NCBI GenBank assembly: GCA_041651115.1
Contig: JBAZJY010000001.1
Coordinates: 581,165 to 645,164, forward strand
Length of the DNA: 64,000 nt
Reading direction: 5' to 3'
Source: Candidatus Omnitrophota bacterium
GTDB taxonomy: Bacteria; Omnitrophota; Gorgyraeia; Gygaellales; Profunditerraquicolaceae
How positions within the stretch are numbered: position 1 is the stretch's first letter; each line of letters begins with the position of its first letter. The notes under the pieces are model-generated. The model did no database searches and was not told where the DNA came from. It saw only the letters and a program-made list of their open reading frames with translations. Of the stretch, positions 1-64,000 are shown one piece after another. The translations under genes were made by a program, and so were the position numbers.

Positions 1-480
1 CAGGTCGGCGGGAGTGATCTTGAAATTATTTTGCGCCGCGGTTTTGATGAATATGGGCCTTCCTTCGCAAAGGTTTACCATCTCTGGGTAACTTACCCAG
101 TACGGAGAGGGGATCAACACTTCATCTCCGCGCTTGATCAGCGCCATTAATATGTTAAAGATGCTGTGTTTTGCCCCGCAGGAAACTACGATCTGGGAAG
201 GCTCGTATTCCAGGGAATTATCCCGTTTGAATTTTTCGCAGATGGCTTTTTTTAAATCGGGAATGCCGGTGGTGGGGGTGTATTTGGTAAAGCCTGATTT
301 GATCGCGGCAATCGCCGCTTCCTTGATAAAATCCGGGGTATCAAAATCCGGCTCGCCCGCGCCGAAACTTACGATATCCTGGCCTTCGGCCTTAAGTTTC
401 TTTGCCTTGGAAGTTATGGCAAGCGTGGACGACGGATGGATCTTCTTTAGACGATCGGATACCCGCGTGTCTATTTTCAT
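1..480 (-). CDS. class I pyridoxal-phosphate aminotransferase (aspartate/aromatic family), N-terminal part; gene continues past window start
   Basis: Manual minus-strand translation from ATG at 478-480: MKIDTRVSDRLKKIHPSSTLAITSKAKKLKAEGQDIVSFGAGEPDFDTPDFIKEAAIAAIKSGFTKYTPTTGIPDLKKAICEKF..., typical AspC-like N-terminus. Not in ORF track because it runs off the window edge. Confidence 0.7.
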   Translation of the reverse strand, partial: MKIDTRVSDRLKKIHPSSTLAITSKAKKLKAEGQDIVSFGAGEPDFDTPDFIKEAAIAAIKSGFTKYTPTTGIPDLKKAICEKFKRDNSLEYEPSQIVVSCGAKHSIFNILMALIKRGDEVLIPSPYWVSYPEMVNLCEGRPIFIKTAAQNNFKITPADL

Positions 481-483
481 TTC

Positions 484-1053
484 TCAAAGAGAATCTCTCT
501 CTTTTTTGAATATGTTCCTGATCCCGCCGAGGAATTTCTTGGCCGGTTTTTTATTTTCGGGGTGTTTTTCTTCCTTGACCGCCGTATCCGTGCGCGGCTT
601 CTGCTTGTGTTCTTCAGCCGACTGTTCCGACGGTTTTCCCGCTGTTTTTTCTTCGCCTTTAACAGCTTCTTTTTTCGGCTTCTTGACTTCTCTTTTCTTG
701 ATCTCGGTAAATTCGAGGATAGACATTTCAGCGCCGTCTCCCCGCCTGTTGCCCAAACCGATCACGCGCACGTAACCGCCTGTGCGCTTGGCAAACCGCG
801 GGCCGATATCCTTGAACAGGGCGCTTACAAGCTTATGGTCTCCCAGGATCTGAAAAGCCCGCCTTCTGGCAGTAAGCGTATCTTCTTTTGCTAAAGTGAT
901 CAGCTTTTCTACCAAAGGCTTAACCGCCATCGCCCTATGTTTTGTAGTTTTGATGGACTGGTTAATAAGCACGCTTCGCGCCATGCTTATCATCGTGGCC
1001 TTATACCAGCTTGTAAAACGGTTTAACTGCAGTCGTTTATCTTTATGTCTCAT
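484..1053 (-). CDS. rplQ: 50S ribosomal protein L17 with ~70 aa Lys/Glu-rich C-terminal extension
   Basis: ORF track 189 aa; N-terminal 120 aa match L17 (RHKDKRLQLNR...GGYVRVI); last gene of alpha operon after rpoA. Confidence 0.9.
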   Translation of the reverse strand: MRHKDKRLQLNRFTSWYKATMISMARSVLINQSIKTTKHRAMAVKPLVEKLITLAKEDTLTARRRAFQILGDHKLVSALFKDIGPRFAKRTGGYVRVIGLGNRRGDGAEMSILEFTEIKKREVKKPKKEAVKGEEKTAGKPSEQSAEEHKQKPRTDTAVKEEKHPENKKPAKKFLGGIRNIFKKERDSL

Positions 1054-1072
1054 TTCTCCTCGCCTGTGATTG

Positions 1073-2062
1073 CTATTTCTTTATTTTTTTCGGGTCAACC
1101 TGCATGCCTAAAGCAAGGCCCATACCCGCAAGAAGCTCTTTGATTTCCGTTAATGATTTTTTGCCGAAATTCTTGAATCCCAGCATTTCCTCTTCGCCTC
1201 TCCTGACCAGGTCGCCGATGATCTTGATATTGGCTTCCCTAAGGCAGTTTGAGCTCCTGACCGAAAGTTCCAACTCCGATATCGGCAGCCTTAATTTTTC
1301 GTAGAGGACAACTTCTTCCTTGGTCATCTCCGGCTCTTCCTCTTCAATGTCTTCGGGAAGCTGGCCAAAACTGACAAAGATATCCAAATGCCTCTGTAAA
1401 ATATTTGAGGCATACAAGAGCGCGTCTTTAGGGGATATCGCGCCGTTGGTAAAGACCTCAAGGATCAACTTATCGTAATCCGTCCTCTGGCCGACGCGGG
1501 TATTCTCCACGAAGAAATCCACTTTTAGCACCGGAGAAAATATGGAATCAACCGGAATAACTTCCAGCGGATGGTCCTCTTTCTTGTTCTGTTCAGCCGG
1601 CACATAACCCCTGCCCCTTGCCACTTCCATTTCAAGGTGGAACTTGGCATCCTTGGTAAGCGTGGCAATGTGCAATTCGGGATTAATGATCTCAATGGTG
1701 TCGTCTGCCTCAATGTCCTTTGCCTTGATCTCGCCCTTTGTGTTCTTTTTGATGTAGATCGTCTTGGGGATCTTGGAATGGGAATTGATCACCAGGTTCT
1801 TTATGTTCAGGATGATCTCGGTAACGTCTTCCAGCACGCCGGGGATAGAAGAAAATTCATGGCTTACGCCGTCGAATTTCACCGCGGTGACCGCGCTGCC
1901 TTCAATAGACGACAAAAGCACCCTGCGCAGGGAATTGCCGAGGGTTACGCCATAGCCTCTTTCAAAAGGCGCGGCGATGAATTTCCCGTACGTGTTGGTG
2001 TAAGTGGCCTCGTCGCAATCAAGCCTTTTCGGTAACTGAAAATCTCTCCATTTTATACCCAT
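1073..2062 (-). CDS. rpoA: DNA-directed RNA polymerase subunit alpha
   Basis: 329 aa, alpha NTD/CTD motifs, position after rpsD. Confidence 0.95.
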   Translation of the reverse strand: MGIKWRDFQLPKRLDCDEATYTNTYGKFIAAPFERGYGVTLGNSLRRVLLSSIEGSAVTAVKFDGVSHEFSSIPGVLEDVTEIILNIKNLVINSHSKIPKTIYIKKNTKGEIKAKDIEADDTIEIINPELHIATLTKDAKFHLEMEVARGRGYVPAEQNKKEDHPLEVIPVDSIFSPVLKVDFFVENTRVGQRTDYDKLILEVFTNGAISPKDALLYASNILQRHLDIFVSFGQLPEDIEEEEPEMTKEEVVLYEKLRLPISELELSVRSSNCLREANIKIIGDLVRRGEEEMLGFKNFGKKSLTEIKELLAGMGLALGMQVDPKKIKK

Positions 2063-2081
2063 CTAAAACCTCCCTAAATTA

Positions 2082-2708
2082 TTACTTGGAATATAACTCG
2101 ACTATCAGCTGTTCCTGTATCGCGCTTTCGGAATCTTCTTTTTCCGGAAGCCTTAAAACCTTGGCCTTCATTTCAGTGGCGTTGAATTCAAGCCACGCAG
2201 GGACGGTCCTGTCCTTGCAGATCTCTATGTTCTCTTTGATCTTCTTTAGCGCCTTTTCTTTTGCTTTAAGCTCAACAATATCGTCCTTGTCCACGAGGAA
2301 CGAAGGGATATTCGTGCGGCGGGAATTCACGTATATGAAATTATGGCGCACTACCTGCCTTGCCTGAACGCGTGAACTGGCCAGGCCCATCCTGAAAACG
2401 ACGTTGTCCAGCCTTCTCTCCAGCAATTGCAGGAGGATGCGGCCGGTAACGCCCTTGGTGCGGGCAGCCTTTTCAAAATATCTGCGGAATTGGTTCTCCA
2501 GCACGCCATACATCCACTTTACTTTTTGCTTCTCCCTCATCTGCAGGCCGTAGTTGGAAAGCTTGATCCTATTCTGGCCGTGCTGACCGGGGGCAAAAGC
2601 CCTCTTTGCATACCCGCATTTAGGCGTAAAACAACGCGGGCCTTTTAAGAATAATTTTTCGCCAGCCCTGCGGCAAAGCCTGCAGTTGGCGCCAGTATAT
2701 CGAGCCAT
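2082..2708 (-). CDS. rpsD: 30S ribosomal protein S4
   Basis: 208 aa, MARYTGANCRLCRR... zinc-ribbon N-terminus and S4 domain. Confidence 0.95.
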   Translation of the reverse strand: MARYTGANCRLCRRAGEKLFLKGPRCFTPKCGYAKRAFAPGQHGQNRIKLSNYGLQMREKQKVKWMYGVLENQFRRYFEKAARTKGVTGRILLQLLERRLDNVVFRMGLASSRVQARQVVRHNFIYVNSRRTNIPSFLVDKDDIVELKAKEKALKKIKENIEICKDRTVPAWLEFNATEMKAKVLRLPEKEDSESAIQEQLIVELYSK

Positions 2709-2711
2709 TTA

Positions 2712-3101
2712 CTATACTCTCCTTTTCTTTTTCGGGCGGCAGCCGTTATGCGGAATAGGAGTGATATCCCGGATAGAAGTTATTACCAGCCCCGATGCCT
2801 GAAGCGCCCTGATCGCCGATTCGCGGCCGAATCCCGGGCCCTTTACATAGACGTCCACTTCTTTGATCCCAATCTCTTTTGCTTTTCTGGCGGCATCCGA
2901 AGCTGCTATCTGCGCTGCAAAAGGCGTGGATTTTTTTGAACCGCTGTAGCCGACAATACCCGGCGCAGACCATGCCAGGGTATTGCCCTGCCTGTCGGTT
3001 ATATTGATGATCGTATTATTAAAACTTGCCAGGATATGGGCGATGCCCTGCGTAACGCCCCTGGCCATTTTTTTCTTTTTTGCCTTTTCTTTTGTAGCCA
3101 T
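2712..3101 (-). CDS. rpsK: 30S ribosomal protein S11
   Basis: 129 aa, S11 signature ([18 protein letters not shown]). Confidence 0.95.
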
Positions 3102-3115
3102 TAATTATTACTCCT

Positions 3116-3517
3116 TTACTTTGCAGCCGGTTTCTTATCGTCAGCCTTCTTGATCACCGCCATATTGCCGCGGCGCGGGCCTTTACGCGTCCTGGAATTA
3201 GTCCTTGTGCGCTGGCCCCTCACAGGCAGGCCCTTTTTATGGCGCATACCGCGCCAGGCTCCGACATCCATCAGGCGCTTGATATTCTGTGAAATTTCAC
3301 GCCGGAGATCGCCTTCTACCTTATAATTTGCCTTTTGGATGATACCGGTGATATGCAAGATCTCCGCTTCCGTCAGGTCCTTGGCGCGTTTGCCGGGATC
3401 GATCCCTGCTTCTTTAAGTATTTCGTTGGACAATGCCCTGCCCACTCCAAATAAATACATCAAAGCGATCTCAATCCTTTTTTCCTTTGGGATATCAATA
3501 CCTAAAATTCTCGGCAC
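3116..3517 (-). CDS. rpsM: 30S ribosomal protein S13
   Basis: 133 aa, [14 protein letters not shown]... S13 N-terminus. Confidence 0.95.
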
Positions 3518-3527
3518 CTTGTTCCTC

Positions 3528-3641
3528 CTATCCTTGCCTCTGTTTATGCTTAGGATTCGCGCATAGGACCCTTACCACGCCCCTGCGCCTGATGATCTTA
3601 CACTTATCGCAAATCTTTTTTACCGACGATTTTACTTTCAT
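3528..3641 (-). CDS. rpmJ: 50S ribosomal protein L36 (Cys-containing, zinc-binding form)
   Basis: Manual translation of minus strand in the rpsM-infA gap: [37 protein letters not shown] (37 aa); below ORF-track size cutoff. Confidence 0.9.
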
Positions 3642-3652
3642 TATGGCCTCAC

Positions 3653-3871
3653 TTATTTGATTCTAAACGTTATCCTACCCCTGCTTAGATCATAAGGGGA
3701 AAGTTCCAGCTTTACCTTATCTCCGGGCAGTATTCTGATGAAATTCATCCTCATCTTGCCGGAAACATGGGCAAGCACAACATGCCCGTTCTCCAGCTCT
3801 ACCCTGAACATCGCGTTAGGCAGCGCTTCAATGATCTTGCCTTCCGTCTCAATAAGGTCTTCTTTAGCCAT
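3653..3871 (-). CDS. infA: translation initiation factor IF-1
   Basis: 72 aa, [30 protein letters not shown]... Confidence 0.95.
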
Positions 3872-4619
3872 CTATGGGTGTCAGTATCTCCGGGCCGTTT
3901 TCTGTCACGGCAACGGTCTCTTCAAAATGCGCCGAAGGAAGGCCATCCCTCGTTACCGCTGTCCAGCCGTTTTCCATTATCTCACATTCCCACTCGCCCA
4001 GATTTACCATCGGTTCGATGGCAAGCACCATGCCGCTTTTGAGCGGCTGGTTCTGGCGGGGATTGACAAAGTTCGGTATTTCCGGCTCCTCATGAAGGTT
4101 TATGCCTATGCCGTGGCCGACAAACTGCCGCACCACGGAAAAACCGTTTTTTTCCACGCAACCCTGTATCGCTTGAGATATGTCCCTGATCCGGTTGTCA
4201 ATGCGTGCTTGTTTTACGCCTTCAGAAAGAGCAGTCCGGGAAACCTCGATCAACTTCTTTAAATCAGGGTGTATCCTGCCTACGCCTACGGTGATTGCCG
4301 CGTCGGAAAAATACCCCTCGTAATTTACTCCCATGTCAACGCTGACAATGTCGCCTTCCGCGAGCTTCCTGGCGGAGGGTATGCCATGCACTACTTCCTC
4401 GTTGACGGAAACGCAAATATTTGCCGGGAACCCTTTGTAACCTTTAAATGCCGGCAAGCCGCCTTCTTTAAGGATCAACTCCCCTGCCAGCCGGTCAAGC
4501 TCAACCGTGGATATGCCCGCTTTTATGCACTGCCTTAATTGCTGCATTACCCGGCCGAGGATCCGGCCTGAGGCGCGCATCATCTCTAAGTCCCGCTCAG
4601 ACTTTAAGGGGATCATCAA
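3864..4619 (-). CDS. map: methionine aminopeptidase type I
   Basis: 251 aa, MetAP metal-ligand motifs; position between adk and infA. Confidence 0.9.
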
Positions 4620-4621
4620 AT

Positions 4622-5263
4622 TTACTGCACCAGGCTGATAATTTTATTCAAAACCGTTTCCGCTTCTTCATCGGCGGAGATCTGCTGCAATTTATTTTTC
4701 GCCCGGTAATACTCAATCAGGGGCGCTGATTCTTTACGGTAAACATCCAGCCGCTTCTTTATCGTCTCTTCTTTGTCGTCCTGCCTCTGGTAAAGCTGGC
4801 TGCCGCAATTGTCGCAGACCATATCTTTTTTCGGCGGCATGTTCTTAATGTGATAATTGGCATTGCACCCCTTGCAGGCAAGCCTGCCGGAAAGCCGCTG
4901 AATGATCACTGCTTCACTGGTGTCCAGGTCGATCACGCGGTCTATATCAATACCCTTCTTCTTAAATAACCCGTCTAAGGATTCAGCCTGGCTGATATTA
5001 CGGGGATAACCGTCTAAAATAAAACCGTTTTTTGTATCCGGTTCGTCAAGCCTTCCGGAAACCATCCGGGTAACCAGCTCATCCGGAACAAGCAGCCCCT
5101 TATTCATATAATCCTTTGCCTGTCTGCCTAATTCCGTTCCATTGGCAACGTTTTGGCGAAGGATATCGCCCGTAGAGATGTGGGCCAGGCCAAGTTTTTT
5201 TGCCAGTGTCTTTGCCTGCGTCCCCTTTCCCGCTCCGGGAGGGCCCATTAATATGATCTTCAT
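4622..5263 (-). CDS. adk: adenylate kinase (zinc-lid form)
   Basis: 213 aa, P-loop GPPGAGKGTQ and CxxC...CxxC lid. Confidence 0.95.
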   Translation of the reverse strand: MKIILMGPPGAGKGTQAKTLAKKLGLAHISTGDILRQNVANGTELGRQAKDYMNKGLLVPDELVTRMVSGRLDEPDTKNGFILDGYPRNISQAESLDGLFKKKGIDIDRVIDLDTSEAVIIQRLSGRLACKGCNANYHIKNMPPKKDMVCDNCGSQLYQRQDDKEETIKKRLDVYRKESAPLIEYYRAKNKLQQISADEEAETVLNKIISLVQ

Positions 5264-6610
5264 TTATCTTCTGCCTTTGATCTTGCCTGCTTTGATAAAG
5301 CCTTCGTAATGGTGCATCAGAAGGTGCGATTCAATTTGTTTTATGGTATCCAGCATAACTCCGACGGTGATCAGTATGCCCGTGCCTCCGAAGAACGAAG
5401 CTACGAGATAAGGGATATTCAACCAGGCCATAATGAAGTCCGGCAAGATCGCGATCACCGCGATAAATATCGCGCCGGCAAGGGTGATCCTGGTCATGAT
5501 AAAATCCAGGTATTCGGCAGTGGTAACGCCCGGCCGTATGCCGGGGATAAAACCGCCGTATTTTTTCATGTTCTCCGAAAGGTCAACCGGGTTGAACACG
5601 ATCGCGGTATAAAAATAACAAAAGAAAATTATCAGCAGCGCGTAAACCGAAGTATATAAAAGATGGCCTCTCATCAGGCCCTGCGCCAGCCTCTGGAACG
5701 CGGGGTTGGGGATGAATGAAGCCAGCGTCGCCGGAAAAAGGATAATTGACTGCGCGAAAATTATCGCGATGACTCCCGACGTATCTACCTTAAGCGGTAT
5801 GTAAGTGCTTTGCCCGCCGTAGATCTTCCTGCCGACTACCCGGCGCGCGTACTGCACCGGAATTTTTCGCTGGCCCTGCGTGATCATGATTACCGCGAAT
5901 ACCACGCCCACAAGCAAGGCTGCCATAATGATCAGCGTAAACGGCTGGATCTGCCTGCGCGACGGAGCAAAAGGCGAGATCAAGATGAACAACTGATGGA
6001 ACGCCGAAGGTATCCTGGAAATGATGCCTGCGGTGATCACCAGCGATATGCCGTTACCAATGCCCCTTTCCTGTATCTGCTCGCCCAGCCACATAATGAA
6101 TATCGTGCCGGTGGTAAGGGTAAGCACGGTCAGGATCCTGAAACCCCAACCCGGGGACATCACGATCTTTAAGCCTTCAAACCGCTCCGGGTTCTCCAGC
6201 CACAGCGCGATAAAGTAAGACTGGATTATAGAAAGCACGACTGTGCCGTAACGGGTGAATTGATTTATCTTTTCGTAACCTGCCTTGCCTTCTTTCGCCA
6301 GTTTTTCCAGCGCCGGGATAACCGCGGTCAAAAGCTGCATGATAATTGAAGATGAAATATAGGGCATGATGCCCAAGGCGAATATAGTCAGCCTTTCCAT
6401 TGCCCCGCCTGAAAACATATTGATTATGCCAAAGAGCGCCCCGCCTTGAGTCTTGGCGATACGGGCAAAAAATTCCGCCAGCGCCGCTCCGTCAATGCCC
6501 GGTGTCGGCACATAGCAGCCGACGCGGTATACCGTGATCAATGCGAGCGTAACGATTAAGCGTTTTTTTAAATCGGGGATTTTAAATGAATTAGCTAATG
6601 CGCTAAGCAT
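5264..6610 (-). CDS. secY: preprotein translocase subunit SecY
   Basis: 448 aa multi-TM protein, canonical position after rplO. Confidence 0.95.
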   Translation of the reverse strand: MLSALANSFKIPDLKKRLIVTLALITVYRVGCYVPTPGIDGAALAEFFARIAKTQGGALFGIINMFSGGAMERLTIFALGIMPYISSSIIMQLLTAVIPALEKLAKEGKAGYEKINQFTRYGTVVLSIIQSYFIALWLENPERFEGLKIVMSPGWGFRILTVLTLTTGTIFIMWLGEQIQERGIGNGISLVITAGIISRIPSAFHQLFILISPFAPSRRQIQPFTLIIMAALLVGVVFAVIMITQGQRKIPVQYARRVVGRKIYGGQSTYIPLKVDTSGVIAIIFAQSIILFPATLASFIPNPAFQRLAQGLMRGHLLYTSVYALLIIFFCYFYTAIVFNPVDLSENMKKYGGFIPGIRPGVTTAEYLDFIMTRITLAGAIFIAVIAILPDFIMAWLNIPYLVASFFGGTGILITVGVMLDTIKQIESHLLMHHYEGFIKAGKIKGRR

Positions 6611-7178
6611 TCAGGACCTCGAAACTGCCACCTGCACCCTTAATCTTTTCCTGCGCTGACTTTGAAAACGCGTTTGCCTGCACGGTAACTGCGGATTTGA
6701 TCTGGCCTTCGCCGAGGATCTTTACCGGGATGTGCCTAGTACGGATCAAACCGCTTTTTTCCAAAACTTCGGGATTTATCACTGTATCCTTGATCTTATT
6801 CAAGGCATCAAGGTTAACGATCTGAAATTCTTTTCTGAATCTGCTCACGAACCCGCGCTTGGCAATCCTGCGTATTAAAGGGCTCTGTCCGCCTTCAAAT
6901 CCCGCGTACATATGCCTGCCTGCGCGCGAGGTCTGGCCTTTGCTGCCGCGCGTGGAAGTCTTTCCGTGGCCGGAACTCGGGCCGCGGCCTAAAATTCTTT
7001 TCTTCTGATGCGCTCCCCTGGGCGCTTTTAAATTATGCAGGCCGAAAATTTCGGTTTTCGGCGTTTGAGGCCCTGCCGGTTTTTTAACCCTGCGCACGCG
7101 TACGGGTTTTACCTGCGCTTTTACCGGTTCAGCTGCTGGTTTTTTTGCTGCTTTATGTTTAAAAATTCTTCTTTCCAT
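6603..7178 (-). CDS. rplO: 50S ribosomal protein L15 with ~45 aa basic N-terminal extension (or internal alternative start)
   Basis: 191 aa; conserved L15 core starts near LHNLKAPRGAHQKKRILGRGPSSGHGKT; directly follows rpsE with no room for rpmD (L30). Confidence 0.85.
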   Translation of the reverse strand: MERRIFKHKAAKKPAAEPVKAQVKPVRVRRVKKPAGPQTPKTEIFGLHNLKAPRGAHQKKRILGRGPSSGHGKTSTRGSKGQTSRAGRHMYAGFEGGQSPLIRRIAKRGFVSRFRKEFQIVNLDALNKIKDTVINPEVLEKSGLIRTRHIPVKILGEGQIKSAVTVQANAFSKSAQEKIKGAGGSFEVLNA

Positions 7179-7181
7179 AGA

Positions 7182-7673
7182 TTAACTCTCTGCCTTAGGT
7201 CCCGCGGGAGCCTGTGCTTCAAATGTTTTCAGGTTCTTTAGCCCTTCTACCGTTGCCTTAATGACGTTTATAGGATTATTGCTTTTAAGGCACTTAGTAA
7301 GGATATTCTTAATGCCGGCTGCTTCGCAAATCGCCCTGACCGGGCCGGCAGCAATAACGCCGGTTCCTTCGGAAGCGGGTTTAAGCAGGACTTTTGCCGC
7401 TCCGTATTCCCCGATGATCTCATGAGGTATGGTTGAACCTTCAAGAGAAACGCGAAATAGCGATTTCTTGGCTTTGGTCAACGATTTCCTGATGGCGTCG
7501 GCAACTTCATTTGCTTTATCCAGGGCAAACCCTACCCTGCCCTTAGTATCGCCTACCACAACCAAAGCGCTGAAATGCAGTTTTTTACCGCCCTTGGTAA
7601 CCTTGGTTACGCGGTTGATGGAAATAACCTTCTCTATTAATTCCGGTTGTTGCTCAATATTTAATTCGCGCAT
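7182..7673 (-). CDS. rpsE: 30S ribosomal protein S5
   Basis: 163 aa, S5 dsRBD and C-terminal domain. Confidence 0.95.
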
Positions 7674-7674
7674 T

Positions 7675-8037
7675 TTAAAAGACCAATCCCCCTTTTCTTA
7701 ATCCCTCGGCAAACGCTTTTACTCTGCCGTGATAAAGGTATCCGGCGCGGTCAAATACGATCTGATTGACGCCTTTTGCCTTTGCCCTGCGGGCAAACTC
7801 TTCGCCGAAAAATTCCGCGGCCTTGACATTGCCGGCATAAGGGAACTTTGCCTTGACATCCTTGTCCTGCGTTGATAAAGACAATAGGGTCTTATTTACC
7901 GTATCGTCAACGACCTGCGCGCAAAAGTTTTTCAGGCTGCGGCGCACTACCAGGCGCGGCTTTTCCGCCGTGCCGCTTAAGCCCATACGTATCCTTTTGT
8001 GCCTCTTTAATCTCAATACTACTTTTTTATTTTCCAT
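7675..8037 (-). CDS. rplR: 50S ribosomal protein L18
   Basis: 120 aa L18 family. Confidence 0.9.
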
Positions 8038-8044
8038 TTTTTCC

Positions 8045-8590
8045 CTATTTAGAAGTCGCCTGCGCCTTGCCGACCTTCTTCTTCACGTATTCGCCGGCAT
8101 AGCGTATGCCTTTTCCTTTGTAAGGTTCAGGCGGATATACGGCGCGGATCTCCGCGGCAATTTCGCCGACTTTTTCTTTATCAATGCCCCTGATCACCAA
8201 TTGCGTGGGTTTTGGGGCTTCGATTTTAATTCCTTCGGGTATGACAAAATTCACCGGATGGGAAAAGCCTAATGCCATGTTTAGCTTATTGCCCTGGATC
8301 TGCGCCTTGAACCCGACACCGATGATCTCTAATTCTTTTACATAGCCTTCACTGACGCCCTTGATCATATTGGCGACCAGCGCGCGGAAAAGGCCGTGCA
8401 AACAACGGTCCTGCTTGGTATCTACTATCCGCGTTATAAAAACTTGATTATCTTTTATTTCAAGCTTAAGCCGGTCGGAAAAAGAACGCGACAACTTACC
8501 CTTAGGCCCTTCAACAGAAAGTATGCCGTCCTTGGCTTCAACCTTTACGTCTTTAGCTATCGCAACCGGTTTTTTTCCTATTCTTGACAT
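8045..8590 (-). CDS. rplF: 50S ribosomal protein L6
   Basis: 181 aa, MSRIGKKPV... L6 N-terminus. Confidence 0.95.
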   Translation of the reverse strand: MSRIGKKPVAIAKDVKVEAKDGILSVEGPKGKLSRSFSDRLKLEIKDNQVFITRIVDTKQDRCLHGLFRALVANMIKGVSEGYVKELEIIGVGFKAQIQGNKLNMALGFSHPVNFVIPEGIKIEAPKPTQLVIRGIDKEKVGEIAAEIRAVYPPEPYKGKGIRYAGEYVKKKVGKAQATSK

Positions 8591-8599
8591 ATTCCCTCT

Positions 8600-8995
8600 C
8601 TACCAAATATAACCTATTACTTCTCCGCCAAGTGCCAGCTCCCGCGCTTGCTTATCGGTAACTATGCCCTTGGAGGTAGAAACTACCGCAATGCCTTTTC
8701 CTCTTAAGACTACCGGCACTTTATCCGCCTTAACATATAAACGCAGGCCCGGCCGGGACACCCTCTTAATATTCCTTATCGCGGGCTTGCCGAACAAATA
8801 CCTTAAATATACGCGCAGCAACGCCTGCTTGCTGTCTTCTACGGCTTTGAAGGTCTCAATATAATTCTCTTTCTTAAGTACCTCCAGGATGGCCTTTATC
8901 GTATTTGATGCCGGCACATCTACGCATTCTTTCTTTGCCATAATGGCATTGCGTATGATCGTAAATGTATCCGCGATTAAATCGTTTTTTGACAT
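8600..8995 (-). CDS. rpsH: 30S ribosomal protein S8
   Basis: 131 aa S8 family. Confidence 0.95.
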   Translation of the reverse strand: MSKNDLIADTFTIIRNAIMAKKECVDVPASNTIKAILEVLKKENYIETFKAVEDSKQALLRVYLRYLFGKPAIRNIKRVSRPGLRLYVKADKVPVVLRGKGIAVVSTSKGIVTDKQARELALGGEVIGYIW

Positions 8996-9019
8996 TTTAT
9001 TTTTATGCTCCCTCTTATA

Positions 9020-9205
9020 TTACCAGCTTGCTTTTTTTACGCCCGGTATCAGGCCCTGCCATGCCAATTCCCTGAAACAGATCCGGCATAATTGGAACCT
9101 TCTAAGATACCCGCCGGAGCGGCCGCAAATATGGCAGCGGTTATACTTACGCGCCGTGAACTTTGCCGGCCTTTTCCATCTTGCTAATTGTGAATTTTTT
9201 GCCAT
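9020..9205 (-). CDS. rpsN: 30S ribosomal protein S14 type Z (zinc-binding, 61 aa)
   Basis: 61 aa with CHICGRSGG...CRICFRE Cys4 motif. Confidence 0.9.
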
Positions 9206-9774
9206 TATTTCTCCGCCTGTTTAAACGGCATGCCAAAAAGCCGCAGTAACTCCCTTGCCTGTTCCTGCGATTTGGCATTCTTGATCACGAAAGTTATGTC
9301 CATACCCTGCGAGCGACTAAGCCTGTCGATCTCCAACTCCGGGAAAATATTCTGTTCCGTAAGCCCCAGCGTATAATTGCCGGAGGCGTCAAAAGAATCA
9401 ACGGGAACGCCCCGGAAGTCGCGTATACGCGGCATCGTTACGTTAAAAAGCCTGTCCATAAACTCATACATCATCGCGCGGCGCAAAGTGACTTTACAGC
9501 CGACCGGCTGGTTTTCCTTGACCTTGAAATTGGAAATAGCTTTCTTTGCCCTGCGCATTACCGGTTTCTGGCCGGTGATGGTAGCCATTTCTTCCATTGC
9601 CTTTTCAAGGATCTTGACGTCTTGCAGCGCCTCGCCTACGCCCATATTCACGACTATTTTTTCTACCCGCGGCACGGCAAACCTGTTTTTAAGCGCAAAC
9701 TTTTCCGTCATCTGCGGGATGATTTCGTTCCTGTATTTTTCCAGTAACCTGGGAGTTGTTTTTTTCTCGCTCAT
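9205..9774 (-). CDS. rplE: 50S ribosomal protein L5
   Basis: 189 aa L5 family. Confidence 0.95.
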
Positions 9775-10085
9775 TATATTAATTCCTTGCAGGCCTTGCA
9801 GACCCGCGACTTAGTCCCGTCTTTTGCAACGCTGAAGCCTACGCGGCTGGGACGGTTGCAATGCTTGCATACAAGCATAATGTTTGAAAGCGCGATAGTG
9901 GACTCAATGGAAACAATGCCGCCCTGCTGGTCCTGCTGGGTTTTGCGCTTGTGCTTCTTAACCATATTCACGCCTTCAACCAGCGCGCGGCCTCTTTCCG
10001 CAAAGACTTCCAGGACCCTGCCCTTTTTGCCTTTGTCTCTGCCTTTTATCGCCTGGACTGTATCGTTCTTTTTTATCCTGAACAT
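9774..10085 (-). CDS. rplX: 50S ribosomal protein L24 with C-terminal CxxC...CxxC zinc-knuckle
   Basis: 103 aa, KOW domain; C-terminal CKHCNRPSRVGFSVAKDGTKSRVCKACKELI. Confidence 0.9.
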   Translation of the reverse strand: MFRIKKNDTVQAIKGRDKGKKGRVLEVFAERGRALVEGVNMVKKHKRKTQQDQQGGIVSIESTIALSNIMLVCKHCNRPSRVGFSVAKDGTKSRVCKACKELI

Positions 10086-10453
10086 TAAATCACCTCGGGT
10101 GCCAAAGATATGATTTTGGTAAAATTCTTTTCCCTTAATTCCCTTGCCACCGGCCCGAAGACGCGCGTGCCGCGGGGGTTATTGGCCGTATCAATAAAAA
10201 CTACCGCATTGCGGTCAAAACGCAGGACCGAACCGTCAGCCCTCATGATCGGGCTCTTGGTCCTTACGATCACCGCTTTTGCTTTTTCGCCTTTTTTGAT
10301 TGCCGCGTCCGGAGAAGATTCCTTGATGTTTACGTTAATCACGTCGCCGATCTTAGCCCAGCTGCAGTTCTTCTTGCCCAATACGCCGATCATCGAGGCG
10401 CGTCTTGCTCCGGTATTGTCTGCTACGTCTAATATTGTCCTTAATTGTATCAT
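10085..10453 (-). CDS. rplN: 50S ribosomal protein L14
   Basis: 122 aa, [17 protein letters not shown]... Confidence 0.95.
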
Positions 10454-10454
10454 T

Positions 10455-10730
10455 TTATTCTTCCTTGACGGAAATGTGCGCCGTTTGCGACTTCTTGGTT
10501 ATTTCCACCAGCCGGTAGCGTTTATCCTTTGATATCGGCCGCGTTTCTTCTATGCGCACGATGTCGCCTAATTTAGAAGCGTTCTCTTCATCGTGGACCT
10601 TGAACTTGTTAAACTGTTTGCTGACCCGGTTATACTTAGGATGCTTGGCAATGCGCGTGACCTTTACCACGCGGGTCTTTTGCATCTTATCGCTGACTAC
10701 TTCTCCGGTATATTGCCTTCTCGCGCCCAT
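10455..10730 (-). CDS. rpsQ: 30S ribosomal protein S17
   Basis: 91 aa S17 family. Confidence 0.9.
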
Positions 10731-10733
10731 TAT

Positions 10734-10940
10734 TTATGCCTGCACTTTCTTTTCTTTTAAGATCGTATTGATACGCGCAATGTCTTTCTTTACGGACAGA
10801 AACATATGCGGCTTATCCACTCTGCCGGAATAACGCTGCACGTTAAGTTTTGAGAGCTCTTCTTTTAAGGCCTTTGCCTTAGCCAATAACTCTTCTTTAC
10901 CGATACCGCGTAATTCCTGTAATTTATCTTTACGCTTCAT
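10734..10940 (-). CDS. rpmC: 50S ribosomal protein L29
   Basis: 68 aa L29 family. Confidence 0.9.
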   Translation of the reverse strand: MKRKDKLQELRGIGKEELLAKAKALKEELSKLNVQRYSGRVDKPHMFLSVKKDIARINTILKEKKVQA

Positions 10941-10942
10941 AA

Positions 10943-11359
10943 TTACCTCTGTGTCCTTGTAATGAATTTAGTCCTTAAGGGCAGCTTATAGACTGCCAGC
11001 CGGAAACACTGCCTTGCATATTCTTCCGGGATGCCGCCCAATTCAAAAAGTATGCGGCCTCTTTTGACTACCGCTACCCAATGGTCAAGGTCGCCTTTAC
11101 CCTTACCCATACGCACTTCTGCCGGCTTCTTGGTGATGGATTTGTCGGGAAATATTCTTATCCACATCTTTCCGCCGCGATTAAGCTTGCGGGCAAGGAT
11201 CACGCGCACCGCTTCAATCTGGTTATTCTTAATCCAGCCGTTCTCAAGAACTTTTAAGCCGTATTCGCCGAATGCCAGATCCGCGCCTGTCGTAGCAATC
11301 CCCCGGCGGTTGCCTTTCTGCAATTTACGGTATTTTACTCTTTTTGGCATTAATACCAT
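10943..11359 (-). CDS. rplP: 50S ribosomal protein L16
   Basis: 138 aa, [11 protein letters not shown]... L16. Confidence 0.95.
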
Positions 11360-11371
11360 TTCAAATATCCT

Positions 11372-12094
11372 TTATTCTTTGGCCGGCTGGGCAGCGGATT
11401 CAGGCGGATTAGCCTGCGCTTCAGACTTGGTTTCCCGGCTAACCGGCGATGATACAACGCCGACTTTACCTAAGATATCGCCTTTATAAAGCCATACTTT
11501 AATACCGATCAAGCCGTAAGTTGTAAGGCTTTCCGTAAAACCATATTCTATATCCGCCCGCAGTGTGGAAAGCGGAATCTTCCCTTGTTTATATGTTTCG
11601 GTACGCGACATTTCAGCGCCCCCGAGCCTTCCGGAACAGGTGATCTTAATGCCTTTTGCCCCGGCATTCATTGTCTGCTCAAGCGCCCTCTTTATTGCCC
11701 GGCGAAAAGCAACTCTCTTTTCTATCTGCAGGGCTACGTTCTGGGCAACCAGTTGCGCGTCCATTGCCGGGACTTTTATCTCATCCACGTCAATGGAAAC
11801 CTCGGTTTTAACAAGGGAATTTATTTCTTCGCGTAATTTTTCTATGTCCGAGCCATGGCGGCCGATGATAATGCCCGGACGGGCAGTAGCGATGCGCACT
11901 CTGATGCGCTGCGCCAAACGTTCTATGACGATCCCCGAGATAGCCGCGTGCTTGAATTTAGCCCTGATGATCTTACGGATCTTATAGTCCTGCTGGATGA
12001 ATTTAGCGTAGTCCTTGCTTCCGGCAAACCAGCGGCTCTGCCAATTCCTGATAAACCCTAACCTCAAAGCTAACGGATGAACCTTATGTCCCAT
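11372..12094 (-). CDS. rpsC: 30S ribosomal protein S3 (C-terminal extension)
   Basis: 240 aa, KH domain and S3 C-terminal domain. Confidence 0.95.
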   Translation of the reverse strand: MGHKVHPLALRLGFIRNWQSRWFAGSKDYAKFIQQDYKIRKIIRAKFKHAAISGIVIERLAQRIRVRIATARPGIIIGRHGSDIEKLREEINSLVKTEVSIDVDEIKVPAMDAQLVAQNVALQIEKRVAFRRAIKRALEQTMNAGAKGIKITCSGRLGGAEMSRTETYKQGKIPLSTLRADIEYGFTESLTTYGLIGIKVWLYKGDILGKVGVVSSPVSRETKSEAQANPPESAAQPAKE

Positions 12095-12112
12095 ATTTTT
12101 ACCTTTTTCCTT

Positions 12113-12445
12113 TTAACTTTTTGTATCCAGCTCTATCTTAATGTGCGCGGTGCGCTTCAAGATCGGCGTTGCCCTGCCGAATCCCCCGGCTTTAAATCTC
12201 TTCCACACCGGGCCGACGTCGCAGGTGATCTTTGAAATATACAACTGACGGGCCTCAAAACCTTTTGTCTTGGCATTAGCAATCGCCTGATTCAGGATCT
12301 TAAGCAGGTGCTCTTTCGGCCGCTTGTTCATTGCGAAAAGCAGGTTCTTGGCATCATCCGCGGCCTTGCCGCGCACCACATCAATGACCTGCCTGACCTT
12401 AGTCGGCGATAACCTTATGAATTTTCCTTGTGCCTTGGATATCAT
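12113..12445 (-). CDS. rplV: 50S ribosomal protein L22
   Basis: 110 aa L22 family. Confidence 0.9.
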   Translation of the reverse strand: MISKAQGKFIRLSPTKVRQVIDVVRGKAADDAKNLLFAMNKRPKEHLLKILNQAIANAKTKGFEARQLYISKITCDVGPVWKRFKAGGFGRATPILKRTAHIKIELDTKS

Positions 12446-12460
12446 AACTTTTCCCGTTTA

Positions 12461-12748
12461 TTAGGTTTTCTCGGCTGCTTTCTTGGCCTTTACGCCGCCG
12501 TGTTTCCTGAAGATGCGGCTGGGTGAAAATTCCCCTAGTTTATGCCCAACCATGTTTTCCGTAACGAAAACCGGAACATGCTTCTTCCCGTCGTAAACCG
12601 CGAAGGTCAACCCTACGAAATCCGGGGTGATCGTGGAACGGCGCGACCAGGTCTTTATTGCCTGACGCATGCCTGCGCGGCGCGCCCGCTCTACTTTTTT
12701 TAATAAGCTTTCCTCAACAAACGGTCCTTTTTTCAGCGAACGGGCCAT
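12461..12748 (-). CDS. rpsS: 30S ribosomal protein S19
   Basis: 95 aa, [11 protein letters not shown]... Confidence 0.95.
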
Positions 12749-12749
12749 A

Positions 12750-13583
12750 TTATTTCCTTCTCCTGACGATAAATTTCTTAGAATATTTATTGCGGTTCCT
12801 TGTCCGGTAACCTTTAGTCGGTTTACCCCAAGGCGTAACCGGATGCGGATTACCCTGCCCGGATTTGCCTTCGCCGCCGCCGTGCGGATGGTCTACGGGG
12901 TTCATTGCCAAGCCTCTTACTGTCGGCCTGATCCCCAGCCAGCGCTGCCTGCCTGCCTTGCCGATACTGATCGCTTCATGCTCAACGTTACTTACCTGGC
13001 CGATAGTCGCGCGGCAGTCAAGATGCACCAGCCTTACTTCGCCGGAAGGAAGTTTTAAATGGGCAAAATCACCTTCTTTGGACATGATCTGCGCCGAAGC
13101 TCCCGCGCTCCTGACGATCTGTCCGCCCTTACCCTTAACAAGCTCTATGTTATGCACGAGCGTTCCGGAAGGGATATTTCTAAGAGGAAGACAGTTGCCG
13201 ACTTTTATTTCCGCTTCTTTCTGGTTGCTGGAAACGATCTCTTCGCCTACCTTAAGCCCCAAAGGAGCAACGATATATCTTTTTGTCTTATCGGGATATT
13301 CAAGCAAAGCGATCCGGCTGGAACGGTTCGGGTCGTATTCAATGGCTAATACTTTGGCTGAAACGTCAAGCAGGTCGCGCTTAAAATCAATTATCCGCAG
13401 CATCCGCTTATGGCCGCCGCCGATATGCCGGGTAGTAATACGTCCGTAGGCATTCCTTCCGCCGCTCCTCTTCACCGGGACGATCAGGGATTTTTCCGGC
13501 TTATCTTTTGTGATCTCGGAAAAATCCGACCCGCTCATCCAGCGCCTTGACGGTGTTGTCGGTTTAAATTTACGTATGCCCAT
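12750..13583 (-). CDS. rplB: 50S ribosomal protein L2
   Basis: 277 aa L2 family. Confidence 0.95.
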
Positions 13584-13614
13584 ATTTTAGGTCCTAGGTG
13601 TTAGGTGTCAGGTT

Positions 13615-13893
13615 TTAGGTTGTTTCTATTTTTTGCCCTTCTTTCAAGGTGACCATTGCCCTCTTGAAATCAGGAGTTTTTCCGATCTGGTACCTTACGC
13701 GCTTCATCTTACCCATGGAGATTGACGTATTCACGTCTTTGACCTTTACTTTATACGCGTCTTCCACGGCTTTTTTTATCTGGATCTTATTGGCTGACTT
13801 GGCAACGAGAAAAAGATATTTGCCCTGCGGTTCAGAGAGCGTGGATTTTTCCGTCCTGATCAGCGATTTTATCACGTCAAAAGAAGAAAGCAT
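13615..13893 (-). CDS. rplW: 50S ribosomal protein L23
   Basis: 92 aa L23 family. Confidence 0.9.
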   Translation of the reverse strand: MLSSFDVIKSLIRTEKSTLSEPQGKYLFLVAKSANKIQIKKAVEDAYKVKVKDVNTSISMGKMKRVRYQIGKTPDFKRAMVTLKEGQKIETT

Positions 13894-14540
13894 TATTTTA
13901 ACCTCTTTGTCAATTCAGCCAGCCCGTCTTTGGTGATCACAAGCTTGCGGCAAGTTAAAACCGCGTATACGTTAGTCTGCCGGGAAATGCCGGTATTAAG
14001 AAAACCGACGTTACGGCTGGCCAATTTCAGATTATTATCTATTTTATCGGTGATTAATAAGACGTTGTTCTCTTTTAGTTTTTTCAGGTCGATCTTTAAA
14101 TTGGAAAATACCTTCACTACGTCCTTGGTCTTGGTGCTTTCCATTTTCAACGCATCCAATACCATAAGGTTGTTCTCTTTTAACTTGGAATTAAGCCCTG
14201 ATTTAAGCGCCAGGTTCCTGATCTTCGCCGGAAGCACATAGGAAAAATCGCGCGGATGCGGGCCAAAGACCACGCCGCCGTGGCGCCAAAGAGGAGAACG
14301 GGTTGAGCCTACTCTTGCCCTGCCTGTGCCTTTTTGCTTCCACGGCTTTTTTCCGCCGCCGGAAACTTCGCCGCGGGTCTTGGTCGCGGCCAGGCCCTTT
14401 CTCTGGTTGGCGCGGAAAGCGGTCACTGCCTGATAGATTGCCGCCTGGTTGACGTTTCCGTCAAAAACCGACGCGTCAAGCTTAACAGTATCCACTTCTT
14501 TGCCTTCTATGTTATATACCGGTAAGGTAATCGCTTCCAT
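13893..14540 (-). CDS. rplD: 50S ribosomal protein L4
   Basis: 215 aa L4 family. Confidence 0.9.
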   Translation of the reverse strand: MEAITLPVYNIEGKEVDTVKLDASVFDGNVNQAAIYQAVTAFRANQRKGLAATKTRGEVSGGGKKPWKQKGTGRARVGSTRSPLWRHGGVVFGPHPRDFSYVLPAKIRNLALKSGLNSKLKENNLMVLDALKMESTKTKDVVKVFSNLKIDLKKLKENNVLLITDKIDNNLKLASRNVGFLNTGISRQTNVYAVLTCRKLVITKDGLAELTKRLK

Positions 14541-14541
14541 T

Positions 14542-15168
14542 TTACTTAGCTGCCTTTGCTTTCTTTTTCTTTGCCGTCCTGACGATCAAATAATTATTCT
14601 TATTCCCCGGCACCGCCCCTTCAACCAACAGGATGTTATTCTCAATGTCCACTTTCACTACTTTAAGGTTCTGGACAGTAACGGTCTCGTTGCCCATATG
14701 GCCCGGAAGGTGATGGCCTTTCCATACCCTGCCCGGCGTAGTGGTTGAGCCAATGGATCCAACCCTTCTATGCGATGTTGAACCGTGGGTCTGCGGGCCG
14801 CCGTGCCAATGCCAGCGTTTCATGCCGCCCTGAAACCCCTTGCCGATAGAAGTTCCGGTAACATCCACAAAATCGCCTTCTTTAAAAAGGTCAACCTTGA
14901 TCTCCTGGCCTACTTTATATTCCGCTTGCGGGTCCTTAACTACTTCCCTGATGATCTTTGCCGCCGGCACGTTCAATTTCTTAAAATATCCCGAGATGGG
15001 TTTCTTCAGGCGCTTTTCATTGGCCTTGTCAAAGCCCAACTGCAGCGACTTTTCCTTTATCGCCAGCACAGGGCAGGGGCCGGCTTCGATCGCCGTAACG
15101 TCAACCAACGTTCCGTCGCCGGTATAAACCTGGGTCATCCCTATTTTTTTGCCTAAAATCCCTGTCAT
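14542..15168 (-). CDS. rplC: 50S ribosomal protein L3
   Basis: 208 aa L3 family. Confidence 0.95.
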
Positions 15169-15464
15169 CTAATCTCCACGTCCACGCCTGCGGGAAGGTT
15201 AAGCTTGCGCAGCGAATCTATTGTCTTTGATGTCGGCTCAAATATGTCAATCAAGCGCTTATGCGTAGCCAATTCAAACTGCTCGCGCGATTTCTTGTCA
15301 ATGACCGGAGAACGCAATACCGTGTAAATCTCCCTTTTGGTCGGGAGTGGTACCGGGCCCGAGATGCGGGCTCCGGTACGCCTCACGGTCTCAACTATCT
15401 CCGCGACTGCCTGATCGAGCAGCCGATGGTCATAAGCTTTTAACTTTATGCGAATTTTTTGCAT
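15165..15464 (-). CDS. rpsJ: 30S ribosomal protein S10
   Basis: 99 aa, [17 protein letters not shown]... S10/NusE. Confidence 0.95.
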
Positions 15465-15465
15465 T

Positions 15466-16668
15466 TTAGGCGATGATCTCCGTTACCACGCCCGAACCTA
15501 CGGTATGGCCGCCTTCGCGGATGGCAAAACGCGATTCTTTTTCCATAGCGATAGGCGTGATCAACTCAACTTCCAAATTAACGTTATCACCGGGCATAAC
15601 CATTTCCACTCCCGTCGGCAGGACAACTGAGCCTGTAACGTCGGTGGTGCGGAAATAGAACTGCGGCCTGTACCCTTTAAAGAACGGGGTATGCCGTCCG
15701 CCTTCTTCTTTGGTCAGGATATAAACCTGGGCCTTGAATTTGGTATGCGGGGTAATTGACTTGGGTGCGGCGATGACCATGCCGCGCTCAATAGCGCTTT
15801 TATCAATACCTCTTAAGAGAAGCCCGACGTTATCGCCTGCCTGGCCTTCATCGAGGAGTTTACGGAACATTTCAATGCCGGTAACAACTGATTTCTGCGG
15901 TTCCGGCCTCAAGCCGATGATTTCAACTTCATCGTTGATCTTGACCTTGCCGCGCTCGATCCTGCCGGTCCCGACGGTACCTCTACCTTCAATGGTGAAG
16001 ACGTCTTCAACCGCCATGAGCATCGGCTTGTCAACTTCTCTCGTCGGCAAAGGAATGAAATCATCGCATGCCTTTACCAATTCCAGGATGCAAGCGGCAT
16101 CCGGGCTGTTGGCATCAGCTGCCTGCAGCGCCTTAAGCGAGCTTCCTTTGATGATCGGGGTCTTATCTCCCGGATAACCGTATTTGGTCAAGAGGTCCCT
16201 TACTTCCATTTCCACGAGGTCAATCAATTCCTTATCCTGCACGATGTCAACCTTGTTCAGAAATACCACCATTGACGGAACGTTTACCTGCCTGGCCAAA
16301 AGAATGTGTTCCCTGGTCTGAGGCATGGGGCCGTCAACCGCGGAAACTACCAGTATCGCGCCGTCCATCTGGGCTGCGCCGGTGATCATGTTCTTAATGT
16401 AATCTGCGTGGCCCGGGCAGTCTATATGAGCATAATGGCGGTTGTCTGTTTCATATTCAACGTGAGCAACTGAAATCGTAACGACTTTTGTTTCGTCTCT
16501 TACCGTACCGCCCTTGGCGATATCGGAATACTGCCTTTCCGTCGCTTTACCCATCTTTGCCAAAACATGGGTGATCGCGGCGGTCAGGGTTGTCTTACCA
16601 TGATCAATATGACCGATGGTCCCGATGTTTACGTGCGGCTTTGATCTTACAAACTTTTCTTTAGCCAT
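15466..16668 (-). CDS. tuf: elongation factor Tu
   Basis: 400 aa, [18 protein letters not shown] motifs; 1-nt gap to rpsJ. Confidence 0.97.
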
Positions 16669-16693
16669 TATTCACCTCCAATTTATTTATTGG

Positions 16694-18790
16694 TTACGTG
16701 CTTCTCCTAGGTCCTACAGCGGCAACACCAGTAATTATCTTTTCTGCTATATGTGAAGGCACCTCGGCGTAAAATGAGGGCTCCATTGTATAGGATGCGC
16801 GGCCCTGAGTCAGCGAACGCGAAATCGTAGCGTAATTAAAGGTTTCTGCCAACGGAATGTGAGCCTTTATTATATTCACATTTAATTTATTTGCAAGAGA
16901 AATTATTTTCGCGCGCCGCGAGCTGAGATCGCCGATGATCGCCCCCATATATTCTTCGGGGCAGATGACTTCCATATCCATGATCGGCTCAAGCAGCACA
17001 GCGTGGGCTTTACGCATTCCGTCGGAAAGCGCGATTCCGGCGGCCATTTTAAACGCGAGTTCCGAGGAGTCCACGTCGTGGAACGAACCGTCAACGAGGA
17101 CGACCTGTATATCGGTAACCGGATAACCGGCGAGCACGCCGCTTTTTGCGGTTTCAAAAATGCCCTGCTTTACCGCGGGAATAAATTCCTGCGGGATGGC
17201 CCCGCCCTTGATCTTATTTTCAAAGGTTACTCCGGCGCCGGGAACTTCCTGCGGCCCCAGTTCAATGACTACGTGGCCGTATTGGCCGCGGCCGCCTGAC
17301 TGCTGAATGAATTTACCGGTTGAGCTCACTGATTTTTTTATCGTCTCGCGATAAGCAACCTGCGGCACGCCGACCTGCACGTCAACGTTAAATTCCCTTA
17401 AAAGACGGTCAACAATGATTTCCAAATGCAGTTGGCCCATACCGGACATAACCGACTGGCCGGTTTCCTGATTATAGATTATGCGGAACGACGGGTCTTC
17501 GTCTGCCAGCTTATGCAGCGACATACCCAGCCTTTCCTGGTCATTCTTAGTTTTGGGTTCAATCGCCTGCTGGATTACCGGCTCGGGGAAACGCATTGCC
17601 TCAACAAGTATCGGATTGGCCTCATCGCAAAGCGTATCGCCGGTCTTGGTCTCTTTTAACCCGACTACCGCTCCGATATCTCCGGTAGAAAGGCTCTCTA
17701 CGATCTCCTGGCGGTTAGCGTGCATTTTAACCAATTTTGTTACGCGTTCCTTTGCCCGTTTTGTTGAATTCAAAATATATGTTCCGGACTTGATCTGCCC
17801 AGAATAAACCCTGACATAATTAAGTTTGCCGACGTATGGATCGGTAGCGATCTTAAAACAAAGGCCGCAGAACGGGGCCGCGTCTTCGGGCTTGATCTCT
17901 TCAAACTCGCCGGTTTCCGGATTTGTGCCTTTTATCGGAGGCAGGTCCAAAGGCGAAGGCAGGTAATCGCATACCGCGTCAAGCAAAAGCTGGATACCTT
18001 TATTCTTAAAAGACGCGCCGCAAAGCACAGGCACGAATTTATTGCTCACTACATTTCTACGGATCGCTTCTTTTAATTCCGGCGCGGTAATTTCCTTGCC
18101 CGCTAAAAATTGCTCAATGATCTTGTCGTCCACTTCCGCGACTTTTTCCGTAAGTTCAGCGCGGTACTTTTCCACTTCAGCTTTCAGCTCTTCCGGGATT
18201 GCTACGGTTTCCAATTCCTTGCCCATATCATCTTTATACATAATGAGCTTACGCTCAACCAAATCAATGATCCCTTTAAAATTCTCTTCTTTGCCAAAAG
18301 GCAGCTGGATCGCTGCGGCATTCGCGCCGAGCCTTCCGCGGATCTGCCTGACCGCCTCCATAAAATCGCTTCCGGTGCGGTCCATCTTATTTACGAAACA
18401 AATTCTCGGCACACCGTAACGGTCTGCCTGGCGCCATACGGTCTCTGATTGCGGCTCAACTCCGCCTACGCCGCAAAAAACAACTACCGCGCCGTCAAGG
18501 ACTTTAAGCGAACGTTCAACCTCAATGGTAAAATCCACGTGGCCGGGCGTATCAATAATGTTAATATTACAGTCTCTCCAGTGGCAGGCGGTAGCGGCAG
18601 CGGTAATAGTAATGCCTCTTTCCTGCTCCTGCACCATCCAGTCCATGACCGCGGCGCCGTCGTGGACCTCGCCGATCTTATAGGTCTTTCCGGTATAGAA
18701 AAGCACGCGCTCGGTAGTCGTGGTTTTACCCGCGTCTATGTGGGCGATGATGCCGATATTTCTTAATTTAGTTAGATCTGTTTTACGCAT
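16694..18790 (-). CDS. fusA: elongation factor G
   Basis: 698 aa EF-G GTPase domains. Confidence 0.97.
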
Positions 18791-18804
18791 TTATTCCTTT
18801 ATAT

Positions 18805-19275
18805 TTACCACCTAAAGTGTGCGAATGCCTTGTTTGATTCTGCCATCTTATGGGTATCGTCGCGCTTCTTGATCGCCGAACCTTCACCCCTGTATGCCGA
18901 CATGATCTCTTCAGCCAGCCGCTGCTCCATTGATTTGCCTTTCTTGGCCTTCGCAAAGTCCCTGATCCAGCGCAGCGCAATGGAAGTGCCGCGTTCCTGC
19001 CTTACTTCTATCGGGACCTGATAAGTCGCGCCTCCCACGCGCCGGGGCTTTACTTCCAGCCTCGGCCGGGCATTATCAATCGCCTTATGGAAGATCTTCA
19101 GGATGTCAGGCTCATTAAGCTGTTTTCTAATGATCTCAAACGCGCCGTAAACAATGTTTTCCGCAAGGGACTTTTTGCCCTTGATCATCACCATGTTCAC
19201 GAACTTGCCCACGACTTTGCTGTTAAACTTGGGATCTGCTGCGACTTCTTTTTCCTGAGCTTTTCTTCTTCTCAT
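18805..19275 (-). CDS. rpsG: 30S ribosomal protein S7
   Basis: 156 aa S7 family. Confidence 0.95.
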   Translation of the reverse strand: MRRRKAQEKEVAADPKFNSKVVGKFVNMVMIKGKKSLAENIVYGAFEIIRKQLNEPDILKIFHKAIDNARPRLEVKPRRVGGATYQVPIEVRQERGTSIALRWIRDFAKAKKGKSMEQRLAEEIMSAYRGEGSAIKKRDDTHKMAESNKAFAHFRW

Positions 19276-19277
19276 GA

Positions 19278-19658
19278 TTACTTGCCCTCTTTCGGACGCT
19301 TGGCCCCGTATTTTGAGCGCGATTTTCTGCGCGCGTTAACGCCTGCGGCATCCAGTGTGCCTCTTACCGTATGATACCTGACGCCCGGAAGGTCTTTTAC
19401 GCGGCCGCCCCTGACCAGGACAATGGAATGCTCCTGCAGGTTATGCCCTTCGCCGGGTATATATGACGTAACTTCTATGCCGGTGGTCAGCCTGACCCTG
19501 GCGATCTTTCTTAACGCGGAATTGGGCTTTTTCGGCGTCATCGTACGCACTTGCAGGCAGACACCTCTTCTCTGAGGGCAGCCTTTTAACGCCGGAGACT
19601 TTGTCTTCTTGACCTTTGAGATCCTACCCATTCTGATCAACTGCGAGATTGTCGGCAT
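19278..19658 (-). CDS. rpsL: 30S ribosomal protein S12
   Basis: 126 aa, MPTISQLIR... S12. Confidence 0.97.
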
Positions 19659-19662
19659 AGAT

Positions 19663-22600
19663 TTAGTCCTTTACCTTTTTGGTTTTCTTTTCTTCTTTCT
19701 TGTCTTCTTTTTTATCTTCTTTCTTTTCGCTTTTTTCTTTTTCTTCCTGTTTTAATTTTAACTCTTCGGACTTGGCATCCGCCAATTTTTCTATCTCTAT
19801 CGTGCGGTGCGTGCGGAAACCCGTGCCCGCGGGGATAAGATGCCCGACAATCACGTTCTCTTTCAAGCCGAACAACTCATCGGATTTACCTGAAGCAGCT
19901 GCCTCGCTTAATACGCGGGTAGTTTCCTGGAAGCTTGCCGCCGAGATAAAGCTTTCGGTGGTAAGGGAAGCCTTGGTTATGCCCAGCAACAGCGGGGTAG
20001 CCAGGGCAGGCTTTCCGCCCTTTTTAGCCACGCGGTTATTTTCTTTCTGGAAATTCCATTTATCTACCTGTTCTCCGGAAAGGAATTCAGTATCGCCCGG
20101 GTCTTCGATGCGCACTTTTTTCAGCATCTGGCGGATAATTACTTCAATATGCTTGTCATTAATGCGCACGCCCTGAAGCCGGTAAACTTCCTGGACTTCA
20201 TTTACGAGGTATTCCTGCAACACTTTGTCGCCGCAAACCCTCAAGATATCCTGCAAAACTACCGGCCCGTCGGTAAGCTGCTGGCCGGCAATAACCTTAT
20301 CTCCCTTATAAACATTGGGGTGCTTGCCGTGCGGAATGGTATATTCCCTCTGCATCCCGGTAGGCGATTTTACCACGATGACCCTCTGGCCTTTCTTGGC
20401 TTCACCGAATTCCACAAATCCGTCTATTTCACTGATAATTGCCGGATCCTTTGGCCTGCGCGCCTCAAACAACTCGGCAACGCGCGGAAGGCCTCCGGTA
20501 ATATCTCTGGTTTTGGCAACCAGGCGGGGGATCTTCGCTAAAAGGTCGCCGGCTTCCACCTTCTGGCCGTCTTTTACCAATATGTGCGCGCCGATGGGAA
20601 TGGGATAAATACCCGTAACTTCTTCCTTCTCGTCGGTAACGACGATCTGCGGGTGGTATTCCTGCTTATGCTCAACTACCACGCGCTCGGTCAGCTTGGT
20701 AACCGGATTAAGCTCTTCCCTGACGGTAATATTTTCTTTGAGGTCTTCAAATTTTACACGGCCTCCGACTTCGGCGAGGATCGGCAAAGTATACGGGTCC
20801 CAGCGCGCGAAGGCGATGCCTTTAGTTACCTCATCTCCGTCGGCAATCGCGATGAACGTGCCTTGCGGCAAAGGATAACGCTCCAGTTCCCTTCCCTGCT
20901 TGTCATTAATACTGATGGAACCGTTACGGTTTAAGACAATGAATTCTTTATTTTTCGGGGTGACCCTCAAGCTGTGGTACTTAATGGTACCCTTATTCTT
21001 GGACTTGACAAATGACTGCTCTACAACCCTGGAAGCAGTACCGCCGATATGGAAGGTCCTCATGGTCAGCTGCGTGCCGGGTTCGCCGATACTCTGCGCG
21101 GCAATTACGCCCACTGCTTCGCCAAGTTCCACGATCCTGCCGCTGGCAAGGTTCCTGCCATAGCATTTGCTGCATACGCCTCTGCCGGATTCACAGGTTA
21201 AGACGCTGCGAATACGGATCTTTTCTATGCCAAGCCGTTCGATTAATTCGGCTTTTTCTTCGGTGATCTCCGATCCCTGCTCAACAATAACGTCATCGGT
21301 AATAATATCCACGATATTGTCCATAACTACTCTTCCGATAATGCGGTCCTTAAGGCTGACTACCACTTCGTCGCCTTCAATGATCGGGGAAACCGTGATG
21401 CCGTTAAGCGTGCCGCAGTCTTCTTCGGTGACGATCATTTCCTGCGCCACGTCAACAAGGCGGCGGGTAAGATAACCTGCGTCGGCTGTCTTAAGCGCGG
21501 TATCGGCAAGCCCCTTGCGCGCGCCGTGCGTGGAAATAAAATATTCAAGCACGGTCAGGCCTTCGCGGAAATTCGCGGTGATCGGGTTCTCAATGATCTC
21601 GCCTGAAGGCTTGGCCATAAGGCCGCGCATGCCGGCAAGCTGCCTCACCTGTAAGCGCGAACCTCTGGCGCCTGAATCAGCCATCATGAATATCGGGTTA
21701 AAGGGATCCATTCCCTTAAACAGCAAGTCTGAAATTTTATCTGTAGTATGCGTCCAGATAGCAATAACCTTGTTTGAGCGCTCGCTGTCGGTAATAATAC
21801 CCCTGCGATACTGCTCTTCTACTTTGGCAACTTCTGCCTTTGCTTCCTTGAGCACTTCCGGTTTTTCAACCGGGATCTTTAAGTCGTCTATGGAAATGGA
21901 AATGCCGCCTGAAGAAGCGAATTTAAAGCCTAATCTCTTCAGGTCGTCAAGCAGCTTGATCGTGCGCTGATGGCCAAAACGCTTGTAGCATTCCGTAACC
22001 ACCATACCGACGTTTTTCTTATTTAAGTCCGTATTGACAAAACCAAAGCCCTCGGGAAGCTCCTGATTAAAGATCACTCTTCCGGTTGTAGTAGTAATGA
22101 TCTGCCTGCCTTCGGTGAGCTTTTTCTCTTCCAGGTCAAACACGGAAAAAACCCTTATTTTAATGCGCGCGTGCAGGTCAATCGCCTTATCATCATAAGC
22201 AACGATCACCTCATCCGCGGAACTGAATACCTTGCCCTCGCCCAGCGCGCCCGGCTTTTCCTTTGATAGATACGCGGTGCCGAGGATAATATCCTGCGTT
22301 GGGGTGACGATCGGCCTGCCGTCGGCAGGAGAAAAAACGTTGTTTATGGAAAGCATGAGGATCTTTGTTTCAATCTGCGATTCCAGAGACAACGGCACAT
22401 GCACTGCCATCTGGTCTCCGTCAAAGTCAGCGTTAAACGCGGTACAAACCAAAGGATGGATCTTAATAGATTTGCCTTCGATCAAAACCGGCTGGAACGC
22501 CTGCACGCCTAAGCGGTGCAGGGTCGGAGCGCGGTTTAAAAGCACGGGATGATCTTTGATCACCTCGTCAAGGATGTCCCAGACTTCGATCTTGCCGCGT

Positions 22601-23805
22601 TCAACCATTCTGCGCGCGCCGCGGATCGTATGCACAAAACCTTTTTCTTTTAATTTTTTAATGATGAACGGCTCAAATAATTCCAGCGCCATTTGCTTTG
22701 GAAGGCCGCATTCGTGAAGTTTCAATTCAGGGCCGACAACGATTACCGAACGGCCGGAATAATCTACGCGCTTACCAAGAAGATTCTGGCGGAACCTTCC
22801 CTGCTTGCCCTTAAGCATGTCGGAGAGCGACTTCAGCGGCCGGTTATTGGCGCCCATTACTGCCCTGCCGTGCCTGCCGTTATCCAGGAGCGCGTCAACC
22901 GATTCCTGGAGCATGCGCTTTTCATTACGGATAATGATCTCCGGAGCGCTAAGTTCCATGAGTTTTTTCAGGCGGTTGTTGCGGTTGATCACCCTGCGGT
23001 AAAGGTCATTCAGGTCGGATGTGGCGAACCTGCCGCCGTCAAGCGGGACTAACGGCCTTAAATCCGGCGGGATAACCGGAAGGATCTCTAAGATCATCCA
23101 TTCCGGCCGGTTGCCTGATTTCTTAAAATCTTCTACGATCTTTAAATTCTTTAACGTTTTGCGGTTGTTCAGCAGATCTTTAGATTTCTCAAGGTCTTTA
23201 CGCAGTTTGCGGCAAAGCGCGTCAAGGTCAATCTCCTTTAAGAGTTCGCGCACTGCTTCCGCGCCGATCTTGGCTTTAAAATTAGAGCCGTGCTTTTCCA
23301 ACGCCTCCTGATATTTTTCTTCGGATAAAAGCTCCTTCTTTTTCAAGGGCGTAGTGCCGGGGTCAAGCACAACATATTCTTCGTAATAGATGACTTTTTC
23401 CAGGTCTCTTAAACCGATATCAAGAAGAGCGGACAAGCGCGAAGGCACAGCCTTAAAGAACCAGATATGCGTTACCGCGGTTGCCAGTTCAATGTGGCCC
23501 ATGCGCGAACGCCTTACCTTGGCTTCATCAACGGTTACGCCGCAGCGGTCGCAGGTAATGCCGCGGAATTTCTTACCTTTATATTTGCCGCAGTTACACT
23601 CGTCGTCATGCACCGGGCCAAAGATCTTTTCGCAGAATAAGCCGTCTTTTTCCGGCTTTAAAGTGCGGTAATTGATCGTCTCGGCTTTTTTGATCTCGCC
23701 CTTAGACCATGACTTGATGATCTGCGGAGAGGCAATTTTAATCGAAATCGTATCAAAACTGTTTATCTCATCCATATTATTTGGCTTTCTCCGTGCGGAT
23801 ATCAA
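19663..23805 (-). CDS. rpoC: DNA-directed RNA polymerase subunit beta' (1380 aa, Lys/Glu-rich C-terminal tail); true start probably the internal MDEINSFD Met near 23775
   Basis: Zinc finger [26 protein letters not shown] catalytic motif; 29-nt overlap with rpoB disappears with the internal start. Confidence 0.95.
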
Positions 23806-26800
23806 GGCCTAAGCCCTGCAATTCTTTTATCAGAACGTTGAACGATTCCGGGATCCCGTGGGTCAGGCGCTGTTCTCCTTTGACGATCGCCTGATAAATG
23901 TTGTTCCTTCCGGCTACGTCGTCGCTTTTTACGGTAAGCATTTCCTGCAAGGTAAACGCCGCGCCGTATGCCTCAAGCGCCCAAACTTCCATTTCGCCCA
24001 AACGCTGGCCGCCGAACTGCGCTTTGCCGCCTAACGGCTGCTGCGTAACCAGCGAATACGGGCCTATGGAACGGGCATGGATCTTTTCATCAACAAGATG
24101 GATCAGTTTCATAATATAGATATAACCTACGGTTACTTTCTGGTCAAACGCATCGCCGGTATAACCGTCATAAAGGGTGACCTTGCCGTCTTCAGGCAGA
24201 TTTGCCTTGTGCAGCATTTCTTTGATCTCGGCTTCGCTGGCACCGTCAAATACCGGGGTGTCAATGCTAAAACCCAATGCCTTTGCTGCCCAGCCCAAAT
24301 GAGTTTCCAGGATCTGCCCGACGTTCATACGCGAAGGCACGCCTAACGGATTCAGGACTATTTCAATCGGCGTACCATCAGCCATGAACGGCATGTCTTC
24401 CTGCGGCAGGATCCTTGCCACAACGCCCTTGTTTCCGTGCCTTCCGGCGAGCTTATCGCCTTCAGAAAGCTTACGCTTGGTGGCAATATAAACCACTACC
24501 CTCTTTAATACTCCCGGAGGCAATTCGTCCCCGCGCCTGACCTTATCGATTTCCTGCTGCTGTTCAATCAGCAATTCCTGTATCTGCTCGTCAAAGGAAT
24601 TAGCCAGGATCTTTGCCTCTTCGTTATCGCTGAAATCTATCTTTTCCAGCTTCTTTTTATCTACACCCAGGAGTTGGCTCAAGCGGTTGATCTTTTCTGT
24701 CTGCACAAATTCAATTTCCTGCTTATAATACGCCTTGAGTTCCCTGACCTTTGCCAGCTCTTTGCTCTTTTCTTCTTTGGATTTTCTGCCGCGGTCTTTG
24801 CGCGAGAACACGTGCACGTCTACGACCACGCCTTCCACGCCCGGAGGCACGGTTAATGAAGTATCACGAAAATCAGAAGCCTTCTCTCCGAATATGGCGC
24901 GTAAAAGCCTTTCTTCGGGAGGAAGCTCAGACTCGGTCTTAGGAGTAACTTTACCTACGAGGATGTCGCCGGGAGTTACTTCCGCGCCTACGCGCACAAC
25001 GCCGGTCTCATCAAGATTGCGCAGGGATTCTTCGTTAACATTAGGAATGTCACGGGTCACTTCTTCGTTGCCTAAACGGGTTTCCGTAGCTTCAATTTCA
25101 AATTCTTCTATGTGTATAGAGGTCAGGAGATCTTCCTTGACGATCTTTTCGTTGATCAAAATCGCGTCTTCAAAGTTATACCCTCTCCACGGTACAAAAG
25201 CGCAGAGTAAATTCCTTCCCAGGGCAAGTTCGCCGTTCCTTGTCGCGGTGCCGTCGGCAATGACTTCGCCTTCTTCAACATGCTGGCCGACCTTTACCAG
25301 CGGTTTCTGGTTCAGGCAGGTATCGGCATTGGTGCGCATGAATTTTTTCAGGTGATATATGGTCTTGCCGATAACGATTGAAGAGGCATCCACGCTGGTA
25401 ACCTTGCCGGAGGACTTAGCAACAACCACTGTCCCTGAATCACGGGCGACTTTTTCTTCCATTGCCGTTCCGACCACGGGTGATTCGGTGATCATCAACG
25501 GCACTGCCTGCCTTTGCATGTTTGAACCCATCAGCGCGCGGTTTGCGTCATCGTGCTCCAAGAACGGTATCAACGAGGCAGCTACGGAAACCAACTGCTT
25601 GGGGGAAACGTCCATATACTGGACCTGCTTCGGCGGAACTTTGGGGAAGTCGCCTTTAAAACGGCAGGAGATCTCTTTATCTACGAAAGTGCCGTCTGTA
25701 TCAAGCGGGGCGTTGGCCTGGGCAATGATCTTATCTTCTTCAAGGTCAGCGGTAAGATATTCAATCTTCTTGGTAACTCTGCCGTCTTCAACTTTTCTAT
25801 ACGGAGTTTCAATCAAACCCAGGGGATTAACGCGGGCATAAGTGCTTAAAGAGGAAATCAAACCGATATTCGGGCCTTCAGGGGTTTCAATAGGGCAAAC
25901 CCTGCCGTAATGCGACGGATGGATATCGCGCACTTCAAAACCTGCCCTTTCCCGGGATAAACCGCCGGGGCCTAAAGCGCTAAGCCTTCTCTTGTGGGTC
26001 ATTTCTGCCAGGGGATTAACCTGATCCATGAACTGTGAGAGCTGGCTGCGGCCGAAGAAATCGCGGATCTGATTGGATAATAATTTTGAATTTACCAGGT
26101 AATGTATACTTAGATTCCCCAGGTCGCCTAAGATGCTCAAACGCTCCCTGATCGAACGTTCAACGCGCGCAAGGCCGATGCGGATCTGGTTCTGGATCAA
26201 TTCGCCTACGGTCTTGACGCGGCGGTTGCCAAGGTGATCAATGTCGTCGATCTTGCCTTCGCCGTCTTTAAGCCTGATTAAATATTCAATTACCTTAATT
26301 ACGGTTTCGGAATCAAGGATGCGCTTTTCCAGCGAAACATTCAAGCCGAGCTTACGGTTAAGCACGAACCTTCCTGCTCTTTCCAGATCATAACGGGCAG
26401 GGTCAAAGAACAGGCGGTAGAACAGGGTTTCAGCCGATTCCTTGGTAACCGGTTCGGTGGGCCGCATCTTGCGGTAAAAATCAAGATAGGCCTCTTCTTT
26501 ATTTTTGGTGTAGTCTTTTTTTAAGGTATTATGGATTTCCGGGTATTCTTTGCTGAAAGCGGCAAGTATCTCCTGGTCTGTGGAAAACCCGAGGATCCTT
26601 AATAATTGGGTCGCCGGGAAATTCCTGCGCCGGTCAACGTAGGCAAGGATAGTATCTGAAAGGTCATATTTGAATTCAAGCCACGCGCCGCGGTAAGGGA
26701 TAACGCGGCCGTAGTATATTTTCTTTCCTGTAGGATGGCCTTCTTCTTCAAACGACACGCCGGGAGAACGCTGCAACTGGCTGACTACCACGCGTTCGTC

Positions 26801-27181
26801 GCCGTTAATAATGAACGTGCCGGTTTCGGTCATCAACGGGATATCGCCAAAATACGCGTCCTGCTCTTTTGTCTCCTGCGGGGTGGTAATGCGGAACTTT
26901 ACCTTAAGGGAGGCGGCAAAGGTCATACCCCGTTTCTTAGATTCAGCAAGGTCGTATTTCGGTTTTCCCAAAGCATAGCCGATAAACTCCAGCTTTACCG
27001 AACGGTCTACGTTCTCTATGGGAAATATCTCGGTAAAGACCTCTTGCAGGCCCTGAAGTTTTCTTTCCTGCGTAGGAACGTCCATCTGGAGGAACTCCTT
27101 ATACGACTCCAGCTGCAGGTCAAGAAGGTTAGGGAGGCCATAAACTTCCTTCAGCTTTCCAAAACTTTTACGTTTGGGCAT
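23777..27181 (-). CDS. rpoB: DNA-directed RNA polymerase subunit beta
   Basis: 1134 aa with conserved beta-subunit blocks. Confidence 0.97.
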
Positions 27182-27209
27182 TTTTTAATCTATAGTTATG
27201 TTACGGTTA

Positions 27210-27277
27210 TTATCCGCCGCAGGCGGATAAATTCGGGCTTACAATTTAGCTTCGCTATCGCTCGCTAAATTGTGCCC
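27210..27277 (-). promoter_or_regulatory. two-hairpin motif (family 2, copy 1) in the rplL-rpoB intergenic space; candidate attenuator or processing structure
   Basis: GC hairpin CCGCCGCAGGCGG, linker ATAAATTCGG, second hairpin GGGCTTACAATTTAGC-loop TTCGCTATCGCTCGC-GCTAAATTGTGCCC; same architecture at 29386-29454 and 50227-50296. Confidence 0.5.
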
Positions 27278-27281
27278 TCAT

Positions 27282-27671
27282 TTACTTAAGTTCTACGGTT
27301 GCTCCGGCAGCCTCAAGCTTTTTCTTCATTTCTTCAGCTTCTTCTTTTGATACGCCTTCTTTGACCGGCTTGGGCGCTGCGTCAACTAAGTCCTTTGCTT
27401 CCTTAAGGCCTAAGCTGGTGATCGTCCTTACTTCCTTGATCACGGCGATCTTGTTTGCTCCGGCGCTGGCCAGGACAACGTTGAAAGATGTTTTCTCTTC
27501 TGCTGCGGGAGCTGCTGCTCCGCCTGCTCCGCCTGCCGCGGGTGCTGCCATAACCGGCATATTCGCGGATACGCCGAATTTCTCTTCCAGCGCTTTGACT
27601 AAATCTGAAAGCTCCAGCACTGTCATGCCTTCAATTGATTTAATCATTTCTTCCAATTTTGCGGTTGCCAT
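27282..27671 (-). CDS. rplL: 50S ribosomal protein L7/L12
   Basis: 129 aa with Ala/Gly hinge and conserved CTD. Confidence 0.95.
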
Positions 27672-27692
27672 TTTACTACCTCCCTTGTTAGT

Positions 27693-28217
27693 TTAATTTT
27701 TTTTCTGTTTTATCTGATCCAGACAATAAACGAACTTCTTTAACGTCTGGTTTAAGACGATAACAAAACCGGATATCGGGGCATTGAGCGTCATCACTAC
27801 CTGCGCCCTAAGCGTCTCCTTGGAAGGAAGCTTTGCCAGCGCCTCAATGTCCTTTTTTTCAAGGATCTTGTCCTGCAATAAACCGCCCTCAAGCTTGAGC
27901 TGCTCGTGCGCCTTGGCAAATTCGCACAGGAGCTTTGAAGCGGCTACCGGCTCATCCTTAATGAATATAAAACAGCTGGGGCCGTCTATCCTTTTGCTTA
28001 AATCTTCTAACCCGTTTTCTTTTAAAGCGCGGCGGGCAACGCTGTTCTTGGCAACGAACAGGTTCGCCTGCGTATCCTTTAATTTGAGCCTTAAAGTGCT
28101 AAGGTCGGGGCTGGATAAGCCGGAATATTTTACGATAAAGACAGTGCCGGATTCCTTTAACTGGCTCTTAATTCTACTTTCCGATATTTCCTTAACGATC
28201 AGCCCGAGTTTTTTCAT
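27693..28217 (-). CDS. rplJ: 50S ribosomal protein L10
   Basis: 174 aa L10 family; only 2 nt from rplA (no L10 leader region). Confidence 0.9.
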   Translation of the reverse strand: MKKLGLIVKEISESRIKSQLKESGTVFIVKYSGLSSPDLSTLRLKLKDTQANLFVAKNSVARRALKENGLEDLSKRIDGPSCFIFIKDEPVAASKLLCEFAKAHEQLKLEGGLLQDKILEKKDIEALAKLPSKETLRAQVVMTLNAPISGFVIVLNQTLKKFVYCLDQIKQKKN

Positions 28218-28219
28218 AG

Positions 28220-28900
28220 TTAGATTGCCAGCCTGAGGCCGGGGTTCATGCTAGATGAAATAGAAAGCGATTTTACGAATTTTCCTTTTACGGAAGCGGG
28301 TTTAGCTTCAACTAAAGCCTCGATCACACGCGAGGCATTCTCATATAATTTTTCTTCGGCAAACGACACTTTACCGACGGACAAATGCACTCCGCCCTGC
28401 TTGTCAACGCGGAATTCCACCTTGCCGCGGCGCACGTCTTCGATTGCCTTTACGATATCGTTGGTCACGGTGCCGGTCTTGGGGCTGGGCATCAGGCCGC
28501 GCGGACCCAATACCTTACCGAGCTTGCTTAAATCTTTCATCATTTCCGGCGTGGCAATGGCGCAGTCAAAATCAAGAAAACCCGCGGCAACCTTGTCCAT
28601 CAATTCAACGCCTCCCACATAATCCGCCTGCGCTTCCTTTGCCAGTTTTTCATGCTCGCCCTTGCAAAAAACGATAACGCGCACTTTCTTGCCGGTGCCG
28701 TGCGGCAGCACAACCGTGCCGCGGACCATCTGGTCGGACTTTTTAGAGTCAATACTAAGGTTAAAATGCAGATCAATAGAGCCGTCAAACTTCGGCGACG
28801 CCATTTTTTTAAGGACCGGTATCGCGTCTTTTAGTTCGTAGACCTTTTTTATATCAAGGTCTTTTGCGGATGTTTTATACCTCTTGCTGCGCGTCTTCAT
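28220..28900 (-). CDS. rplA: 50S ribosomal protein L1
   Basis: 226 aa L1 family. Confidence 0.95.
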   Translation of the reverse strand: MKTRSKRYKTSAKDLDIKKVYELKDAIPVLKKMASPKFDGSIDLHFNLSIDSKKSDQMVRGTVVLPHGTGKKVRVIVFCKGEHEKLAKEAQADYVGGVELMDKVAAGFLDFDCAIATPEMMKDLSKLGKVLGPRGLMPSPKTGTVTNDIVKAIEDVRRGKVEFRVDKQGGVHLSVGKVSFAEEKLYENASRVIEALVEAKPASVKGKFVKSLSISSSMNPGLRLAI

Positions 28901-28903
28901 AAA

Positions 28904-29344
28904 TTATCCCTCTATGACAATGCCCATGCTTCTGGCTGTGCCCTGGATTATCTTCACCGCTTCTTCCATGCTGGAAGTATTTAAATCCGCCATCTTAAGC
29001 TTGGCGATCTCTTCAACCTGTTTTCTCGTGACTTTACCGATGGTTTCCTTGCCGGCAATGCCTGATGCCTTAGCGAGGTTTGCCGCGCGCTTTAAAAGTA
29101 TGGATGAAGGCGGGCTCTTTATAATAAAGGTAAAGCTTTTATCTTCGTAAACCGTGATTACTGCCGGCAGGATAAGGCCATCCCTGCCCTTGGTCTGGTC
29201 ATTGAATTGCTTACAGAACTGCATAATATTCACGCCGTGCTGGCCCAATGCCGGGCCTACCGGCGGCGCGGGATTTGCCGCTCCCGCGGGGACATGCAAT
29301 TTAATTTGTGCGACTGCTTTCTTTGCCATATTTAATGAGCGCAT
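28904..29344 (-). CDS. rplK: 50S ribosomal protein L11 (likely true start at MAKK Met, about 29329)
   Basis: 146 aa ORF; L11 normally starts MAKK; upstream 5 codons lie in the leader hairpin. Confidence 0.93.
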
Positions 29345-29454
29345 ACCTTACGGACACACAGTGTTCGTAAGGTATCGCGCGAATTAATCCGCCTGCGGCG
29401 GATAAGTTCGGCCACGCAACTTATGTTCGCTATTCGCTCCATAAGTTGCGGCCT
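29344..29454 (-). promoter_or_regulatory. rplK leader: perfect 15-bp hairpin (29344-29375) plus family-2 two-hairpin motif copy 2 (29386-29454) immediately after nusG stop
   Basis: ATACCTTACGGACAC/GTGTTCGTAAGGTAT hairpin; CCGCCTGCGGCGG, ATAAGTTCGG, GGCCACGCAACTTATG-loop TTCGCTATTCGCTCC-CATAAGTTGCGGCC. Confidence 0.5.
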
Positions 29455-29455
29455 C

Positions 29456-29983
29456 TCATACCTTCTCTACCTGCCAGAACTCCAGTTCTACAGGCGTTGC
29501 CCTGCCGAAGATCGTGACGCTGACTTTTAATTTGCCTTTTTCAGGGTGGATCTCATCTACGGTGCCGTTAAAATTAACAAACGGGCCTTCGGTAACCCTG
29601 ACCTGCTCGCCCCGCTCAAACATGACTTTAGGGCTGGGCTTGATCTGGGTTTCTTCGGTCCGTTTCAGGATACTGTCAACTTCCGTCTGGGGCAGGGGCA
29701 TCGGCCGCTTGCCCTGTCCGATAAAACCGGTGACTCCGGGAGTGGTCTTAACCAACATATAAGTATTTTCGTTATACTCCATCTCTACTAAAAGGTAACC
29801 GGGGAAAAATTTTCTCTGGGAGATCTTTCTTTTGCCGCTGCGGATTTCTGAAACCTGTTCCGTGGGGATGATCACTTTGCTTATCAGTTCCTGCATTCCC
29901 TGGGCGCTGACCCTGCCCTCAAGGGAAGTCTTGACCCTGTCTTCGGAACCTGTTTGAGTATGAACGACGTACCAGTTTTTCAT
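29456..29983 (-). CDS. nusG: transcription termination/antitermination factor NusG
   Basis: 175 aa NGN plus KOW. Confidence 0.95.
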   Translation of the reverse strand: MKNWYVVHTQTGSEDRVKTSLEGRVSAQGMQELISKVIIPTEQVSEIRSGKRKISQRKFFPGYLLVEMEYNENTYMLVKTTPGVTGFIGQGKRPMPLPQTEVDSILKRTEETQIKPSPKVMFERGEQVRVTEGPFVNFNGTVDEIHPEKGKLKVSVTIFGRATPVELEFWQVEKV

Positions 29984-29984
29984 C

Positions 29985-30188
29985 TTACTTGAACACCACG
30001 CTTAATATTTTTGAAAGCAGAAGGTCAACTACGCCGATAAAAACAGCCATAATCGCGGTAGTCGTGATCACTACGGCTGTCGCGCCCATTACTTCCTGCC
30101 GCGTTGACCAGGAAACCTTGCTTAACTCTCCCTTAACTTCGCCTAAGAAACCGGTTAATTTTTTAAACATATCTATCTTTTGTTTCAC
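29985..30188 (-). CDS. secE: preprotein translocase subunit SecE
   Basis: 67 aa single-TM protein upstream of nusG. Confidence 0.85.
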   Translation of the reverse strand: MKQKIDMFKKLTGFLGEVKGELSKVSWSTRQEVMGATAVVITTTAIMAVFIGVVDLLLSKILSVVFK

Positions 30189-30198
30189 TCCTCGTCAA

Positions 30199-30271
30199 CA
30201 GGGGCGGAGGGACTTGAACCCCCAGGACGGGATTTGGAGTCTCGCCGTTTAGCCAATTAACGGACGCCCCT
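30199..30271 (-). tRNA. trnW: tRNA-Trp (anticodon CCA)
   Basis: Manual fold of minus strand: AGGGGCG acceptor, anticodon loop CUCCAAA, T-loop GGTTCAAGTCC; CCA tail not encoded. One A-C mismatch in the anticodon stem. Confidence 0.85.
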
Positions 30272-30317
30272 ATAACTTAGTAAAAACTGGCAGCCAGAAA
30301 TAACTGCCAGCAAAAAA

Positions 30318-30467
30318 TTACTTAATCTCTTTATGTGGGGTATGTTTACGGCAAAACCTGCAAAACTTCTCTAATTCCAGCTTGTCCTGATGCAACTTTT
30401 TGTTCTTTGTACTCGTGTAATTTCTATTTTTGCAAACCGTGCATTCTAAGGCGATGTGTTCACGCAT
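30318..30467 (-). CDS. rpmG: 50S ribosomal protein L33 (Cys-containing form)
   Basis: Manual translation: [49 protein letters not shown] (49 aa); classic position between tRNA-Thr and tRNA-Trp-secE-nusG. Confidence 0.9.
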
Positions 30468-30507
30468 TTCTGATTGTCTCTTTCGGCCCGCCGCCGCTTA
30501 TCTTAAA

Positions 30508-30580
30508 AGCTGGAGACGGGAATTGAACCCGTGACCCCGTCCTTACCAAGGACGTGCTCTACCAACTGAGCTACTCCAGC
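30508..30580 (-). tRNA. trnT: tRNA-Thr (anticodon GGT)
   Basis: Manual fold: GCTGGAG acceptor, D-loop AGTTGGTAGAGC, anticodon loop UUGGUAA, T-loop GGTTCAATTCC, discriminator U. Confidence 0.9.
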
Positions 30581-30801
30581 ATATTCTGCGTCATCGGGTT
30601 TTACTTGTATTTATTCTTTTTACCTTCAGCTTACAAGACAAAAATTCCGCCCCATAAGAATTTTTTGGAAAATTCTTATTTTGTATAGCCTTGAAAAATT
30701 AGAGTTTATCGTCGAAAGGCTATCTGCGGATTTATGTAGAACCTAAAATATACATTATGTTTACGATTTTGTCAACCTTTTTTTTATATATTTTCATAAA
30801 A

Positions 30802-30905
30802 GGGGACGTCCTTCAAGGTACCAGGCTAAACGGATGCAGCCCACTATAAATCAATATGTTGTAACTCATATTTTATAAAAGGGTGGTACCTCAGAGGACG
30901 TCCCC
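30802..30905. repeat. 10-bp inverted repeat GGGGACGTCC / GGACGTCCCC flanking ~84 bp, with internal direct repeats TTTT(C)ATAAAAGGG; followed by a CGTCCCCGTTTA tandem pair that encodes the ksgA C-terminus
   Basis: Seen directly at 30802-30811 and 30896-30905; CGTCCCCGTTTA at 30900-30910 and 30920-30930. Confidence 0.5.
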
Positions 30906-30913
30906 GTTTACGT

Positions 30914-31726
30914 TTATGCGTCCCCGTTTAATGTGTTAACGAGATTTGCGAGGTTGGCGAAATCGGGCAGGCTCATGCGCTCCGGGCGGATATTCTTATC
31001 AATGCCGTATTTCTCAAAAAAGGCCTCCAGTTTTTGCTGCGGAATAATGCCTTTGAGGCTGTTGCGCAGGGTTTTTCTTCTTTGACCGAACCCCGAATGT
31101 ATGATCTTCAAAAACAGCTCTTCATCGTTTACTTTCACTGCCGGTTCCCCTCTCATCTCCAGCTGCAGGAACGAAGAATCAATTTTTGGCGCCGGGTAGA
31201 AACAAGATTTGCTGATCGGGAACAAAATTTTCGGGCTGGTATAATATTGGATAAAACAGCTCAATGACCCGAAGCTCTTACTGCCGGGCACAGAAGCAGC
31301 ACGCAAAGCAAATTCTTTCTGTACCATGATAAATGCCGAACTGATCTTATCCCGGTGTTCAATAAGGCGCTCAATTATCGGGGTCGTGATATAATACGGG
31401 ATATTGCCGACGACTTTGACCTTACCGGAGAGTTTCTTGAAAAATCCGTTAAGATCAAATTTCAAAACGTCTGCCTTCAGGATTTCTATATTATGCAGCT
31501 CCGAAAGGCCGGCTTTCAGAATCTCACAAAGCGACGGATCAATCTCCAGCGCGTAGACAAGTCCGGCCTTGGCGGCAAGTAAACCGGTAATCTCTCCTTT
31601 TCCCGCTCCGATCTCAAGCACCGTATCTGAAGCCGACAGATCACAGGCTGCGGCGATCTTTACGCGGATATTTTTATCAATTAAAAAATTCTGGCCAAGA
31701 CGTTTTTTAGGCCGGGGATTGTTCAT
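30914..31726 (-). CDS. rsmA: 16S rRNA (adenine1518/1519-N6)-dimethyltransferase
   Basis: 270 aa, SAM-binding ALEIGAGKGEITG motif, KsgA family; 20-nt overlap with upstream radical SAM gene. Confidence 0.9.
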   Translation of the reverse strand: MNNPRPKKRLGQNFLIDKNIRVKIAAACDLSASDTVLEIGAGKGEITGLLAAKAGLVYALEIDPSLCEILKAGLSELHNIEILKADVLKFDLNGFFKKLSGKVKVVGNIPYYITTPIIERLIEHRDKISSAFIMVQKEFALRAASVPGSKSFGSLSCFIQYYTSPKILFPISKSCFYPAPKIDSSFLQLEMRGEPAVKVNDEELFLKIIHSGFGQRRKTLRNSLKGIIPQQKLEAFFEKYGIDKNIRPERMSLPDFANLANLVNTLNGDA

Positions 31727-33155
31727 AGTTTTTACGGAGCCGTTTTATGAATTTATCATTATTAAACAATATCAGAAAGCTGGCAATGATCCTTAATCTT
31801 AATATGAAAACGGTTTTTAATATTTTATATAATGGCCGGTGCCCCTTATAGACATGATATCCAAACCAAACGAATCTTTTATTTATCTGCCTTCTGGAAG
31901 CGCCGGGAAAATCTAAAACCGCATGCTGCCTTTCCATATCGTCATTAAGGGGGGTTTTAAGCATGGCCTGCTGGCTGCAAAAATGATGCAAGACGGTTCC
32001 CGGATAAGGACAAAAAATATAAGTATTATACCAATCAGGCAAACACCGGCGGTTTATGCGCACGGTTTCTCTAAACTCGGCAGCTGTCTCTCCCGGGATC
32101 CCCACCATATTATAGAATCCGATTTTTAATTTATGTTTTCTTGCCAGCTTGACCGTATCAATAACATCCTGATTGGAATAATCCCGCTTAAGCACCTCGC
32201 GGCGCAGCTTTTCACTGCCAGATTCCAGGCCGAAATTTATAAGCTCAATATTGCATTTTCTCATCGCCGCAAACAAGCTGTTTAAATCTGCGCCCGGCAC
32301 AATCCTCACATTTGTCCCGAAGGTAAGCGGCTGCTTGAGCGCCGAGTTGAAGGTTTCTAATTTCGCGCATAATTCCATTGCCCACTCTTTATTTACCGCG
32401 ATCGTTTCTACTTCTAAAAATATCTTTCCCTTTATCGGTAATGTTAATGACATCTCCCTTATTTCTTCAATTATATTATCCGGCGACCTGAACCGCACAT
32501 AATTTCCCGGCGCGATTTTCCTTAGCGCGTGGTTACTACAATACGTGCATTGAAAAGGGCAACCCCTGCCTAATATAACCGAATACGTCGTGCCCCTCGG
32601 ACGCGTCCAGGCGTCCCAGATTTGCCTGTCGGGAAACGGCAGTTCGCTGATTTTTTCCAGAAAGGGCCGGGTGTTGTTTTTTTCAATGCCGCCCGGCTGC
32701 TTGATCCAAAGGTTAGGTATCCCGGAAGGCAATCGGCCCTTTTCAAGGCAGGAAACCAACTCAAGCACAGGATACTCGCCCTCGCCAATGCACAAAGCAT
32801 CAAAGGCATCCGATAGGACATTATCCGGATTTAATGAAACATGCGGGCCGCCGATCAGCAAATAAATATTCGGATAACGGCTCTTAATATACCCTGCCAT
32901 GCCTGTGGAGAAAAAATATTCGGAGAAAATAGAAGTAAAACAGATCAACCCGGGCGAGAACTTTTTTACGCAGTTATCAATTAAATCCAGGTTCTTTCTG
33001 CCGGAATACCTGCTTAAAACCAATAATTCGGTTTTATGCCCGTATTCTTTTAATATTGCCGATATGTAGGAAATACCCAGATGGATGGAACTTGCGGCAA
33101 ACGAACTTCCTTTCAGGCTGCAGTATGATAACGGATAGATAAAAAGAACGTTCAT
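31707..33155 (-). CDS. B12-binding domain radical SAM protein (class B radical SAM), unknown substrate
   Basis: 482 aa; N-terminal cobalamin-binding Rossmann-like region, CxxxCxxC cluster motif GRGCPFQCTYCSNH; sits between pdxA and ksgA. Confidence 0.8.
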   Translation of the reverse strand: MNVLFIYPLSYCSLKGSSFAASSIHLGISYISAILKEYGHKTELLVLSRYSGRKNLDLIDNCVKKFSPGLICFTSIFSEYFFSTGMAGYIKSRYPNIYLLIGGPHVSLNPDNVLSDAFDALCIGEGEYPVLELVSCLEKGRLPSGIPNLWIKQPGGIEKNNTRPFLEKISELPFPDRQIWDAWTRPRGTTYSVILGRGCPFQCTYCSNHALRKIAPGNYVRFRSPDNIIEEIREMSLTLPIKGKIFLEVETIAVNKEWAMELCAKLETFNSALKQPLTFGTNVRIVPGADLNSLFAAMRKCNIELINFGLESGSEKLRREVLKRDYSNQDVIDTVKLARKHKLKIGFYNMVGIPGETAAEFRETVRINRRCLPDWYNTYIFCPYPGTVLHHFCSQQAMLKTPLNDDMERQHAVLDFPGASRRQINKRFVWFGYHVYKGHRPLYKILKTVFILRLRIIASFLILFNNDKFIKRLRKNYEQSPA

Positions 33156-33166
33156 CGGTTAATCCT

Positions 33167-34060
33167 TTAATATCGGCGCGCAATAGATGCGCACTTTACG
33201 GCGAGTTTTATCGCTGCGATCAATGATTCGGCGCTTGCGCCTTTAAAACCCGAAGCAGCAAGGTCAAAGGCAGTGCCGTGCAAAGGCGAAGTCCTGATAA
33301 ACGACAGGCCGAGAGTAATATTCACCCCGGTTTCCGCGCTGGTAAGCTTTAAAGGGATCAGGGCCTGATCGTGATACATCGCGACCGCGCAGTCATATCT
33401 GCCCTTTGCCGTTTTTGCGATTGCCGAGTCGGCAGAAAACGGACCATCAATAACGCTGCCCCTGGCTGCTTGAGCGGCTATTTTTTTCAGCGCAGGCTTT
33501 ATAATGCGGTTTTCTTCTTTACCCAGCAAGCCGTTATCGGACGCATGGGGATTTAAGCCGCAGATAACCAGGCGCGGATTCTTTATGCCGAATAAATTTT
33601 TTAAGGACGCCAGCGTAACCAGCGCAGTATGGCGGATTTTTTCTTCTGTCAGCGCAGGGCTGACTTTGACTAAAGGCAAGTGCCGGGTTACCAGGCTGAT
33701 TTTAAGGCGATCGTTCAAAAGCATCATTACCGGGTCTTTTACCCCGCACTTAGAAGAAAAATATTCCGTATGGCCTGAATATTTGTATCCGGCAAGGTTG
33801 ATCGCTTCCTTGGAGATCGGGCAGGTAACAAGGCAGTCAATTTCCCCGCGCTTGATCAGGCCAAGCGCCCTGTCAAGGTATTCAATTGATGCCCTTCCGT
33901 ATTCAGGCAGGGCCCGGCCAAGCTTAAGGTTTCTTTGTTTTAGATCGCCGATAACCGTAAATTCAGCCAAACCCCGGAGTTTATTTAAAGCAATGGCGGT
34001 GATATGCGGGCCGATGCCGGAAGGATCGCCTATTGTGATGCCGACGCGGATTTTACGCAT
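33167..34060 (-). CDS. pdxA: 4-hydroxythreonine-4-phosphate dehydrogenase
   Basis: 297 aa PdxA family; conserved surA-pdxA-ksgA neighbourhood. Confidence 0.85.
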   Translation of the reverse strand: MRKIRVGITIGDPSGIGPHITAIALNKLRGLAEFTVIGDLKQRNLKLGRALPEYGRASIEYLDRALGLIKRGEIDCLVTCPISKEAINLAGYKYSGHTEYFSSKCGVKDPVMMLLNDRLKISLVTRHLPLVKVSPALTEEKIRHTALVTLASLKNLFGIKNPRLVICGLNPHASDNGLLGKEENRIIKPALKKIAAQAARGSVIDGPFSADSAIAKTAKGRYDCAVAMYHDQALIPLKLTSAETGVNITLGLSFIRTSPLHGTAFDLAASGFKGASAESLIAAIKLAVKCASIARRY

Positions 34061-34068
34061 TGAGTTCT

Positions 34069-34989
34069 TTACGAGCAGATCTTGATATACGACTTCTTCT
34101 TGAGTTCATCTAACCACTGCGCAAGGCGTTCCTGCATTTTCCTGTTGGAGAGATAAGAATATATACTTTCCTGCGCTTCCGCTAAGCTCAATTGCCGCGG
34201 CGGGATGATATTGTTCAGCTTAAAAACATAATATTTATCTTCAATTTTCAGGGGTTCGGAAACGCTGCCGGTTTTTAATTTCATGAGCGCCTGCTCTACG
34301 TCTTTCTTGAACTGCCCCTCCCTCATGCTAAGCTTACCGAGGGAAAGGGAATATTTATCCAGAAAATTCTCAATGGGCTGGCCTTTTTTAATGCCTTGCG
34401 ATATTTCTTCGGCAAGGCCCGCGCTTTCCAGTACGATGTACTCAAGCTCCCATACCTGCTGGGACTGAAAGTTAGCGGAATTCTGCTGGTAGAATTCAGT
34501 GACTTCTGCCGGGCTGATAATTACCTTGCTCCTTATTTTGTTTTCGATTATCGCGTACATAAACATCTGGTCTCTTACCTTTGCTTCAATGTCCGCCTGC
34601 ACCATGCCCTGCTGCCTGATTGCCTCCTGAAATTCAATACTTGAGGGGTATTGCCTCTTGATCTCCTCTACCCTGCCCTTGACCCTGTTCTCATCCACGC
34701 TGATCTTGTTTTTCTTAGCTTCCTGCAGGATGATCTTGTCTTCTACCAGCCGGTCAAGGAACTCAGCCTTCATAGAAGCTATCTTATCATCCAGCTGCCT
34801 GCCTTTTAATTCCCCGCTCATTTGCATGCGCATGAACGCGACAAAATCGTCAAATTCTTTCTGGGTGATCACGTCGTTGTTGACAACGGCAATGATCTTA
34901 TCCTGGGCAAAGCAGGGATAGGCAACCGCCAAATAACAAAATAATGCCAGAATCCAAAGTCTTAAATTTTTAATTTTGCGCTTTTCCAT
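34069..34989 (-). CDS. surA: periplasmic chaperone/peptidyl-prolyl isomerase SurA-like
   Basis: 306 aa, signal peptide, SurA N-domain-like region and parvulin-like segment. Confidence 0.7.
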   Translation of the reverse strand: MEKRKIKNLRLWILALFCYLAVAYPCFAQDKIIAVVNNDVITQKEFDDFVAFMRMQMSGELKGRQLDDKIASMKAEFLDRLVEDKIILQEAKKNKISVDENRVKGRVEEIKRQYPSSIEFQEAIRQQGMVQADIEAKVRDQMFMYAIIENKIRSKVIISPAEVTEFYQQNSANFQSQQVWELEYIVLESAGLAEEISQGIKKGQPIENFLDKYSLSLGKLSMREGQFKKDVEQALMKLKTGSVSEPLKIEDKYYVFKLNNIIPPRQLSLAEAQESIYSYLSNRKMQERLAQWLDELKKKSYIKICS

Positions 34990-36877
34990 TAGTGATTGCC
35001 TTATTTAAAGTGCCGATCGCTTCTCTAAGCAGCCGGCAGTAAAGGTCAAAGCCTACCGAGGCGATAAAACCATGCTGCTGCTCGCCCAAAATATTGCCTG
35101 CGCCGCGTAACTCCAGGTCCTCCATGGCGATCTTAAAACCCGAACCAAGCTGTGTGTATTCCTGTATTGCCGCCAGCCTTTTACGGGCTTCTGTGTCCAT
35201 TATCTCCCTGCGCGGCACCATGAAATAGGCGTATGCCGGCCGGTCAAACCTGCCTACCCTGCCGCGCAGCTGATGCAGGTCGGCAAGGCCAAAGCAATGA
35301 GCGTTATTAACAATGATCGTATTGACATTGGGAATGTCTATGCCCGACTCGATGATCATCGTACAGATAAGCACGTCGATCCTGCCTTTTAAAAAATCAA
35401 GCATCACCGCTTCCAGCATCTTTGAAGGCATTTGGCCGTGGCCGATCGCAAGCCTGACGCCGGGCGGCAGCAGCCGCGCAACTTTTTCCTTTATTTTTTC
35501 AATGTCCTGAACACGGTTGTGCAAAAAAAAGACCTGGCCTTTCCTGCCCAGCTCCCTGAGGATTGCCTGGCGGATCAAATCGTCATCATATTCTACCACA
35601 ATCGTATTGATAGGCAAACGGTTTTGCGGCGGAGTATTGATCAACGAGAGGTCCCGGGCTGCCATCAGGCTCATATATAATGTCCGCGGTATGGGCGTGG
35701 CAGTAAGCGTAAGCACGCCGGTATTCAGCCTTAACTTTTTTAATTTTTCCTTTGCCCGCACGCCGAAACGCTGCTCTTCATCAACGATCACAAGGCCGAG
35801 GTCCTTAAAACTTACGTCATCGGACAACAGCCTGTGCGTGCCGATAACAATATCAACGCTGCCTTTACTTACCGCTCCGATAATGTCTTTTTGCTCGCGC
35901 TTTGTCTTAAAACGCGAAAGCATTTCTACGTTAACGGGAAAATCCTTAAGGCGGCCGCTAAAATTCTGATAGTGCTGCTCCGCGAGGATAGTCGTAGGCA
36001 CAAGGTAAGCTACCTGCTTGCCGCTCATCACTGCCTTAAACGCGGCGCGCATCGCTACTTCGGTCTTTCCGTAGCCTACATCGCCGCAAAGCAGCCTGTC
36101 CATCGGCCTGCCGGACTCCATGTCATTTTTTACGTCAACCATTGCCTTTACCTGGTCTTCGGTTTCTTTAAACGGAAAATTGGCTTCAAATTCATCCTGC
36201 CATTGGGTATCCTGGGCATATTTAATACCCGGCACGCTCATGCGCATTGCCTGCAGCGATAAGAGCTCCCATGCCAGCTTCTGGATGCCTTTCTTGACCC
36301 GCTGTTTGGCGCGCTGCCATTCTTTGCTGCCGAGGCGGTAGAGCTTAGGCCTGCGCGCCTGAAAGGAAATATACTTCTGCACGAAGTGCATTTGGTCAAC
36401 CGGCACATAAAGCTTTTCCTGCCGGTCATATTCAATAACCAGATGATCCTTATATTTTTCGCCGATCTTTATCTTGTCAAGGCCGAGAAACCTGCCGATG
36501 CCATGCTCTGTATGCACGACGTAATCGCCGACGTCCAGGTCAAGGAAATTATCTATGGGGAATTCTTCTTTTAAAGCAATGGACTTTATGGTATGCGGCT
36601 TTTTGACCGGCAGGATGATCACCATCTTGTGCTGCCAGAGAGGAGTGCCGTCGGAAGGGCTAAAGCTTTTGATCGCGGAGATCTTTTCCGCTTCTAACTC
36701 AATACGGACGGGAAGTTCAAAGGTAAAGGCAAAGATGTCAATTATCCCGCCGCGGCGGGCAAAGTCGCCTTCCTGCAGTACTGCTTCCTGCCTCTTGTAG
36801 CCGAAGTCAACCAGATCAGCAAGAACACGCTCTAAGTCAACGGCCTCTCCGACATACAGCTTGAGGGATTTAAACAT
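34970..36877 (-). CDS. mfd: Mfd-like RNAP-displacing translocase, short form (635 aa) lacking D1a/D2 UvrA-binding module, D3 and C-terminal D7
   Basis: GDFARRGGIIDIF remnant of D1b, RNAP-interaction domain DVGDYVVHTEHGIGRFLGL, helicase motif I GDVGYGKTEVAMRAAF; ends right after the translocase domain. Confidence 0.8.
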   Translation of the reverse strand: MFKSLKLYVGEAVDLERVLADLVDFGYKRQEAVLQEGDFARRGGIIDIFAFTFELPVRIELEAEKISAIKSFSPSDGTPLWQHKMVIILPVKKPHTIKSIALKEEFPIDNFLDLDVGDYVVHTEHGIGRFLGLDKIKIGEKYKDHLVIEYDRQEKLYVPVDQMHFVQKYISFQARRPKLYRLGSKEWQRAKQRVKKGIQKLAWELLSLQAMRMSVPGIKYAQDTQWQDEFEANFPFKETEDQVKAMVDVKNDMESGRPMDRLLCGDVGYGKTEVAMRAAFKAVMSGKQVAYLVPTTILAEQHYQNFSGRLKDFPVNVEMLSRFKTKREQKDIIGAVSKGSVDIVIGTHRLLSDDVSFKDLGLVIVDEEQRFGVRAKEKLKKLRLNTGVLTLTATPIPRTLYMSLMAARDLSLINTPPQNRLPINTIVVEYDDDLIRQAILRELGRKGQVFFLHNRVQDIEKIKEKVARLLPPGVRLAIGHGQMPSKMLEAVMLDFLKGRIDVLICTMIIESGIDIPNVNTIIVNNAHCFGLADLHQLRGRVGRFDRPAYAYFMVPRREIMDTEARKRLAAIQEYTQLGSGFKIAMEDLELRGAGNILGEQQHGFIASVGFDLYCRLLREAIGTLNKAITNGKAQN

Positions 36878-36886
36878 TAATCAATA

Positions 36887-39082
36887 CTATCGTGTGCCTT
36901 TCTTGCTCCAGGCAAGCACAAGCGGCGATGCAATAAATACCGTTGAATACACGCCGGCCACAAAACCAACCAGCAGCGTAAAGGCAAAATTGCTTAGAAC
37001 ATCGCCACCGTAAAGAAAGATCGCCAGTACCACAAGCAAGGTTACTCCGGAAGTAAGCAGTGTCCGGCCAAGCGTCTGGTTCACGCTTAAATTGATCAAT
37101 TCCTTCAAACCCATTTTACGCTGCAGCCGGATATTTTCCCTTACGCGGTCATAAATAACAATCGTGTCATTTATGGAATAACCGGCAATGGTCAAAAATG
37201 CCGTCACGCTTAACAAGTCAATCTGCCTGCCGGTAAACGCCAAAGCGCCGAACGCTACCAATACGTCATGCAGCAAGGCAATAATGCCGGCAGCGGCAAA
37301 ATTAAAATGCTTGAACCTGAAAGCAACATACACAAGTATGCCGATGAGCGACCAGACAAGCGCAGAAACCGCCTTGCCCTTAAGGTGCTTACCTGCTACC
37401 GGGCCAACATGCTCGATCTTCAGGATCTGGATCTCCTGATCGGGAAACGATTCCTGAAATTTAGCAGTCAGGTCATGCGTTTTGTCCTCTTTGGTCCTTA
37501 TCAGCACTGCCCGGGGGTTATCTTTAAACTGTTGAATAGAGGCATCGGCAAGGCCGAGTTCTTTAAGGATAGTGCGCACCTTACCAATATCCGGCGCGGT
37601 TTTAAAACTATATTCCTGTATCTGGCCGCCGGCAAAATCTATGCCGAAAGCCTCATTACCCCTTTTAGCATAAGATACCAACCCTACGGCAATCACGATA
37701 ATGGAAATAGCATAGAATATCCGGCGCTTGCCGATAAAATCAACCTTTGTTTCGCCGATCAATTTAAGCATCGGCAAAGATTTTAACCAGCCCAAACCGA
37801 GCAAGATCTCAAAGATCGTCTTCGTAACTATGACCGCCGTAAATAAACTTGCTAAAATACCGATCGTAAGAGTTACGGCAAAACCTCTTATCGGGCCGGT
37901 GCCGAACTGGAACAAAAGAAATGCCGCGATCAGCGTGGTTACGTTGGAATCAAAGATCGCGCTAAAGGCGCGCGAATAACCGTTAAGGATCGCAGTGCGT
38001 ATTGCCCTTCCCGCGGTGAGTTCTTCTCTTATACGCTCGTTAATCAACACATTGGCGTCAACCGCCATACCTAATGACAGCACCATACCGGCAATGCCCG
38101 GCAGGGTCAGGGTCGCGGATATCCCCGGGAATAAAAGCGGCAATAACCCCAAGCATCCGAGGATGATCAACATGTTAAGTGCAAGCGCGACATTAGCGAT
38201 CATGCCTGCCAACAGGTAATAGCCCGCCATAAAGATAAATACAAGCGCGCCGCCGACAATACTGGCCTTTACGCCTTTATTTATGGAATCCTGGCCTAAT
38301 AAAGGGCCGATGGTCCTTTCTTCTTCTATGTGCATTGGAGCGGGAAGCGCGCCTACGCGTAAAACTAATGCCAGGTCCTGTGCCTGTTCAGGGCTGAATC
38401 TTCCGGAGATAACTGCTTCGCCGGAAGGGATCGCTTCCCTGATCGTAGGAGCAGACTGAACTTTACCATCAAGCACGATCGCCAGCCTCCTGCCTACATT
38501 GGCAGCGGTAAGCTCGGCGAATTTTTTAGCGCCGTCGGCATTAAATTGCAAACCCACCACCGGCTCGCTCATATCGCCAAAACGCACTGTTGCGCTGGAA
38601 AGCGCTCCGCCGGTCAAAGCTGCCTGCGCTTCAACAAGCATCGGCTCATTATCTTCTTCGGCATATTTGAGCTCGTATCCTTCCGGCACAGTGCCGCTGA
38701 TCGCCTCTTTCAGCTTTTCCGTATCCGACAGCACCAGCTTAAATTCAAGCAGCGCGGTCTTTCCGATTAAATCGATCGCGCGTTCGCGGTCAGTAACGCC
38801 GGGGAGCTGGACAACGATCTCATCAACGCCTTGTTTCTGGATTGACGGCTCCCTTACGCCAAAGGCATCAATACGATTACGAATAACTTCCAACGCCCTG
38901 TCTGCGGCATCTTCCCTGTCAGCAGCAGGAATATTGGTAGTATCCACTTTCAGGAGAAGGTGCATCCCGCCCTGAAGGTCAAGGCCGAGGTTTATCCTTT
39001 TGTCCAAAGGAAAGGCATAATATACGCAGATACCGATAACACCGAGGATCAAAAGCGATTTATAAAGGAGTCGTCTATCCAT
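36887..39082 (-). CDS. secDF: fused protein-export membrane protein SecDF
   Basis: 731 aa with both SecD and SecF 6-TM modules. Confidence 0.9.
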   Translation of the reverse strand: MDRRLLYKSLLILGVIGICVYYAFPLDKRINLGLDLQGGMHLLLKVDTTNIPAADREDAADRALEVIRNRIDAFGVREPSIQKQGVDEIVVQLPGVTDRERAIDLIGKTALLEFKLVLSDTEKLKEAISGTVPEGYELKYAEEDNEPMLVEAQAALTGGALSSATVRFGDMSEPVVGLQFNADGAKKFAELTAANVGRRLAIVLDGKVQSAPTIREAIPSGEAVISGRFSPEQAQDLALVLRVGALPAPMHIEEERTIGPLLGQDSINKGVKASIVGGALVFIFMAGYYLLAGMIANVALALNMLIILGCLGLLPLLFPGISATLTLPGIAGMVLSLGMAVDANVLINERIREELTAGRAIRTAILNGYSRAFSAIFDSNVTTLIAAFLLFQFGTGPIRGFAVTLTIGILASLFTAVIVTKTIFEILLGLGWLKSLPMLKLIGETKVDFIGKRRIFYAISIIVIAVGLVSYAKRGNEAFGIDFAGGQIQEYSFKTAPDIGKVRTILKELGLADASIQQFKDNPRAVLIRTKEDKTHDLTAKFQESFPDQEIQILKIEHVGPVAGKHLKGKAVSALVWSLIGILVYVAFRFKHFNFAAAGIIALLHDVLVAFGALAFTGRQIDLLSVTAFLTIAGYSINDTIVIYDRVRENIRLQRKMGLKELINLSVNQTLGRTLLTSGVTLLVVLAIFLYGGDVLSNFAFTLLVGFVAGVYSTVFIASPLVLAWSKKGTR

Positions 39083-39085
39083 AAC

Positions 39086-39382
39086 TTAAGCTGCCTCCAT
39101 GCCTTGAGACTTCTTCACGCTGGCAATGCAATTCCTCTCCACTTCAATCTTGACGTTATCGTCAACCCTCAATGTAACGCTGCGCTCTTTGATATTTACG
39201 ATGGTGCCGTGAATGCCGCCGGAAGTGACCACCTGGTCGTTCTTCTCAAGGGCGTTGAGCATTTTCTGGCGCTCTTTTTCCTGTTTTTTCTGCGGGCGGA
39301 TAAGCAGGAAATAAAAAACAATGAAGATCAGGACTAACGGAAACAGGTTCACAATCGGATTTATCGCGGGTGTTGGCTGCAT
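39086..39382 (-). CDS. yajC: preprotein translocase subunit YajC
   Basis: 98 aa single-TM YajC family. Confidence 0.8.
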   Translation of the reverse strand: MQPTPAINPIVNLFPLVLIFIVFYFLLIRPQKKQEKERQKMLNALEKNDQVVTSGGIHGTIVNIKERSVTLRVDDNVKIEVERNCIASVKKSQGMEAA

Positions 39383-39387
39383 TTTTG

Positions 39388-39624
39388 TTACCTCGCTTTC
39401 TTAATAAGGCTTTTTACGGTTTCAGAAACCTGCGCGCCGTTCTTTATCCAGTAATTAACGCGCTCTTTATTCACTTTTACTTCCCCGGTCAGTGAGCTGT
39501 AGAAACCTAACGGCTCTATGGCTCTGCCGTCGCGGTTGCGGGTCCTTTCATAAGCGGCGATGCGGAAATGCGGATGTTTTTTGGGGTTCTTACCGATCCT
39601 TCTTAAACGAATATGCACTGACAT
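39388..39624 (-). CDS. rpsP: 30S ribosomal protein S16
   Basis: 78 aa, MSVHIRLRRIGKNPKKHPHFRIAAYERTRNRDGR... Confidence 0.92.
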   Translation of the reverse strand: MSVHIRLRRIGKNPKKHPHFRIAAYERTRNRDGRAIEPLGFYSSLTGEVKVNKERVNYWIKNGAQVSETVKSLIKKAR

Positions 39625-39650
39625 TTCTTCCTACCTCCTGTTTGATGTTA

Positions 39651-41141
39651 TTAACGCACAATTGCTTCCATTAACGCCTTTGCTTTATTCACCGTCTCAA
39701 AATACTCTTTCTCGGGCCGGGAATCCGCTACGACCCCGCCTCCTGCCTGCACATAGGCAGTGTTACCTTTAATCACAATTGTCCTGATGGTGATGCAGGT
39801 ATCCATATTATGGGAAAAACTAAAATACCCTACGCATCCGGCATACGGGCCGCGCCGCGAGTTTTCAAGCTCGTCAATGATCTCCATCGCGCGGATCTTC
39901 GGGCTGCCGGAAACAGTGCCCGCGGGAAAACTTGCCCTCATCACGTCGTAAACGCTGTATTGTTTATTCAAGATGCCCCTGACCTCGGTAACAAGGTGCA
40001 TCACGTGAGAATACCTCTCTACAGACATAAACTCGCTTATCTTAACGCTCCCCTTTTTACAAACCCTGCCTAAGTCGTTCCTACCCAGGTCAACAAGCAT
40101 AATATGCTCGGCTTTTTCCTTTGCATCAGCCAAGAGCTCCTTTTCCAGCCGCCGGTCTTTTTCTTCAGTCTTACCCCTTGGCCGCGTGCCTGCGATCGGC
40201 CGCGTCTGGACAATTCCGTCTTCACAACGCACAAGCATCTCCGGAGAAGAACCGGCAAAAAATACGCCCTTCAACTTCAGAAAGAACATATACGGAGAAG
40301 GATTAATGCTCCTTAAGCTGCGATAGATATCAAACGGTTTCTTATTTATTTTTACTGAAAACCGCTGCGACGGCACCACCTGTATGATATCGCCGATCTT
40401 TATAAAATGCTTAGCCCGCTTTACCATTTCCTGGAACGCGGGCTTACTGTAATTGGATTTTATTGCGCCTGACGCGCACCTCTTTCCGGCGCAAGCCGGG
40501 ATGCCCGGGCTGACAGGTTTTTCCAAAAGGCCTTCTATAGCTTCAATTTTTTTGATTGCCTGATTATAAAATTTGGCCCTGGCGGCAGCGCTAAGTTTTT
40601 TACCTCCGGGCAGCAACACGTTAGAAACGATCTTGATCGTATGGTTTACGTGGTCAAATACCAGCATTGTGTCCGTAAGGAGGAATACCATGTCGGGCAG
40701 CCTCAATTCATCGGGATTTTTATCGGGAATCTCTTCAAAGAACCTTACCGTATCGTAACCGATGTATCCGACCATTCCGCCGTAGAAGCGAGGCAGGCCC
40801 TTAATATGCACCGGACGGAAATCCCGCATTATTTTCCTGACCTCTTCCAACGGGTCGGTATTCGTGACAAATCTTTTTATTGAGCCGCGCTGGGGATAAT
40901 CAATCTCGATATTCCTACCCTTGCTTTTAAAGACCAGCGACGGATTCGCGCCGAGGAATGAATAATGCGCGATCTTTTCCTGGCCCTCAACCGATTCAAG
41001 CAAAAACGCGTAATCGCCCTTGTCGATCTTTAAAAAGGCAGACACCGGCGTATCCAGGTCGGCGTTCACCTCTTTGTATACAGGTATAACGTTGGCGGTT
41101 TTTGATAACTTTAAAAATTCCTTGACCGGTGGATATAGCAT
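39651..41141 (-). CDS. chorismate-utilizing enzyme, anthranilate/aminodeoxychorismate synthase component I family (TrpE/PabB)
   Basis: 496 aa with C-terminal chorismate-binding domain; no amidotransferase partner adjacent. Confidence 0.75.
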
Positions 41142-41474
41142 TTATATTTTCCTGAAAAAACATGACCGGTTGCCGGTGTGGCAGGCAACGCCGATCTGCC
41201 TGACTTTGATCAAAAGCGCGTCCAGGTCGCAGTCATAGGCTATGGATTTAACGTGCTGATAGTTGCCGGATGTTGCTCCCTTAACCCAGTATTCTTTCCT
41301 TGAGCGCGACCAGAAACAAGTCAGCTTCTTTTTTAAAGTCCGCCTTACCGATTCGGCATTCATATAGGCTAGCATCAGCACTTCGCCGTTTTTATAATCC
41401 TGGATGATCGCCGGGATCAAACCCTTGCTATCAAACTTGAGGTCCTTAATATTAATCTTTTTCACTCTTAACAT
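41142..41474 (-). CDS. hisI: phosphoribosyl-AMP cyclohydrolase (HisI only, no HisE domain)
   Basis: 110 aa, conserved HisI motifs (C...C...HTG). Confidence 0.85.
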
Positions 41475-41498
41475 TCTCCCTTAAATAAGATTAAGTCA

Positions 41499-41607
41499 TT
41501 AGGTTAAGGTTATGAAGCCAGTATGGTAAATAGGTTATGGTTAAGTATCAATGACCTAACCTGAACCCTTAAACCATACCGGCTTCCTGACCCTAACCTT
41601 AACCTAT
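41499..41607. repeat. ~109-bp imperfect palindrome (TTAGGTTAAGGTTATGAAGCCAGTATGGT ... ACCATACCGGCTTCCTGACCCTAACCTTAACCTA) filling the hisF-hisI intergenic space
   Basis: Left arm and reverse complement of right arm align over ~50 bp with few mismatches. Confidence 0.55.
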
Positions 41608-41611
41608 TATT

Positions 41612-42367
41612 CTATATCCTAACCGCTACTCCTCTTTCCGATAAGTATTCCTTGACCTGGCCCACCGAATATTCCTGATAATGAAAAATTGAAGCGGCAA
41701 GGCAGGCATCTGCCCCGGACTTAGTTATCACATCATAAAAATGTTCCGGTTTTCCCGCTCCGCCGGAAGCAATCACCGGTATATTCACCGCTTCGCTGAT
41801 CGCCTTTGTCAAAGCAAGGTCATAGCCGTCCTTGGTACCGTCATAATCCATACTCGTTAAAAGGATCTCTCCGGCGCCAAGTTCAGCGCATTTTTTTGCC
41901 CATTCCACGGCGTCCAGGTCAACCGGCGTCCTGCCGCCATTGATAAAAACCTGCCAGCTGTCGCCTTCTTTCTTGGCATCAATAGCCACAACAATACACT
42001 GGCTGCCGAATTTTCCTGCCGCGTCCCTGACCAATTCGGGGAATTTAACTGCTGCCGTATTTATGGAAACTTTATCCGCCCCGGCGCTCAGGAGATCTCT
42101 GATATCGTCAATGTCCCTGATGCCGCCGCCTACTGTAAACGGCATATAAATATTCTGGGCAATATTGTCAACCAGTTCAATCAGGGTCTTTCGTTGCTCA
42201 AAGCTTGCGGTAATGTCAAGGAACACCAGCTCATCCGCTTTCTGCCGGTCATAAACCTTGGCAACTTCTACCGGGTCTCCCGCGTCTTTAAGGCCGAGGA
42301 ACTTTATTCCCTTTACCACCCGGCCTTCTTTAATGTCAAGGCAGGGGATTATGCGCTTGGTGAGCAT
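41612..42367 (-). CDS. hisF: imidazole glycerol phosphate synthase cyclase subunit
   Basis: 251 aa TIM-barrel HisF. Confidence 0.95.
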
Positions 42368-42819
42368 TATTTTACTTTTTTATATAAATATTCTGCCAGC
42401 AGCTGGCGGGTCTGTTTACCCACAATGCCGTCTGCCTTAAGGCCGTTATCTTTCTGAAACGCCTTGATCGCTTCGCGTGTCTGGCGGCCGATTTTTCCGT
42501 CAATTGCCCCGGGATTATAACCGGCATTCTTAAGCGCAATCTGGATCTGCTTTGCGCTTAAACGGCTTTTAGACTTAGACGCTACGGATTTTTTTGCGAA
42601 ATTCTGGCGGGATGCAGAAGCTCTATCCATCTGCGCTGCCAGTGAATCTTTTAGGCTGCTGATCTCTTCATCTTTTTCCTGGACCTGGGCCTCTAAAACA
42701 GAAACCTGATTCCTCAAACCCTGCATTTCCTCGCTGCTCTGCTTGCGGCAGGTAGCGCATCCGGCGAGCGAAAGTACGAATAAAGGTAAAACGAAAAACA
42801 AAGTCAATTTTTTGAACAT
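42367..42819 (-). CDS. lipoprotein with coiled-coil region and C-terminal peptidoglycan-binding domain, embedded in the his cluster
   Basis: 150 aa; lipobox LAGC, PG_binding_1-like repeat ([43 protein letters not shown]); stop overlaps hisF start. Confidence 0.7.
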
Positions 42820-42835
42820 CTTGCTCCTCTCTGAT

Positions 42836-42911
42836 TAGGGACGGTTCTCAGTCCAAGGGAAAAGTGTCCCCACCCGGGGACATTTTTCTCCTTGGCTGAG
42901 AACCGTCCCTA
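42836..42911. repeat. family-1 palindromic repeat element, copy A (TAGGGACGGTTCTCA ... TGAGAACCGTCCCTA, nested inner hairpin GTGTCCCC/GGGGACAT)
   Basis: 76-bp near-perfect hairpin; its last 3 nt (cta) form the hisA TAG stop. Confidence 0.85.
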
Positions 42912-43628
42912 AATCCTCAATGCCTGCGTCAGGGTAAACTTACCCTCATACAAGGCCTTTCCGATAATTATTCCGCTGACTCCGTCTTTTTCCAATAATT
43001 TCAATTTCATTATATCTTCAAGAGAAGATATTCCACCGGAAGCGACAACCTTTAATCTGCTTTCCTTAAGCAGGGCTTTTATCCCTTTGATGTTCGGCCC
43101 TTTTAACATACCGTCTTTAGATATATCAGTGTAGATCACTTCTTTAAATCCCAGCGCCTTAAGCTGCTTTGCCAGGCTTACTGCCTCAAGCTTGGTGCTT
43201 TTTTCCTGCCAGCCCTTAACCAGCACCTGTCCGTCACGGGCATCTATGCTAACAATAACTTTATTTTTAAATTTCTTAAAAGCCTCTTTTAAAAACGTGC
43301 TGTCTTCAATGGCTTTTGTGCCCAGCACAACCCGGGAAACTCCGGCATCAAGCAGGGCTTTGATAGTTTCAATTTTCCTGACCCCGCCGCCGAATTCAAG
43401 CGCGGCCCGGGTTTGCGCTGCGATCTGCTTTACGATTTCCAGGTTTTTCGGGATGCCGGTCGTCGCGCCGTCTAAGTCTACGACATGGATCAGCTGCGCG
43501 CCCTGCCTAAGCCAATGCTTGGCAACCTTTATGGCGTCGCGTGAATAAATCTTTTTATCTTTAAGCCGGCCCTGGGTAAGCCTTACCACGCAGCCGTCTT
43601 TTAAATCTATCGCCGGTATGATCAACAT
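42909..43628 (-). CDS. hisA: 1-(5-phosphoribosyl)-5-[(5-phosphoribosylamino)methylideneamino]imidazole-4-carboxamide isomerase
   Basis: 239 aa TIM-barrel HisA. Confidence 0.93.
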   Translation of the reverse strand: MLIIPAIDLKDGCVVRLTQGRLKDKKIYSRDAIKVAKHWLRQGAQLIHVVDLDGATTGIPKNLEIVKQIAAQTRAALEFGGGVRKIETIKALLDAGVSRVVLGTKAIEDSTFLKEAFKKFKNKVIVSIDARDGQVLVKGWQEKSTKLEAVSLAKQLKALGFKEVIYTDISKDGMLKGPNIKGIKALLKESRLKVVASGGISSLEDIMKLKLLEKDGVSGIIIGKALYEGKFTLTQALRI

Positions 43629-44234
43629 TTATATTTGTATAAAATTTTTCAGTATCTTTATCCCGGTTTCCTGGCTCTTTTCCGGGTGAAACTGCACGCC
43701 ATACACATTATCTTGCCTGACGATCGCGGAAAATTCAAGGCCGTAATTCGCCGTTGCCGCTGTTACCACTGTTTCTGACACTGCGGGATAATAAGAATGG
43801 CAGAAATATACGTAACAGCCATCCTCCAATCCCGTGAACAAAGGACAATCTTTCTGCCGGAACTTTAAGGTATTCCAGCCCATATGCGGCACTTTTAAGC
43901 TGCTGGAAGCCTTGAATTTCTTTACCGAGCCTTTTATAATACCAAGCCCGGGCTTTTTGCCTTCTTCGCTTTTATCAAATAAAAGCTGCATGCCAAGGCA
44001 AATGCCTAAAAATATCTTTTTCGCGGCGATTGCCTCTTTGATTGCCGCGGATAAACCGCGTTTTTCTAACTCTATGGCAGCGTCGTCAAACGCCCCTACT
44101 CCGGGAAGCACGATCTTGGCGCATTGCTTGATCTCTTGCGGCTTATTGGTTACCAGGGTTTCTGCGCCTAAAACTTCCAGCGCTTTCTGAACGCTGTGAA
44201 TATTACCCATTCCGTAATCAATAATGCCGATCAT
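43629..44234 (-). CDS. hisH: imidazole glycerol phosphate synthase glutaminase subunit
   Basis: 201 aa class I GATase with Cys-His-Glu triad. Confidence 0.93.
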   Translation of the reverse strand: MIGIIDYGMGNIHSVQKALEVLGAETLVTNKPQEIKQCAKIVLPGVGAFDDAAIELEKRGLSAAIKEAIAAKKIFLGICLGMQLLFDKSEEGKKPGLGIIKGSVKKFKASSSLKVPHMGWNTLKFRQKDCPLFTGLEDGCYVYFCHSYYPAVSETVVTAATANYGLEFSAIVRQDNVYGVQFHPEKSQETGIKILKNFIQI

Positions 44235-44839
44235 TAATCAATTACCCCTTTTGTAGAAGGAATGCCTTTTCTGCGCGGGTCAATTTGCGTAGCCTGGTCC
44301 AAGGCAATGCCCAGGGCCTTAAATACCGGCTCCAATGTCGCGTGCAAATCCTCGCTGGGATTTTCTACTTTTATGTTAAGATTCATCCCTAATTGCTGCG
44401 CAAGCGATTCAAAGAAATGCTGCGCATACTCCATTTCATATTTTTCTTTGTTTTGCACGCTGGTAAGCGCGGCCAAGGTACTAGGAACTAATTTAAACGA
44501 AGGCCGGCCGCTGATATCAACCGTAACGCCTGCGGTTACGTCTTCCATCGGTGCCGAAGCGCTGCCTATGCGATTTATTCCCTTTTTATCTCCCAATGCT
44601 TCTTTAAAAGCCTGTCCCAAGACAATCCCCACGTCTTCATTCGTATGGTGTATGTCTACTTTTAGGTCGCCCTTGGCCGTAATCTCTAAATCAAAATGCC
44701 CCCAAAAAGCAAAGAGCTCAAGCATATGGTCCAAAAAACCAATACCGGTATTAATTTTTGATTTTCCCTCTCCGTCAATATTTAACTTTATGGAAATCTC
44801 TGTTTCGGTTGTTTTTCTTATTTTTTCGGCTTCTCTCAT
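44234..44839 (-). CDS. hisB: imidazoleglycerol-phosphate dehydratase (monofunctional)
   Basis: 201 aa IGPD family. Confidence 0.9.
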   Translation of the reverse strand: MREAEKIRKTTETEISIKLNIDGEGKSKINTGIGFLDHMLELFAFWGHFDLEITAKGDLKVDIHHTNEDVGIVLGQAFKEALGDKKGINRIGSASAPMEDVTAGVTVDISGRPSFKLVPSTLAALTSVQNKEKYEMEYAQHFFESLAQQLGMNLNIKVENPSEDLHATLEPVFKALGIALDQATQIDPRRKGIPSTKGVID

Positions 44840-46062
44840 TGAAACCTCGCTTTCACCGATTCAAGGTGTTTACTTAAGCCCTCTATGCCGGCTATCTTTT
44901 CTAATGGCTCGCGTACCTTTTCCAGCGCCTTCTTGGAATAACTGATAATGTGGTTAGACTTGATGAAATCAAGCGCGGAAAGCCCGGAGAAAAACCTTGC
45001 CGTGCCGCCGGTAGGAAGCACGTGGCTCGGGCCTGCCACATAATCACCAACCGCAGCCGGGCTGTATGGCCCTAAAAATATTGCCCCGGCATTGCGGATG
45101 CTCCTTAAAAGCTTCTGCGGGTTATTTACGAGTATCTCCAAATGTTCAGGCGCGATCTTATTGGCAACCTCTGCTGCCTGCTCAAGGTTCTTAGTTAAAA
45201 TAATAAATCCGTTTATGCCTGCGGTTTGCTGCTCCACTTCTTTAGCCAGGCTTTTAGAATTCGTGATCAATATCGCCAGTCCGCCGGCATGCTCCTCCTG
45301 CGCTTTTAAGTCGGCAACGATAAATTTAGGATCGCTGTGGCGGTTGGCAATAATTACCAGCTCTGTAGGGCCGGCAATCATGTCAATATCCACAATCCCG
45401 AAAACCTGGCGCTTTGCTTCACTGACGTAAATATTACCCGGGCCAACAATCTTATCAACTTTAGGGATGGTCTTTGTGCCGTAAGCAAGCGCGGCAATAC
45501 CTTGCGCACCGCCAACGCGGTAGATCTCATCCACCTTCAGAAGATTAGCCACCACCAGGATATGCGGATTGATGTGCCCGGATTTATCCGGCGGGCTGAT
45601 CAGGACGATCTTCTTTACTCCGGCGATCTTTGCCGGCAGCACGGTCATATAGACCGTTGAAGCAAGAGGCGCGGTCCCTGCCGGGATATAAACACCCACT
45701 CTTTCAAGCGCTGTATAATTCTCACCCAGCACAAGGCCGTCTCCGCCTTTGATCCTCCAGGACTTCCTGATCGTTTTACCGTAAAAGCGGTTTATATTTT
45801 CAATGATCACTTTTAAGCTGGAAACAAAATCCGGGCTGATACTTTGATAAGCGCCGCTGATCTCAATTGCCGCGACTTTAAGCTGCCGGGGCGTCATCTT
45901 GACCTTATCAAATTTTTTCGTGTATTTTAACAGCGCCTCATCACCCAAAAGCCTGACGTCTTCAATAATATGCCTTACTTTTTCACTGACCCGCTTGGAA
46001 TGATTAATACGGCAGTTATAGATCTTTTCCAGCTTCTTGGAATTAAAACGGATTATTTTCAT
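44836..46062 (-). CDS. hisD: histidinol dehydrogenase
   Basis: 408 aa HisD family; 4-nt overlaps on both sides. Confidence 0.93.
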   Translation of the reverse strand: MKIIRFNSKKLEKIYNCRINHSKRVSEKVRHIIEDVRLLGDEALLKYTKKFDKVKMTPRQLKVAAIEISGAYQSISPDFVSSLKVIIENINRFYGKTIRKSWRIKGGDGLVLGENYTALERVGVYIPAGTAPLASTVYMTVLPAKIAGVKKIVLISPPDKSGHINPHILVVANLLKVDEIYRVGGAQGIAALAYGTKTIPKVDKIVGPGNIYVSEAKRQVFGIVDIDMIAGPTELVIIANRHSDPKFIVADLKAQEEHAGGLAILITNSKSLAKEVEQQTAGINGFIILTKNLEQAAEVANKIAPEHLEILVNNPQKLLRSIRNAGAIFLGPYSPAAVGDYVAGPSHVLPTGGTARFFSGLSALDFIKSNHIISYSKKALEKVREPLEKIAGIEGLSKHLESVKARFQ

Positions 46063-48665
46063 AGTTTGATTTGGCTGATGATGTTTTTCAATTCTGCCAG
46101 CGCTGCGTCAATGCCTGCCGGGTTATTGCCGCCTGCCTGCGCAAAATCCTTTCTTCCGCCGCCTGATCCTCCGATAAAACCTGCGGCTTTATTTACCAAT
46201 GCCGCAGCATCTATGCCCTTTTGCGTCAGATCGGCAGTAACGCCGATCACCAACAGGGCTTTATCGGAAGCCGTGGATGCCAAGGCAATGACTGCTCCCG
46301 CGGTTTTTTGCTTGATCAAATCTACTGCGCTGCGCAAAGCAGCCATATCTGCTCCGGGAATATTTTTTGCGATAAGCTTTAAGCTGCCGATCTTTTCTGC
46401 TGATTGAGCCAACTCATCTACCGAAGATTTTACCGTATTTATTTTTTGAGAATTAAGCTGTTTTTCCAGCTCTTTTATCCGGCTAAGCCGTTTCTCTAAT
46501 TCAACTGCCATTTCTTCTTTTTCCTGCTTCACTGCCTGCAAGGCCGCAAACCCGGTTACCGCCTCTATCCTCCTTATACCGCTGGCTACCGAGCCTTCGC
46601 TGGCAATCCTAAATAATCCGATCTGGCCGGTTGAATCAAGATGCGTGCCGCCGCAGAATTCGCGGGAAAACCCGCCGATAGAAACTACGCGCACTTTGCC
46701 TTCGTATTTTTCCGCAAAGAATGCCAATGCCCCGGTCTTTTTCGCGCTTGCCAAAGGCATTTCTTTTACCGAGAGGCCGTGGCTGCCGAGAATATAGCTA
46801 TTAACTGTTTCTTCAATCCGGCTAAGCTCGCTGTCGCTGACAGCCTTAAAATGGCTGAAATCAAAACGCAAGCGGCCTGCCTCAACTAATGAACCTTGCT
46901 GCTGCACGTGCGGGCCAAGGACCTGCCTTAAGGCTGCCTGTAAAAGATGCGTGGCAGTATGGTTTCTGGCAATGGAAAGCCTGCGCTCTATATCAACTTT
47001 TGCCAAAACCTGGTCTGCTTTCTTAAAAGCGCCTGCCTTGACCTTGCCGCTATGAAATATTATCTTACCTGATTTTTGCGTATCTGTAACTTCAAAGATA
47101 TTCTTTCCCTTAACCAGCACGCCGGTATCGCTAACCTGGCCGCCGGACTCGGCATAGAACGCGGTTTTATCAAGGGCGATCTGCACCTGCTCATCCTTGC
47201 CGGCTTTTTTCACCTGCTTGCCGTCTTTAATGATCGCCAGGACCTTGGCAGAAACTTCATAATTCTTATATCCGGAAAACTTTGTCGCGGCAATATCCAA
47301 TTTTAATCCTCCGGAAGCAAACACGTCACCTTTCATATTGCTCTGGGATTTTGAACGCTGCCTTTGCTGCTGAAGGTTCTCATCGTACAGCTTCATCGCT
47401 GTCAACGGCACGCTGCCAAATTTTTTTTCCAGCCAGCTGATGATCAACTCCAGCGGCAAGCCGTAGGTATCGGTAAGCTTAAAAATGGAATCAGCGGTTT
47501 TTCGGCTATTGCTTAAGCCTTTTTCTCCTTCAAAAGCCTCTTTTAAATACCTATCGCTGGAATCCAGAATGGCGATAAAATTCTTTTCTTCCGCCTGGAT
47601 TACTTGCGCAATATCCTCCCGGCGAACGGATAGTTCAGGATACGGGCCTTTCATGATCTCCGCTAATACCGGCACAAGTTTATGCAAAAACGGCTTTTCT
47701 ATGCCCATCTGGCGCAGCGCAAGCACGGATTTACGGATTATTTTTCTCACCACGTAACCGCGGCCCTCATTGGAAGGCAAGATACCGTCGTAAATGGAAA
47801 AAACTACGGCGCGGAGATGATCGGCTACGGCATAAATAAGTTCGTTAGAAGGGGTTGTCCCCAAAGAGGACTGTCCCTTAACTTGTCCTTGCCGTATTTC
47901 CTTTATTATCGGTTGAAAAATGTCCGTCTCAAAATTATTCGGCGCGCCCTGCATTACTGCTGCCAGGCGCTCAAGGCCCATACCGGTATCAATGTTTTTC
48001 TGCGGCAAAGGCTCAAGTACGCCCCCATCCTTACGGTTAAACTGCGTGAACACAAGGTTCCAGATCTCCACAAACCTGCCGCAGGGGCAAGACGGATCAC
48101 AAACCGGTTCTCCGCAGCCCTTGTCTTTTCCGAAATCATAGAATATTTCCGAACACGGCCCGCACGGCCCATTCGGGCCTTTTTCTTTTGCTTCTGCCGG
48201 CCAAAAATTATCTTTATCTCCCAGCTTGACGATCTTATTTACCGGGACGCCGATCGCATCCTTCCAAATTTTATATGCCTCATCGTCATCTTTATAAACC
48301 GAAACCCAGAGTTTTTCCGGGCTGATCTTCAGTTCCTGGATCAGGAATTCCCATGCCCACCTGATCGCATCCTTTTTGAAATAATCCCCAAAAGAAAAAT
48401 TCCCCAGCATTTCAAAGAACGTGTGGTGGCCGGCAGTCTTGCCCACTTTGTCCAGGTCGTCGGTGCGCAGGCAGCGCTGGGAAGTTGCTGCCCTGCGAAA
48501 ATCGCCTACCTCCCCGAGGAATTGTTTTTTAAACTGGTTCATCCCCGCAGGCGTAAAAAGCACGGTAGGGTCTTCTTTAGGCACCAGCGAGTCGCTTTCA
48601 ACGACCCGATGTTTCTTCGCTTTAAAAAAATCCAGGAATTTTTTTCTCAAGATATCTGCTGTCAT
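46059..48665 (-). CDS. alaS: alanine--tRNA ligase
   Basis: 868 aa class II aaRS with editing domain and C-Ala domain. Confidence 0.95.
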   Translation of the reverse strand: MTADILRKKFLDFFKAKKHRVVESDSLVPKEDPTVLFTPAGMNQFKKQFLGEVGDFRRAATSQRCLRTDDLDKVGKTAGHHTFFEMLGNFSFGDYFKKDAIRWAWEFLIQELKISPEKLWVSVYKDDDEAYKIWKDAIGVPVNKIVKLGDKDNFWPAEAKEKGPNGPCGPCSEIFYDFGKDKGCGEPVCDPSCPCGRFVEIWNLVFTQFNRKDGGVLEPLPQKNIDTGMGLERLAAVMQGAPNNFETDIFQPIIKEIRQGQVKGQSSLGTTPSNELIYAVADHLRAVVFSIYDGILPSNEGRGYVVRKIIRKSVLALRQMGIEKPFLHKLVPVLAEIMKGPYPELSVRREDIAQVIQAEEKNFIAILDSSDRYLKEAFEGEKGLSNSRKTADSIFKLTDTYGLPLELIISWLEKKFGSVPLTAMKLYDENLQQQRQRSKSQSNMKGDVFASGGLKLDIAATKFSGYKNYEVSAKVLAIIKDGKQVKKAGKDEQVQIALDKTAFYAESGGQVSDTGVLVKGKNIFEVTDTQKSGKIIFHSGKVKAGAFKKADQVLAKVDIERRLSIARNHTATHLLQAALRQVLGPHVQQQGSLVEAGRLRFDFSHFKAVSDSELSRIEETVNSYILGSHGLSVKEMPLASAKKTGALAFFAEKYEGKVRVVSIGGFSREFCGGTHLDSTGQIGLFRIASEGSVASGIRRIEAVTGFAALQAVKQEKEEMAVELEKRLSRIKELEKQLNSQKINTVKSSVDELAQSAEKIGSLKLIAKNIPGADMAALRSAVDLIKQKTAGAVIALASTASDKALLVIGVTADLTQKGIDAAALVNKAAGFIGGSGGGRKDFAQAGGNNPAGIDAALAELKNIISQIKL

Positions 48666-49123
48666 AGCTCATTCACCACGTCAATGACCACGTCCGGAGA
48701 AAAACCGCGGCGGATAAGGTAACCGTAAATGCGCTGCCTTATCTTTTGCGGGTCAACGTCCTTCATTTTTTCTTTTCTCCTGCGGGCAATCTCTAACGCT
48801 GTTTCTGTTTCCGGATAATCTTCTTTTATCCGCGCGACCTCGCCTTCAATCAAACGCTTATCAATGCCTTTAAGCGCCAGCTCCTGCGCGATCCGCCTTG
48901 CCCCCATGCCTTTTTTTAAACGGGAATCGGCCCATCCCCTGGCAAAGGCTGCATCATCAATAAATTTTTTTTCTTTTAAGAAATCTATTGCCTTGCGGAT
49001 TACCGGCTCATCAAATTTCTTTTTCTTAAGGCGGCTGCGCAGCTCGTTTTCGCTGCGCAATCGGAATTTTAAAAGCAGAAAACAATAGTTCTTTGCTTTT
49101 TCAAACGGCGTTAAACCTAGCAC
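48662..49123 (-). CDS. recX: recombination regulator RecX
   Basis: 153 aa helical-repeat RecX family immediately after recA. Confidence 0.8.
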
Positions 49124-50135
49124 GGATTTCCTTTTCCAGGTCCTGCTGCAGCTTCGGCCTTTCTTTCATCAGCTTGATCACCGAATCCCTGCCCTGGCCG
49201 ATCTTTTCATTCTGGTAGGAGAACCACGCCCCGGACTTCTCCACGATATTCAGGTTGACTGCGGCATCAAACGTGCTGATCGTCTTGGATATACCTTCGT
49301 TATGCAGTATCTCGAACTCTGCCTCTCTAAACGGCGGAGCCACTTTATTTTTTACTACCTTTACGCGCACGCGGTTGCCGATCACCATTTCATTGGCTTT
49401 AAGCGTGGCGATCTTCCTTATGTCCAGCCTGACGGAACAGTAGAATTTCAGCGCCCTGCCGCCGGGAGTAGTTTCCGGAGAACCGAACATCACGCCGATC
49501 TTTTCCCTGATCTGGTTGATAAAGATCACGCAGGTGCGTGATTTACTGATCGCCGCGGTAAGCTTACGCAGCGCTTGCGACATCAGCCGCGCCTGCAGGC
49601 CCATATGCGAATCGCCCATGTCCCCTTCGATCTCCGCGCGGGGAGTAAGCGCAGCAACCGAATCAACGACAATAAGATCAACGGCATTGGAACGCACTAA
49701 GGTTTCTGCGATCTCCAGTGCCTGCTCGCCGGTATCCGGCTGGGAGATCAAAAGGTCATCCAGATTCACGCCGATGATCTTGGCATAGGTGGGGTCAAAA
49801 GCATGCTCTGCGTCAATAAAAGCGGCAACGCCGCCTTTTTTCTGGATCTCTTTTATCGCGCTTAAAGTAAGCGTGGTCTTGCCGGATGCTTCCGGCCCGA
49901 ATATTTCAATGATCCTGCCGCGCGGAAGGCCGCCTACACCTAAAGCAATATCCAGGGTAATCGCGCCCGTAGGGATTACCTCTACGTCTGCCTTTACTTC
50001 CTGGCCAAGCTTCATGATCGAACCTTTGCCAAACTGTTTCTCTATCTGGGTAAGCGCCAATTCCAGCGCCTTTTGCCGGTCTGAACTTACCTTTATTTCT
50101 TCTTTCTTTTTTTCTACAACCATATCCGCCTCCAA
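49101..50135 (-). CDS. recA: recombinase RecA (ORF as called starts at TTG; likelier start is the ATG at 50121-50123 preceded by GGAGG)
   Basis: Walker [11 protein letters not shown], conserved RecA core. Confidence 0.97.
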
Positions 50136-50169
50136 TTTAATTGATTTTTAGCTTTTAGGTTAGAAATTG

Positions 50170-50199
50170 ATTATATCTTAACGGGTTACACGTGTCAAA
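50170..50199 (-). promoter_or_regulatory. consensus sigma70-type promoter for recA (TTGACA-17-TATAAT) with 8-bp palindrome ACACGTGT overlapping the -35/spacer
   Basis: Minus strand reads TTGACACGTGTAACCCGTTAAGATATAAT about 45 nt upstream of the recA ATG. Confidence 0.6.
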
Positions 50200-50226
50200 C
50201 AGATTAATTCACCCCCCTTCCAGTAA

Positions 50227-50296
50227 ACCCCGCCAAAAAAAGGCGGGGTAAGTTCGGACGCATAAGTTATGTCGCTCCGTTCCATAACTTATGTCC
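50227..50296 (-). promoter_or_regulatory. family-2 two-hairpin motif, copy 3, immediately downstream of the tonB-like gene and upstream of the recA promoter
   Basis: CCCCGCCAAAAAAAGGCGGGG, TAAGTTCGG, GGACGCATAAGTTATG-loop TCGCTCCGTTCC-CATAACTTATGTCC. Confidence 0.5.
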
Positions 50297-50334
50297 TCAC
50301 TTAATAGACGAAGGCGATATGCAAATCTAACTAT

Positions 50335-51051
50335 TTATTCTACTTCAAAGGAAACTACGACATTGAACGTAAGCTCGGGATATTCCAGGTCTTTAGGAAA
50401 GGCGGGGAATGGCGAAGATTCTCTTACGCTGGCCATGGCGATCTCCCTTAAATAAGGGCTGGCTGAAGACCGGTCATCATCAACGCGCACGTCTTTTATA
50501 TCGCCGCTGTTAGAGACGATAAAAGAAAGGTAAACTTCCCCTTCTTCCATGTAGGTATAGCGCTGGTAAAGTATGCGCTTAACTTTTTCCCGGGTAAGTT
50601 GAAAATACCCGATATAAGAAGGGCTGTTGATCTTATTCAGATCTAAATTTTCCCGGGGCGCTGCCAGAGTTATTTTCTTTTTAACGCTGCCGATAGTATC
50701 CGGGCGTATCAACGCCGGTTTAATAAGGACGCGGCCTCCGCGGCCAAGGTCCTTTTTTTTGCCGGGCTGCAATTCCTGTTTATCCGTAAACGGCGAGGGC
50801 GCTGACGCAGAAGCAGAGATAAACGACGGTAATTTAAGCAGCGGTTCCCGCTTGGGCCTTAGGCTGGCCTTAGGCTGGCTATGCGTAGGCTGGAGGTTCT
50901 CTTGTTTTTTGCTTTCAACGTATTTTACCTCTACCTGCACCGTATCAGGCTGCCGTAGTATAGAGTAAAATCCCGGCATGCGTAACAGGATCACTAAATG
51001 GACCAATAGCGACAATACAATCGCGGTAAGAAACGGCCGTTTGGTTAACAT
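50335..51051 (-). CDS. TonB family protein (N-terminal TM anchor, Pro/Lys-rich spacer, TonB C-terminal domain)
   Basis: 238 aa; hydrophobic N-terminus, C-terminal ~90 aa TonB-like fold signature; located right after btuB. Confidence 0.7.
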   Translation of the reverse strand: MLTKRPFLTAIVLSLLVHLVILLRMPGFYSILRQPDTVQVEVKYVESKKQENLQPTHSQPKASLRPKREPLLKLPSFISASASAPSPFTDKQELQPGKKKDLGRGGRVLIKPALIRPDTIGSVKKKITLAAPRENLDLNKINSPSYIGYFQLTREKVKRILYQRYTYMEEGEVYLSFIVSNSGDIKDVRVDDDRSSASPYLREIAMASVRESSPFPAFPKDLEYPELTFNVVVSFEVE

Positions 51052-51087
51052 AATCCTAGGTTAGCATAAAAGGGCCATAAGTCAAGG

Positions 51088-51163
51088 TAGGGACGGTTCT
51101 CAACTCAAAGCTAAAGTGTCCCCTTGGAGGGGACACTTTACGATTGGCTTGAGAACCGTCCCT
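51088..51163. repeat. family-1 palindromic repeat element, copy B
   Basis: TAGGGACGGTTCTCAACTCAAAGCTAAAGTGTCCCCTTGGAGGGGACACTTTACGATTGGCTTGAGAACCGTCCCTG between btuB stop and tonB-like start. Confidence 0.85.
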
Positions 51164-51167
51164 GAAT

Positions 51168-53024
51168 TTAAAACTCAAGTTTTAGCCCACCGGTGGCGGA
51201 AAATCCGGGCATTGGATAATCGCGGATAACTTGATATCTCCTCGCGGAAAGATTATCCACCGAGCCAAAACAGGTTACTCCCTTAGAAAATTTCTTTGAC
51301 AAACCGAGCCCAAAAACAAAAAATCTTTTTACGGAAATAGAATTGGCGGCATTATGGAACCTTTTATCCGTAAACTGGCCCTTGAATTCAAAGACAACCC
51401 CCTTAAAACCCTTATACCTCAACAAAAGGTCCGCTTTATTCTTAGGCTGATATATCAGGTATTTTCTGGTTTTATCATCTATCGCCCGCATATAAGTATA
51501 GTTAAGTCCTAACTCCAGATTATCAAGGAGATAAAAGGTATTGCTGAATTCTACGCCGTCAATCAATGCCGACCCGATATTTGTAGGGCTCCATACGCCG
51601 TTGTCATCGGCAGCCCAATTGATCAACTGCTTGTAAACGCTTCGATAGTACGTTACGCCCGAAGAGAAATATTCGCAGGGTTTAACATCAATGCCAACCT
51701 CCCCGGTCGTCCCCTTTTCGGGCCTAAGGTTTGGGTTGCCCTTTGACCAGCCTTCATCCGGCCAATACAAGTCGTTAAAGGTAGGCGCGCGGAAAGAACG
51801 CGCAACCAGGCCGTGTAATTTAATATTTTCTGATATTTTATAAACCGCGCTCAGGCTGGGGCTGAATTGCGCACCGAAATTTGAATAGTCATCTACCCTT
51901 GCGCTGAAGTTCAGCTTAAATTTAGAAGTTACATCCCACTGGTTTTCCATGTAAGCTGCCTTGACATTATATTTATGTTTTGCCGAAGACGTACTATCGT
52001 TATAGTTACCTACATAATTCAAACCGCCGATCAACTGATAAAAATCAAAGAGCTTACGGTTAAATTGCAGCTCAAGCCCCCTGGCTACCGTTGAATGGAT
52101 GTTTTTAGCATTAGCTGAATCAAAGATTGAACCGGCGCTGTTCTCAATGAATTCCAGGCGGTCATAATTACGGTAGATCCTGGCAGAAAAGCCCGTAAGA
52201 TTATCCGGCTTAAAATTCCAGGCCAAATCAAGGTAATTCGTAAGAGCCAGCTGCTTATCATCCGTATCGGGAGAACTGACAGCTCCGGGCAGGCCTGACT
52301 TATTCCTGTAAAATCCGGATCCCAGCCTAAGTGTACTGCTATCGTTAAGGCGGTATTCAAATTTAGCGTTTGCATCTTTGGAGTTGACCTTGGAATTATC
52401 ACGGAAACCTTGCGAGCTCAAGTAGCCTCCGCTAAAAAGGTAACCAAAACCCCCCACCCTGCCGCCGTGAAGCAACCGGTCGGTATAAGTCCTGAAAGTG
52501 CCAAAGCTGGAGCTGACCGACGTCTCAAATCCTTTTATGGGAGGCTGCTTAGTGATAATATTGACGGTGCCGCCCATTGCCTGTGAGCCGTATAAACTGG
52601 AAGCCGGACCATGGACAACTTCAATCCGTTCGATATTGTCTAAGGGAATCGTGCTGAGGTCAACTTGCCCGCTGCGCGGATTATTCACCGGCCTGCCGTC
52701 AACGGTAACTAGGACCTGTTCTGCCGTGGAACCGCGCATCCTGATACTCTTTAATTCGCCTACTCCGCCATAATCACTGATATCGACTGAAGTCAAACCC
52801 GTCAAAGCCGCGGCAACATCTTTTGCCCCGGAATATTCGATCTCTTTTGCGGTAACCACGTCCACGCTGCAGGCAGTATCACCGCAATATTCTTCTATCT
52901 TAGACGGAGTTACGACTATTTTTTCCAGGTCGATATCTCCGGCGCTTGAGCTGCCTGCCGCAACCGAAAATAATAAAACCGCCGCTAATACTATGCTAAA
53001 TAAATATTTCATATTCCTGTCCAT
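51168..53024 (-). CDS. btuB: TonB-dependent outer-membrane receptor, BtuB-like (vitamin B12/corrinoid transporter)
   Basis: 618 aa, signal peptide, TonB box EKIVVTPSK, plug plus 22-strand barrel size, C-terminal Phe; preceded by a cobalamin riboswitch. Confidence 0.85.
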   Translation of the reverse strand: MDRNMKYLFSIVLAAVLLFSVAAGSSSAGDIDLEKIVVTPSKIEEYCGDTACSVDVVTAKEIEYSGAKDVAAALTGLTSVDISDYGGVGELKSIRMRGSTAEQVLVTVDGRPVNNPRSGQVDLSTIPLDNIERIEVVHGPASSLYGSQAMGGTVNIITKQPPIKGFETSVSSSFGTFRTYTDRLLHGGRVGGFGYLFSGGYLSSQGFRDNSKVNSKDANAKFEYRLNDSSTLRLGSGFYRNKSGLPGAVSSPDTDDKQLALTNYLDLAWNFKPDNLTGFSARIYRNYDRLEFIENSAGSIFDSANAKNIHSTVARGLELQFNRKLFDFYQLIGGLNYVGNYNDSTSSAKHKYNVKAAYMENQWDVTSKFKLNFSARVDDYSNFGAQFSPSLSAVYKISENIKLHGLVARSFRAPTFNDLYWPDEGWSKGNPNLRPEKGTTGEVGIDVKPCEYFSSGVTYYRSVYKQLINWAADDNGVWSPTNIGSALIDGVEFSNTFYLLDNLELGLNYTYMRAIDDKTRKYLIYQPKNKADLLLRYKGFKGVVFEFKGQFTDKRFHNAANSISVKRFFVFGLGLSKKFSKGVTCFGSVDNLSARRYQVIRDYPMPGFSATGGLKLEF

Positions 53025-53027
53025 CTT

Positions 53028-53150
53028 CTCCTCCCATGAGAATACTTGCCAAAACAGGCAATCGACCGGGCTTACCGCCGGAGGCGGAATTACCGTTGCA
53101 GGGCAGCACCCCGGATCTCACGGGGATTTCCTTTACCTGTCCGGAAGAAT
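53028..53150 (-). promoter_or_regulatory. cobalamin riboswitch (minimal aptamer) in btuB leader
   Basis: Minus strand: GGAAATCCCCGTGAGATCCGGGGTGCTGCCCTGCAACGGTAATTCC ... GTAAGCCCGGTCGATTGCC. It parallels the E. coli btuB element (GGGAATCCAGTGCGAATCTGGAGCTGACGCGCAGCGGTAAGG ... AAGCCCGAAGACCTGCC) as recalled from memory. It starts at the stop codon of the upstream PP-loop gene. Confidence 0.6.
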
Positions 53151-53768
53151 TACTTGTTGTAATAACCTGAACTCTACCGGCCTTTTAAAAATAGGGCCGT
53201 CATAAACAAAAGTGTGAAATTCTCCCTCCTCTCCGCATGGGTCAATCGCAGGATCGTAACGCCGCAGGTCCTCGATAAACCGCTTGTCCAACTCTCTGCC
53301 CAACCATTCCTCTCCCAACACGCCGGCCTTGACGCAGACTATCACTGCCTTGAATCCGCAATTAATAAAATCACAAAGGATATCTTTTGTATTTAAGCCC
53401 CACAAAGGAAAAACCGGTTTTATATCTGATTCTTTACAGACCCGGTCAATCCATTCTTTGTGTTCCTTTAAATAAATATCGCCGAAAATTATCGCCTCAA
53501 TGCCCTTATTTACTTTCCATTCGGCGATCAAGTTTTTAAATTCCCGCTCATATAGTTCCGGGCCGGGCATTGGTTTCTGAAATAACGGCAACCCGCAAAC
53601 CCTTGCCTGATCCGAGATCAAACGGGGATCAAGGCCGTGAGAAAGTGAAGCCGTGCCGTCAAGCTTCGTGAAATTAAAAAGTGCCGTAACCTTATAGCCG
53701 CGCGACATTGCCTTGTAACAGGCAAAACAACTGTCTTTACCGCCGCTCCAGAGGGAAACCGCCTTCAT
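53133..53768 (-). CDS. PP-loop ATP pyrophosphatase of the Dph6/MJ0570 (diphthine-ammonia ligase-like, ATP_bind_4) family, embedded in the cobalamin operon
   Basis: 211 aa; N-terminal MKAVSLWSGGKDSCFACY PP-loop (SGGxDS), family-typical EGEFHT motif near C-terminus; start overlaps cobQ stop by 4 nt. Confidence 0.75.
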   Translation of the reverse strand: MKAVSLWSGGKDSCFACYKAMSRGYKVTALFNFTKLDGTASLSHGLDPRLISDQARVCGLPLFQKPMPGPELYEREFKNLIAEWKVNKGIEAIIFGDIYLKEHKEWIDRVCKESDIKPVFPLWGLNTKDILCDFINCGFKAVIVCVKAGVLGEEWLGRELDKRFIEDLRRYDPAIDPCGEEGEFHTFVYDGPIFKRPVEFRLLQQVILPDR

Positions 53769-55342
53769 TGCGCCTTTCCTTTATTTAGTATCTTATAGAG
53801 ATAACTGATATCAATACTTTCCCGGACTAATTTTGCCAGTTTATCGATCTGGGCATCAGGATTAAAATCTGCGGCACACGATAATGCCGGCCAGCCTTTC
53901 ATGAGCCGCGCCCTGTTTAAAAATTCCCTGCGAAATCCCGGGGCATCGAATAAGCCGTGGATGTATGTGCCGAAAATACGGCCGTTATTGCTGCAGGCGC
54001 CGTCAAAATACTTTACCTTTCTGCCGCTGCGCTCAAAGACTTCAAAAAGCGGTTTGCAACTTTTGGGTACCGTAGTAACGCCATGGTGGATCTCATAACC
54101 TAACAATTCAATTCCCGAAAATAATGCCCTTGCCCTTACGCGGCTAAGCTCCTTTTTCGCCATTAAACGCGTTTGCACGGGTAAGAGTTTTAAGCCGGCT
54201 ATTTTTTTACGGCTGGATTCTATTGAATGCTTGTCGGAGATCAGCCTGCCCAGCATCTGGTAGCCGCCGCAAATCCCCAACAGCACAGGCGGAAACTTTG
54301 AGCCGACAGCCGATAAAATCTTTTTTACAAAACCCGAGGCATGCAAATGTGCCAGGTCAAAAAGGGTATTTTTTGTCCCCGGGATAACTATCATATCCGG
54401 CTTGCCTAATTCTTCCGGCCGGCTCACATAACGCAAGCTTACGTCAGTTTCGGAAGAAAGGGCGTCAAAATCGGTGAAATTGGAAATATGCGGCAGGTAT
54501 ATTACGGCGATATCCAGTTTCTGCTGTTTTTCTTCTGACGGGCCTGCCGTAAAATTATCCAAAGGCACGGCGTCTTCTTCGGGGATCACTATGTTTTTAA
54601 AATAAGGAATAACCCCCAGCACCTTGATACCGGTGCGCCTTTCAAGCCATTTGAGCCCCGGATCCAAAAGGCTCTTGTCCCCGCGGAATTTATTGATGAT
54701 AAATCCTTTGATCATCCGCCGCTCAGCTTTAGTCAAAAGCTCAAGCGTTCCTACTAACGAAGCAAAAACTCCTCCTTTGTCAATATCGCCGACCAGTATC
54801 ACCGGGGCTTTTGCGTATTGCGCCATTTTCAGATTCACGATATCATGCGACTTTAAATTGATCTCTGCCGGGCTGCCTGCCCCTTCCATAACCACGGCTT
54901 CATACTTTTTGCTTAATGTATCAAATGATTTTTTGACTACCGGAATGAGCTTAGCCTTGTAACGCGTATAATTGCGGGCATTCATATTGCCGATCGGCTT
55001 GCCGCGGACAATCACCTGCGCTCCGACATCGGTAACCGGCTTGATCAAAACCGGGTTCATATCCACGTCAGGCTCAATGCGGCATGCCAACGCCTGCACT
55101 GCCTGCGCGCGGCCAATCTCGCATTCATCTTTTGTGACAAAAGAATTCAAGGCCATATTCTGCGCCTTAAAAGGGCAAACTTTGTAGCCGTCCTGCAGGA
55201 GTATCCGGCATAGCGCCGAAACCAATACACTCTTACCTACTCCCGAACCTGTGCCGCAAATTTGTAGTGCTTTGGCTTTCATTTGATAAAGGCTTTCCCG
55301 GCAATAATAAAAAATAAAATCGTTAATTCGTTTAATTCGCAC
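53765..55342 (-). CDS. cobQ: cobyric acid synthase (CobQ/CbiP); probable true start at MKAKALQICGTG (about 55282)
   Basis: 525-aa ORF; N-terminal dethiobiotin-synthetase-like ATPase domain, C-terminal class I GATase. Confidence 0.85.
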   Translation of the reverse strand: MRIKRINDFIFYYCRESLYQMKAKALQICGTGSGVGKSVLVSALCRILLQDGYKVCPFKAQNMALNSFVTKDECEIGRAQAVQALACRIEPDVDMNPVLIKPVTDVGAQVIVRGKPIGNMNARNYTRYKAKLIPVVKKSFDTLSKKYEAVVMEGAGSPAEINLKSHDIVNLKMAQYAKAPVILVGDIDKGGVFASLVGTLELLTKAERRMIKGFIINKFRGDKSLLDPGLKWLERRTGIKVLGVIPYFKNIVIPEEDAVPLDNFTAGPSEEKQQKLDIAVIYLPHISNFTDFDALSSETDVSLRYVSRPEELGKPDMIVIPGTKNTLFDLAHLHASGFVKKILSAVGSKFPPVLLGICGGYQMLGRLISDKHSIESSRKKIAGLKLLPVQTRLMAKKELSRVRARALFSGIELLGYEIHHGVTTVPKSCKPLFEVFERSGRKVKYFDGACSNNGRIFGTYIHGLFDAPGFRREFLNRARLMKGWPALSCAADFNPDAQIDKLAKLVRESIDISYLYKILNKGKAQ

Positions 55343-56025
55343 ACTGCGCCCAAAGTATCGCCGGTTATCCCGCCGATCTTGCGGCTGATTAATTTAGAAA
55401 ATAGCCATGCGCTAAAACCCGCGAGCATGAAAAGCAATAGGCCGTTTAGCTGCCATAGCATTATCGCAATAAACAAAGTAACCCCGGTTGCCATAAAAAA
55501 TATTCTCCGGCTCATATGCGCGGTAAAAGTTTTTGCCTTGCCTTCGCTACGGGCATAGGGAAAGAAAAACATCGCTTCCACCAATGACCAGCGGCTTAAA
55601 ACGCACATAAATATTAAAGCCGCGGGTTTATCCTGCGGCGGGAGAGAAAAAACAAGCCCAGTCTTCAGCAATACCGCGCAGACAATGCTGATCACGCCCA
55701 TTGCCCCGCTGTGCGGGTCGCGCATGATCTCCAGGCATTTTTCCCTGCTTCTGCCGCTCATTAAACCGTCAAATGTATCGGATAAACCATCCAGATGCAT
55801 ACCTCCGGTAAGCGCTGCCAACGCCACAACTAAAATTATCGCGGCCGGCAGCTCATAAAAATGCAGAGCGATCAATACTGCGTTCAAACCAACCAAAGCC
55901 ATCCCGATCAGCAGCCCGGCTAAAGGAAAATAAAGCATGGACCTTGCTATCTTGCGCTCATTAACATTTTTAACGCGCAAGGGAATGACGGTCAGGAATT
56001 GTATGGCCAGTAAAAAACTTGTCAC
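55279..56025 (-). CDS. cobS: adenosylcobinamide-GDP ribazoletransferase (cobalamin synthase)
   Basis: 248 aa polytopic membrane protein of CobS family. Confidence 0.85.
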   Translation of the reverse strand: MTSFLLAIQFLTVIPLRVKNVNERKIARSMLYFPLAGLLIGMALVGLNAVLIALHFYELPAAIILVVALAALTGGMHLDGLSDTFDGLMSGRSREKCLEIMRDPHSGAMGVISIVCAVLLKTGLVFSLPPQDKPAALIFMCVLSRWSLVEAMFFFPYARSEGKAKTFTAHMSRRIFFMATGVTLFIAIMLWQLNGLLLFMLAGFSAWLFSKLISRKIGGITGDTLGAVCELNELTILFFIIAGKAFIK

Positions 56026-57080
56026 TTGCTTTTCTCCGAAACGTTTGCGCTTTGGAACGTCGCCATTTGTGTGAGGATCTTTACGGAAGCCTCTGCCAAT
56101 CCGATTGCTATGGCAGCGCCCGTGCCTTCACCCAGCCTTAAATTCAGGTCAAACAGCGGCTTTAAGCCGATATGCTCTAAAATATATTTATGCCCGCCTT
56201 CTACCGAATTATGTGCCGCGATCATATAATCTTTTACTTTCGGCTCAAGGTAATAAGCGATCAGCGCTGCCGAACCGGAAATAAATCCGTCGATCACTAC
56301 GGGAACTTTCTTACTTGCCGCTGCCAGGATTATTCCGGCAAGCCCGGCAATCTCAAAACCGCCGACCTTAGACAACACATCAAGGCTGTCTTTAGGGTCA
56401 GGTTTGTTCACTGCCAGGGCCTTTTCAATTACTGCGATCTTATGTTTTAATCCTTTGTCATCAAGACCCGCGCCGCGGCCGGTGATCTCATCTAACGGCT
56501 TTCCGGTAAAAACAGCGGTTATTGCGCTGGCAGCAGTGGTGTTACCAATGCCCATTTCACCTGTGCCGATAATATCAGCCCCGCGCCGGAATTCATTTTC
56601 AAATACCTCAAATCCGGCAACCACCGCCCTTATTGCCTCATCTCTGCTCATTGCCGGGCCTTTTGCCATATTCTTGCTGCCGTAGGCAATCTTTTTAATT
56701 ACCAGGCGCGGATCAGGACGCAGGTCTGAAGCTACTGCCATATCCACGATCACTACTCTTGCTCCGGCGTGATTTGCTAGAACATTGATCCCTGCGCCGC
56801 CGGCAAGAAAATTATAGACCATTTGCGCAGTTACTTCTTTAGGATAAGGGCTTACTCCTTCATCGGTCACACCATGATCGGCAGCAAGCGTAAAAATCAC
56901 TTTGTTACCAAGATACGGGTTATCTTTTCCAGTGATCCCGCAGACCTGTCTTGCTAATTCCTCCAACTTACCTAAACTGCCCAAAGGTTTAGTCAGATTA
57001 TTAAGCCGGCCCTGGGTCCTCTCCATAAGCTTTATGTCAAGCCCGCTGATCTGCGTAGTTATCTTTTTAACCCTTTCCAT
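56022..57080 (-). CDS. cobT: nicotinate-nucleotide--dimethylbenzimidazole phosphoribosyltransferase
   Basis: 352 aa CobT family. Confidence 0.88.
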   Translation of the reverse strand: MERVKKITTQISGLDIKLMERTQGRLNNLTKPLGSLGKLEELARQVCGITGKDNPYLGNKVIFTLAADHGVTDEGVSPYPKEVTAQMVYNFLAGGAGINVLANHAGARVVIVDMAVASDLRPDPRLVIKKIAYGSKNMAKGPAMSRDEAIRAVVAGFEVFENEFRRGADIIGTGEMGIGNTTAASAITAVFTGKPLDEITGRGAGLDDKGLKHKIAVIEKALAVNKPDPKDSLDVLSKVGGFEIAGLAGIILAAASKKVPVVIDGFISGSAALIAYYLEPKVKDYMIAAHNSVEGGHKYILEHIGLKPLFDLNLRLGEGTGAAIAIGLAEASVKILTQMATFQSANVSEKSK

Positions 57081-57081
57081 T

Positions 57082-57603
57082 TTATCCTTTCTTAATTTTC
57101 ATCGGTATGCCGGAAACCGTAAAAAATACTTCATCGGCTTCTTTGGCTACCAGTTGATTTACCCTGCCGGCAATATCGCGGAACTGCCTTGCCAGCTTAT
57201 TTGCCGGGACTATACCTAAGCCGACTTCATTAGAAACCAGAATTACTTTTGATTTCCCCTGCTTTAATGCCGTAAGCATTTTTATTACCTGCTGCGTGAT
57301 CTTTTCTTCTTTATTCCCGCCAAGCAGAAGATTAGAGACCCATAATGTCAGGCAATCTATAACAATGCAGTCAAAATTATTCTTTATTTGCCCTAATGCG
57401 ACGGTAATATCCCGGCCTTGCTCAAAGGTAGCCCAGCTTTTTGGCCGAGACTGTTGATGTTTTTTAATGCGCTGCCGCATTTCTTTATCTAAGCCCCGGC
57501 AGGTTGCCACAAAGGCCACCTTTTTATGTTTTTTTGCCAACTCCAGGGCAAAGCTGCTTTTCCCGCTGCGCGCTCCGCCTAAAATAAAAATTATTTTTCC
57601 CAT
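57082..57603 (-). CDS. cobU: bifunctional adenosylcobinamide kinase / adenosylcobinamide-phosphate guanylyltransferase
   Basis: 173 aa, P-loop GGARSGKS, CobU/CobP family. Confidence 0.88.
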   Translation of the reverse strand: MGKIIFILGGARSGKSSFALELAKKHKKVAFVATCRGLDKEMRQRIKKHQQSRPKSWATFEQGRDITVALGQIKNNFDCIVIDCLTLWVSNLLLGGNKEEKITQQVIKMLTALKQGKSKVILVSNEVGLGIVPANKLARQFRDIAGRVNQLVAKEADEVFFTVSGIPMKIKKG

Positions 57604-58235
57604 TTCTTTTTAGTAGGGACGGTTCTCAAGCCAATCTTAAAGTGTCCCTTTTTAGGGGACAGTTTAGCTTTGAGTTGAGAACCGTCCCTCTTGTATTCAA
57701 CTACTGTGACGCTTGCCGGTTTAGGGATATGCTGCCAGAATTTCCTTGACTTAAGCAGGCTGCTGACAAAAATGCCGATCACTCCGCCGTGGCAGACAAC
57801 GGCGACGGTTTTATCCGGATTGGCGCGGCAGATCTGGTTGATCTGGCCGCAGATGCGCTCCTTAAAATCGCGTAGTTTTTCGGCTTTGGGGATATGGTGC
57901 CTATGCGGATCCTTAACCCAATTCTCATAAAGCGCGCCATATTTTTTTAAGATCGCCTTATGCCGCAGGCCTTCAAGCACCCCGAAATTTATTTCACGCA
58001 AGCCCTTTACCTTGGTGAATTTACTTTTACCGAAAACAATGCGGCAAGTCTCCAGCGCCCGCTTCTTATCGCTTGAATAGATTTTATCAAAACCGATGCC
58101 TTTAAGCGCGGATGCCAGTTTCTTTGCCTGCCGTTTTCCTTCCCTGCTCAAGCCCACATCAATGCGGCCGCAATAACGTTTCTCTTTATTCCAGGCCGTG
58201 ATCCCATGGCGGATCAAGACCAATCTCGTGTTCAT
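57591..58235 (-). CDS. cobC: alpha-ribazole-5'-phosphate phosphatase (histidine phosphatase family); C-terminal ~25 aa encoded by family-1 repeat copy C
   Basis: 214 aa, RHG catalytic motif (LIRHGITAWN); reads through 57614-57689 element and stops 13 nt inside cobU. Confidence 0.8.
   Translation of the reverse strand: MNTRLVLIRHGITAWNKEKRYCGRIDVGLSREGKRQAKKLASALKGIGFDKIYSSDKKRALETCRIVFGKSKFTKVKGLREINFGVLEGLRHKAILKKYGALYENWVKDPHRHHIPKAEKLRDFKERICGQINQICRANPDKTVAVVCHGGVIGIFVSSLLKSRKFWQHIPKPASVTVVEYKRDGSQLKAKLSPKKGHFKIGLRTVPTKKKWEK
57614..57689. repeat. family-1 palindromic repeat element, copy C, in frame inside the 3' end of cobC
   Basis: TAGGGACGGTTCTCAAGCCAATCTTAAAGTGTCCCTTTTTAGGGGACAGTTTAGCTTTGAGTTGAGAACCGTCCCT. 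Confidence 0.85.
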
Positions 58236-59026
58236 GACTTTTCTCCCGGCACAAGCATAACGTTCGGCTTTCCGGTAATCCGGTTATTATTCACCAGGAC
58301 AACCGTTTTATAGACCGCCTCTATGTTCTGATAAGTCAAAACTTCTTCCGGCGTCCCCTGCTTATAAACCAGGCCGTCGTTAAGCAAGGCAATGCGATTG
58401 CAATAAGCGCTGGCTAAATTTAAATCATGCATGATCATGACGATCGTCAAGCCTTTTGCGCGATTAAGCCGTTTTAGAAGGTCTAAAACCTGTATCTGAT
58501 GGCCGATATCCAAATGGGAAGTAGGCTCGTCCAAAAGCAGCAGTTCCGGTTCTTGCGTAAGCGCGCGGGCAATGATCACCCGCTGCCGTTCTCCGGCTGA
58601 AAGCTCATCAATATATTTATCCCGGAAGCGTAAAGTATCGGTAAGCTCAAGAGCCGCTTCTGCAACGCGGATGTCGTTCTTACCTTCAAGCTGCATGCGG
58701 CCAAGATGAGGGATCCTGCCCATTAATGCGATCTCCATTACCGTAAACGAAAAATTAGTAGCAATGTCCTGCGGCACAAAAGCGGCTTTCTTACAGAATT
58801 CCTTCAGGCCCATTAAGAAAACATTTGTATTGCGGAAATAAACCGCGCCCTTAGACGGCCTCAGCACGCGCGTTACCAGCCGTAACAGCGTGGTTTTTCC
58901 GGAACCATTCGGCCCGATGATCCCCAAAAAATCACCCTGCCCTAAAGACATCGAGAGCCCCTTAATCACGTCTTTGTTATAATACCCGCCGCATAATCCG
59001 TCAATCTTAAGCAAACTGTCCGTCAT
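58232..59026 (-). CDS. btuD: ABC transporter ATP-binding protein, corrinoid/iron-siderophore type (BtuD/FepC-like)
   Basis: 264 aa, Walker A GPNGSGKTT, signature LSAGERQR. Confidence 0.85.
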   Translation of the reverse strand: MTDSLLKIDGLCGGYYNKDVIKGLSMSLGQGDFLGIIGPNGSGKTTLLRLVTRVLRPSKGAVYFRNTNVFLMGLKEFCKKAAFVPQDIATNFSFTVMEIALMGRIPHLGRMQLEGKNDIRVAEAALELTDTLRFRDKYIDELSAGERQRVIIARALTQEPELLLLDEPTSHLDIGHQIQVLDLLKRLNRAKGLTIVMIMHDLNLASAYCNRIALLNDGLVYKQGTPEEVLTYQNIEAVYKTVVLVNNNRITGKPNVMLVPGEKS

Positions 59027-59976
59027 ATCCGCTTGCCCCGTTTTAACAAAATTATAAATACCGGCGCGCCGATGATCGCGGTGATCACGCCGATAGGGAT
59101 CTCAACCGGAGAAAAAAGCGTGCGGCCTAGAGTATCGCAGGCAATCATGAATACCGAAGCAGCCAGGCAGGTTACCGGGATCAAAATCTTATGGTTCGGC
59201 CCAATGACTAAGCGCATCATATGCGGCACAATAAGCCCGACAAAACCGATTATCCCGCAGATACAGATCAGGCTCGCGGTGATCAAAGCGGTTATCAGTA
59301 TCACGATCTTTCTGATATTCTGCGTATTTATCCCAAGGTGCATTGCCTCTTCTTCTCCCAGGCTGATGGCATTCAGGTCCTGCGCAAAAAGATATATCGC
59401 GCAAATGCCCAGTATTACCGGGACAGCTACCAGCATCAACAGTTTGTGGTCATAAACCTGCAGGCTGCCCCAAAGCCACCAGTTCATTTCGTGCATCGCT
59501 TCGTTGCCGAACAGGGAAACCAGGAATACGATCACCGAAGAAAACGCGACGGAAATGATCACGCCGGATAAAATCAGCGACTTATCGGAGATCCTGCCGT
59601 GCTCGCGCGCCAGGTTATAGACGATAAAGATGCTTGCTGCCGCGCCGAAAAACGCGGCAAGCGGCATATAAACGCGCGACAGCCCAAGGATAACCGCGCT
59701 GACTGCGGCAAGCCCTGCGCCGCTTGATGTGCCCAACAGATACGGCTCAGCTAATGGATTGCGCAATATTGCCTGAAGCGCAATGCCGGAAACAGCCAGG
59801 CCGCTGCCGGTTAAGATCGCAGCCACAATCCTTAGCATGCGCAGGTTAAAAATAGCCCTATTCTCCTGACGAAGAAGATCCGCAATAGGTATCTTGACCG
59901 CCCCGCTGATCAAGCCGAAAACTACAGCCCCCGCCAACAAAATAAATAATATAATTATTTTACGCCTTAGCTTCAT
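59023..59976 (-). CDS. btuC: ABC transporter permease, FecCD/BtuC family
   Basis: 317 aa, ~9-10 TM FecCD family. Confidence 0.85.
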   Translation of the reverse strand: MKLRRKIIILFILLAGAVVFGLISGAVKIPIADLLRQENRAIFNLRMLRIVAAILTGSGLAVSGIALQAILRNPLAEPYLLGTSSGAGLAAVSAVILGLSRVYMPLAAFFGAAASIFIVYNLAREHGRISDKSLILSGVIISVAFSSVIVFLVSLFGNEAMHEMNWWLWGSLQVYDHKLLMLVAVPVILGICAIYLFAQDLNAISLGEEEAMHLGINTQNIRKIVILITALITASLICICGIIGFVGLIVPHMMRLVIGPNHKILIPVTCLAASVFMIACDTLGRTLFSPVEIPIGVITAIIGAPVFIILLKRGKRI

Positions 59977-60826
59977 ATAATTTCTTGTATAATTCTTCTA
60001 GCCCCTTGGTAATGCGCGGCCCCGGCCGCAGCAGCGTATCAGGGTCAATATCGTTAAATACCCGCCTATTCTTCACCGCATCTATATCTTTCCAGCCAAA
60101 ACGGCCCTCAACCAGTTTTAACGGCGGCTCTTTATCCATATAAGCCAGGATGATTACCTGCGGGTTAAGATCAATTACTTTTTCCGCGCTGTAATTGCAA
60201 TACGGCCTGATTACTTCATGGGCTACGTTTATGCCGCCTGCCAGAGAAACTAATTCGTCTACAAAAGAGCCTTTTCCCGCGGTCATCAGCGGCTCGTGCC
60301 AGATCTCGATAAAAACCCTTACGCGGTCAGCCGGCAAGACAAGCTTTACTTTCTCGTTTATTGCCGATATATCTTCACGCATCCTGTTTATAAGCCGGCC
60401 TGCTTCTTCGGCCTTTGCAGTGATCTTAGCTATTTCATTTATCGACGCGAATAGTTCTTCTGCGCTTGAAGGATCTGAAACATAAACATTGAACCCCAGC
60501 CTGCGCAGCTCCTGCACTGCCTGCGCCTGCTCTAGACCTGTGCAAAAAATGTAATCCGGCTTCAAGGAAATTATTTTTTCTATATTAGGGCTGCTAAAAC
60601 TCCCTACCGCAGGCTTATCTCCTGCCGCTTCCGGGTAATTACAGAACGTGCTCACGCCTACAATGCTGTCAGCCAGGCCTAAGGCGAAAAGGATCTCGGT
60701 GGTAGAAGGGGCAAGAGAAATATAACGCGGCTTATCTGCGGCAAAACAGCCGCTTAAATTCCAAGTACCAAGCACCAAATAACAAATAATAACCAATAAC
60801 CAAGAATTCAATGACCGGAATTTCAT
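59960..60826 (-). CDS. btuF: periplasmic corrinoid-binding protein (BtuF-like, class III SBP); ORF-track N-terminus trimmed to MKFRS Met
   Basis: Signal peptide MKFRSLNSWLLVIICYLVLGTWNLSGC; upstream 39 codons of the track ORF lie in the riboswitch; RBS AAGGGG 5 nt before ATG. Confidence 0.8.
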   Translation of the reverse strand: MKFRSLNSWLLVIICYLVLGTWNLSGCFAADKPRYISLAPSTTEILFALGLADSIVGVSTFCNYPEAAGDKPAVGSFSSPNIEKIISLKPDYIFCTGLEQAQAVQELRRLGFNVYVSDPSSAEELFASINEIAKITAKAEEAGRLINRMREDISAINEKVKLVLPADRVRVFIEIWHEPLMTAGKGSFVDELVSLAGGINVAHEVIRPYCNYSAEKVIDLNPQVIILAYMDKEPPLKLVEGRFGWKDIDAVKNRRVFNDIDPDTLLRPGPRITKGLEELYKKLYEAKA

Positions 60827-60832
60827 ATTCCC

Positions 60833-61063
60833 CTTATAAAAAAAATTCCCGATCCGGTATCTTCTACCATGATCGGGTCGCACCCAGCTTGCTATGGCCC
60901 TATCCACGAGGCTGCACATGCACAGGCAGGTCTTCTGACTCAAGGATCATCCTACTCGCTGCGCCTTCCCGGCCGGCTTAACGCGGCAGTGGCTTTTGCA
61001 GCTTTCGTCCCCTCTTACAGCAGCGGGACTGTGGCCGGTTTAAACGGCCTTCCCTAACCCATG
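60833..61063 (-). promoter_or_regulatory. cobalamin (AdoCbl-type) riboswitch with intrinsic terminator expression platform, leader of btuFCD-cobCUTSQ operon
   Basis: Minus strand: GGTTAGGGAAGGCCG ... GGCCACAGTCCCGCTGCTGTAAGAGGGGACGAAAGC ... AAAGCCACTGCCGCG ... B12 box GAGTCAGAAGACCTGCC (60925-60941); terminator hairpin CCCGATCATGGTAGAAGATACCGGATCGGG then AATTTTTTTTAT (60833-60877). Confidence 0.9.
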
Positions 61064-61120
61064 CATTGATTTATATGTTTTAGGTTACACCGCTAAAGAA
61101 ATATTGTCAAGCAATTATTA

Positions 61121-61149
61121 TTGCATGATCTGGCCTAAACTGTTATAAT
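61121..61149 (+). promoter_or_regulatory. near-consensus sigma70 promoter TTGCAT-17-TATAAT with the -10 only 7 nt from the DedA ATG (leaderless mRNA predicted)
   Basis: TTGCAT 61121-61126, TATAAT 61144-61149, ATG 61157; no SD possible. Confidence 0.55.
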
Positions 61150-61156
61150 TGAGCCC

Positions 61157-61786
61157 ATGAAAAAATTACTCGTCCGCGTAATCACTACTCCCACGCGCTG
61201 GTTCAGAAAACTTTATAACTGGACCATCCATTGGGCCAAGAGCAAGCACGCGCAAGCCGCGCTTTTCGGCGTTGCTTTTATTGAGAGCTCGTTCTTTCCC
61301 ATTCCGCCGGATATCCTCCTGATCGCTATGACCGTCGCCAATAGAAAAAAATGGCTGCGTTACGCAGGTATTTGCACCCTTGGCTCGGTATGCGGGGCCC
61401 TGCTCGGATATTGTATCGGCTGGGGTTTATACGAAGCCGTCGGAAAGCTTATCGTGGAAACTTATAATCTGCAGGCCGCAGTCGAGCTGATCGGCCGCAA
61501 ATACCAGGAAAATGCCTTTCTGACGATCTTTACTGCCGCGTTCACGCCCATACCTTATAAGGCTATCACCATTACTGCCGGGCTATTCCGCATCTCCCTG
61601 TTAACGCTGATCATCGCTTCGCTCATCGGTCGCGCAGGCAGATTTTTTTTGGTTGCCGGCGCCTTGCGGATATTCGGTAAAAAAATCGAAGATTCAATTG
61701 AAAAATATTTTGATATTTTATCGCTGGTATTTATGGCGCTTTTGATCGGCGGGTTCCTGCTGCTTAAGTTTTCCTGCAAGAAATAA
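61157..61786 (+). CDS. DedA/YqaA-family (SNARE-associated domain) inner-membrane protein
   Basis: 209 aa, conserved FIESSFFPIPPD motif region, 4-5 TM segments; only plus-strand gene in window. Confidence 0.75.
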   Translation: MKKLLVRVITTPTRWFRKLYNWTIHWAKSKHAQAALFGVAFIESSFFPIPPDILLIAMTVANRKKWLRYAGICTLGSVCGALLGYCIGWGLYEAVGKLIVETYNLQAAVELIGRKYQENAFLTIFTAAFTPIPYKAITITAGLFRISLLTLIIASLIGRAGRFFLVAGALRIFGKKIEDSIEKYFDILSLVFMALLIGGFLLLKFSCKK

Positions 61787-61791
61787 GACCT

Positions 61792-62295
61792 TTATAATTC
61801 AATCCCCTTCCTCGCCTTAAGGCCTTTCGCATAATAATGCTTTTTATCTTTTATTTCACTTACCAGGTCTGCTAATTTTATAACCTGCGGATGGGCATTG
61901 CGGCCGGTAAGCACAAGCTCTATTCCGCGGGGGGTTTTTTTGATCAAACTGATCACGCTGCTCAATTCTATTAATTTCAACTTTAGGGCGACATTGATCT
62001 CATCCAGTATCACCACATCATAAGCTTTCCGGCTGATCACCGCTTCAGCTTTTTTTAGACCTTTTTTTGCCATTGCCAGGTCTTTTCTTTCCGGGATACG
62101 GCGGATAAAACAACCTGCGCCGAACTGCTCAACTTTGACGTGAGTTAATTTTTTTAGCGCCTTGATCTCACTATAGCAGCCGCTTTTAACGAATTGGCCG
62201 ATATACACCTTAAGCCCCGCGCCTTGAGCCCTAAGCGCCAAGCCTAATGCCGCAGTAGTCTTACCTTTACCATTTCCAGTGTAAACCTGTATCAA
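61792..62295 (-). CDS. cobO: cob(I)yrinic acid a,c-diamide / corrinoid adenosyltransferase (CobO/BtuR type)
   Basis: 167 aa, MIQVYTGNGKGKTTAALGLALRA P-loop typical of CobA/BtuR. Confidence 0.85.
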   Translation of the reverse strand: MIQVYTGNGKGKTTAALGLALRAQGAGLKVYIGQFVKSGCYSEIKALKKLTHVKVEQFGAGCFIRRIPERKDLAMAKKGLKKAEAVISRKAYDVVILDEINVALKLKLIELSSVISLIKKTPRGIELVLTGRNAHPQVIKLADLVSEIKDKKHYYAKGLKARKGIEL

Positions 62296-62296
62296 C

Positions 62297-62941
62297 CTAT
62301 TCCTCCCTTAACCCGTATTTTCCCACCAGCGGCACAAACATGCAGCCGCAAATATCCTTATACTGCAGCTGGCCATGTTTTTTCTCGGCAACTGTAAGCA
62401 CCTGACTAAAATTTTCACCTAAAGGCAAAACTGCCCTACCGCCGTCTTTCAATTGTTCTATCAGGGGAAACGGCATTGCCGGTGTAGCAGCAGTAATAAT
62501 GATCCGGTCAAAAGGCGCTTGTTCCGGCCAACCCAGCGTTCCATCCCCGGTTTTTACCTTAATATTCCCGTAGCCTGATTCGTTAAATAGCGCTATAGCT
62601 TTATCTGCCAAAGCCGGGATACGCTCTATAGTATAGACTTCTTTTGCCAATTCGGCAAGGATTGCCGTTTGATAACCCGAGCCTGTGCCGATCTCAAGGA
62701 TTTTTTTGCTGCCGGTCAAATCTAATTTCTCGGTCATCAATGCCACAATATAAGGCTGGGAAATGGTCTGGCCTTCACCGATGGGAACGGGAAAATCGCC
62801 ATAGGCGCTGTCAATCGAGCCTTGAGGCACAAATTTATGGCGGGGCACTTTATAAAATGCGGAAATAACGCGGGGGTCGCTTATGCCTCGGCTGATAATT
62901 TGCTCATCAACCATTTGTTTTCTTGAAACGGTGTAGTCCAT
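62297..62941 (-). CDS. pcm: protein-L-isoaspartate O-methyltransferase
   Basis: 214 aa, SAM motif LEIGTGSGYQTA. Confidence 0.9.
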   Translation of the reverse strand: MDYTVSRKQMVDEQIISRGISDPRVISAFYKVPRHKFVPQGSIDSAYGDFPVPIGEGQTISQPYIVALMTEKLDLTGSKKILEIGTGSGYQTAILAELAKEVYTIERIPALADKAIALFNESGYGNIKVKTGDGTLGWPEQAPFDRIIITAATPAMPFPLIEQLKDGGRAVLPLGENFSQVLTVAEKKHGQLQYKDICGCMFVPLVGKYGLREE

Positions 62942-62959
62942 ACCTAATGACGCGACTGG

Positions 62960-63652
62960 CTATTTTGTTAGCTCCCGCATGATGAACCTTATGAACCTGA
63001 CCGTATCGGTAACCGGGTTGATTTTGCTTTTTTCGCCCCTGTAAACCGTACTGATGGTCACGGATTCAATGTTAAATCCCGCGCGGGAAACCTGAAGCAG
63101 CATTTCCGACTCTGCCTCAAACTTGCTTGTCTTAAGCCTGATCTTTTCCAACGCGTCCTTTTTTATCAGACGGAACCCGCATTGGGTATCCGGGATCTCC
63201 TGGCGGGCAACGACCGAGATCAGCCAGGACATGACTTTATTGGTTACCAGCCGCAGCCACGGCATGTTCCTTACCTTGATCATCCTGTTACCGATAAAAA
63301 AGCTGTTGTCTGAAGCTGCCGCCCGGTTAATGAATTTCGGAATGTCGGAAGGCAGGTGCTGGCCGTCTCCGTCCATGGTAATCACCGCGTTAAAATTATG
63401 CGACAGCGCGTAATTAAAGCCCTTTGCCAGAGAAACTCCCTTCCCCTTATTAACGTCATTGGAGATAACCTTGCCTCCGGCTGCTTTTGCCACCTGAGCC
63501 GTATTATCGCGAGAACCGTCATCAACAATCAATACTTCCAGCCCCGCTTTTTTTATCTTATCCACGATCCCGCCAATCGCTCTGGCTTCGTTATAAGCGG
63601 GAATAATTACGCAAACTCTCATCCTATCCAAAACCTCCTGAACATATACCAC
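62960..63652 (-). CDS. family 2 glycosyltransferase (polyprenyl-phosphate sugar transferase-like); likely start at MRVCVIIPAYNE
   Basis: GT-A fold motifs IIPAYNE, DDGSRD, DGDGQ. Confidence 0.75.
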   Translation of the reverse strand: MVYVQEVLDRMRVCVIIPAYNEARAIGGIVDKIKKAGLEVLIVDDGSRDNTAQVAKAAGGKVISNDVNKGKGVSLAKGFNYALSHNFNAVITMDGDGQHLPSDIPKFINRAAASDNSFFIGNRMIKVRNMPWLRLVTNKVMSWLISVVARQEIPDTQCGFRLIKKDALEKIRLKTSKFEAESEMLLQVSRAGFNIESVTISTVYRGEKSKINPVTDTVRFIRFIMRELTK

Positions 63653-64000
63653 TGATCCGGGTATTTTCTAATATAATCTTCAATGAGGGATTTATACGAA
63701 TTCACTATTTCCAACATCCGGCGCTCCTTTTCTTCCGGCAGCCGCTCATCCCCTACTTTTTCAAACTTGATCGGTTTTTCTATCCTGAGAGTAAAGCTAT
63801 CGTCGCAGTTACGGAACATAAATCCCGGGATAATCGGGCTGCCGGTCTTCATGGAAAAGGCTGCCGGGCCCGCGGGAAAATAACTTTTTTTACCAAAAAA
63901 GTCCACCACGAGGCCTTTCGCGTTAAAGTCCCGGTCTCCGACCAAAGCAACCATTTTATTTTCCTTAAGCAGGTTAAGGCACTGACGCGCCGCCTTACCA
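63619..64000 (-). CDS. lysophospholipid/lipid A acyltransferase (LpxL/HtrB family), C-terminal part; reading frame open to window end
   Basis: C-terminal 111 aa shown in track; frame stays open upstream of the listed Met to position 64000. Confidence 0.6.
   Translation of the reverse strand, partial: GKAARQCLNLLKENKMVALVGDRDFNAKGLVVDFFGKKSYFPAGPAAFSMKTGSPIIPGFMFRNCDDSFTLRIEKPIKFEKVGDERLPEEKERRMLEIVNSYKSLIEDYIRKYPDQWYMFRRFWIG

Follow-up and report, generated by a model that had tools for sequence, protein, structure and literature searches.

The window, meaning the whole 64-kb stretch of Omnitrophota DNA analysed here, carries three 76-nt nested palindromes at the 3′ ends of genes (Table 1). 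Copy 1 fills the 89-nt spacer between a hisA-like gene and a PG_binding_1 gene, and the TAG stop codon of the hisA-like gene is the terminal TAG of the element itself. Copy 2 lies 4 nt downstream of the stop codon of a TonB-dependent receptor gene (btuB) and precedes the start of the next gene by 36 nt. Copy 3 sits within the 3′ end of a cobC-like ORF, the last ~32 codons of which are encoded by the element (residues RDGSQLKAKLSPKKGHFKIGLRTVPTKKKWEK), and this ORF overlaps the start of cobU. An earlier note on this DNA had described three 76-bp copies at the 3′ ends of hisA, btuB and cobC. All three were recovered at the positions and with the arms that it gave, and the gene assignments held, although copy 3 forms part of the 3′ end of the cobC-like gene and does not follow it. 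The note had also seen no transposase in the window, and a tblastn search of the 64 kb likewise found no homologue of the RAYT transposase described below.

The copies are doublets, each with two inverted units of ~35 nt in which an outer tag (YAGGGACGGTTCTCA) is followed by a connector of ~10 nt and an inner tag (AAAGTGTCCCC). The 13-nt arm GGGACGGTTCTCA occurs exactly six times in the window (three forward and three reverse), against 0.78 expected from shuffling and a maximum of 4, with 0/100 shuffles reaching six; a search of the window allowing up to two mismatches returned no matches beyond the six exact arms. The arms proposed previously stand and the exact end is refined to YAGGGACGGTTCTCA; of its terminal letters, the left T alone is shared by the three window copies, which end on the right in CCCTA, CCCTG and CCCTC. 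The connecting segments do vary, as had been observed, but not at random, since reverse-complementing copy 3 yields a sequence ~90% identical to copy 2. Two connector types are found, A-type (CAAAGC) and B-type (CAATCT), and on the plus strand the right half of copy 2 has the latter (reverse complement AGCCAATCGT). All three window copies contain the inner hairpin AAAGTGTCCC(C)/GGGGACA(C/G)TTT, the 11-mer of which shows no enrichment elsewhere in the window. As RNA, the copies are predicted to fold at −41 to −64 kcal/mol (z −9 to −12); as single-stranded DNA, the doublets are predicted to fold at −26 to −37 kcal/mol and single halves at −4 to −9 kcal/mol. Rfam models gave nothing at the elements at the gathering threshold, and sub-threshold miRNA-hairpin noise alone at a permissive one.

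Table 1. Positions of the repeat elements, their parts and the adjoining genes in the window.
Feature	Position	Strand	Remark
Candidate REPIN, copy 1	42836..42911	.	Most fully paired connectors, GTCCAAGGG/CTCCTTGGC
Candidate REPIN, copy 2	51088..51163	+	Left half with A-type connector ACTCAAAGCT
Candidate REPIN, copy 3	57614..57689	-	Orientation opposite to copy 2
Outer tag, copy 1	42836..42850	+	Example of the invariant 13–15-nt tag YAGGGACGGTTCTCA
Outer arm	42897..42911	-	
Outer arm	51088..51102	+	
Outer arm	51150..51163	-	
Outer arm	57614..57628	+	
Outer arm	57676..57689	-	
Inner hairpin, copy 1	42861..42886	.	AAAGTGTCCCC-loop-GGGGACATTTT
Inner hairpin, copy 2	51113..51139		
Inner hairpin, copy 3	57639..57665		
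Empty site	44229..44239	-	hisB (IGPD) stop and hisH (GATase) start overlap as TAATG
hisA-like gene	42909..43628	-	His_biosynth
PG_binding_1 gene	start 42819	-	
TonB-dependent receptor gene	51168..53024	-	
Next gene after copy 2	start 51051		
cobC-like ORF	57591..58235	-	His_Phos_1
cobU	start 57603		

When one genome per species was scanned with a two-arm pattern that required exact arms, more than 112 loci were returned on many contigs and in unrelated gene contexts, and the suggestion that the elements belong to a dispersed REP/MITE-like family is borne out by these further copies in many related genomes. Among the matches listed, 76 copies from Omnitrophota or Omnitrophota-like MAGs have the architecture seen in the window, and a position-frequency table of 152 half-elements gives a sharp consensus, in which the 13 arm positions are fixed by the search design since the scan demanded exact arms. 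The MAG STC_87 alone holds at least 16 copies on 15 loci. An ORF fully spans just 3/76 of the copies listed, and the units are dispersed and mostly extragenic, as in REPIN and REP-RAYT systems. A scan of viral contigs with the same two-arm pattern gave 0 matches, and hence no phage link. The two halves of a doublet tend to be of different type (35 A/B heterodimers among the matches listed, compared with 20.5 expected, p = 4e-4), and B/B doublets were never found among these matches. Over the internal 47 nt, the best pairs within a genome are 94–98% identical compared with a maximum of 91% between genomes, which points to recent copying within genomes. Selection on the complementarity of the inner stems was also considered and set aside, the excess (34/70 against 25.2 expected, p = 0.03) being too slight to build on.

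In 6/6 Omnitrophota loci examined (L077 and L113–L117, the last five fetched independently as homologues), the position of the loop of the window elements is occupied by an HUH/Y1 transposase gene of 156–161 aa, with one half-element on either side in inverted orientation. In L077 a 175-aa ORF lies between a left half AGGGACGGTTCTCgAAACAAAGCTAAAGTGTCCCC and a right half AGGGACACTTTAGCTTCAGCTTCAGAACCGTCCCT, while in L113–L117 the upstream half is present in 5/5 and the downstream half wherever sequence exists, the sequence of L114 ending inside its downstream half. The upstream half is A-type in 5/6 loci. For the downstream half, L113 shows the B-type, and so does L116 when judged by eye, the script having scored it as ‘other’ because its connector begins with G. 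The gene-proximal arm reads GGGGACAC or GGGGACAG in 5/6 loci, and in L117 it reads GGGACAG after TAG. The proteins match Pfam Y1_Tnp at 50–77 bits (cutoff 23), and their best NCBIfam model is the REP-associated tyrosine transposase (RAYT) at 54–77.5 bits, just under its 80-bit equivalog cutoff, against 21–29 bits for IS200. The HUH and Y---NP motifs are invariant (H60, H62, Y120, N124, P125), and the sole PDB relative is E. coli TnpA-REP (4ER8, E = 3e-4). By sequence, the closest relatives of the Omnitrophota transposase appear to be RAYT/TnpA-REP proteins and not IS200. The neighbourhood mnmG / RAYT / apgM / nrd is shared by L077, L113, L115 and L116, with mnmG and nrd only in L117. Most clusters of RAYT homologues occur on 1–4 contigs, and L049 holds a divergent RAYT paralogue at a different locus. 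The Omnitrophota proteins consist of the Y1_Tnp domain alone, with no C-terminal HTH; the RAYT of a Clostridia MAG (L075) is 255 aa long with HTH_23/HTH_28, is flanked by the identical tag and has GGGGACAG as its gene-proximal arm.

The contrast between filled and empty sites anticipated in the earlier note was found at orthologous junctions, all comparisons being between species that are 64–72% identical at the DNA level. The hisB/hisH junction is empty in the window and filled in L106 (5647–5723, Omnitrophota MAG SO_2017_LW4_85), and conversely the junction downstream of hisA, filled in the window by copy 1, is empty in L106 with a 19-nt spacer. The junction downstream of btuB is filled in L074 as well, with other connectors, and the cobC/cobU junction is filled in L035 and L049, with other connectors and another left boundary. 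Three junctions filled in several species, with differing connectors and boundaries, may reflect recurrent insertion, replacement, or an old insertion followed by drift. When metagenomes were scanned with the TonB-like neighbour gene, the sole match was a 42%-identical locus, and no strain-level polymorphism was found in it.

The position and folding of the elements could also be explained if they were selected cis-regulatory RNA hairpins (operon-internal terminators, attenuators or 3′-end stabilisers), spread by function and not by transposition. REPs of E. coli stabilise upstream mRNA and, close to stop codons, affect translation. All three window copies lie in co-directional operons, 0–4 nt from a stop codon, their predicted RNA folds are very stable, and the inner hairpins have weakly T-rich tails and were caught by a terminator scan. 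However, this placement is not distinguishable from the null, as 89% of element-free junctions are likewise co-directional (p = 0.84). The element-free junctions show the same orientation classes and a median spacer of ~4.5 nt, and a preference for insertion between co-directional genes or right after stops was rejected on these grounds. Orientation relative to transcription, taken as a proxy for replication-strand targeting, shows no bias in a small sample (15:10, p = 0.42), and copies 2 and 3 are opposite in one operon. The weak T-rich tails are on the transcribed strand for the inner hairpins of copies 1 and 2 only. No T-run follows the full hairpins, unlike the GC-rich hairpin of an intrinsic terminator with its immediate U-tract on the transcribed strand, and terminator-like matches in the region are not in excess (26 compared with 23 in shuffles). 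The elements belong to no Rfam family, and function would leave the bracketing of a transposase gene by the halves unexplained. We consider it improbable that function of this kind spread the elements.

A smaller probability still attaches to MITEs of Correia, IS630 or mariner type, the first of which the earlier note had offered as an alternative to REPs. The elements would then be deletion derivatives of a DDE-transposase IS that targets TA and duplicates this dinucleotide on insertion. Such an origin agrees with the terminal inverted repeats and the MITE-like size, with the TA on both flanks of copy 1 and the single TA at the corresponding place in the empty L106 site, and with the TA at 58% of termini among the matches listed. 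The end pairs of the 76 copies among these matches are nevertheless TA/TA in only 21, CA/TA in 22, TA/TG in 18 and CA/TG in 7, with the Y of the terminal YA varying independently at the two ends. Duplication of a TA target was rejected on these counts, and insertion appears to proceed without target-site duplication. The only type of gene found between halves is the Y1/HUH transposase (6/6 loci), and an arm-bounded DDE transposase was seen at none of the 112 loci listed. With neither a TA duplication nor a DDE transposase, the Correia-like reading is unsupported and, to our minds, very unlikely. The chance that the copies arose by local duplication, or form a conserved operator for a his/cob operon regulator, is negligible, for although all three lie within 15 kb, and two in the cobalamin operon, the family reaches many genomes, contigs and unrelated gene contexts, and the search with up to two mismatches found no degenerate copies such as tandem or segmental duplication might leave.

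The bracketed transposase, the filled and empty junctions, the lack of target duplication and the higher likeness within genomes argue together for non-autonomous elements of REPIN type. We regard it as highly probable that the elements are REPIN-type doublets, consisting of both ends of a RAYT-bracketing unit without the gene and probably moved in trans by a RAYT encoded outside the window. This narrows the REP-like reading of the earlier note to a doublet of REPIN type served by a dedicated transposase of the RAYT family. By analogy, the window elements would stand to the RAYT locus as a MITE stands to its parent IS. In each doublet the two inverted ~35-nt REP-like units are joined tail to tail. 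The biochemistry of IS200/IS605 and TnpA-REP suggests that the RAYT would recognise tag and hairpin in single-stranded DNA, cut via a 5′-phosphotyrosine intermediate, and move or copy the doublet to new single-stranded positions, leaving the target unduplicated. As the median intergenic gap in these genomes is ~4.5 nt, insertions would come to lie tightly between the stop codon of one gene and the ribosome-binding site of the next, and they sometimes supply the stop codon (hisA) or replace a C-terminus (cobC). Elements transcribed inside operons should, on the folding predictions, give rise to RNA hairpins of very high stability. Consequences for mRNA decay, termination or translational coupling, if any, would be side effects, and a regulatory role is compatible with REPIN-type doublets as a secondary effect. 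To our knowledge, transposition by a RAYT of this class has never been directly shown in vivo.

What is new here is a known kind of miniature element (REP doublet/REPIN) in the phylum Omnitrophota. The searchable literature on Omnitrophota with RAYT, REPIN or MITE holds incidental co-mentions only, and that on the tag sequence two unrelated C. elegans papers only. REPIN-type doublets and a cognate RAYT would now be on record for a candidate phylum whose genomes are small and extremely compact, and where a 76-nt insert is >10-fold the typical intergenic spacer. For annotation, the elements explain odd gene ends in Omnitrophota MAGs (repeat-supplied stops and chimeric C-termini such as that of cobC) as well as spurious TTG starts inside arms, and they are likely assembly break points. 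The family could be used to mark lineages and to probe insertion polymorphism within populations in metagenomes. More tentatively, the phylum may hold an old, vertically inherited REPIN-RAYT partnership at one locus (mnmG/RAYT/apgM), on a Group 1/TIRYT-like branch, a proposal about which we remain doubtful. If true, long-lived REPIN populations would not be confined to Proteobacteria, and structural studies of RAYT specificity could draw on an ssDNA recognition motif that is conserved and unusually long. The 13–14-nt tag GGGGACGGTTCTCA is letter-identical in RAYT-flanking repeats of Clostridia, Actinomycetota and a Myxococcales-labelled MAG, and the transposases that share it across phyla are just ~40% identical. 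On a transposase branch without GTAG REPs, this cross-phylum tag is a concrete substrate for tests of DNA reading by RAYT/TIRYT proteins.

The elements share several features with REPIN-RAYT systems (Bertels & Rainey, 2011, PMC3116915; Bertels et al., 2017, PMC5581495) and with the REPtrons of E. coli TnpA-REP (PDB 4ER8, PMC3479197), as inverted short palindromic units form a long hairpin and many dispersed copies are extragenic. As in REPIN-RAYT systems, the units bracket one Y1/HUH gene, probably single-copy, in inverted orientation, its chromosomal position appears fixed in several species, no target is duplicated and doublets tend to combine two unlike halves. They are not canonical GTAG REPs, since the 5′ GTAG/GTGG tag is replaced by a conserved tag of 13–15 nt (YAGGGACGGTTCTCA) and position −3 is mostly T (T in 57% and G in 13% of 152 halves among the matches listed). 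A single half is a weak outer-tag/inner-tag hairpin and not the tight GC-rich stem of REPs, the protein resembles E. coli TnpA-REP only remotely, and the hosts belong to Omnitrophota instead of Proteobacteria. Correia/NEMIS, RUP, ERIC and other DDE-derived MITEs are alike in size, terminal inverted repeats, intergenic location, co-transcription with neighbours and occasional in-frame ORF fusion, but here there is no consistent TA duplication and no DDE parent, the parent gene being a Y1 transposase. CGTC-tagged REPs (Di Nocera et al., 2013) are likewise small palindromic repeats, often head-to-head dimers downstream of genes, and the complement of the tag here contains CGTC (GAACCGTCCC). Membership of that superfamily was rejected, however, because CGTC REPs have 8–9-bp stems, 4–5-nt loops, a CCA tail and no transposase, whereas the elements here have another structure and a transposase. 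The TIRYT/TIRtron class (Di Nocera et al., 2013, PMC3733652) equals TnpA-Y1 subclass 2.1 (Quentin et al., 2018, PMC6006769) and RAYT Group 1 (PMC5581495). It comprises RAYT-like genes with inverted repeats that are not GTAG REPs and share the motif GGGGWSAS, and these TIRs can form moderately abundant, dimer-arranged families (PMC3733652, PMC6006769). Group 1 has been reported in many classes including Clostridia (PMC5581495), and Quentin et al. saw no REP-like structures beside subclass 2.1 genes (PMC6006769). The Omnitrophota proteins, short and HTH-less, are set apart by description from subclass 2.1, which is long with a C-terminal HTH (Bac_DnaA_C, HTH_23 or HTH_28), and in the outer tag GGGACGGTTCTCA, the best conserved, one position deviates from GGGGWSAS. 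The gene-proximal arm (GGGGACAC or GGGGACAG) nevertheless fits that motif, and the tag found here also flanks the HTH-bearing RAYT of the Clostridia MAG, a likeness to Group 1.

The three 76-nt elements described in an earlier note (copies 1, 2 and 3) were checked in the window sequence and lie where they had been reported (see the table below). Each is a doublet of two inverted halves of ~35 nt, consisting of an outer tag or arm, a ~10-nt connector and an inner tag. The 13-mer GGGACGGTTCTCA has six exact matches in the window (three forward, three reverse) against a chance expectation of 0.78, and 0/100 dinucleotide-preserving shuffles reach six; a tolerance of two mismatches adds no further matches in the window. 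Every element forms a single long hairpin, with an RNA folding energy of -41 to -64 kcal/mol (z-scores -9 to -12), and folds as single-stranded DNA at -26 to -37 kcal/mol. The connecting segments had been called variable, which holds in that the connectors of copy 1 differ from those of copies 2 and 3 and pair better. However, they are not unstructured, as alignment in both orientations shows copy 3 to be a flipped copy 2 (~90% identity after turning). The elements therefore have a polarity and are not palindromes in the strict sense. The consensus over 152 half-elements is Y-A-GGGACGGTTCTCA-A, a connector of ~10 nt, then AAA-[G/C]-T-GTCCCC, in which 13 arm positions were set by the search design and the remaining positions are informative.

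The elements belong to a dispersed, REP/MITE-like family, as had been proposed. When one genome per species was scanned for both arms 35-65 nt apart, at least 112 loci were returned, and 76 copies among the matches listed, the window's three included, have the architecture seen in the window. The MAGs with window-type copies among these matches are labelled Omnitrophota or Omnitrophica, apart from several 'Planctomycetales'-labelled ones and one that is unclassified; MAG STC_87 alone has 16 or more copies, spread over 15 loci. Four element-bearing genomes are syntenic with the window (DNA identity 64-72%), and none of those listed matches the window itself, which thus derives from a relative of Omnitrophota-like type; its source contig is ENA ERZ27247363 k141_682277. 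The same architecture in 'Planctomycetales'-labelled MAGs (loci L002, L011, L013, L028, L031, L032, L040, L048 and others) means either that the family spans both PVC-related groups or that these bins are mislabelled.

The evidence supports a more specific reading of the mobile palindrome, namely that the elements are REPIN-type doublets made up of the two ends of an Omnitrophota transposase locus of the REP-associated tyrosine transposase (RAYT) family. Homologues of a Clostridia transposase (locus L075) include one in an Omnitrophota locus, L077, where a 175-aa ORF sits exactly between the left and right halves of a window-type element, in the place of the usual 4-5-nt loop. Homologues number more than 1,600, and in five further ones, taken from independent assemblies (L113-L117), the upstream half lies ~60 nt ahead of the start codon (5/5) and the downstream half no more than 25 nt past the stop in every contig that continues; the halves bracket the gene in 6/6 Omnitrophota loci. 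These proteins are 156-161 aa long according to the assemblies' own annotations, the 175-aa ORF being the same gene called from an upstream TTG. Their sole domain is Y1_Tnp, they score 70-77.5 bits with the RAYT model vs 21-29 bits with that of IS200, and they carry the HUH histidines and the class-2 'Y---NP' motif without exception. The only relative of solved structure is E. coli TnpA-REP (4ER8, E = 3e-4). In four species the RAYT keeps its neighbours, mnmG to one side and, to the other, phosphoglycerate mutase and ribonucleotide reductase; a fifth locus shares only mnmG and nrd. Vertically inherited RAYTs have been described as keeping such a fixed chromosomal position (PMC5581495).

Between the upstream half and the RAYT start, these six loci share a leader, TGTTAGAAA...CGTCTATTATATT...GGAGGTG, kept among species with 63-88% protein identity, which is presumably promoter and RBS. 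L049 has, beside cobC and not at the mnmG locus, a divergent RAYT paralogue of 196 aa with 43% identity to the L077 type; only GTCCCC-type remnants come after it, and the contig ends upstream. Some Omnitrophota may have several RAYT lineages.

The connectors of the doublets fall into two classes, A-type and B-type. Among the copies listed, A/B pairs are in excess (35 observed vs 20.5 expected, p = 4e-4) and B/B pairing is never seen. At the RAYT loci the upstream half is A-type in 5/6, and B-type downstream halves are those of L113 and, judged by eye, L116 (script class 'other'); thus the doublets resemble a left and a right end put together. They would probably be mobilised in trans by the RAYT, and we infer both that the enzyme acts on these sequences and that it is present in the window's own genome. 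A Correia-like origin, also raised earlier, or one from IS630/mariner, is opposed by the lack of target-site duplication across the 76 copies listed and by the outermost Y of YAGGGAC, which is independent at the two ends and gives TA/TA in only 21/76 of them, features that fit a Y1 transposase.

Filled and empty orthologous sites, as expected of a mobile family, were found between the window and L106, a locus from another genome. The hisB and hisH genes overlap (TAATG, near 44234) in the window and have an element in L106; the spacer downstream of hisA is empty (19 nt) in L106 and occupied by copy 1 in the window. Other junctions are filled in more than one genome: that downstream of btuB also in L074, with different connector types from the window, and cobC|cobU also in L035 and L049, with different connector types and left boundaries. 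Recurrent insertion, replacement, or old insertion followed by drift may explain these shared junctions. Over the informative internal 47 nt, the best within-genome pairs among the copies listed are 94-98% identical and random between-genome pairs reach at most 91%, which indicates, as judged from sequence identity, copying within lineages.

The gene names proposed for the neighbours of the copies were confirmed, and these genes are all on the minus strand. Of the three copies placed at 3' ends of genes, copies 1 and 2 follow their genes, whereas copy 3 lies within the cobC 3' end instead of after it. The terminal TAG of copy 1 is the hisA stop codon. Copy 3 encodes the last ~32 codons of the cobC-like ORF, which then overlaps the cobU start. 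The cobC C-terminus is full in L035, has lost ~5 codons in L049 and ~15 in the window, where it is chimeric, the native terminal codons of L035 (NGLPKIKKFNETKHLE) being swapped for the element-encoded residues; L049 cobC also runs into its element, in a different frame. The minus-strand operon btuF-like/ABC/cobC/cobU/cobT/cobS/cbiA.../btuB begins with a cobalamin riboswitch and contains copies 2 and 3, and therefore both copies lie within a B12-regulated transcript. An Rfam search of the window, permissive thresholds included, found no family at the elements. The right arm, TTGAGAACCGTCCC, supplies an in-frame TTG in Omnitrophota loci, which mechanical ORF calling often picks as the start of the downstream gene (seen as start-side distances of -16), and is likely to give rise to mis-annotated starts in Omnitrophota MAGs.

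Features of the window and tag arrays in other loci (array positions are numbered within each locus)
Feature	Positions	Strand	Description
Copy 1	42836-42911		Fills spacer between His_biosynth (hisA-like) gene and peptidoglycan-binding-domain gene
Copy 2	51088-51163		Begins 4 nt past stop of TonB-dependent receptor gene
Copy 3	57614-57689	-	Inside 3' end of cobC-like 214-aa His_Phos_1 ORF; chimeric ORF end, 57591-57689
Cobalamin riboswitch	60908-61077	-	Rfam RF00174, 95 bits
tRNA-Trp(CCA)	30198-30272	-	Unrelated to elements
tRNA-Thr(GGT)	30508-30580	-	Unrelated to elements
Tag array, L088	6850-7081		Tag GGGGACGGTTCTCA
Tag array, L098	4462-4586		Tag GGGGACGGTTCTCA
Tag array, L075	1533-1600 and 2540-2605		Tag GGGGACGGTTCTCA
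RAYT paralogue, L049	162-752		196 aa
Filled hisB|hisH junction, L106	5630-5740		75-nt hairpin

Among the copies listed, median distances are 3 nt to the stop upstream and 14 nt to the start that follows, and 59/65 lie between co-directional genes. Element-free junctions of the same loci are 89% co-directional (p = 0.84) with a median spacer of 4.5 nt, and such placement is these genomes' default. The elements show no preferred orientation with respect to transcription (15:10), and no U-tract follows the full hairpins. On the transcribed strand, the likeness to terminators is weak and confined to the inner hairpins of copies 1 and 2, and the region has as many terminator-like sites as shuffles do. 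A regulatory role is therefore possible but unsupported, and so stable a hairpin within a polycistronic mRNA would probably have some effect. In L106, the element filling the hisB|hisH junction has a Shine-Dalgarno-like GAGGAG immediately before it and the hisH ATG 8 nt after it; the two would be normally spaced only with the hairpin folded, which may reflect coupling that depends on structure, or coincidence.

The 13-14-nt tag also occurs outside Omnitrophota, in Clostridia, Lachnospiraceae, Butyrivibrio, Olsenella, Propionibacteriales, Micropruina and a Myxococcales-labelled MAG, in a different setting, where it is followed by short lineage-specific hairpins, often in arrays. In Actinomycetota and Clostridia these arrays begin with several forward units and continue with several reverse ones, repeating every 20-33 nt. 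In L075, two forward and two reverse units, 1 kb apart, flank a 255-aa ORF (Pfam Y1_Tnp) for which REP-associated tyrosine transposase is the best NCBIfam model. The tag is identical between phyla, while the associated transposases are only ~40% identical; this identity and the fixed chromosomal locus of the RAYT are most worth pursuing.

The Omnitrophota elements work like REPIN-RAYT/REPtron systems (PMC3116915, PMC5581495, PMC3479197), but are without the 5' GTAG tag that defines canonical RAYT-associated REPs. No paper found in the open-access literature describes them or gives their tag sequence, and CGTC-tagged REPs were ruled out, as their structure differs and they have no transposase. 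Among published descriptions, that of the 'TIRYT/TIRtron' class comes closest to the Omnitrophota elements. It comprises RAYT-like genes with non-GTAG flanking inverted repeats containing GGGGWSAS, and some of these repeats make up families of moderate abundance in a dimer arrangement (PMC3733652). Quentin et al. equate this class with subclass 2.1, corresponding to Bertels' Group 1, and found no REP-like structures beside subclass 2.1 genes (PMC6006769). The HTH tail of that subclass is present in the Clostridia protein and absent in the Omnitrophota proteins. As in the TIRYT repeats, the gene-proximal arm here (GGGGACAC or GGGGACAG) matches GGGGWSAS.

Follow-up and report, generated by a model that had tools for sequence, protein, structure and literature searches.

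A DUF71-B12-type PP-loop ATP pyrophosphatase encoded in a corrinoid salvage operon of Candidatus Omnitrophota

What does a relative of the diphthamide enzyme Dph6 do in a bacterial B12 operon? The question is raised by an open reading frame (the ORF) that encodes a 211-amino-acid protein with the N-terminus MKAVSLWSGGKDSCFACY in a Candidatus Omnitrophota MAG. We analyzed it within a window of 64 kb out of a 647-kb contig, and all positions given here are those of the window. We found that the ORF is a new member of a known subgroup, DUF71-B12, which was already linked to B12 salvage in 2012, and we concluded that it very probably acts in corrinoid salvage. Which reaction it would catalyze there can be answered more tentatively.

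To place the protein, we searched it against Pfam. As the original prediction had proposed, it belongs to the MJ0570/Dph6-type PP-loop family: residues 1 to 204 match PF01902 (Diphthami_syn_2 / ATP_bind_4). The other match was a marginal one to the ThiI PP-loop, and the search gave no match to PF01955 (CbiZ amidohydrolases). The PP-loop S8-G-G-K-D-S13 is intact, and the C-terminal motif reads G179-E-E-G-E-F-H185-T. We found that the ATP- and PPi-binding residues common to Dph6 are all present (SGGKDS, the conserved H44, G-E-x-G-E-F, and T186). In contrast, H185 aligns opposite the catalytic E188 of Dph6 (PF0828 numbering) in alignments to PF0828 and PH1257. His occupies this position in the ORF and in all 82 related loci that we surveyed, and the nearest relatives of the ORF are His-type proteins, either bacterial or secondary archaeal copies. 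In a wider alignment of 136 sequences, built from 133 50%-identity representatives and including two Dph6 references, His is found in 132; among the few others are the two Dph6 references, with Glu. Four cysteines, C14, C17, C111, and C178, vary little or not at all within the close clade and were considered as a metal or Fe-S site comparable to those of TtuA/NcsA-type PP-loop enzymes. We rejected this because the cluster is not family-wide; over the 133 representatives, the four positions are Cys in 56, 22, 80, and 99 sequences, respectively.

De Crecy-Lagard et al. (2012, Biol Direct 7:32, PMC3541065) defined DUF71-B12 within PF01902/COG2102 on two grounds, the clustering of its genes with btuFCD or cbiB and the exchange of the catalytic Glu for His. 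The subgroup comprises bacterial proteins and the second archaeal copies, has the motif ENGE[F/Y]H where Dph6 has EGG[E/D]xE, and does not conserve the residues with which Dph6 contacts EF-2 (PMC3541065). Of the 102 members counted in 2012, 75 lie beside genes for B12 transport (for example, btuCDF) and 18 beside cbiB (PMC3541065). The ORF resembles them in its PF01902 domain, in E-x-G-E-[F/Y]-H with His for Glu188 of Dph6, and in being embedded in an operon of btuFCD and nucleotide-loop genes, as the subgroup is found in nucleotide-loop or cbiB operons. It differs from the usual form in lacking a C-terminal strand and in having Glu at motif position 2, a minority variant shared by 7 of the 133 representatives (Asn is the commonest, with 70). 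It differs from the members of 2012 in being coupled to an "orphan" cobQ, and the Omnitrophota had no genomes in that survey. Thus, the protein cannot be called a previously undescribed B12 salvage enzyme, as had been suggested, since the subgroup was named and tied to B12 salvage in 2012 (PMC3541065). A 2016 review listed the function of DUF71-B12 as unknown. Our literature searches, with subscription-only papers outside their coverage, found no report of its experimental characterization, and we found no solved structure of the subgroup. Because no report of a biochemical function was found, membership in DUF71-B12 alone gives no reaction yet.

We then compared the ORF with Dph6 by structure. 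The protein matches PDB entries 2D13 (PH1257) and 3RJZ (PF0828), with E values of about 1e-27, and these alignments pair the PP-loop, the His, and the C-terminal motif of the ORF with those of both proteins. An AF2 model (pLDDT, 91) has the Rossmann-like HUP fold, which supports the predicted PP-loop architecture: a strand at residues 2 to 6 is followed by a helix at residues 11 to 22 (pLDDT, 96 to 98), placing the PP-loop at the N-terminus of helix 1. Foldseek returned PH1257 and PF0828 first and then the PP-loop enzymes 3k32, MnmA, argininosuccinate synthase, and TilS, among which unrelated Rossmann-like folds (for example, ArnA formyltransferase domains) were scattered. The model shares the two-domain PP-loop fold of Dph6 (PF0828, PDB 3RJZ/3RK0/3RK1; PH1257, PDB 2D13; yeast YLR143W), with TM scores of 0.77 to 0.79 (0.79 to PH1257), an rmsd of about 2 Å, and 30 to 32% identity. 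The elements around ATP are also shared: the SGGKDS loop, H44 (H48 in Dph6), and G-E-x-G-E-F with T186 (T189). The adenylation chemistry of the ORF is probably the same as that of Dph6. The differences are the His in place of catalytic Glu188, a host from the bacteria, which are reported to lack the diphthamide pathway (PMC3541065), and the B12 operon.

The ORF is the last biosynthetic gene of that operon (Table 1), in the order btuFCD-cobC-cobU-cobT-cobS-cobQ-ORF-(second riboswitch)-btuB. From btuF through the ORF, all the genes run in the same direction and are joined by overlaps or 1-nt gaps. We confirmed that the ATG of the ORF overlaps the TGA of cobQ by 4 nt, as ATGA, so that the two genes are translationally coupled, and that CobQ is present in the locus, both as originally predicted. 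Gene callers place the cobQ start at 55282, giving 505 amino acids, and the longest reading frame reaches 55342. The true start of btuF is probably downstream of the operon-head riboswitch because its homologues are about 288 amino acids long (the one in related locus L004 has 288). A hairpin after btuB is likely the end of the transcription unit, judging from its sequence. As had also been predicted, CbiA, CbiB, and CobD are absent from the window; phmmer searches, with Omnitrophota seeds for CbiB and CobD, found neither these nor a second CobQ/CbiA-like protein there.

Table 1. Features of the corrinoid salvage locus in the 64-kb window
Feature	Position	Strand	Evidence
TonB C-terminal-domain-like protein, 238 aa	50335..51051	-	Neighbor cluster 0 (homology to the cluster judged by eye; cluster representative matches PF13103, E 1.6e-4); kept after btuB in 11 related loci
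Terminator-like hairpin after btuB	51112..51140	-	13-bp stem, then T-rich tail; consensus match only
btuB-like TonB-dependent outer-membrane receptor	51168..53024	-	PF07715 + PF00593
Second riboswitch, AdoCbl type, between the ORF and btuB	53022..53158	-	RF01482, 46.5 bits, E 2.5e-7
ORF, DUF71-B12-type PP-loop ATP pyrophosphatase, 211 aa	53133..53768	-	PF01902, E 1.4e-52; AF2; His185
cobQ/cbiP, cobyric acid synthase	53765..55282	-	NF001989, 629 bits (cutoff 273); PF07685 + PF01656
cobS, cobalamin-5'-phosphate synthase	55279..56025	-	PF02654, E 2.3e-58
cobT, lower-ligand phosphoribosyltransferase	56022..57080	-	PF02277, E 1.7e-136
cobU, cobinamide kinase / cobinamide-phosphate guanylyltransferase	57082..57603	-	PF02283, E 1.2e-62
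cobC-like histidine phosphatase	57591..58235	-	PF00300, E 9e-52; alpha-ribazole phosphatase inferred from operon position
btuD-like ABC ATPase	58232..59026	-	Best NCBIfam match is corrinoid ABC transporter ATPase, 248 bits, below cutoff
btuC-like FecCD permease	59023..59976	-	NCBIfam BtuC models, 222-234 bits, below cutoffs
btuF-like periplasmic binding protein	59960..60943 (longest ORF)	-	BtuF model, E 2e-34
Cobalamin riboswitch, operon head	60908..61077	-	RF00174, 95.1 bits (gathering score 31.5)
cobA/btuR, corrinoid adenosyltransferase	61792..62295	-	NF004637, 186 bits (cutoff 185); upstream of the operon-head riboswitch

The prediction that the operon is under riboswitch control agrees with the strong RF00174 match at its head and the codirectional genes behind it, and a cobalamin riboswitch also heads the operon in 7 of 7 related loci scanned. 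A btuB riboswitch had further been placed directly after the ORF. We found that this element is real, and that it overlaps the end of the ORF: it covers the last 26 nt of the gene and extends as far as the start codon of btuB (53024), with its 3' end spanning the btuB Shine-Dalgarno sequence and AUG. Because its score is just under the RF01482 gathering score of 50, it is missing from a default Rfam scan; its counterpart in related locus L044 scores 50.3 bits, at the gathering score. In the stretch between the ORF and btuB, nothing stands out as a likely promoter or terminator.

To determine which partners recur, we counted the neighbors within 10 kb of the DUF71 gene in the 82 related loci, which come from many phyla and groups (Omnitrophota, Dehalococcoidia, Planctomycetota, Elusimicrobia, Nitrospirota, Desulfobacterales, Dependentiae, Patescibacteria, Bathyarchaeia, and others). 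B12 salvage genes were codirectional within this distance in 61 loci, and at least two families were present in 57. The count of 61 leaves out four Dehalococcoidia loci (L032, L038, L071, and L078) and becomes 65 with them. In these four, an overlap of "CobD" with DUF71 had looked like a hint of an aminopropanol-phosphate ligase; the "CobD" proteins proved to be generic PRK07682 aminotransferases. The recurrent partners were cobS, cobT, cobU, btuF, btuC, and btuB, and a btuB-like receptor gene lies directly downstream of the DUF71 gene in 21 loci. In contrast, cobQ was within 10 kb in only 14 of 82, which indicates that the cobQ coupling is lineage specific, and 33 loci have nucleotide-loop genes with no cobQ, cbiB, or cobD. 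Thus, the expected linkage of homologues to salvage genes and riboswitches was found, and the special partnership with CobQ implied by the original prediction is not general. Separately, we observed a second clade of His-type paralogues ("type B") with no B12 linkage; its genes follow btuB in L051 and L067, and one is fused in P0122. We asked whether type B could be a second subunit and found that 4 of 4 stand-alone type-B genes lie outside B12 operons. An AP_endonuc_2 gene downstream in five Omnitrophota loci, considered as a CbiR-like remodeller, was set aside; the window has no such gene, and in the five loci it is located past rpsU.

Dph6 is an ATP-dependent, ammonia-dependent amidating enzyme (PMC3541065). 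By analogy, we tentatively favor, with low confidence, the reading that the ORF is an AMP-forming, ammonia-dependent ligase that amidates a corrinoid side-chain carboxylate. Such a reaction, which the original prediction also proposed, is chemically plausible for the fold. ATP would adenylate the carboxyl group and PPi would leave, as in the family chemistry that the ORF would keep, and a nitrogen nucleophile would then displace AMP. The substrate would be a salvaged corrinoid, and the reaction would most likely be the ammonia-dependent amidation of a free side-chain carboxylate. Underamidated corrinoids, or those deamidated by hydrolysis, that are imported via BtuB and BtuFCD could in this way become usable by CobU, CobT, CobS, and CobC, and in the window lineage the adjacent "orphan" CobQ would cover the other positions.

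If this ligase hypothesis is right, the ORF would resemble CbiA/CobB and CbiP/CobQ in converting corrinoid carboxylates to amides. However, CbiA and CobQ are P-loop (MinD/BioD-like) proteins with a fused glutamine amidotransferase domain, whereas the ORF is a PP-loop protein with no glutaminase domain; its route would therefore run through an acyl-adenylate, with free ammonia or another amine as the nitrogen source. The mechanistic template would be NadE NAD synthetase and QueC, which have a PP-loop and HUP fold and form an acyl-adenylate that ammonia attacks; kinship to them is limited to the nucleotide-binding core, and the substrates and C-terminal domains differ. The operon of the window fits amidation, since a cobQ with no cbiB or cobD makes sense only if amidating the side chains of salvaged material is of use in its own right. 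We also counted in its favor that the DUF71 gene of L019, L034, and L069, which represent three unrelated lineages, is directly preceded by a gene for an Asn-synthetase-like second adenylating domain. On the other side, with His in place of the catalytic Glu, DUF71-B12 may catalyze a reaction other than that of Dph6, and the 33 loci with no other gene for amidation or for the aminopropanol arm mean that operon context does not point to side-chain amidation in particular. No ammonia-supplying partner is conserved. An amidase (PF01425) in five Dehalococcoidia loci was considered as an ammonia donor and set aside; it is 2 to 3 kb off, with genes between, and on the opposite strand in one.

A live but rather unlikely alternative is that the protein substitutes for bacterial CbiZ and strips the aminopropanol or nucleotide-loop arm of cobinamide or pseudo-cobamides to yield cobyric acid. 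Such a substitute might activate the f-side-chain amide with ATP, after which CbiB and CobD would rebuild the arm with a preferred lower ligand, a route of cobamide remodeling to which we likewise give little credence. In its favor, adenylation of an amide or lactam oxygen is within the reach of PP-loop enzymes; GMP synthetase does it, as does QueC in its second step. Functional substitution for CbiZ was the hypothesis of the 2012 study, in which bacterial DUF71-B12 and CbiZ were strictly anticorrelated and nearly every genome with CbiB had either one, not both (PMC3541065). CbiZ occupies the same type of operon slot, beside btuFCD and nucleotide-loop genes; this, together with the complementary distribution, makes DUF71-B12 a candidate for the same pathway role. 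Consistently, we found that cbiB immediately precedes the DUF71 gene in 7 of the 82 loci and that six loci (L001, L008, L010, L013, L014, and L021) have the gene string cobD-cobQ-cbiB-DUF71, and CbiZ is absent among the neighbor families common to at least two loci. However, CbiZ is an ATP-independent hydrolase with no sequence or fold kinship to the ORF, which has an ATP pyrophosphatase fold. Hydrolysis is the reverse of the usual direction of PP-loop amidoligases, the 2012 authors saw no sequence change indicating a hydrolase, and L. Aravind, in the open review of that paper, questioned the reuse of this fold as a hydrolase (PMC3541065). In addition, the window and the 33 operons noted above have no nearby cbiB or cobD to use the cobyric acid, a count made at the scale of the operon, as these genes could be elsewhere in the genome.

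It is quite unlikely that the protein instead adenylates the f-propionate of cobyric acid and joins it to aminopropanol (phosphate), as a soluble alternative to CbiB or an ATP-using partner of it. In its favor, the gene adjoins cbiB in seven loci. Genuine CobD (TIGR01140) accompanies DUF71 where cbiB is lacking in two operons that look complete (L034 and L061) and in two loci at contig ends (L026 and L042), and in the window lineage cobQ, which makes cobyric acid, is followed directly by the DUF71 gene with no cbiB. Only L034 and L061 are informative, though, and cbiB may be elsewhere in both genomes. The amine-supplying cobD is missing nearby in the window and the 33 other loci, and cbiB and DUF71 occur together in 12 operons, which argues that DUF71 is no simple replacement for CbiB.

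The substrate might also not be a corrinoid, which we consider improbable; it would then be a compound required for building the nucleotide loop or a product of the same operons, with a precursor of the lower ligand or ribazole, or a peptide or protein carboxylate, as candidates. The ancestral Dph6 acts on a protein, and the commonest neighbors are cobS (46 of 82), cobT (45), and cobU (42), not corrin amidation genes; in Dehalococcoidia and Elusimicrobia, the DUF71 gene is inserted between cobS or cobT and cobU. Fusions to GNAT domains occur in both orders (P0242 and P0253). The peptide-modifying radical SAM protein CbpB (TIGR04163) is encoded in nine related operons, but that is only 9 of 82, and it is absent from the window. 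We know of no step in the nucleotide-loop pathway that needs carboxylate adenylation, which counts against such a substrate, and a fusion to a BtuF-like binding protein (P0205) and the adjoining corrinoid transporter favor a corrinoid.

A further possibility, that the window copy is decaying or impaired because the internal btuB riboswitch displaced its conserved C-terminal strand, is very unlikely as a full account. The tail of the ORF is the shortest among 83 clade members (25 residues past T186, against a median of 38). The strand [HY]WFL[ED], conserved in the clade, is missing because the 3' end of the ORF runs into the riboswitch; we found no remnant of it in other frames, and pLDDT is below 50 at residues 206 to 211. 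Thus, the short-tailed copy may be impaired. Against decay, the gene keeps all clade-invariant residues, is free of internal stops and frameshifts, and remains translationally coupled to cobQ, and the identical 211-amino-acid protein is present in three independent assemblies.

Finally, a genuine diphthine-ammonia ligase is effectively refuted, although "diphthine--ammonia ligase" is the NCBI name of the identical protein and of its relatives and the best NCBIfam match is TIGR03679 (Dph6_archaeal): that match scores 138.2 bits against a cutoff of 197.3, the EGG[E/D]xE188 motif is absent with His in place of the catalytic Glu188, the gene lies within a B12 operon, and diphthamide modifies the EF-2 of archaea and eukaryotes, while bacteria have no pathway for it (PMC3541065). 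The earlier judgment that this bacterial member is not a diphthamide enzyme and probably serves corrinoid salvage is upheld.

The window adds little that is new in kind. It contributes an Omnitrophota example, an operon variant with an orphan cobQ, which brings the amidation hypothesis into sharper focus, and a copy whose C-terminus is naturally shortened. To our knowledge, DUF71-B12 is among the most consistently B12-linked genes with no reported reaction. Its salvage-operon setting in 61 of 82 loci extends over more than ten phyla, including many uncultivated anaerobes that rely on scavenged corrinoids. Knowing the reaction would fill a gap in the models of cobamide salvage and remodeling that are used to predict community B12 cross-feeding, and it would correct the widespread misnaming of bacterial proteins as diphthine-ammonia ligases. 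A more speculative form of the amidation reading, of which we are doubtful, is that DUF71-B12 is a corrinoid "repair" amidoligase that, with the stand-alone CobQ in lineages such as this one, reamidates environmental carboxylic-acid corrinoids. If so, the acid forms that arise by slow hydrolysis in sediments and groundwater, which are inactive or inhibitory B12 analogues, would become usable by obligate salvagers. This would be an undescribed step in cobamide salvage, and it would make DUF71-B12 the first demonstrated case of a PP-loop enzyme with a tetrapyrrole substrate.

We found that the DUF71 gene (the ORF) lies in a minus-strand unit with the order riboswitch-btuF-btuC-btuD-cobC-cobU-cobT-cobS-cobQ-ORF-riboswitch-btuB, in which neighboring genes overlap by 4 to 17 nt or are separated by 1 nt. 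A single ATGA combines the start of the ORF and the stop of cobQ. The second riboswitch scores just under the RF01482 gathering score of 50, so a default Rfam scan does not report it; its equivalent in L044, a locus carrying a relative of the ORF, scores 50.3 bits, at the threshold. Its 5′ end occupies 26 nt of the ORF (53133-53158). Its 3′ end contains the btuB Shine-Dalgarno sequence (GGAGG) and AUG, which suggests that it controls btuB translationally. We found no convincing promoter or terminator between the ORF and btuB. phmmer searches of the 64-kb window found no CbiB or CobD with Omnitrophota seeds, and no CbiA beyond CobQ itself with CobQ as the probe. The factual elements of the original prediction, a PP-loop gene coupled to cobQ in a riboswitch-controlled salvage operon lacking CbiA, CbiB, and CobD, all hold, with the qualifiers that the gene is on the minus strand and that the second riboswitch is subthreshold and overlaps it. 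The TonB C-terminal-like protein after btuB, an arrangement kept in 11 related loci, could be an energy transducer dedicated to the receptor. The genes downstream of the B12 locus, on the same strand, appear by eye to be ordinary housekeeping genes.

Positions of features in the window and in loci carrying relatives of the ORF
Feature	Position	Strand	Remarks
Two tRNA genes	30199-30271; 30508-30580	minus	Rfam scan
hisF, peptidoglycan-binding-domain protein, hisA, hisH, hisB, hisD, alaS, recX, recA	41612-50135	minus	by eye from translations
238-aa protein	50335-51051	minus	TonB C-terminal-like domain; after btuB
Terminator-like hairpin	51112-51140		after btuB
TonB-dependent receptor (btuB)	51168-53024	minus	last in operon order
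Second riboswitch, AdoCbl type	53022-53158	minus	RF01482, 46.5 bits, E 2.5e-7
DUF71 ORF, 211 aa	53133-53768	minus	starts MKAVSLWSGGKDSCFACY; PF01902 match
cobQ	53765-55282	minus	directly upstream of ORF
cobS	55279-56025	minus	
cobT	56022-57080	minus	
cobU	57082-57603	minus	
cobC-like phosphatase	57591-58235	minus	
btuD-like	58232-59026	minus	
btuC-like	59023-59976	minus	
btuF-like	59960-60943	minus	
Cobalamin riboswitch	60908-61077	minus	RF00174, 95 bits; operon head
cobA	61792-62295		upstream of first riboswitch
Asn-synthetase-like gene	L019 8996-9991; L034 9094-9996; L069 9013-9978		
CbpB-type radical SAM gene	L001 947-2538		
Type B DUF71 paralogue	L051 10251-10943; L067 12549-13220		after btuB

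Residues 1 to 204 of the ORF protein match PF01902 (Diphthami_syn_2, formerly DUF71/ATP_bind_4; E 1.4e-52) in a Pfam search. In the PDB, sequence and structure searches found nothing closer than two Dph6-type archaeal proteins, PH1257 (2D13; sequence E 1.7e-27) and PF0828 (3RJZ/3RK0/3RK1; 3.6e-27). An AlphaFold2 model built with 30 homologues as input (mean pLDDT 91.2, pTM 0.87) superposed on both (TM 0.77 to 0.79, rmsd ~2 Å), and the PP-loop enzymes MnmA, argininosuccinate synthase, and TilS were among its remoter structural matches. Thus, the PP-loop fold on which the original prediction depended is present in the predicted structure. The 211-aa product is called identically in three independent assemblies, and the identical protein in public data, assigned to a Candidatus Omnitrophota MAG, is labeled "diphthine--ammonia ligase."

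To place the gene among its relatives, we scanned one genome per GTDB species, which gave 543 confirmed relatives, and took the best 80 of the 543 with 10-kb flanks. Flank ORFs were searched by phmmer with the window proteins and the CbiB, CobD, radical SAM, and DUF4430 proteins of locus L001 as seeds; the 82 loci counted are those left after redundancy was removed, and four spurious CobD hits do not enter the counts. In 61/82 loci, the DUF71 gene had one or more specific B12 salvage genes on its own strand and no more than 10 kb away, and in 57/82 it had at least two salvage families. The families found were cobS (46 loci), cobT (45), btuF (44), cobU (42), btuC (40), btuB (33), cobC (30), cobA (21), cobQ (14), cobD (14), and cbiB (12). 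The commonest direct upstream neighbor was cobS (20 loci), with cbiB (7), btuD (6), and cobQ (5) next; directly downstream it was btuB (21), ahead of cobU (8) and btuF (6). Close homologues identified by exact-sequence look-up occupy the equivalent slot (X) in cobS-cobQ-X-btuB or cobD-cobQ-cbiB-X-DUF4430-btuB. Rfam scans of seven related loci placed a Cobalamin riboswitch at the head of the operon in every one. The hosts include Omnitrophota, Dehalococcoidia/Chloroflexota, Planctomycetota/Brocadiia, Elusimicrobia, Nitrospirota, Desulfobacterales, Syntrophorhabdales, Dependentiae, Patescibacteria, Poribacteria, Aquificota, and Bathyarchaeia, the last with btuFCD-X-cobT(archaeal)-cobS-cobY-like. 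The association with B12 genes is therefore conserved, and we concluded that the DUF71 gene is a real, conserved part of corrinoid salvage operons. The partnership with cobQ is another matter: the ATGA coupling stands in the window, but the general partners are transporter and nucleotide-loop enzymes, and 33/82 loci have cobS, cobT, or cobU but lack cobQ, cbiB, and cobD. The emphasis on cobQ reflects the operon layout of one lineage.

Other genes recur around these relatives. Related B12 operons (L001, L003, L010, L011, L013, L014, L021, L051, and L067) encode a radical SAM/SPASM enzyme of the peptide-modifying kind, which scores above the cutoff of NCBIfam equivalog TIGR04163 ("rSAM_cobopep CbpB"; 496 bits). 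A 53-aa ORF precedes it in L001, and the window has no copy. A second, divergent DUF71 paralogue of the His type (type B) comes after btuB in two operons; it is strongly conserved across phyla (62 to 79% identity), and all four stand-alone type B genes examined lie outside B12 operons. In a Dehalococcoidia subclade (L032, L038, L048, L071, and L078), the DUF71 gene itself is outside a B12 operon and overlaps a generic PRK07682-type aminotransferase gene, with an alpha/beta hydrolase next and an amidase-signature enzyme 2 to 3 kb upstream. The same His-type protein may have a different role there.

Within DUF71/COG2102, previous work separated true Dph6 proteins from a subgroup named "DUF71-B12," to which every bacterial member belongs, along with the second copies that some archaea carry (de Crecy-Lagard, Forouhar, Brochier-Armanet, Tong, Hunt, Biol Direct 2012;7:32, PMC3541065). 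B12 transporter genes such as btuCDF adjoin 75/102 subgroup members and cbiB adjoins 18/102, and the strictly conserved EGG[E/D]xE188 of Dph6 becomes ENGE[F/Y]H188 (PMC3541065). The ORF protein has G179-E-E-G-E-F-H185-T, with H185 opposite E188 in pairwise alignments with PF0828 and PH1257. His fills this column in every one of the 83 clade proteins from the loci. When we aligned 133 full-length 50%-identity representatives with the query and two Dph6 references, we found His in 132 and Glu in 3, including both references. At motif position 2, where the ORF protein has Glu, Asn is commonest (70 aligned sequences). The shared ATP-site residues listed in 2012 are all kept (PP-loop S, G, G, K, and D; H48; the G-x-G-G-E-F stretch; T189). 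Against the NCBIfam Dph6_archaeal equivalog, the protein scored 138 bits, below the cutoff of 197, so its public name is an over-annotation; the same name has been propagated to bacterial homologues (P0001, P0006, P0018, and others). With this cutoff missed and the catalytic Glu replaced by His, a true Dph6 function is all but ruled out. Its domain, motif, and context make the ORF protein a DUF71-B12 member. The novelty claimed for it falls away, since the 2012 paper already described both the subgroup and its connection to B12 (PMC3541065). Our literature search, covering papers outside subscription-only access, found no experimental characterization of DUF71-B12.

The PP-loop adenylating site is intact and the catalytic residue altered, and the ORF belongs to a tight riboswitch-controlled coexpression unit with corrinoid import and nucleotide-loop assembly genes; any function past these points we infer. 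Of the original interpretation, a B12-linked role outside diphthamide synthesis survives, with amidoligase chemistry plausible. We tentatively rank first, as possible though short of an even chance, an ammonia-dependent amidation of a free corrinoid side-chain carboxylate. This would retain the ancestral Dph6 chemistry and would give a purpose to the puzzling stand-alone cobQ that occurs without cbiB, cobD, or cbiA within reach in the window, L004, L009, L011, L012, and L015. (Sister Omnitrophota operons, unlike these, have cobD-cobQ-cbiB.) It also fits the recurrence of a second carboxylate-adenylating gene in three unrelated lineages. These lineages are represented by one genome each of Methanobacteriota, Dependentiae, and Bathyarchaeota (L019, L034, and L069), where a co-directional gene resembling Asn synthetase, with a PP-loop synthetase domain but no glutaminase domain, lies directly upstream of the DUF71 gene, in two of the three within B12 operons.

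A CbiZ-like remodeling role, which we rank second, is doubtful. Bacterial DUF71-B12 and CbiZ are strictly anti-correlated, the 2012 phyletic criteria for the subgroup being a genome with CbiB and without CbiZ, and a CbiZ-like role in pseudo-B12 salvage was put forward "cautiously" (PMC3541065); cobD-cobQ-cbiB-X strings agree with it, but many DUF71 operons lack cbiB and the chemistry counts against it. Reviewer L. Aravind doubted that an amidoligase fold would be put to hydrolytic use, and the authors granted that they saw no hydrolase-specific change (PMC3541065). Activation of the f-carboxylate for aminopropanol attachment, third in rank, would suit operons L034 and L061, which have a true CobD but no CbiB; it is improbable, as 12 operons with cbiB and DUF71 together contradict it. 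We consider a non-corrinoid substrate equally improbable. Domain fusions among the representatives, of DUF71 with BtuF-like Peripla_BP_2 (P0205), DUF6580 (P0194), GNAT in both orders (P0242 and P0253), and a second DUF71 (P0122, type A with type B), are consistent with a corrinoid context and do not discriminate between mechanisms.

Compatible with any of these readings is an impaired window copy. In a 30-sequence alignment, every homologue ends in a conserved [HY]WFL[ED] strand; the ORF protein ends ...FRLLQQVILPDR without it, and we found no remnant in other reading frames. Its tail after T186 is the shortest of 83 clade members (25 residues versus a median of 38), the model becomes disordered at residue 206, and the btuB riboswitch now starts where the missing coding sequence would be. 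All clade-invariant residues are otherwise kept and the sequence recurs in independent assemblies, and we regard impairment as very unlikely.

The window does not make the reaction catalyzed by DUF71-B12 newly testable as a question, but that question is experimentally tractable. We concluded that DUF71-B12 is a known but still orphan family, to which the ORF adds a member.

Follow-up and report, generated by a model that had tools for sequence, protein, structure and literature searches.

The reading frame of cobC in this Candidatus Omnitrophota genome, which encodes a CobC-like histidine phosphatase (a likely vitamin B12 salvage enzyme), passes through a palindromic repeat before it stops, and this raises the question of whether the end of the protein is ancestral or was supplied by the repeat. 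The window (the entire 64,000-nt stretch of DNA that was analyzed) includes a cobalamin riboswitch at the head of a btuFCD-cobC-cobU-cobT-cobS cluster, in which cobC lies between a btuD-like gene and cobU, and the riboswitch-controlled operon is intact (Table 1). The CobC protein is 100% identical to an NCBI MAG protein (P0001), scores 176 bits against His_Phos_1, and has alpha-ribazole phosphatase (TIGR03162) as its top NCBIfam match, at a sub-cutoff 135 bits (cutoff 162.9). Its core (residues 1–182) is intact, and its tail (residues 183–214) is non-canonical. As had been predicted, the frame crosses the full element and ends 13 nt inside cobU; the translation of the ORF matches the expected C-terminus exactly, ...SVTVVEYK-RDGSQLKAKLSPKKGHFKIGLRTVP-TKKKWEK, with the core of the repeat (copy C) coding on the minus strand for residues 183–207.

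Table 1. Window coordinates of the genes, repeat copies, and RNA element discussed in the text.
Feature	Position	Strand	Evidence and remarks
Element copy A	42836..42911		Three-copy alignment, covariance model; hairpin −63 kcal/mol
hisA	42909..43628	-	TIGR00007, 270.9 bits; residues 3–235 correspond to model positions 1–230 of 231
Element copy B	51088..51164		3 nt past the TonB-dependent receptor stop; upstream of a TonB-like gene
TonB-dependent receptor gene	51168..53024	-	Pfam Plug and TonB_dep_Rec_b-barrel; same cobalamin gene cluster
cobU, adenosylcobinamide kinase / guanylyltransferase	57082..57603	-	Pfam CobU, 1.2e-62; NCBIfam NF004469, 210 bits (above cutoff)
cobC/cobU overlap, 13 nt	57591..57603	-	ATGGGAAAAATAA; contains the cobU start codon and the cobC W-E-K-stop codons
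cobC-like histidine phosphatase ORF	57591..58235	-	214 aa; Pfam His_Phos_1, 9e-52
Linker, 12 nt	57603..57614	-	ACTAAAAAGAAA; codes TKKK; shares its final A with the cobU ATG
Element copy C	57614-57690 (core 57615-57689)		Core 75 nt = 25 codons, AGGGACGGTTCT...AGAACCGTCCCT
Cobalamin riboswitch	60908..61077	-	Rfam RF00174, 95.1 bits (gathering score 31.5)

The window's 64 kb contain three copies of the element (A, B, and C), which share 75 nt apart from the left-terminal nucleotide. The arm GTAGGGACGGTTCTCAA has six matches in the window at ≤3 mismatches, where 0.09 would be expected by chance, and the core GGGACGGTTCTCA has exact matches at the same six sites. The inverted-repeat arms of copy C (57615–57648 and 57656–57689) form an RNA hairpin of −41.9 kcal/mol (z −8.6), and this copy scores 88–91 bits against the covariance model; the hairpins of the three copies range from −42 to −63 kcal/mol, with z-scores of −8.6 to −10. 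The position of copy B is also occupied by an element in three other loci (L003, L005, and L027). At hisA, which is full length against its family model (TIGR00007), the last C of the GTCCC of copy A and the terminal TA form the stop codon at 42909–42911 (CTA on the plus strand, TAG on the minus strand), as the original prediction had it. Among 33 copies, six have a terminal TAG that stops the gene ahead of the element, and this usage is a family trait, not a peculiarity of hisA.

An alignment of orthologues had been proposed as the way to find the ancestral C-terminus, and it proved informative: in place of the window tail, approximately 100 Omnitrophota orthologues that lack the element finish with ...KGKPRIKKFNDIAHL, in the conserved form ...VEYKKGKPRIKKFNDIAHL(E/R). 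The canonical ending (...KFNDxxHL) was established from 33 aligned orthologues, 120 classified tails, and 62 species-level loci, and F191, N192, H196, and L197 are invariant in the canonical set. The sister locus L001, the closest element-free relative, encodes a CobC (P0002) that is 80% identical to that of the window and ends in WER*, with the same 13-nt overlap (ATGGGAAAGATAA). These comparisons show that the tail of the window CobC is element-derived and that the last ancestral strand has been replaced. They also show that WEK, the stop codon, and the overlap with cobU are ancestral features that were retained and did not come from the element. The expectation that the element supplies the C-terminal ~25 residues is supported for residues 183–207, with the refinement that the codons that end the frame did not come from it. 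Overall, we consider it probable that this tail derives from a REP/REPIN-like repeat and that the ancestral stop was retained.

The event was not a simple extension of CobC. The element plus the 12-nt linker took the place of the 45 nt that code for the ancestral last strand, an exchange by which the frame was kept. A simple insertion cannot account for the lost 45 nt; one has to assume either a further deletion or that recombination replaced the segment. In the history that we propose, a copy would have come to lie between cobC codon 182 and the cobU start in the window lineage, the 45 nt for the last β-strand of CobC (KxKPxIxKFNDIAHL) would have been lost, and translation would now run across the whole hairpin (the 75-nt core being stop-free in the frame that reads RDGS), return to the ancestral frame, and end at the ancestral TAA 13 nt inside cobU. 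The window and L001 represent a before/after pair at nucleotide resolution, in which the ancestral stop and the gene overlap are preserved.

Only one of the three reading frames of copy C, the one entered as AGG GAC GGT TCT (RDGS), is stop-free, and it likewise lacks stops in 30 of the 40 strand-readings made of 75-nt copies. The chance rate of an open frame across one copy, which we take to be roughly 45%, makes such a frame through a single copy statistically unremarkable. Because the exact window allele was found in one genome only, nothing in the data indicates selection on the open frame.

The cobC-cobU junction holds the element or its decayed remnants in many Omnitrophota lineages, and both cobalamin junctions are also occupied in genomes whose CobC is 55–65% identical to that of the window. 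Nine strong copies were found in ~0.86 Mb of cobC-centered loci from other species (62 species-level loci), and seven of them fall in the cobC-cobU zone, which comprises 1.4% of this sequence (binomial 4e-12, or 3e-5 with only three independent lineages counted). The frame runs on to the ancestral stop in the window copy alone. A second CobC (P0005, locus L205) is also read across a whole element copy. The junction also contains half elements (L206, L011) and short scars (L036, L027, L024), decay products that fit hairpin-mediated or site-specific deletion, and the full copies, half copies, scars, and empty sites together form a natural variant series at one junction. Similar A-rich sequence (TAAAAAGAA) lies after the element in L205, L019, L023, and L011; the combination element-TAAAAAGAA is common to the window, L205, L019, and L023, and AGATTC-element-TAAGGAGAGAGATG is common to L002 and L034. 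Leftover tail codons are absent downstream of every junction copy. Both these flanks, common to different CobC clades, and the missing tail codons argue against purely independent simple insertions. The junction pattern may reflect separate insertions, a single old insertion with later deletion or excision, or an allele spread by recombination; the clade independence of the junction alleles rests only on the NJ topology and the canonical-tailed sisters.

Such repeated occupancy could instead reflect a selected, cis-acting RNA structure, that is, intercistronic punctuation, whether as a hairpin for mRNA stabilization or processing or as a control over translation of what lies downstream, with the CobC tail as a by-product. 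We regard this as possible, although it is not the account that we would expect to hold. The same two junctions (cobC-cobU and the site after the TonB-dependent receptor) are occupied in many genomes, with seven of the nine strong copies in the former, but copies also occur in unrelated contexts (e.g., the his operon), and the junction copy has been lost or has decayed in many lineages. Copies are usually found 0–8 nt past a stop codon and 6–20 nt ahead of the next start, a placement that fits punctuation; for gene-start proximity, the random control already reaches 48%. The hairpins are very stable, lack a T-run, and have arms that are invariant across genomes, whereas the middle of the hairpin shows no covariation, and copies B and C have opposite internal orientations relative to transcription. 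Rfam 15 returned no family at the gathering score or the E-value threshold, and its sub-threshold matches were generic hairpins (miRNA precursors) only. An intrinsic terminator was rejected because no sense-strand T-run follows any of the three window copies. A role as an RNA structure is compatible with a REP/RAYT origin, since E. coli REPs stabilize upstream mRNA.

A related suggestion concerns translation. The cobU ATG lies 11 nt past the end of the −42 kcal/mol hairpin, and read-through may keep cobU translationally coupled to cobC, since ribosomes would melt the hairpin and terminate beside the cobU start codon. The gene layout makes this coupling conceivable, and we put it forward tentatively, as a doubtful proposition. 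In most element-free loci, the cobC stop lies −3 to +13 nt from the cobU ATG. The CobC genes that read through a full copy (the window and L205) have no Shine-Dalgarno sequence before cobU (in the window, none occurs in the 12-nt linker), and AAGGAG follows the element in L002, L034, L014, L016, and L206, where cobC stops inside it. The correlation is imperfect: cobC also stops inside the element in L003, L019, L023, and L013, yet the Shine-Dalgarno sequences there are weak. If read-through preserves coupling, the junction would be a natural test of how operon architecture limits where repeats survive.

The tail of the window CobC is probably a tolerated, largely disordered appendage rather than a functional domain. 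AlphaFold2 models the canonical tail with a strand at residues 185–193 (pLDDT 84–91), whereas the window CobC has pLDDT >90 through residue 182, a weak strand at 189–192, and pLDDT <50 for residues 192–214. Because the FN..HL motif is strongly conserved wherever it is present, the enzyme here could be impaired. One could go further and propose that cobC is decaying, or is an annotation artifact, and that the tail is not produced as part of any working enzyme. We consider this improbable. It would account for the loss of a conserved last strand with its invariant F, N, H, and L, for the predicted disorder, and for the truncated or element-coded tails of approximately one quarter of the listed orthologues, a proportion that marks the 3′ end of cobC as unstable. 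A decaying gene is difficult to reconcile with the remainder of the protein, in which all invariant columns of the orthologue core are intact (the RHG motif and the CHGG histidine among them) and core pLDDT exceeds 90, or with its place in an intact riboswitch-controlled operon and the absence of any in-frame stop ahead of the ancestral one. Furthermore, both the frame and the overlap are unchanged in scarred lineages (L036, for example), which suggests that the canonical tail is dispensable.

The element-derived tail directs attention to the element itself. Copy C is a member of a ~77-nt palindromic repeat family in Candidatus Omnitrophota, probably of REP/REPIN type, with the build of a REP doublet (REPIN). 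The family consists of two inverted half-units, each bounded by GGGAC...GTCCC. The half-unit (AGGGACGGTTCT-N14-AAAGTGTCCCC, ~36 nt) has complementary GGGAC/GTCCC ends, and its motifs are invariant in 32 copies; each element has four copies of the 11-nt motif GGGACRGTTYT, arranged → ← → ←. Over these 32 copies, a 12-bp outer stem and a ~9-bp inner stem are conserved and the middle is variable. Every one of the 33 Omnitrophota-type copies is a doublet, and the central loop measures 3–7 nt (13 nt in one). In the middle, complementarity between the halves of one copy does not exceed that between halves taken from different copies (0.65 versus 0.62, p=0.07), so the halves behave as two independent REP-like units, and compensatory change maintaining the middle of the hairpin was rejected on the same comparison. 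The sole covarying pair in the family divides two arm subfamilies.

The ends of the element bear on its mode of insertion. No target-site duplication occurs in the flanks of the 33 copies, where the YA...TR ends belong to the palindrome and no direct repeat is found, and the filled/empty pair L002/L028 has no clean duplication. A conventional MITE origin, by deletion from a DDE-transposase IS with terminal inverted repeats and a TA duplication, and with insertion in the TA of stop codons, is therefore very improbable. The inverted termini are present, the ends often read TA-GGGAC...GTCCC-TA, and the terminal TAG doubles as an upstream stop, as described above; but the flanking dinucleotides (CA/TA, TA/TG, CA/TG, and TA/TT) vary in combination and are part of the palindrome, and thus are not a duplication. 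In addition, the element is palindromic over its whole length with the terminal motif also internal, and the gene that recurs near copies encodes a Y1 (RAYT-like) transposase, with no recurrent DDE transposase. As for the notion that the tail is original CobC sequence with a mere likeness to the repeat, the His_Phos_1 alignment that reaches residue 189 (seven residues into the element-coded part) and the weak predicted strand there lend it virtually no credibility, as it is refuted by the near-identical 75 nt at hisA and after the TonB-dependent receptor and by the different, conserved tails of element-free orthologues.

A RAYT-type Y1 (HUH) transposase, an enzyme that works on single-stranded DNA hairpins and leaves no target-site duplication, probably mobilizes or maintains the repeat family. 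We lean slightly toward such a link, which is proposed from the common inner hairpin and the GGGAC motifs. No RAYT gene lies within the 64-kb window; P0197 (Y1_Tnp, 196 aa) is probably located on the window's own contig, since its longest contig and the one with the window CobC (P0001) are of equal length (647,104 nt). Its flanks are an inverted pair, the inner hairpin of the dispersed element has a match in the hairpin on the downstream side (GTGTCCC-TTTTT-GGGAC), and hairpins with GGGACGGTTCT/GTGTCCCC would be its substrates. The 196-aa RAYT-like family has >1100 homologues, and every source name given for the best 120 is Omnitrophota or Omnitrophica. At L091, L118, L141, and L167, Y1_Tnp/REP_Tyr_transpos-like genes are flanked on both sides by hairpins with the GGGACGGTTCT core, and exact GGGACGGTTCT hairpins flank RAYT-like genes at non-Omnitrophota metagenome loci. 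The RAYT loci L207, L213, and L214 have the inverted flanks GGGGACGTTCCCCAAAGGGACACC and GGTGTCCC-TTT-GGGACGTCCCC (L014 on the 3′ side only); these flanks share the element's inner hairpin but do not amount to full copies. Among the Omnitrophota RAYT genes examined, none has the full 77-nt element next to it, and the best score against the NCBIfam RAYT model is 70 bits (the L014 homologue; curated cutoff 80).

In-frame palindromic fusions are already known, and what is found here is one gene junction that carries the element in many related bacteria. The closest precedents are the in-frame Rickettsia palindromic elements (RPEs) and the REP/RAYT systems. RPEs, palindromes whose length and open frame allow it, form in-frame translational fusions in protein genes, with a fold that apparently tolerates the insert (PMC10969869). 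Such documented cases bear out the original prediction that fusions of palindromic elements to coding sequence are known, but its view that they are rarely in frame over the full element was too strong, since this is frequent for RPEs (PMC10969869) and P0005 is a further example. As with RPEs, a palindrome lies in frame in a host protein (75 nt, or 25 codons) and the ORF continues to its ancestral stop. RPEs are ~100–150 bp, internal, and encode a conserved peptide, whereas the Omnitrophota element is 75 nt, replaces a C-terminal strand, and encodes a peptide that varies between copies; the two are set side by side by description, and they differ in host phylum and element length.

The resemblance to REP, BIME, and REPIN sequences lies in the short imperfect palindromes, the inverted doublets that form long hairpins, the lack of target-site duplication, and the location between operon genes near stop codons. 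REP/RAYT systems usually comprise a single Y1 (IS200-like) transposase gene with related hairpins inverted on its flanks, an arrangement to which the Omnitrophota RAYT loci probably correspond. The Omnitrophota element differs in having the 11-nt GGGACRGTTYT four times in place of a GTAG-type tetranucleotide next to one hairpin, and what the hairpins beside its RAYT genes have in common with the dispersed element is limited to the inner stem-loop. Correia elements of Neisseria are small, gene-end palindromic repeats that can fuse to or modify ORF 3′ ends and form RNA hairpins, and the Omnitrophota element resembles them in this. ERIC/BOX-type MITEs are similar in the same respects (PMC10969869). 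However, those elements have terminal inverted repeats around a non-palindromic body, and Correia elements duplicate TA and carry promoter and IHF sites; none of these features was seen in the Omnitrophota element.

Literature searches returned nothing relevant on Omnitrophota palindromic repeats, no described REP system for the phylum, and only unrelated primers for the core motif as a text string. The present data suggest that Omnitrophota, for which most knowledge comes from metagenomes, have a system of the REP/RAYT type, with a core motif that recurs in many other environments. A more ambitious reading is that GGGACGGTTCT, the 11-nt core, is the signature of an undescribed REP/RAYT lineage with a wide range (Omnitrophota plus metagenomes from termite gut, rumen, and elsewhere), that its doublets home to stop-codon-proximal operon positions, that cobC-cobU was targeted repeatedly and independently with the CobC C-terminus remodeled each time, and that the open frame in the window was selected for cobU coupling through the −42 kcal/mol hairpin. 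As a whole, this is unlikely; if the lineage and its selection were real, a selfish element would have been recruited to serve as a translated linker between genes. Bacterial proteins have few routes to new terminal or internal segments; the capture of palindromic repeats in frame is one of them, with RPEs as the best-known precedent. Viral contigs contained only four element matches, so the element is not mainly phage-borne. The family is mostly intercistronic, and in the CobC loci examined the element enters coding sequence only at the 3′ end.

The cobC frame runs through the whole of repeat copy C, as originally noted: the 214-residue translation ends ...SVTVVEYK RDGSQLKAKLSPKKGHFKIGLRTVP TKKKWEK, the palindrome lies inside the open reading frame, and the stop falls 13 nt into cobU, which starts at 57603. 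Because the palindrome is contained in the cobC ORF, residues 183–207 are coded by the 75-nt core of the element. The arm of the repeat, GTAGGGACGGTTCTCAA, has six matches at ≤3 mismatches in the window versus 0.09 expected, with exact matches of the core, GGGACGGTTCTCA, at the same six sites, and the hairpins from all three copies fold at –42 to –63 kcal/mol (z-scores –8.6 to –10). The claim that copy A supplies the hisA stop codon is likewise confirmed, the TAG being formed by the last C of GTCCC and the terminal TA; HisA is full length against TIGR00007.

Coordinates of features in the window and in the loci compared
Locus	Feature	Position	Strand	Remark
Window	cobC ORF	57591–58235	minus	
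Window	copy C	57614–57690		
Window	copy C palindrome arms	57615–57648, 57656–57689		within cobC ORF
Window	copy A	42836–42911		
Window	copy B	51088–51164		
Window	hisA ORF	42909–43628	minus	
Window	150-residue lipoprotein-like ORF	42367–42819	minus	PG_binding_1 domain; between hisA and hisF, directly downstream of copy A
Window	cobalamin riboswitch	60908–61077		head of the minus-strand cluster holding cobC
Window	two tRNA genes	30199–30271, 30508–30580	minus	Rfam scan; no relation to the CobC finding
L003	extra partial left arm	10627–10649		
L017	different palindromic insertion	10590–10631		
L058	cobC–cobU spacer	10598–10797		GGTAACG/CGTTACC motifs
L060	cobC–cobU spacer	10598–10720		
L014	196-residue RAYT-like homologue	162–752		directly upstream of putative riboswitch, then cobC, element, cobU
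L014	putative riboswitch	800–1090		resembles a cobalamin riboswitch on visual inspection; operon head unlike the window's
L111	metagenome example of core	3451–3521		
L118	metagenome example of core	3676–5640		
L167	metagenome example of core	7464–8513		
L207	P0197 (RAYT-like) and neighboring genes	6584–10018		downstream of P0197 lie one gene with an AbiEii domain and another with 23S_rRNA_IVP/bAvd domains

CobC orthologues are typically ~198 residues long and end in ...VTVVEYKKGKPRIKKFNDIAHL(E/R), with F191, N192, H196, and L197 invariant in 35 sequences bearing this canonical tail. Since element-free proteins end in this way and not in the window tail, alignment upholds the proposed element origin. 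The closest relative, P0002 of the sister locus L001, is 80% identical and lacks the element; its gene reads ...AHLWER up to a stop 13 nt into cobU (ATGGGAAAGATAA; window counterpart, ATGGGAAAAATAA). Because L001 has the same arrangement, the cobC stop is ancestral, as are the 13-nt overlap and the final three residues, so that the attribution of the C-terminal ~25 residues to the element stands for residues 183–207 and not for this terminal portion. In the window, the 75-nt core together with ACTAAAAAGAAA stands in place of the 45 nt coding KDKPCIVKFNDIAHL; the sequence is longer by a net 42 nt and remains in frame. AlphaFold2 predicts the canonical P0002 tail as a confident strand (residues 185–193; pLDDT 84–91) paired with strand 176–182, and in the window CobC predicts a core with pLDDT >90 to residue 182, then a weak strand (189–192) and pLDDT <50 from residue 192 to the C-terminus. 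Judged from sequence comparison, the window tail is element-derived and stands in for the ancestral strand; the data show a REPIN-like copy where CobC's last strand would otherwise lie. The tail peptide varies freely from copy to copy and is predicted to be disordered; we take it to be tolerated rather than functional. The canonical tail may be dispensable, as roughly one in four of the listed orthologues lacks it (our own count); given that its residues are invariant elsewhere, impaired CobC function is possible.

The element-fused gene encodes a branch-1 histidine phosphatase (Pfam, 9e-52); its best NCBIfam match is alpha-ribazole phosphatase CobC, which scores 135 bits, below the cutoff of 162.9. 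A Candidatus Omnitrophota MAG has a 100% identical protein, encoded on a contig of 647,104 nt. Behind the riboswitch, the cluster comprises a btuF-like ORF, a FecCD-like permease, and an ABC ATPase ORF (from ORF lists; the btuF-like and FecCD-like names rest on position and synteny with annotated loci), followed by cobC, copy C, cobU, cobT-like and cobS-like ORFs, and two more genes, and lastly a TonB-dependent receptor, copy B, and a TonB-like gene.

Copy C has a single stop-free frame, which is the frame in use and leads ribosomes to the ancestral stop within cobU. Because cobU has no Shine-Dalgarno sequence in the window (or in L001) and its ATG lies 11 nt from the end of the hairpin, read-through may preserve termination-reinitiation coupling of cobU to cobC. 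Among the loci compared, whole-copy read-through to the ancestral overlapping stop occurs in the window only; in L205 the frame runs the length of a 76-nt copy to the copy's terminal TAA, 7 nt before cobU, and at the remaining element-bearing loci the cobC stop lies within the element. AAGGAG follows the element in several lineages stopping within it (L002, L034, L014, L016, and L206), a weak trend, since four other such lineages lack it. Separately, L017 carries a different 36-nt palindromic insertion (CCCCGTTAGAAA...TTTCTAACGGGG), in frame in the CobC tail past ...THL and read through to the ancestral VNNE stop with an 8-nt cobU overlap, making it a second case of a read-through hairpin at this junction.

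Two stems are conserved in the element: a 12-bp outer one (AGGGACGGTTCT/AGAACCGTCCCT) and an inner one (AA.TGTCCCC/GGGGACA.TT), which closes a short loop, mostly of 3–7 nt. Since the inner arm is a diverged version of the outer, the 11-nt motif is present four times per element. The middle is variable, with complementarity within a copy no higher than between copies, and the core is most often exactly 75 nt long (20 of 33 aligned copies). Of 40 strand-readings of 75-nt copies, 30 are open in the RDGS...RTVP frame, the one used in the window CobC; this is somewhat above a rough chance estimate of ~45% that ignores kinship. In six of the 33 copies the terminal TAG is the stop codon of the upstream gene. 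No target-site duplication was found at the element flanks, and the Rfam scan matched the element to no family. An intrinsic terminator was rejected, the T-run being absent after the hairpins.

The same junction is occupied in other lineages. Tails consisting of a translated element arm (RDGS... or (Q)GRFS...) occur in 13 of 120 listed orthologues, and elements between cobC and cobU were confirmed on DNA at L002, L003, L005, L205, and L206. A covariance model derived from 32 copies was run on 62 species-level loci of GTDB genomes and found nine strong elements: seven at the cobC/cobU junction (L009, L013, L014, L016, L019, L023, and L034), one after a TonB-dependent receptor (L027), and one after a TonB-like gene (L011). 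This junction zone accounts for 1.4% of the sequence (binomial probability 4e-12, or 3e-5 when only three independent lineages are counted). The position of copy B, 2–8 nt past the receptor stop, is seen again in L003, L005, and L027. CobCs with an element occupy at least five positions in the locus tree and ~8 in the protein tree (trees without support values), mostly with canonical-tailed sisters. Entry points into cobC vary (past codon 182, ...KFKLI, ...KFNQI, and ...KFNNKTHRF), and the downstream end is always 7–12 nt from the cobU ATG. Decay products at the junction include the left half only (L206 and L011), GAGGGACGCTAG (L027), a mini-palindrome (L024), and a 17-nt scar in L036, where the tail reads GKGVPLWEK and the 13-nt overlap is retained. 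The junction copies of L003, L009, L013, L016, and L019 come with an additional 23 nt of partial left arm, in direct repeat (CAGGGACGTTTCT-N6-AAAG); the close relative L023 lacks this addition, which points to slippage or abortive events in the arm. In two Omnitrophota loci (L058 and L060), cobC–cobU spacers of 120–200 nt hold other repetitive-looking sequence, with tight coupling elsewhere.

This recurrence may reflect one or a few old insertions beside cobU followed by deletions and precise excisions, a junction allele spread by recombination, or site-specific targeting. Flanks are common across some CobC clades: L002 and L034 have AGATTC before and TAAGGAGAGAGATG after the element, and TAAAAAGAA follows it in the window, L205, L019, and L023. 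L206 and the window share element subtype, orientation, and entry point, with one C differing, and their CobCs are only 58% identical. Simple insertions at differing points would leave tail codons downstream of the element, and their absence at every copy compared speaks against such events.

The description of fusions in frame over a full element as rare is an overstatement: there are documented cases of palindromic repeats fused in frame to host ORFs, and with Rickettsia palindromic elements (RPEs) they are very frequent (PMC10969869). The CobC fusion resembles those of RPEs. The CobC case extends known kinds (RPE-like fusions and REP/RAYT) to an undescribed phylum-level setting, and is unusual in its retained ancestral overlapping stop and its recurrence at one gene junction.

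From its architecture, and from RAYT-like genes flanked by related hairpins, we interpret the element as probably a REPIN-like REP doublet belonging to a RAYT (REP-associated Y1 tyrosine transposase) system, some but not all hallmarks of which were seen. REP/BIME/REPIN-RAYT systems are well known. Four Omnitrophota RAYT-like genes have inverted flanks, and GTGTCCC-TTTTT-GGGAC, the hairpin on their downstream side, matches the dispersed element's inner hairpin; no full element was found beside the RAYT-like genes examined. The 196-residue RAYT-like family has >1100 homologues, with Omnitrophota/Omnitrophica source names throughout the best 120. One RAYT-like protein, P0197, is probably encoded in the window's own genome, since its longest contig is 647,104 nt, as for the window CobC. 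Its neighborhood includes a bAvd domain; bAvd proteins accompany diversity-generating retroelements.

Among the matches listed from a metagenome scan for the arms, Omnitrophota-type copies occur in varied operon contexts, alongside many other architectures around the same core, GGGACGGTTCT. ORF clustering in the metagenome loci recovered a recurrent Y1 (IS200-like) transposase, whose best NCBIfam match is "REP-associated tyrosine transposase" and which has core-bearing hairpins on both sides in L091, L118, L141, and L167. The 11-nt core has a far wider distribution than the Omnitrophota element does (metagenome loci L087–L204): in the contigs listed, several apparently gut-derived, it lies between short variable inverted flanks (e.g., AGACAG-GGGACGGTTCT-CTGTCT), often arrayed, and it also flanks RAYT-like genes of 263–316 residues with a C-terminal extension. 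Inverted pairs of the core motif occur in only four viral contigs (IMG/VR, L209–L212).
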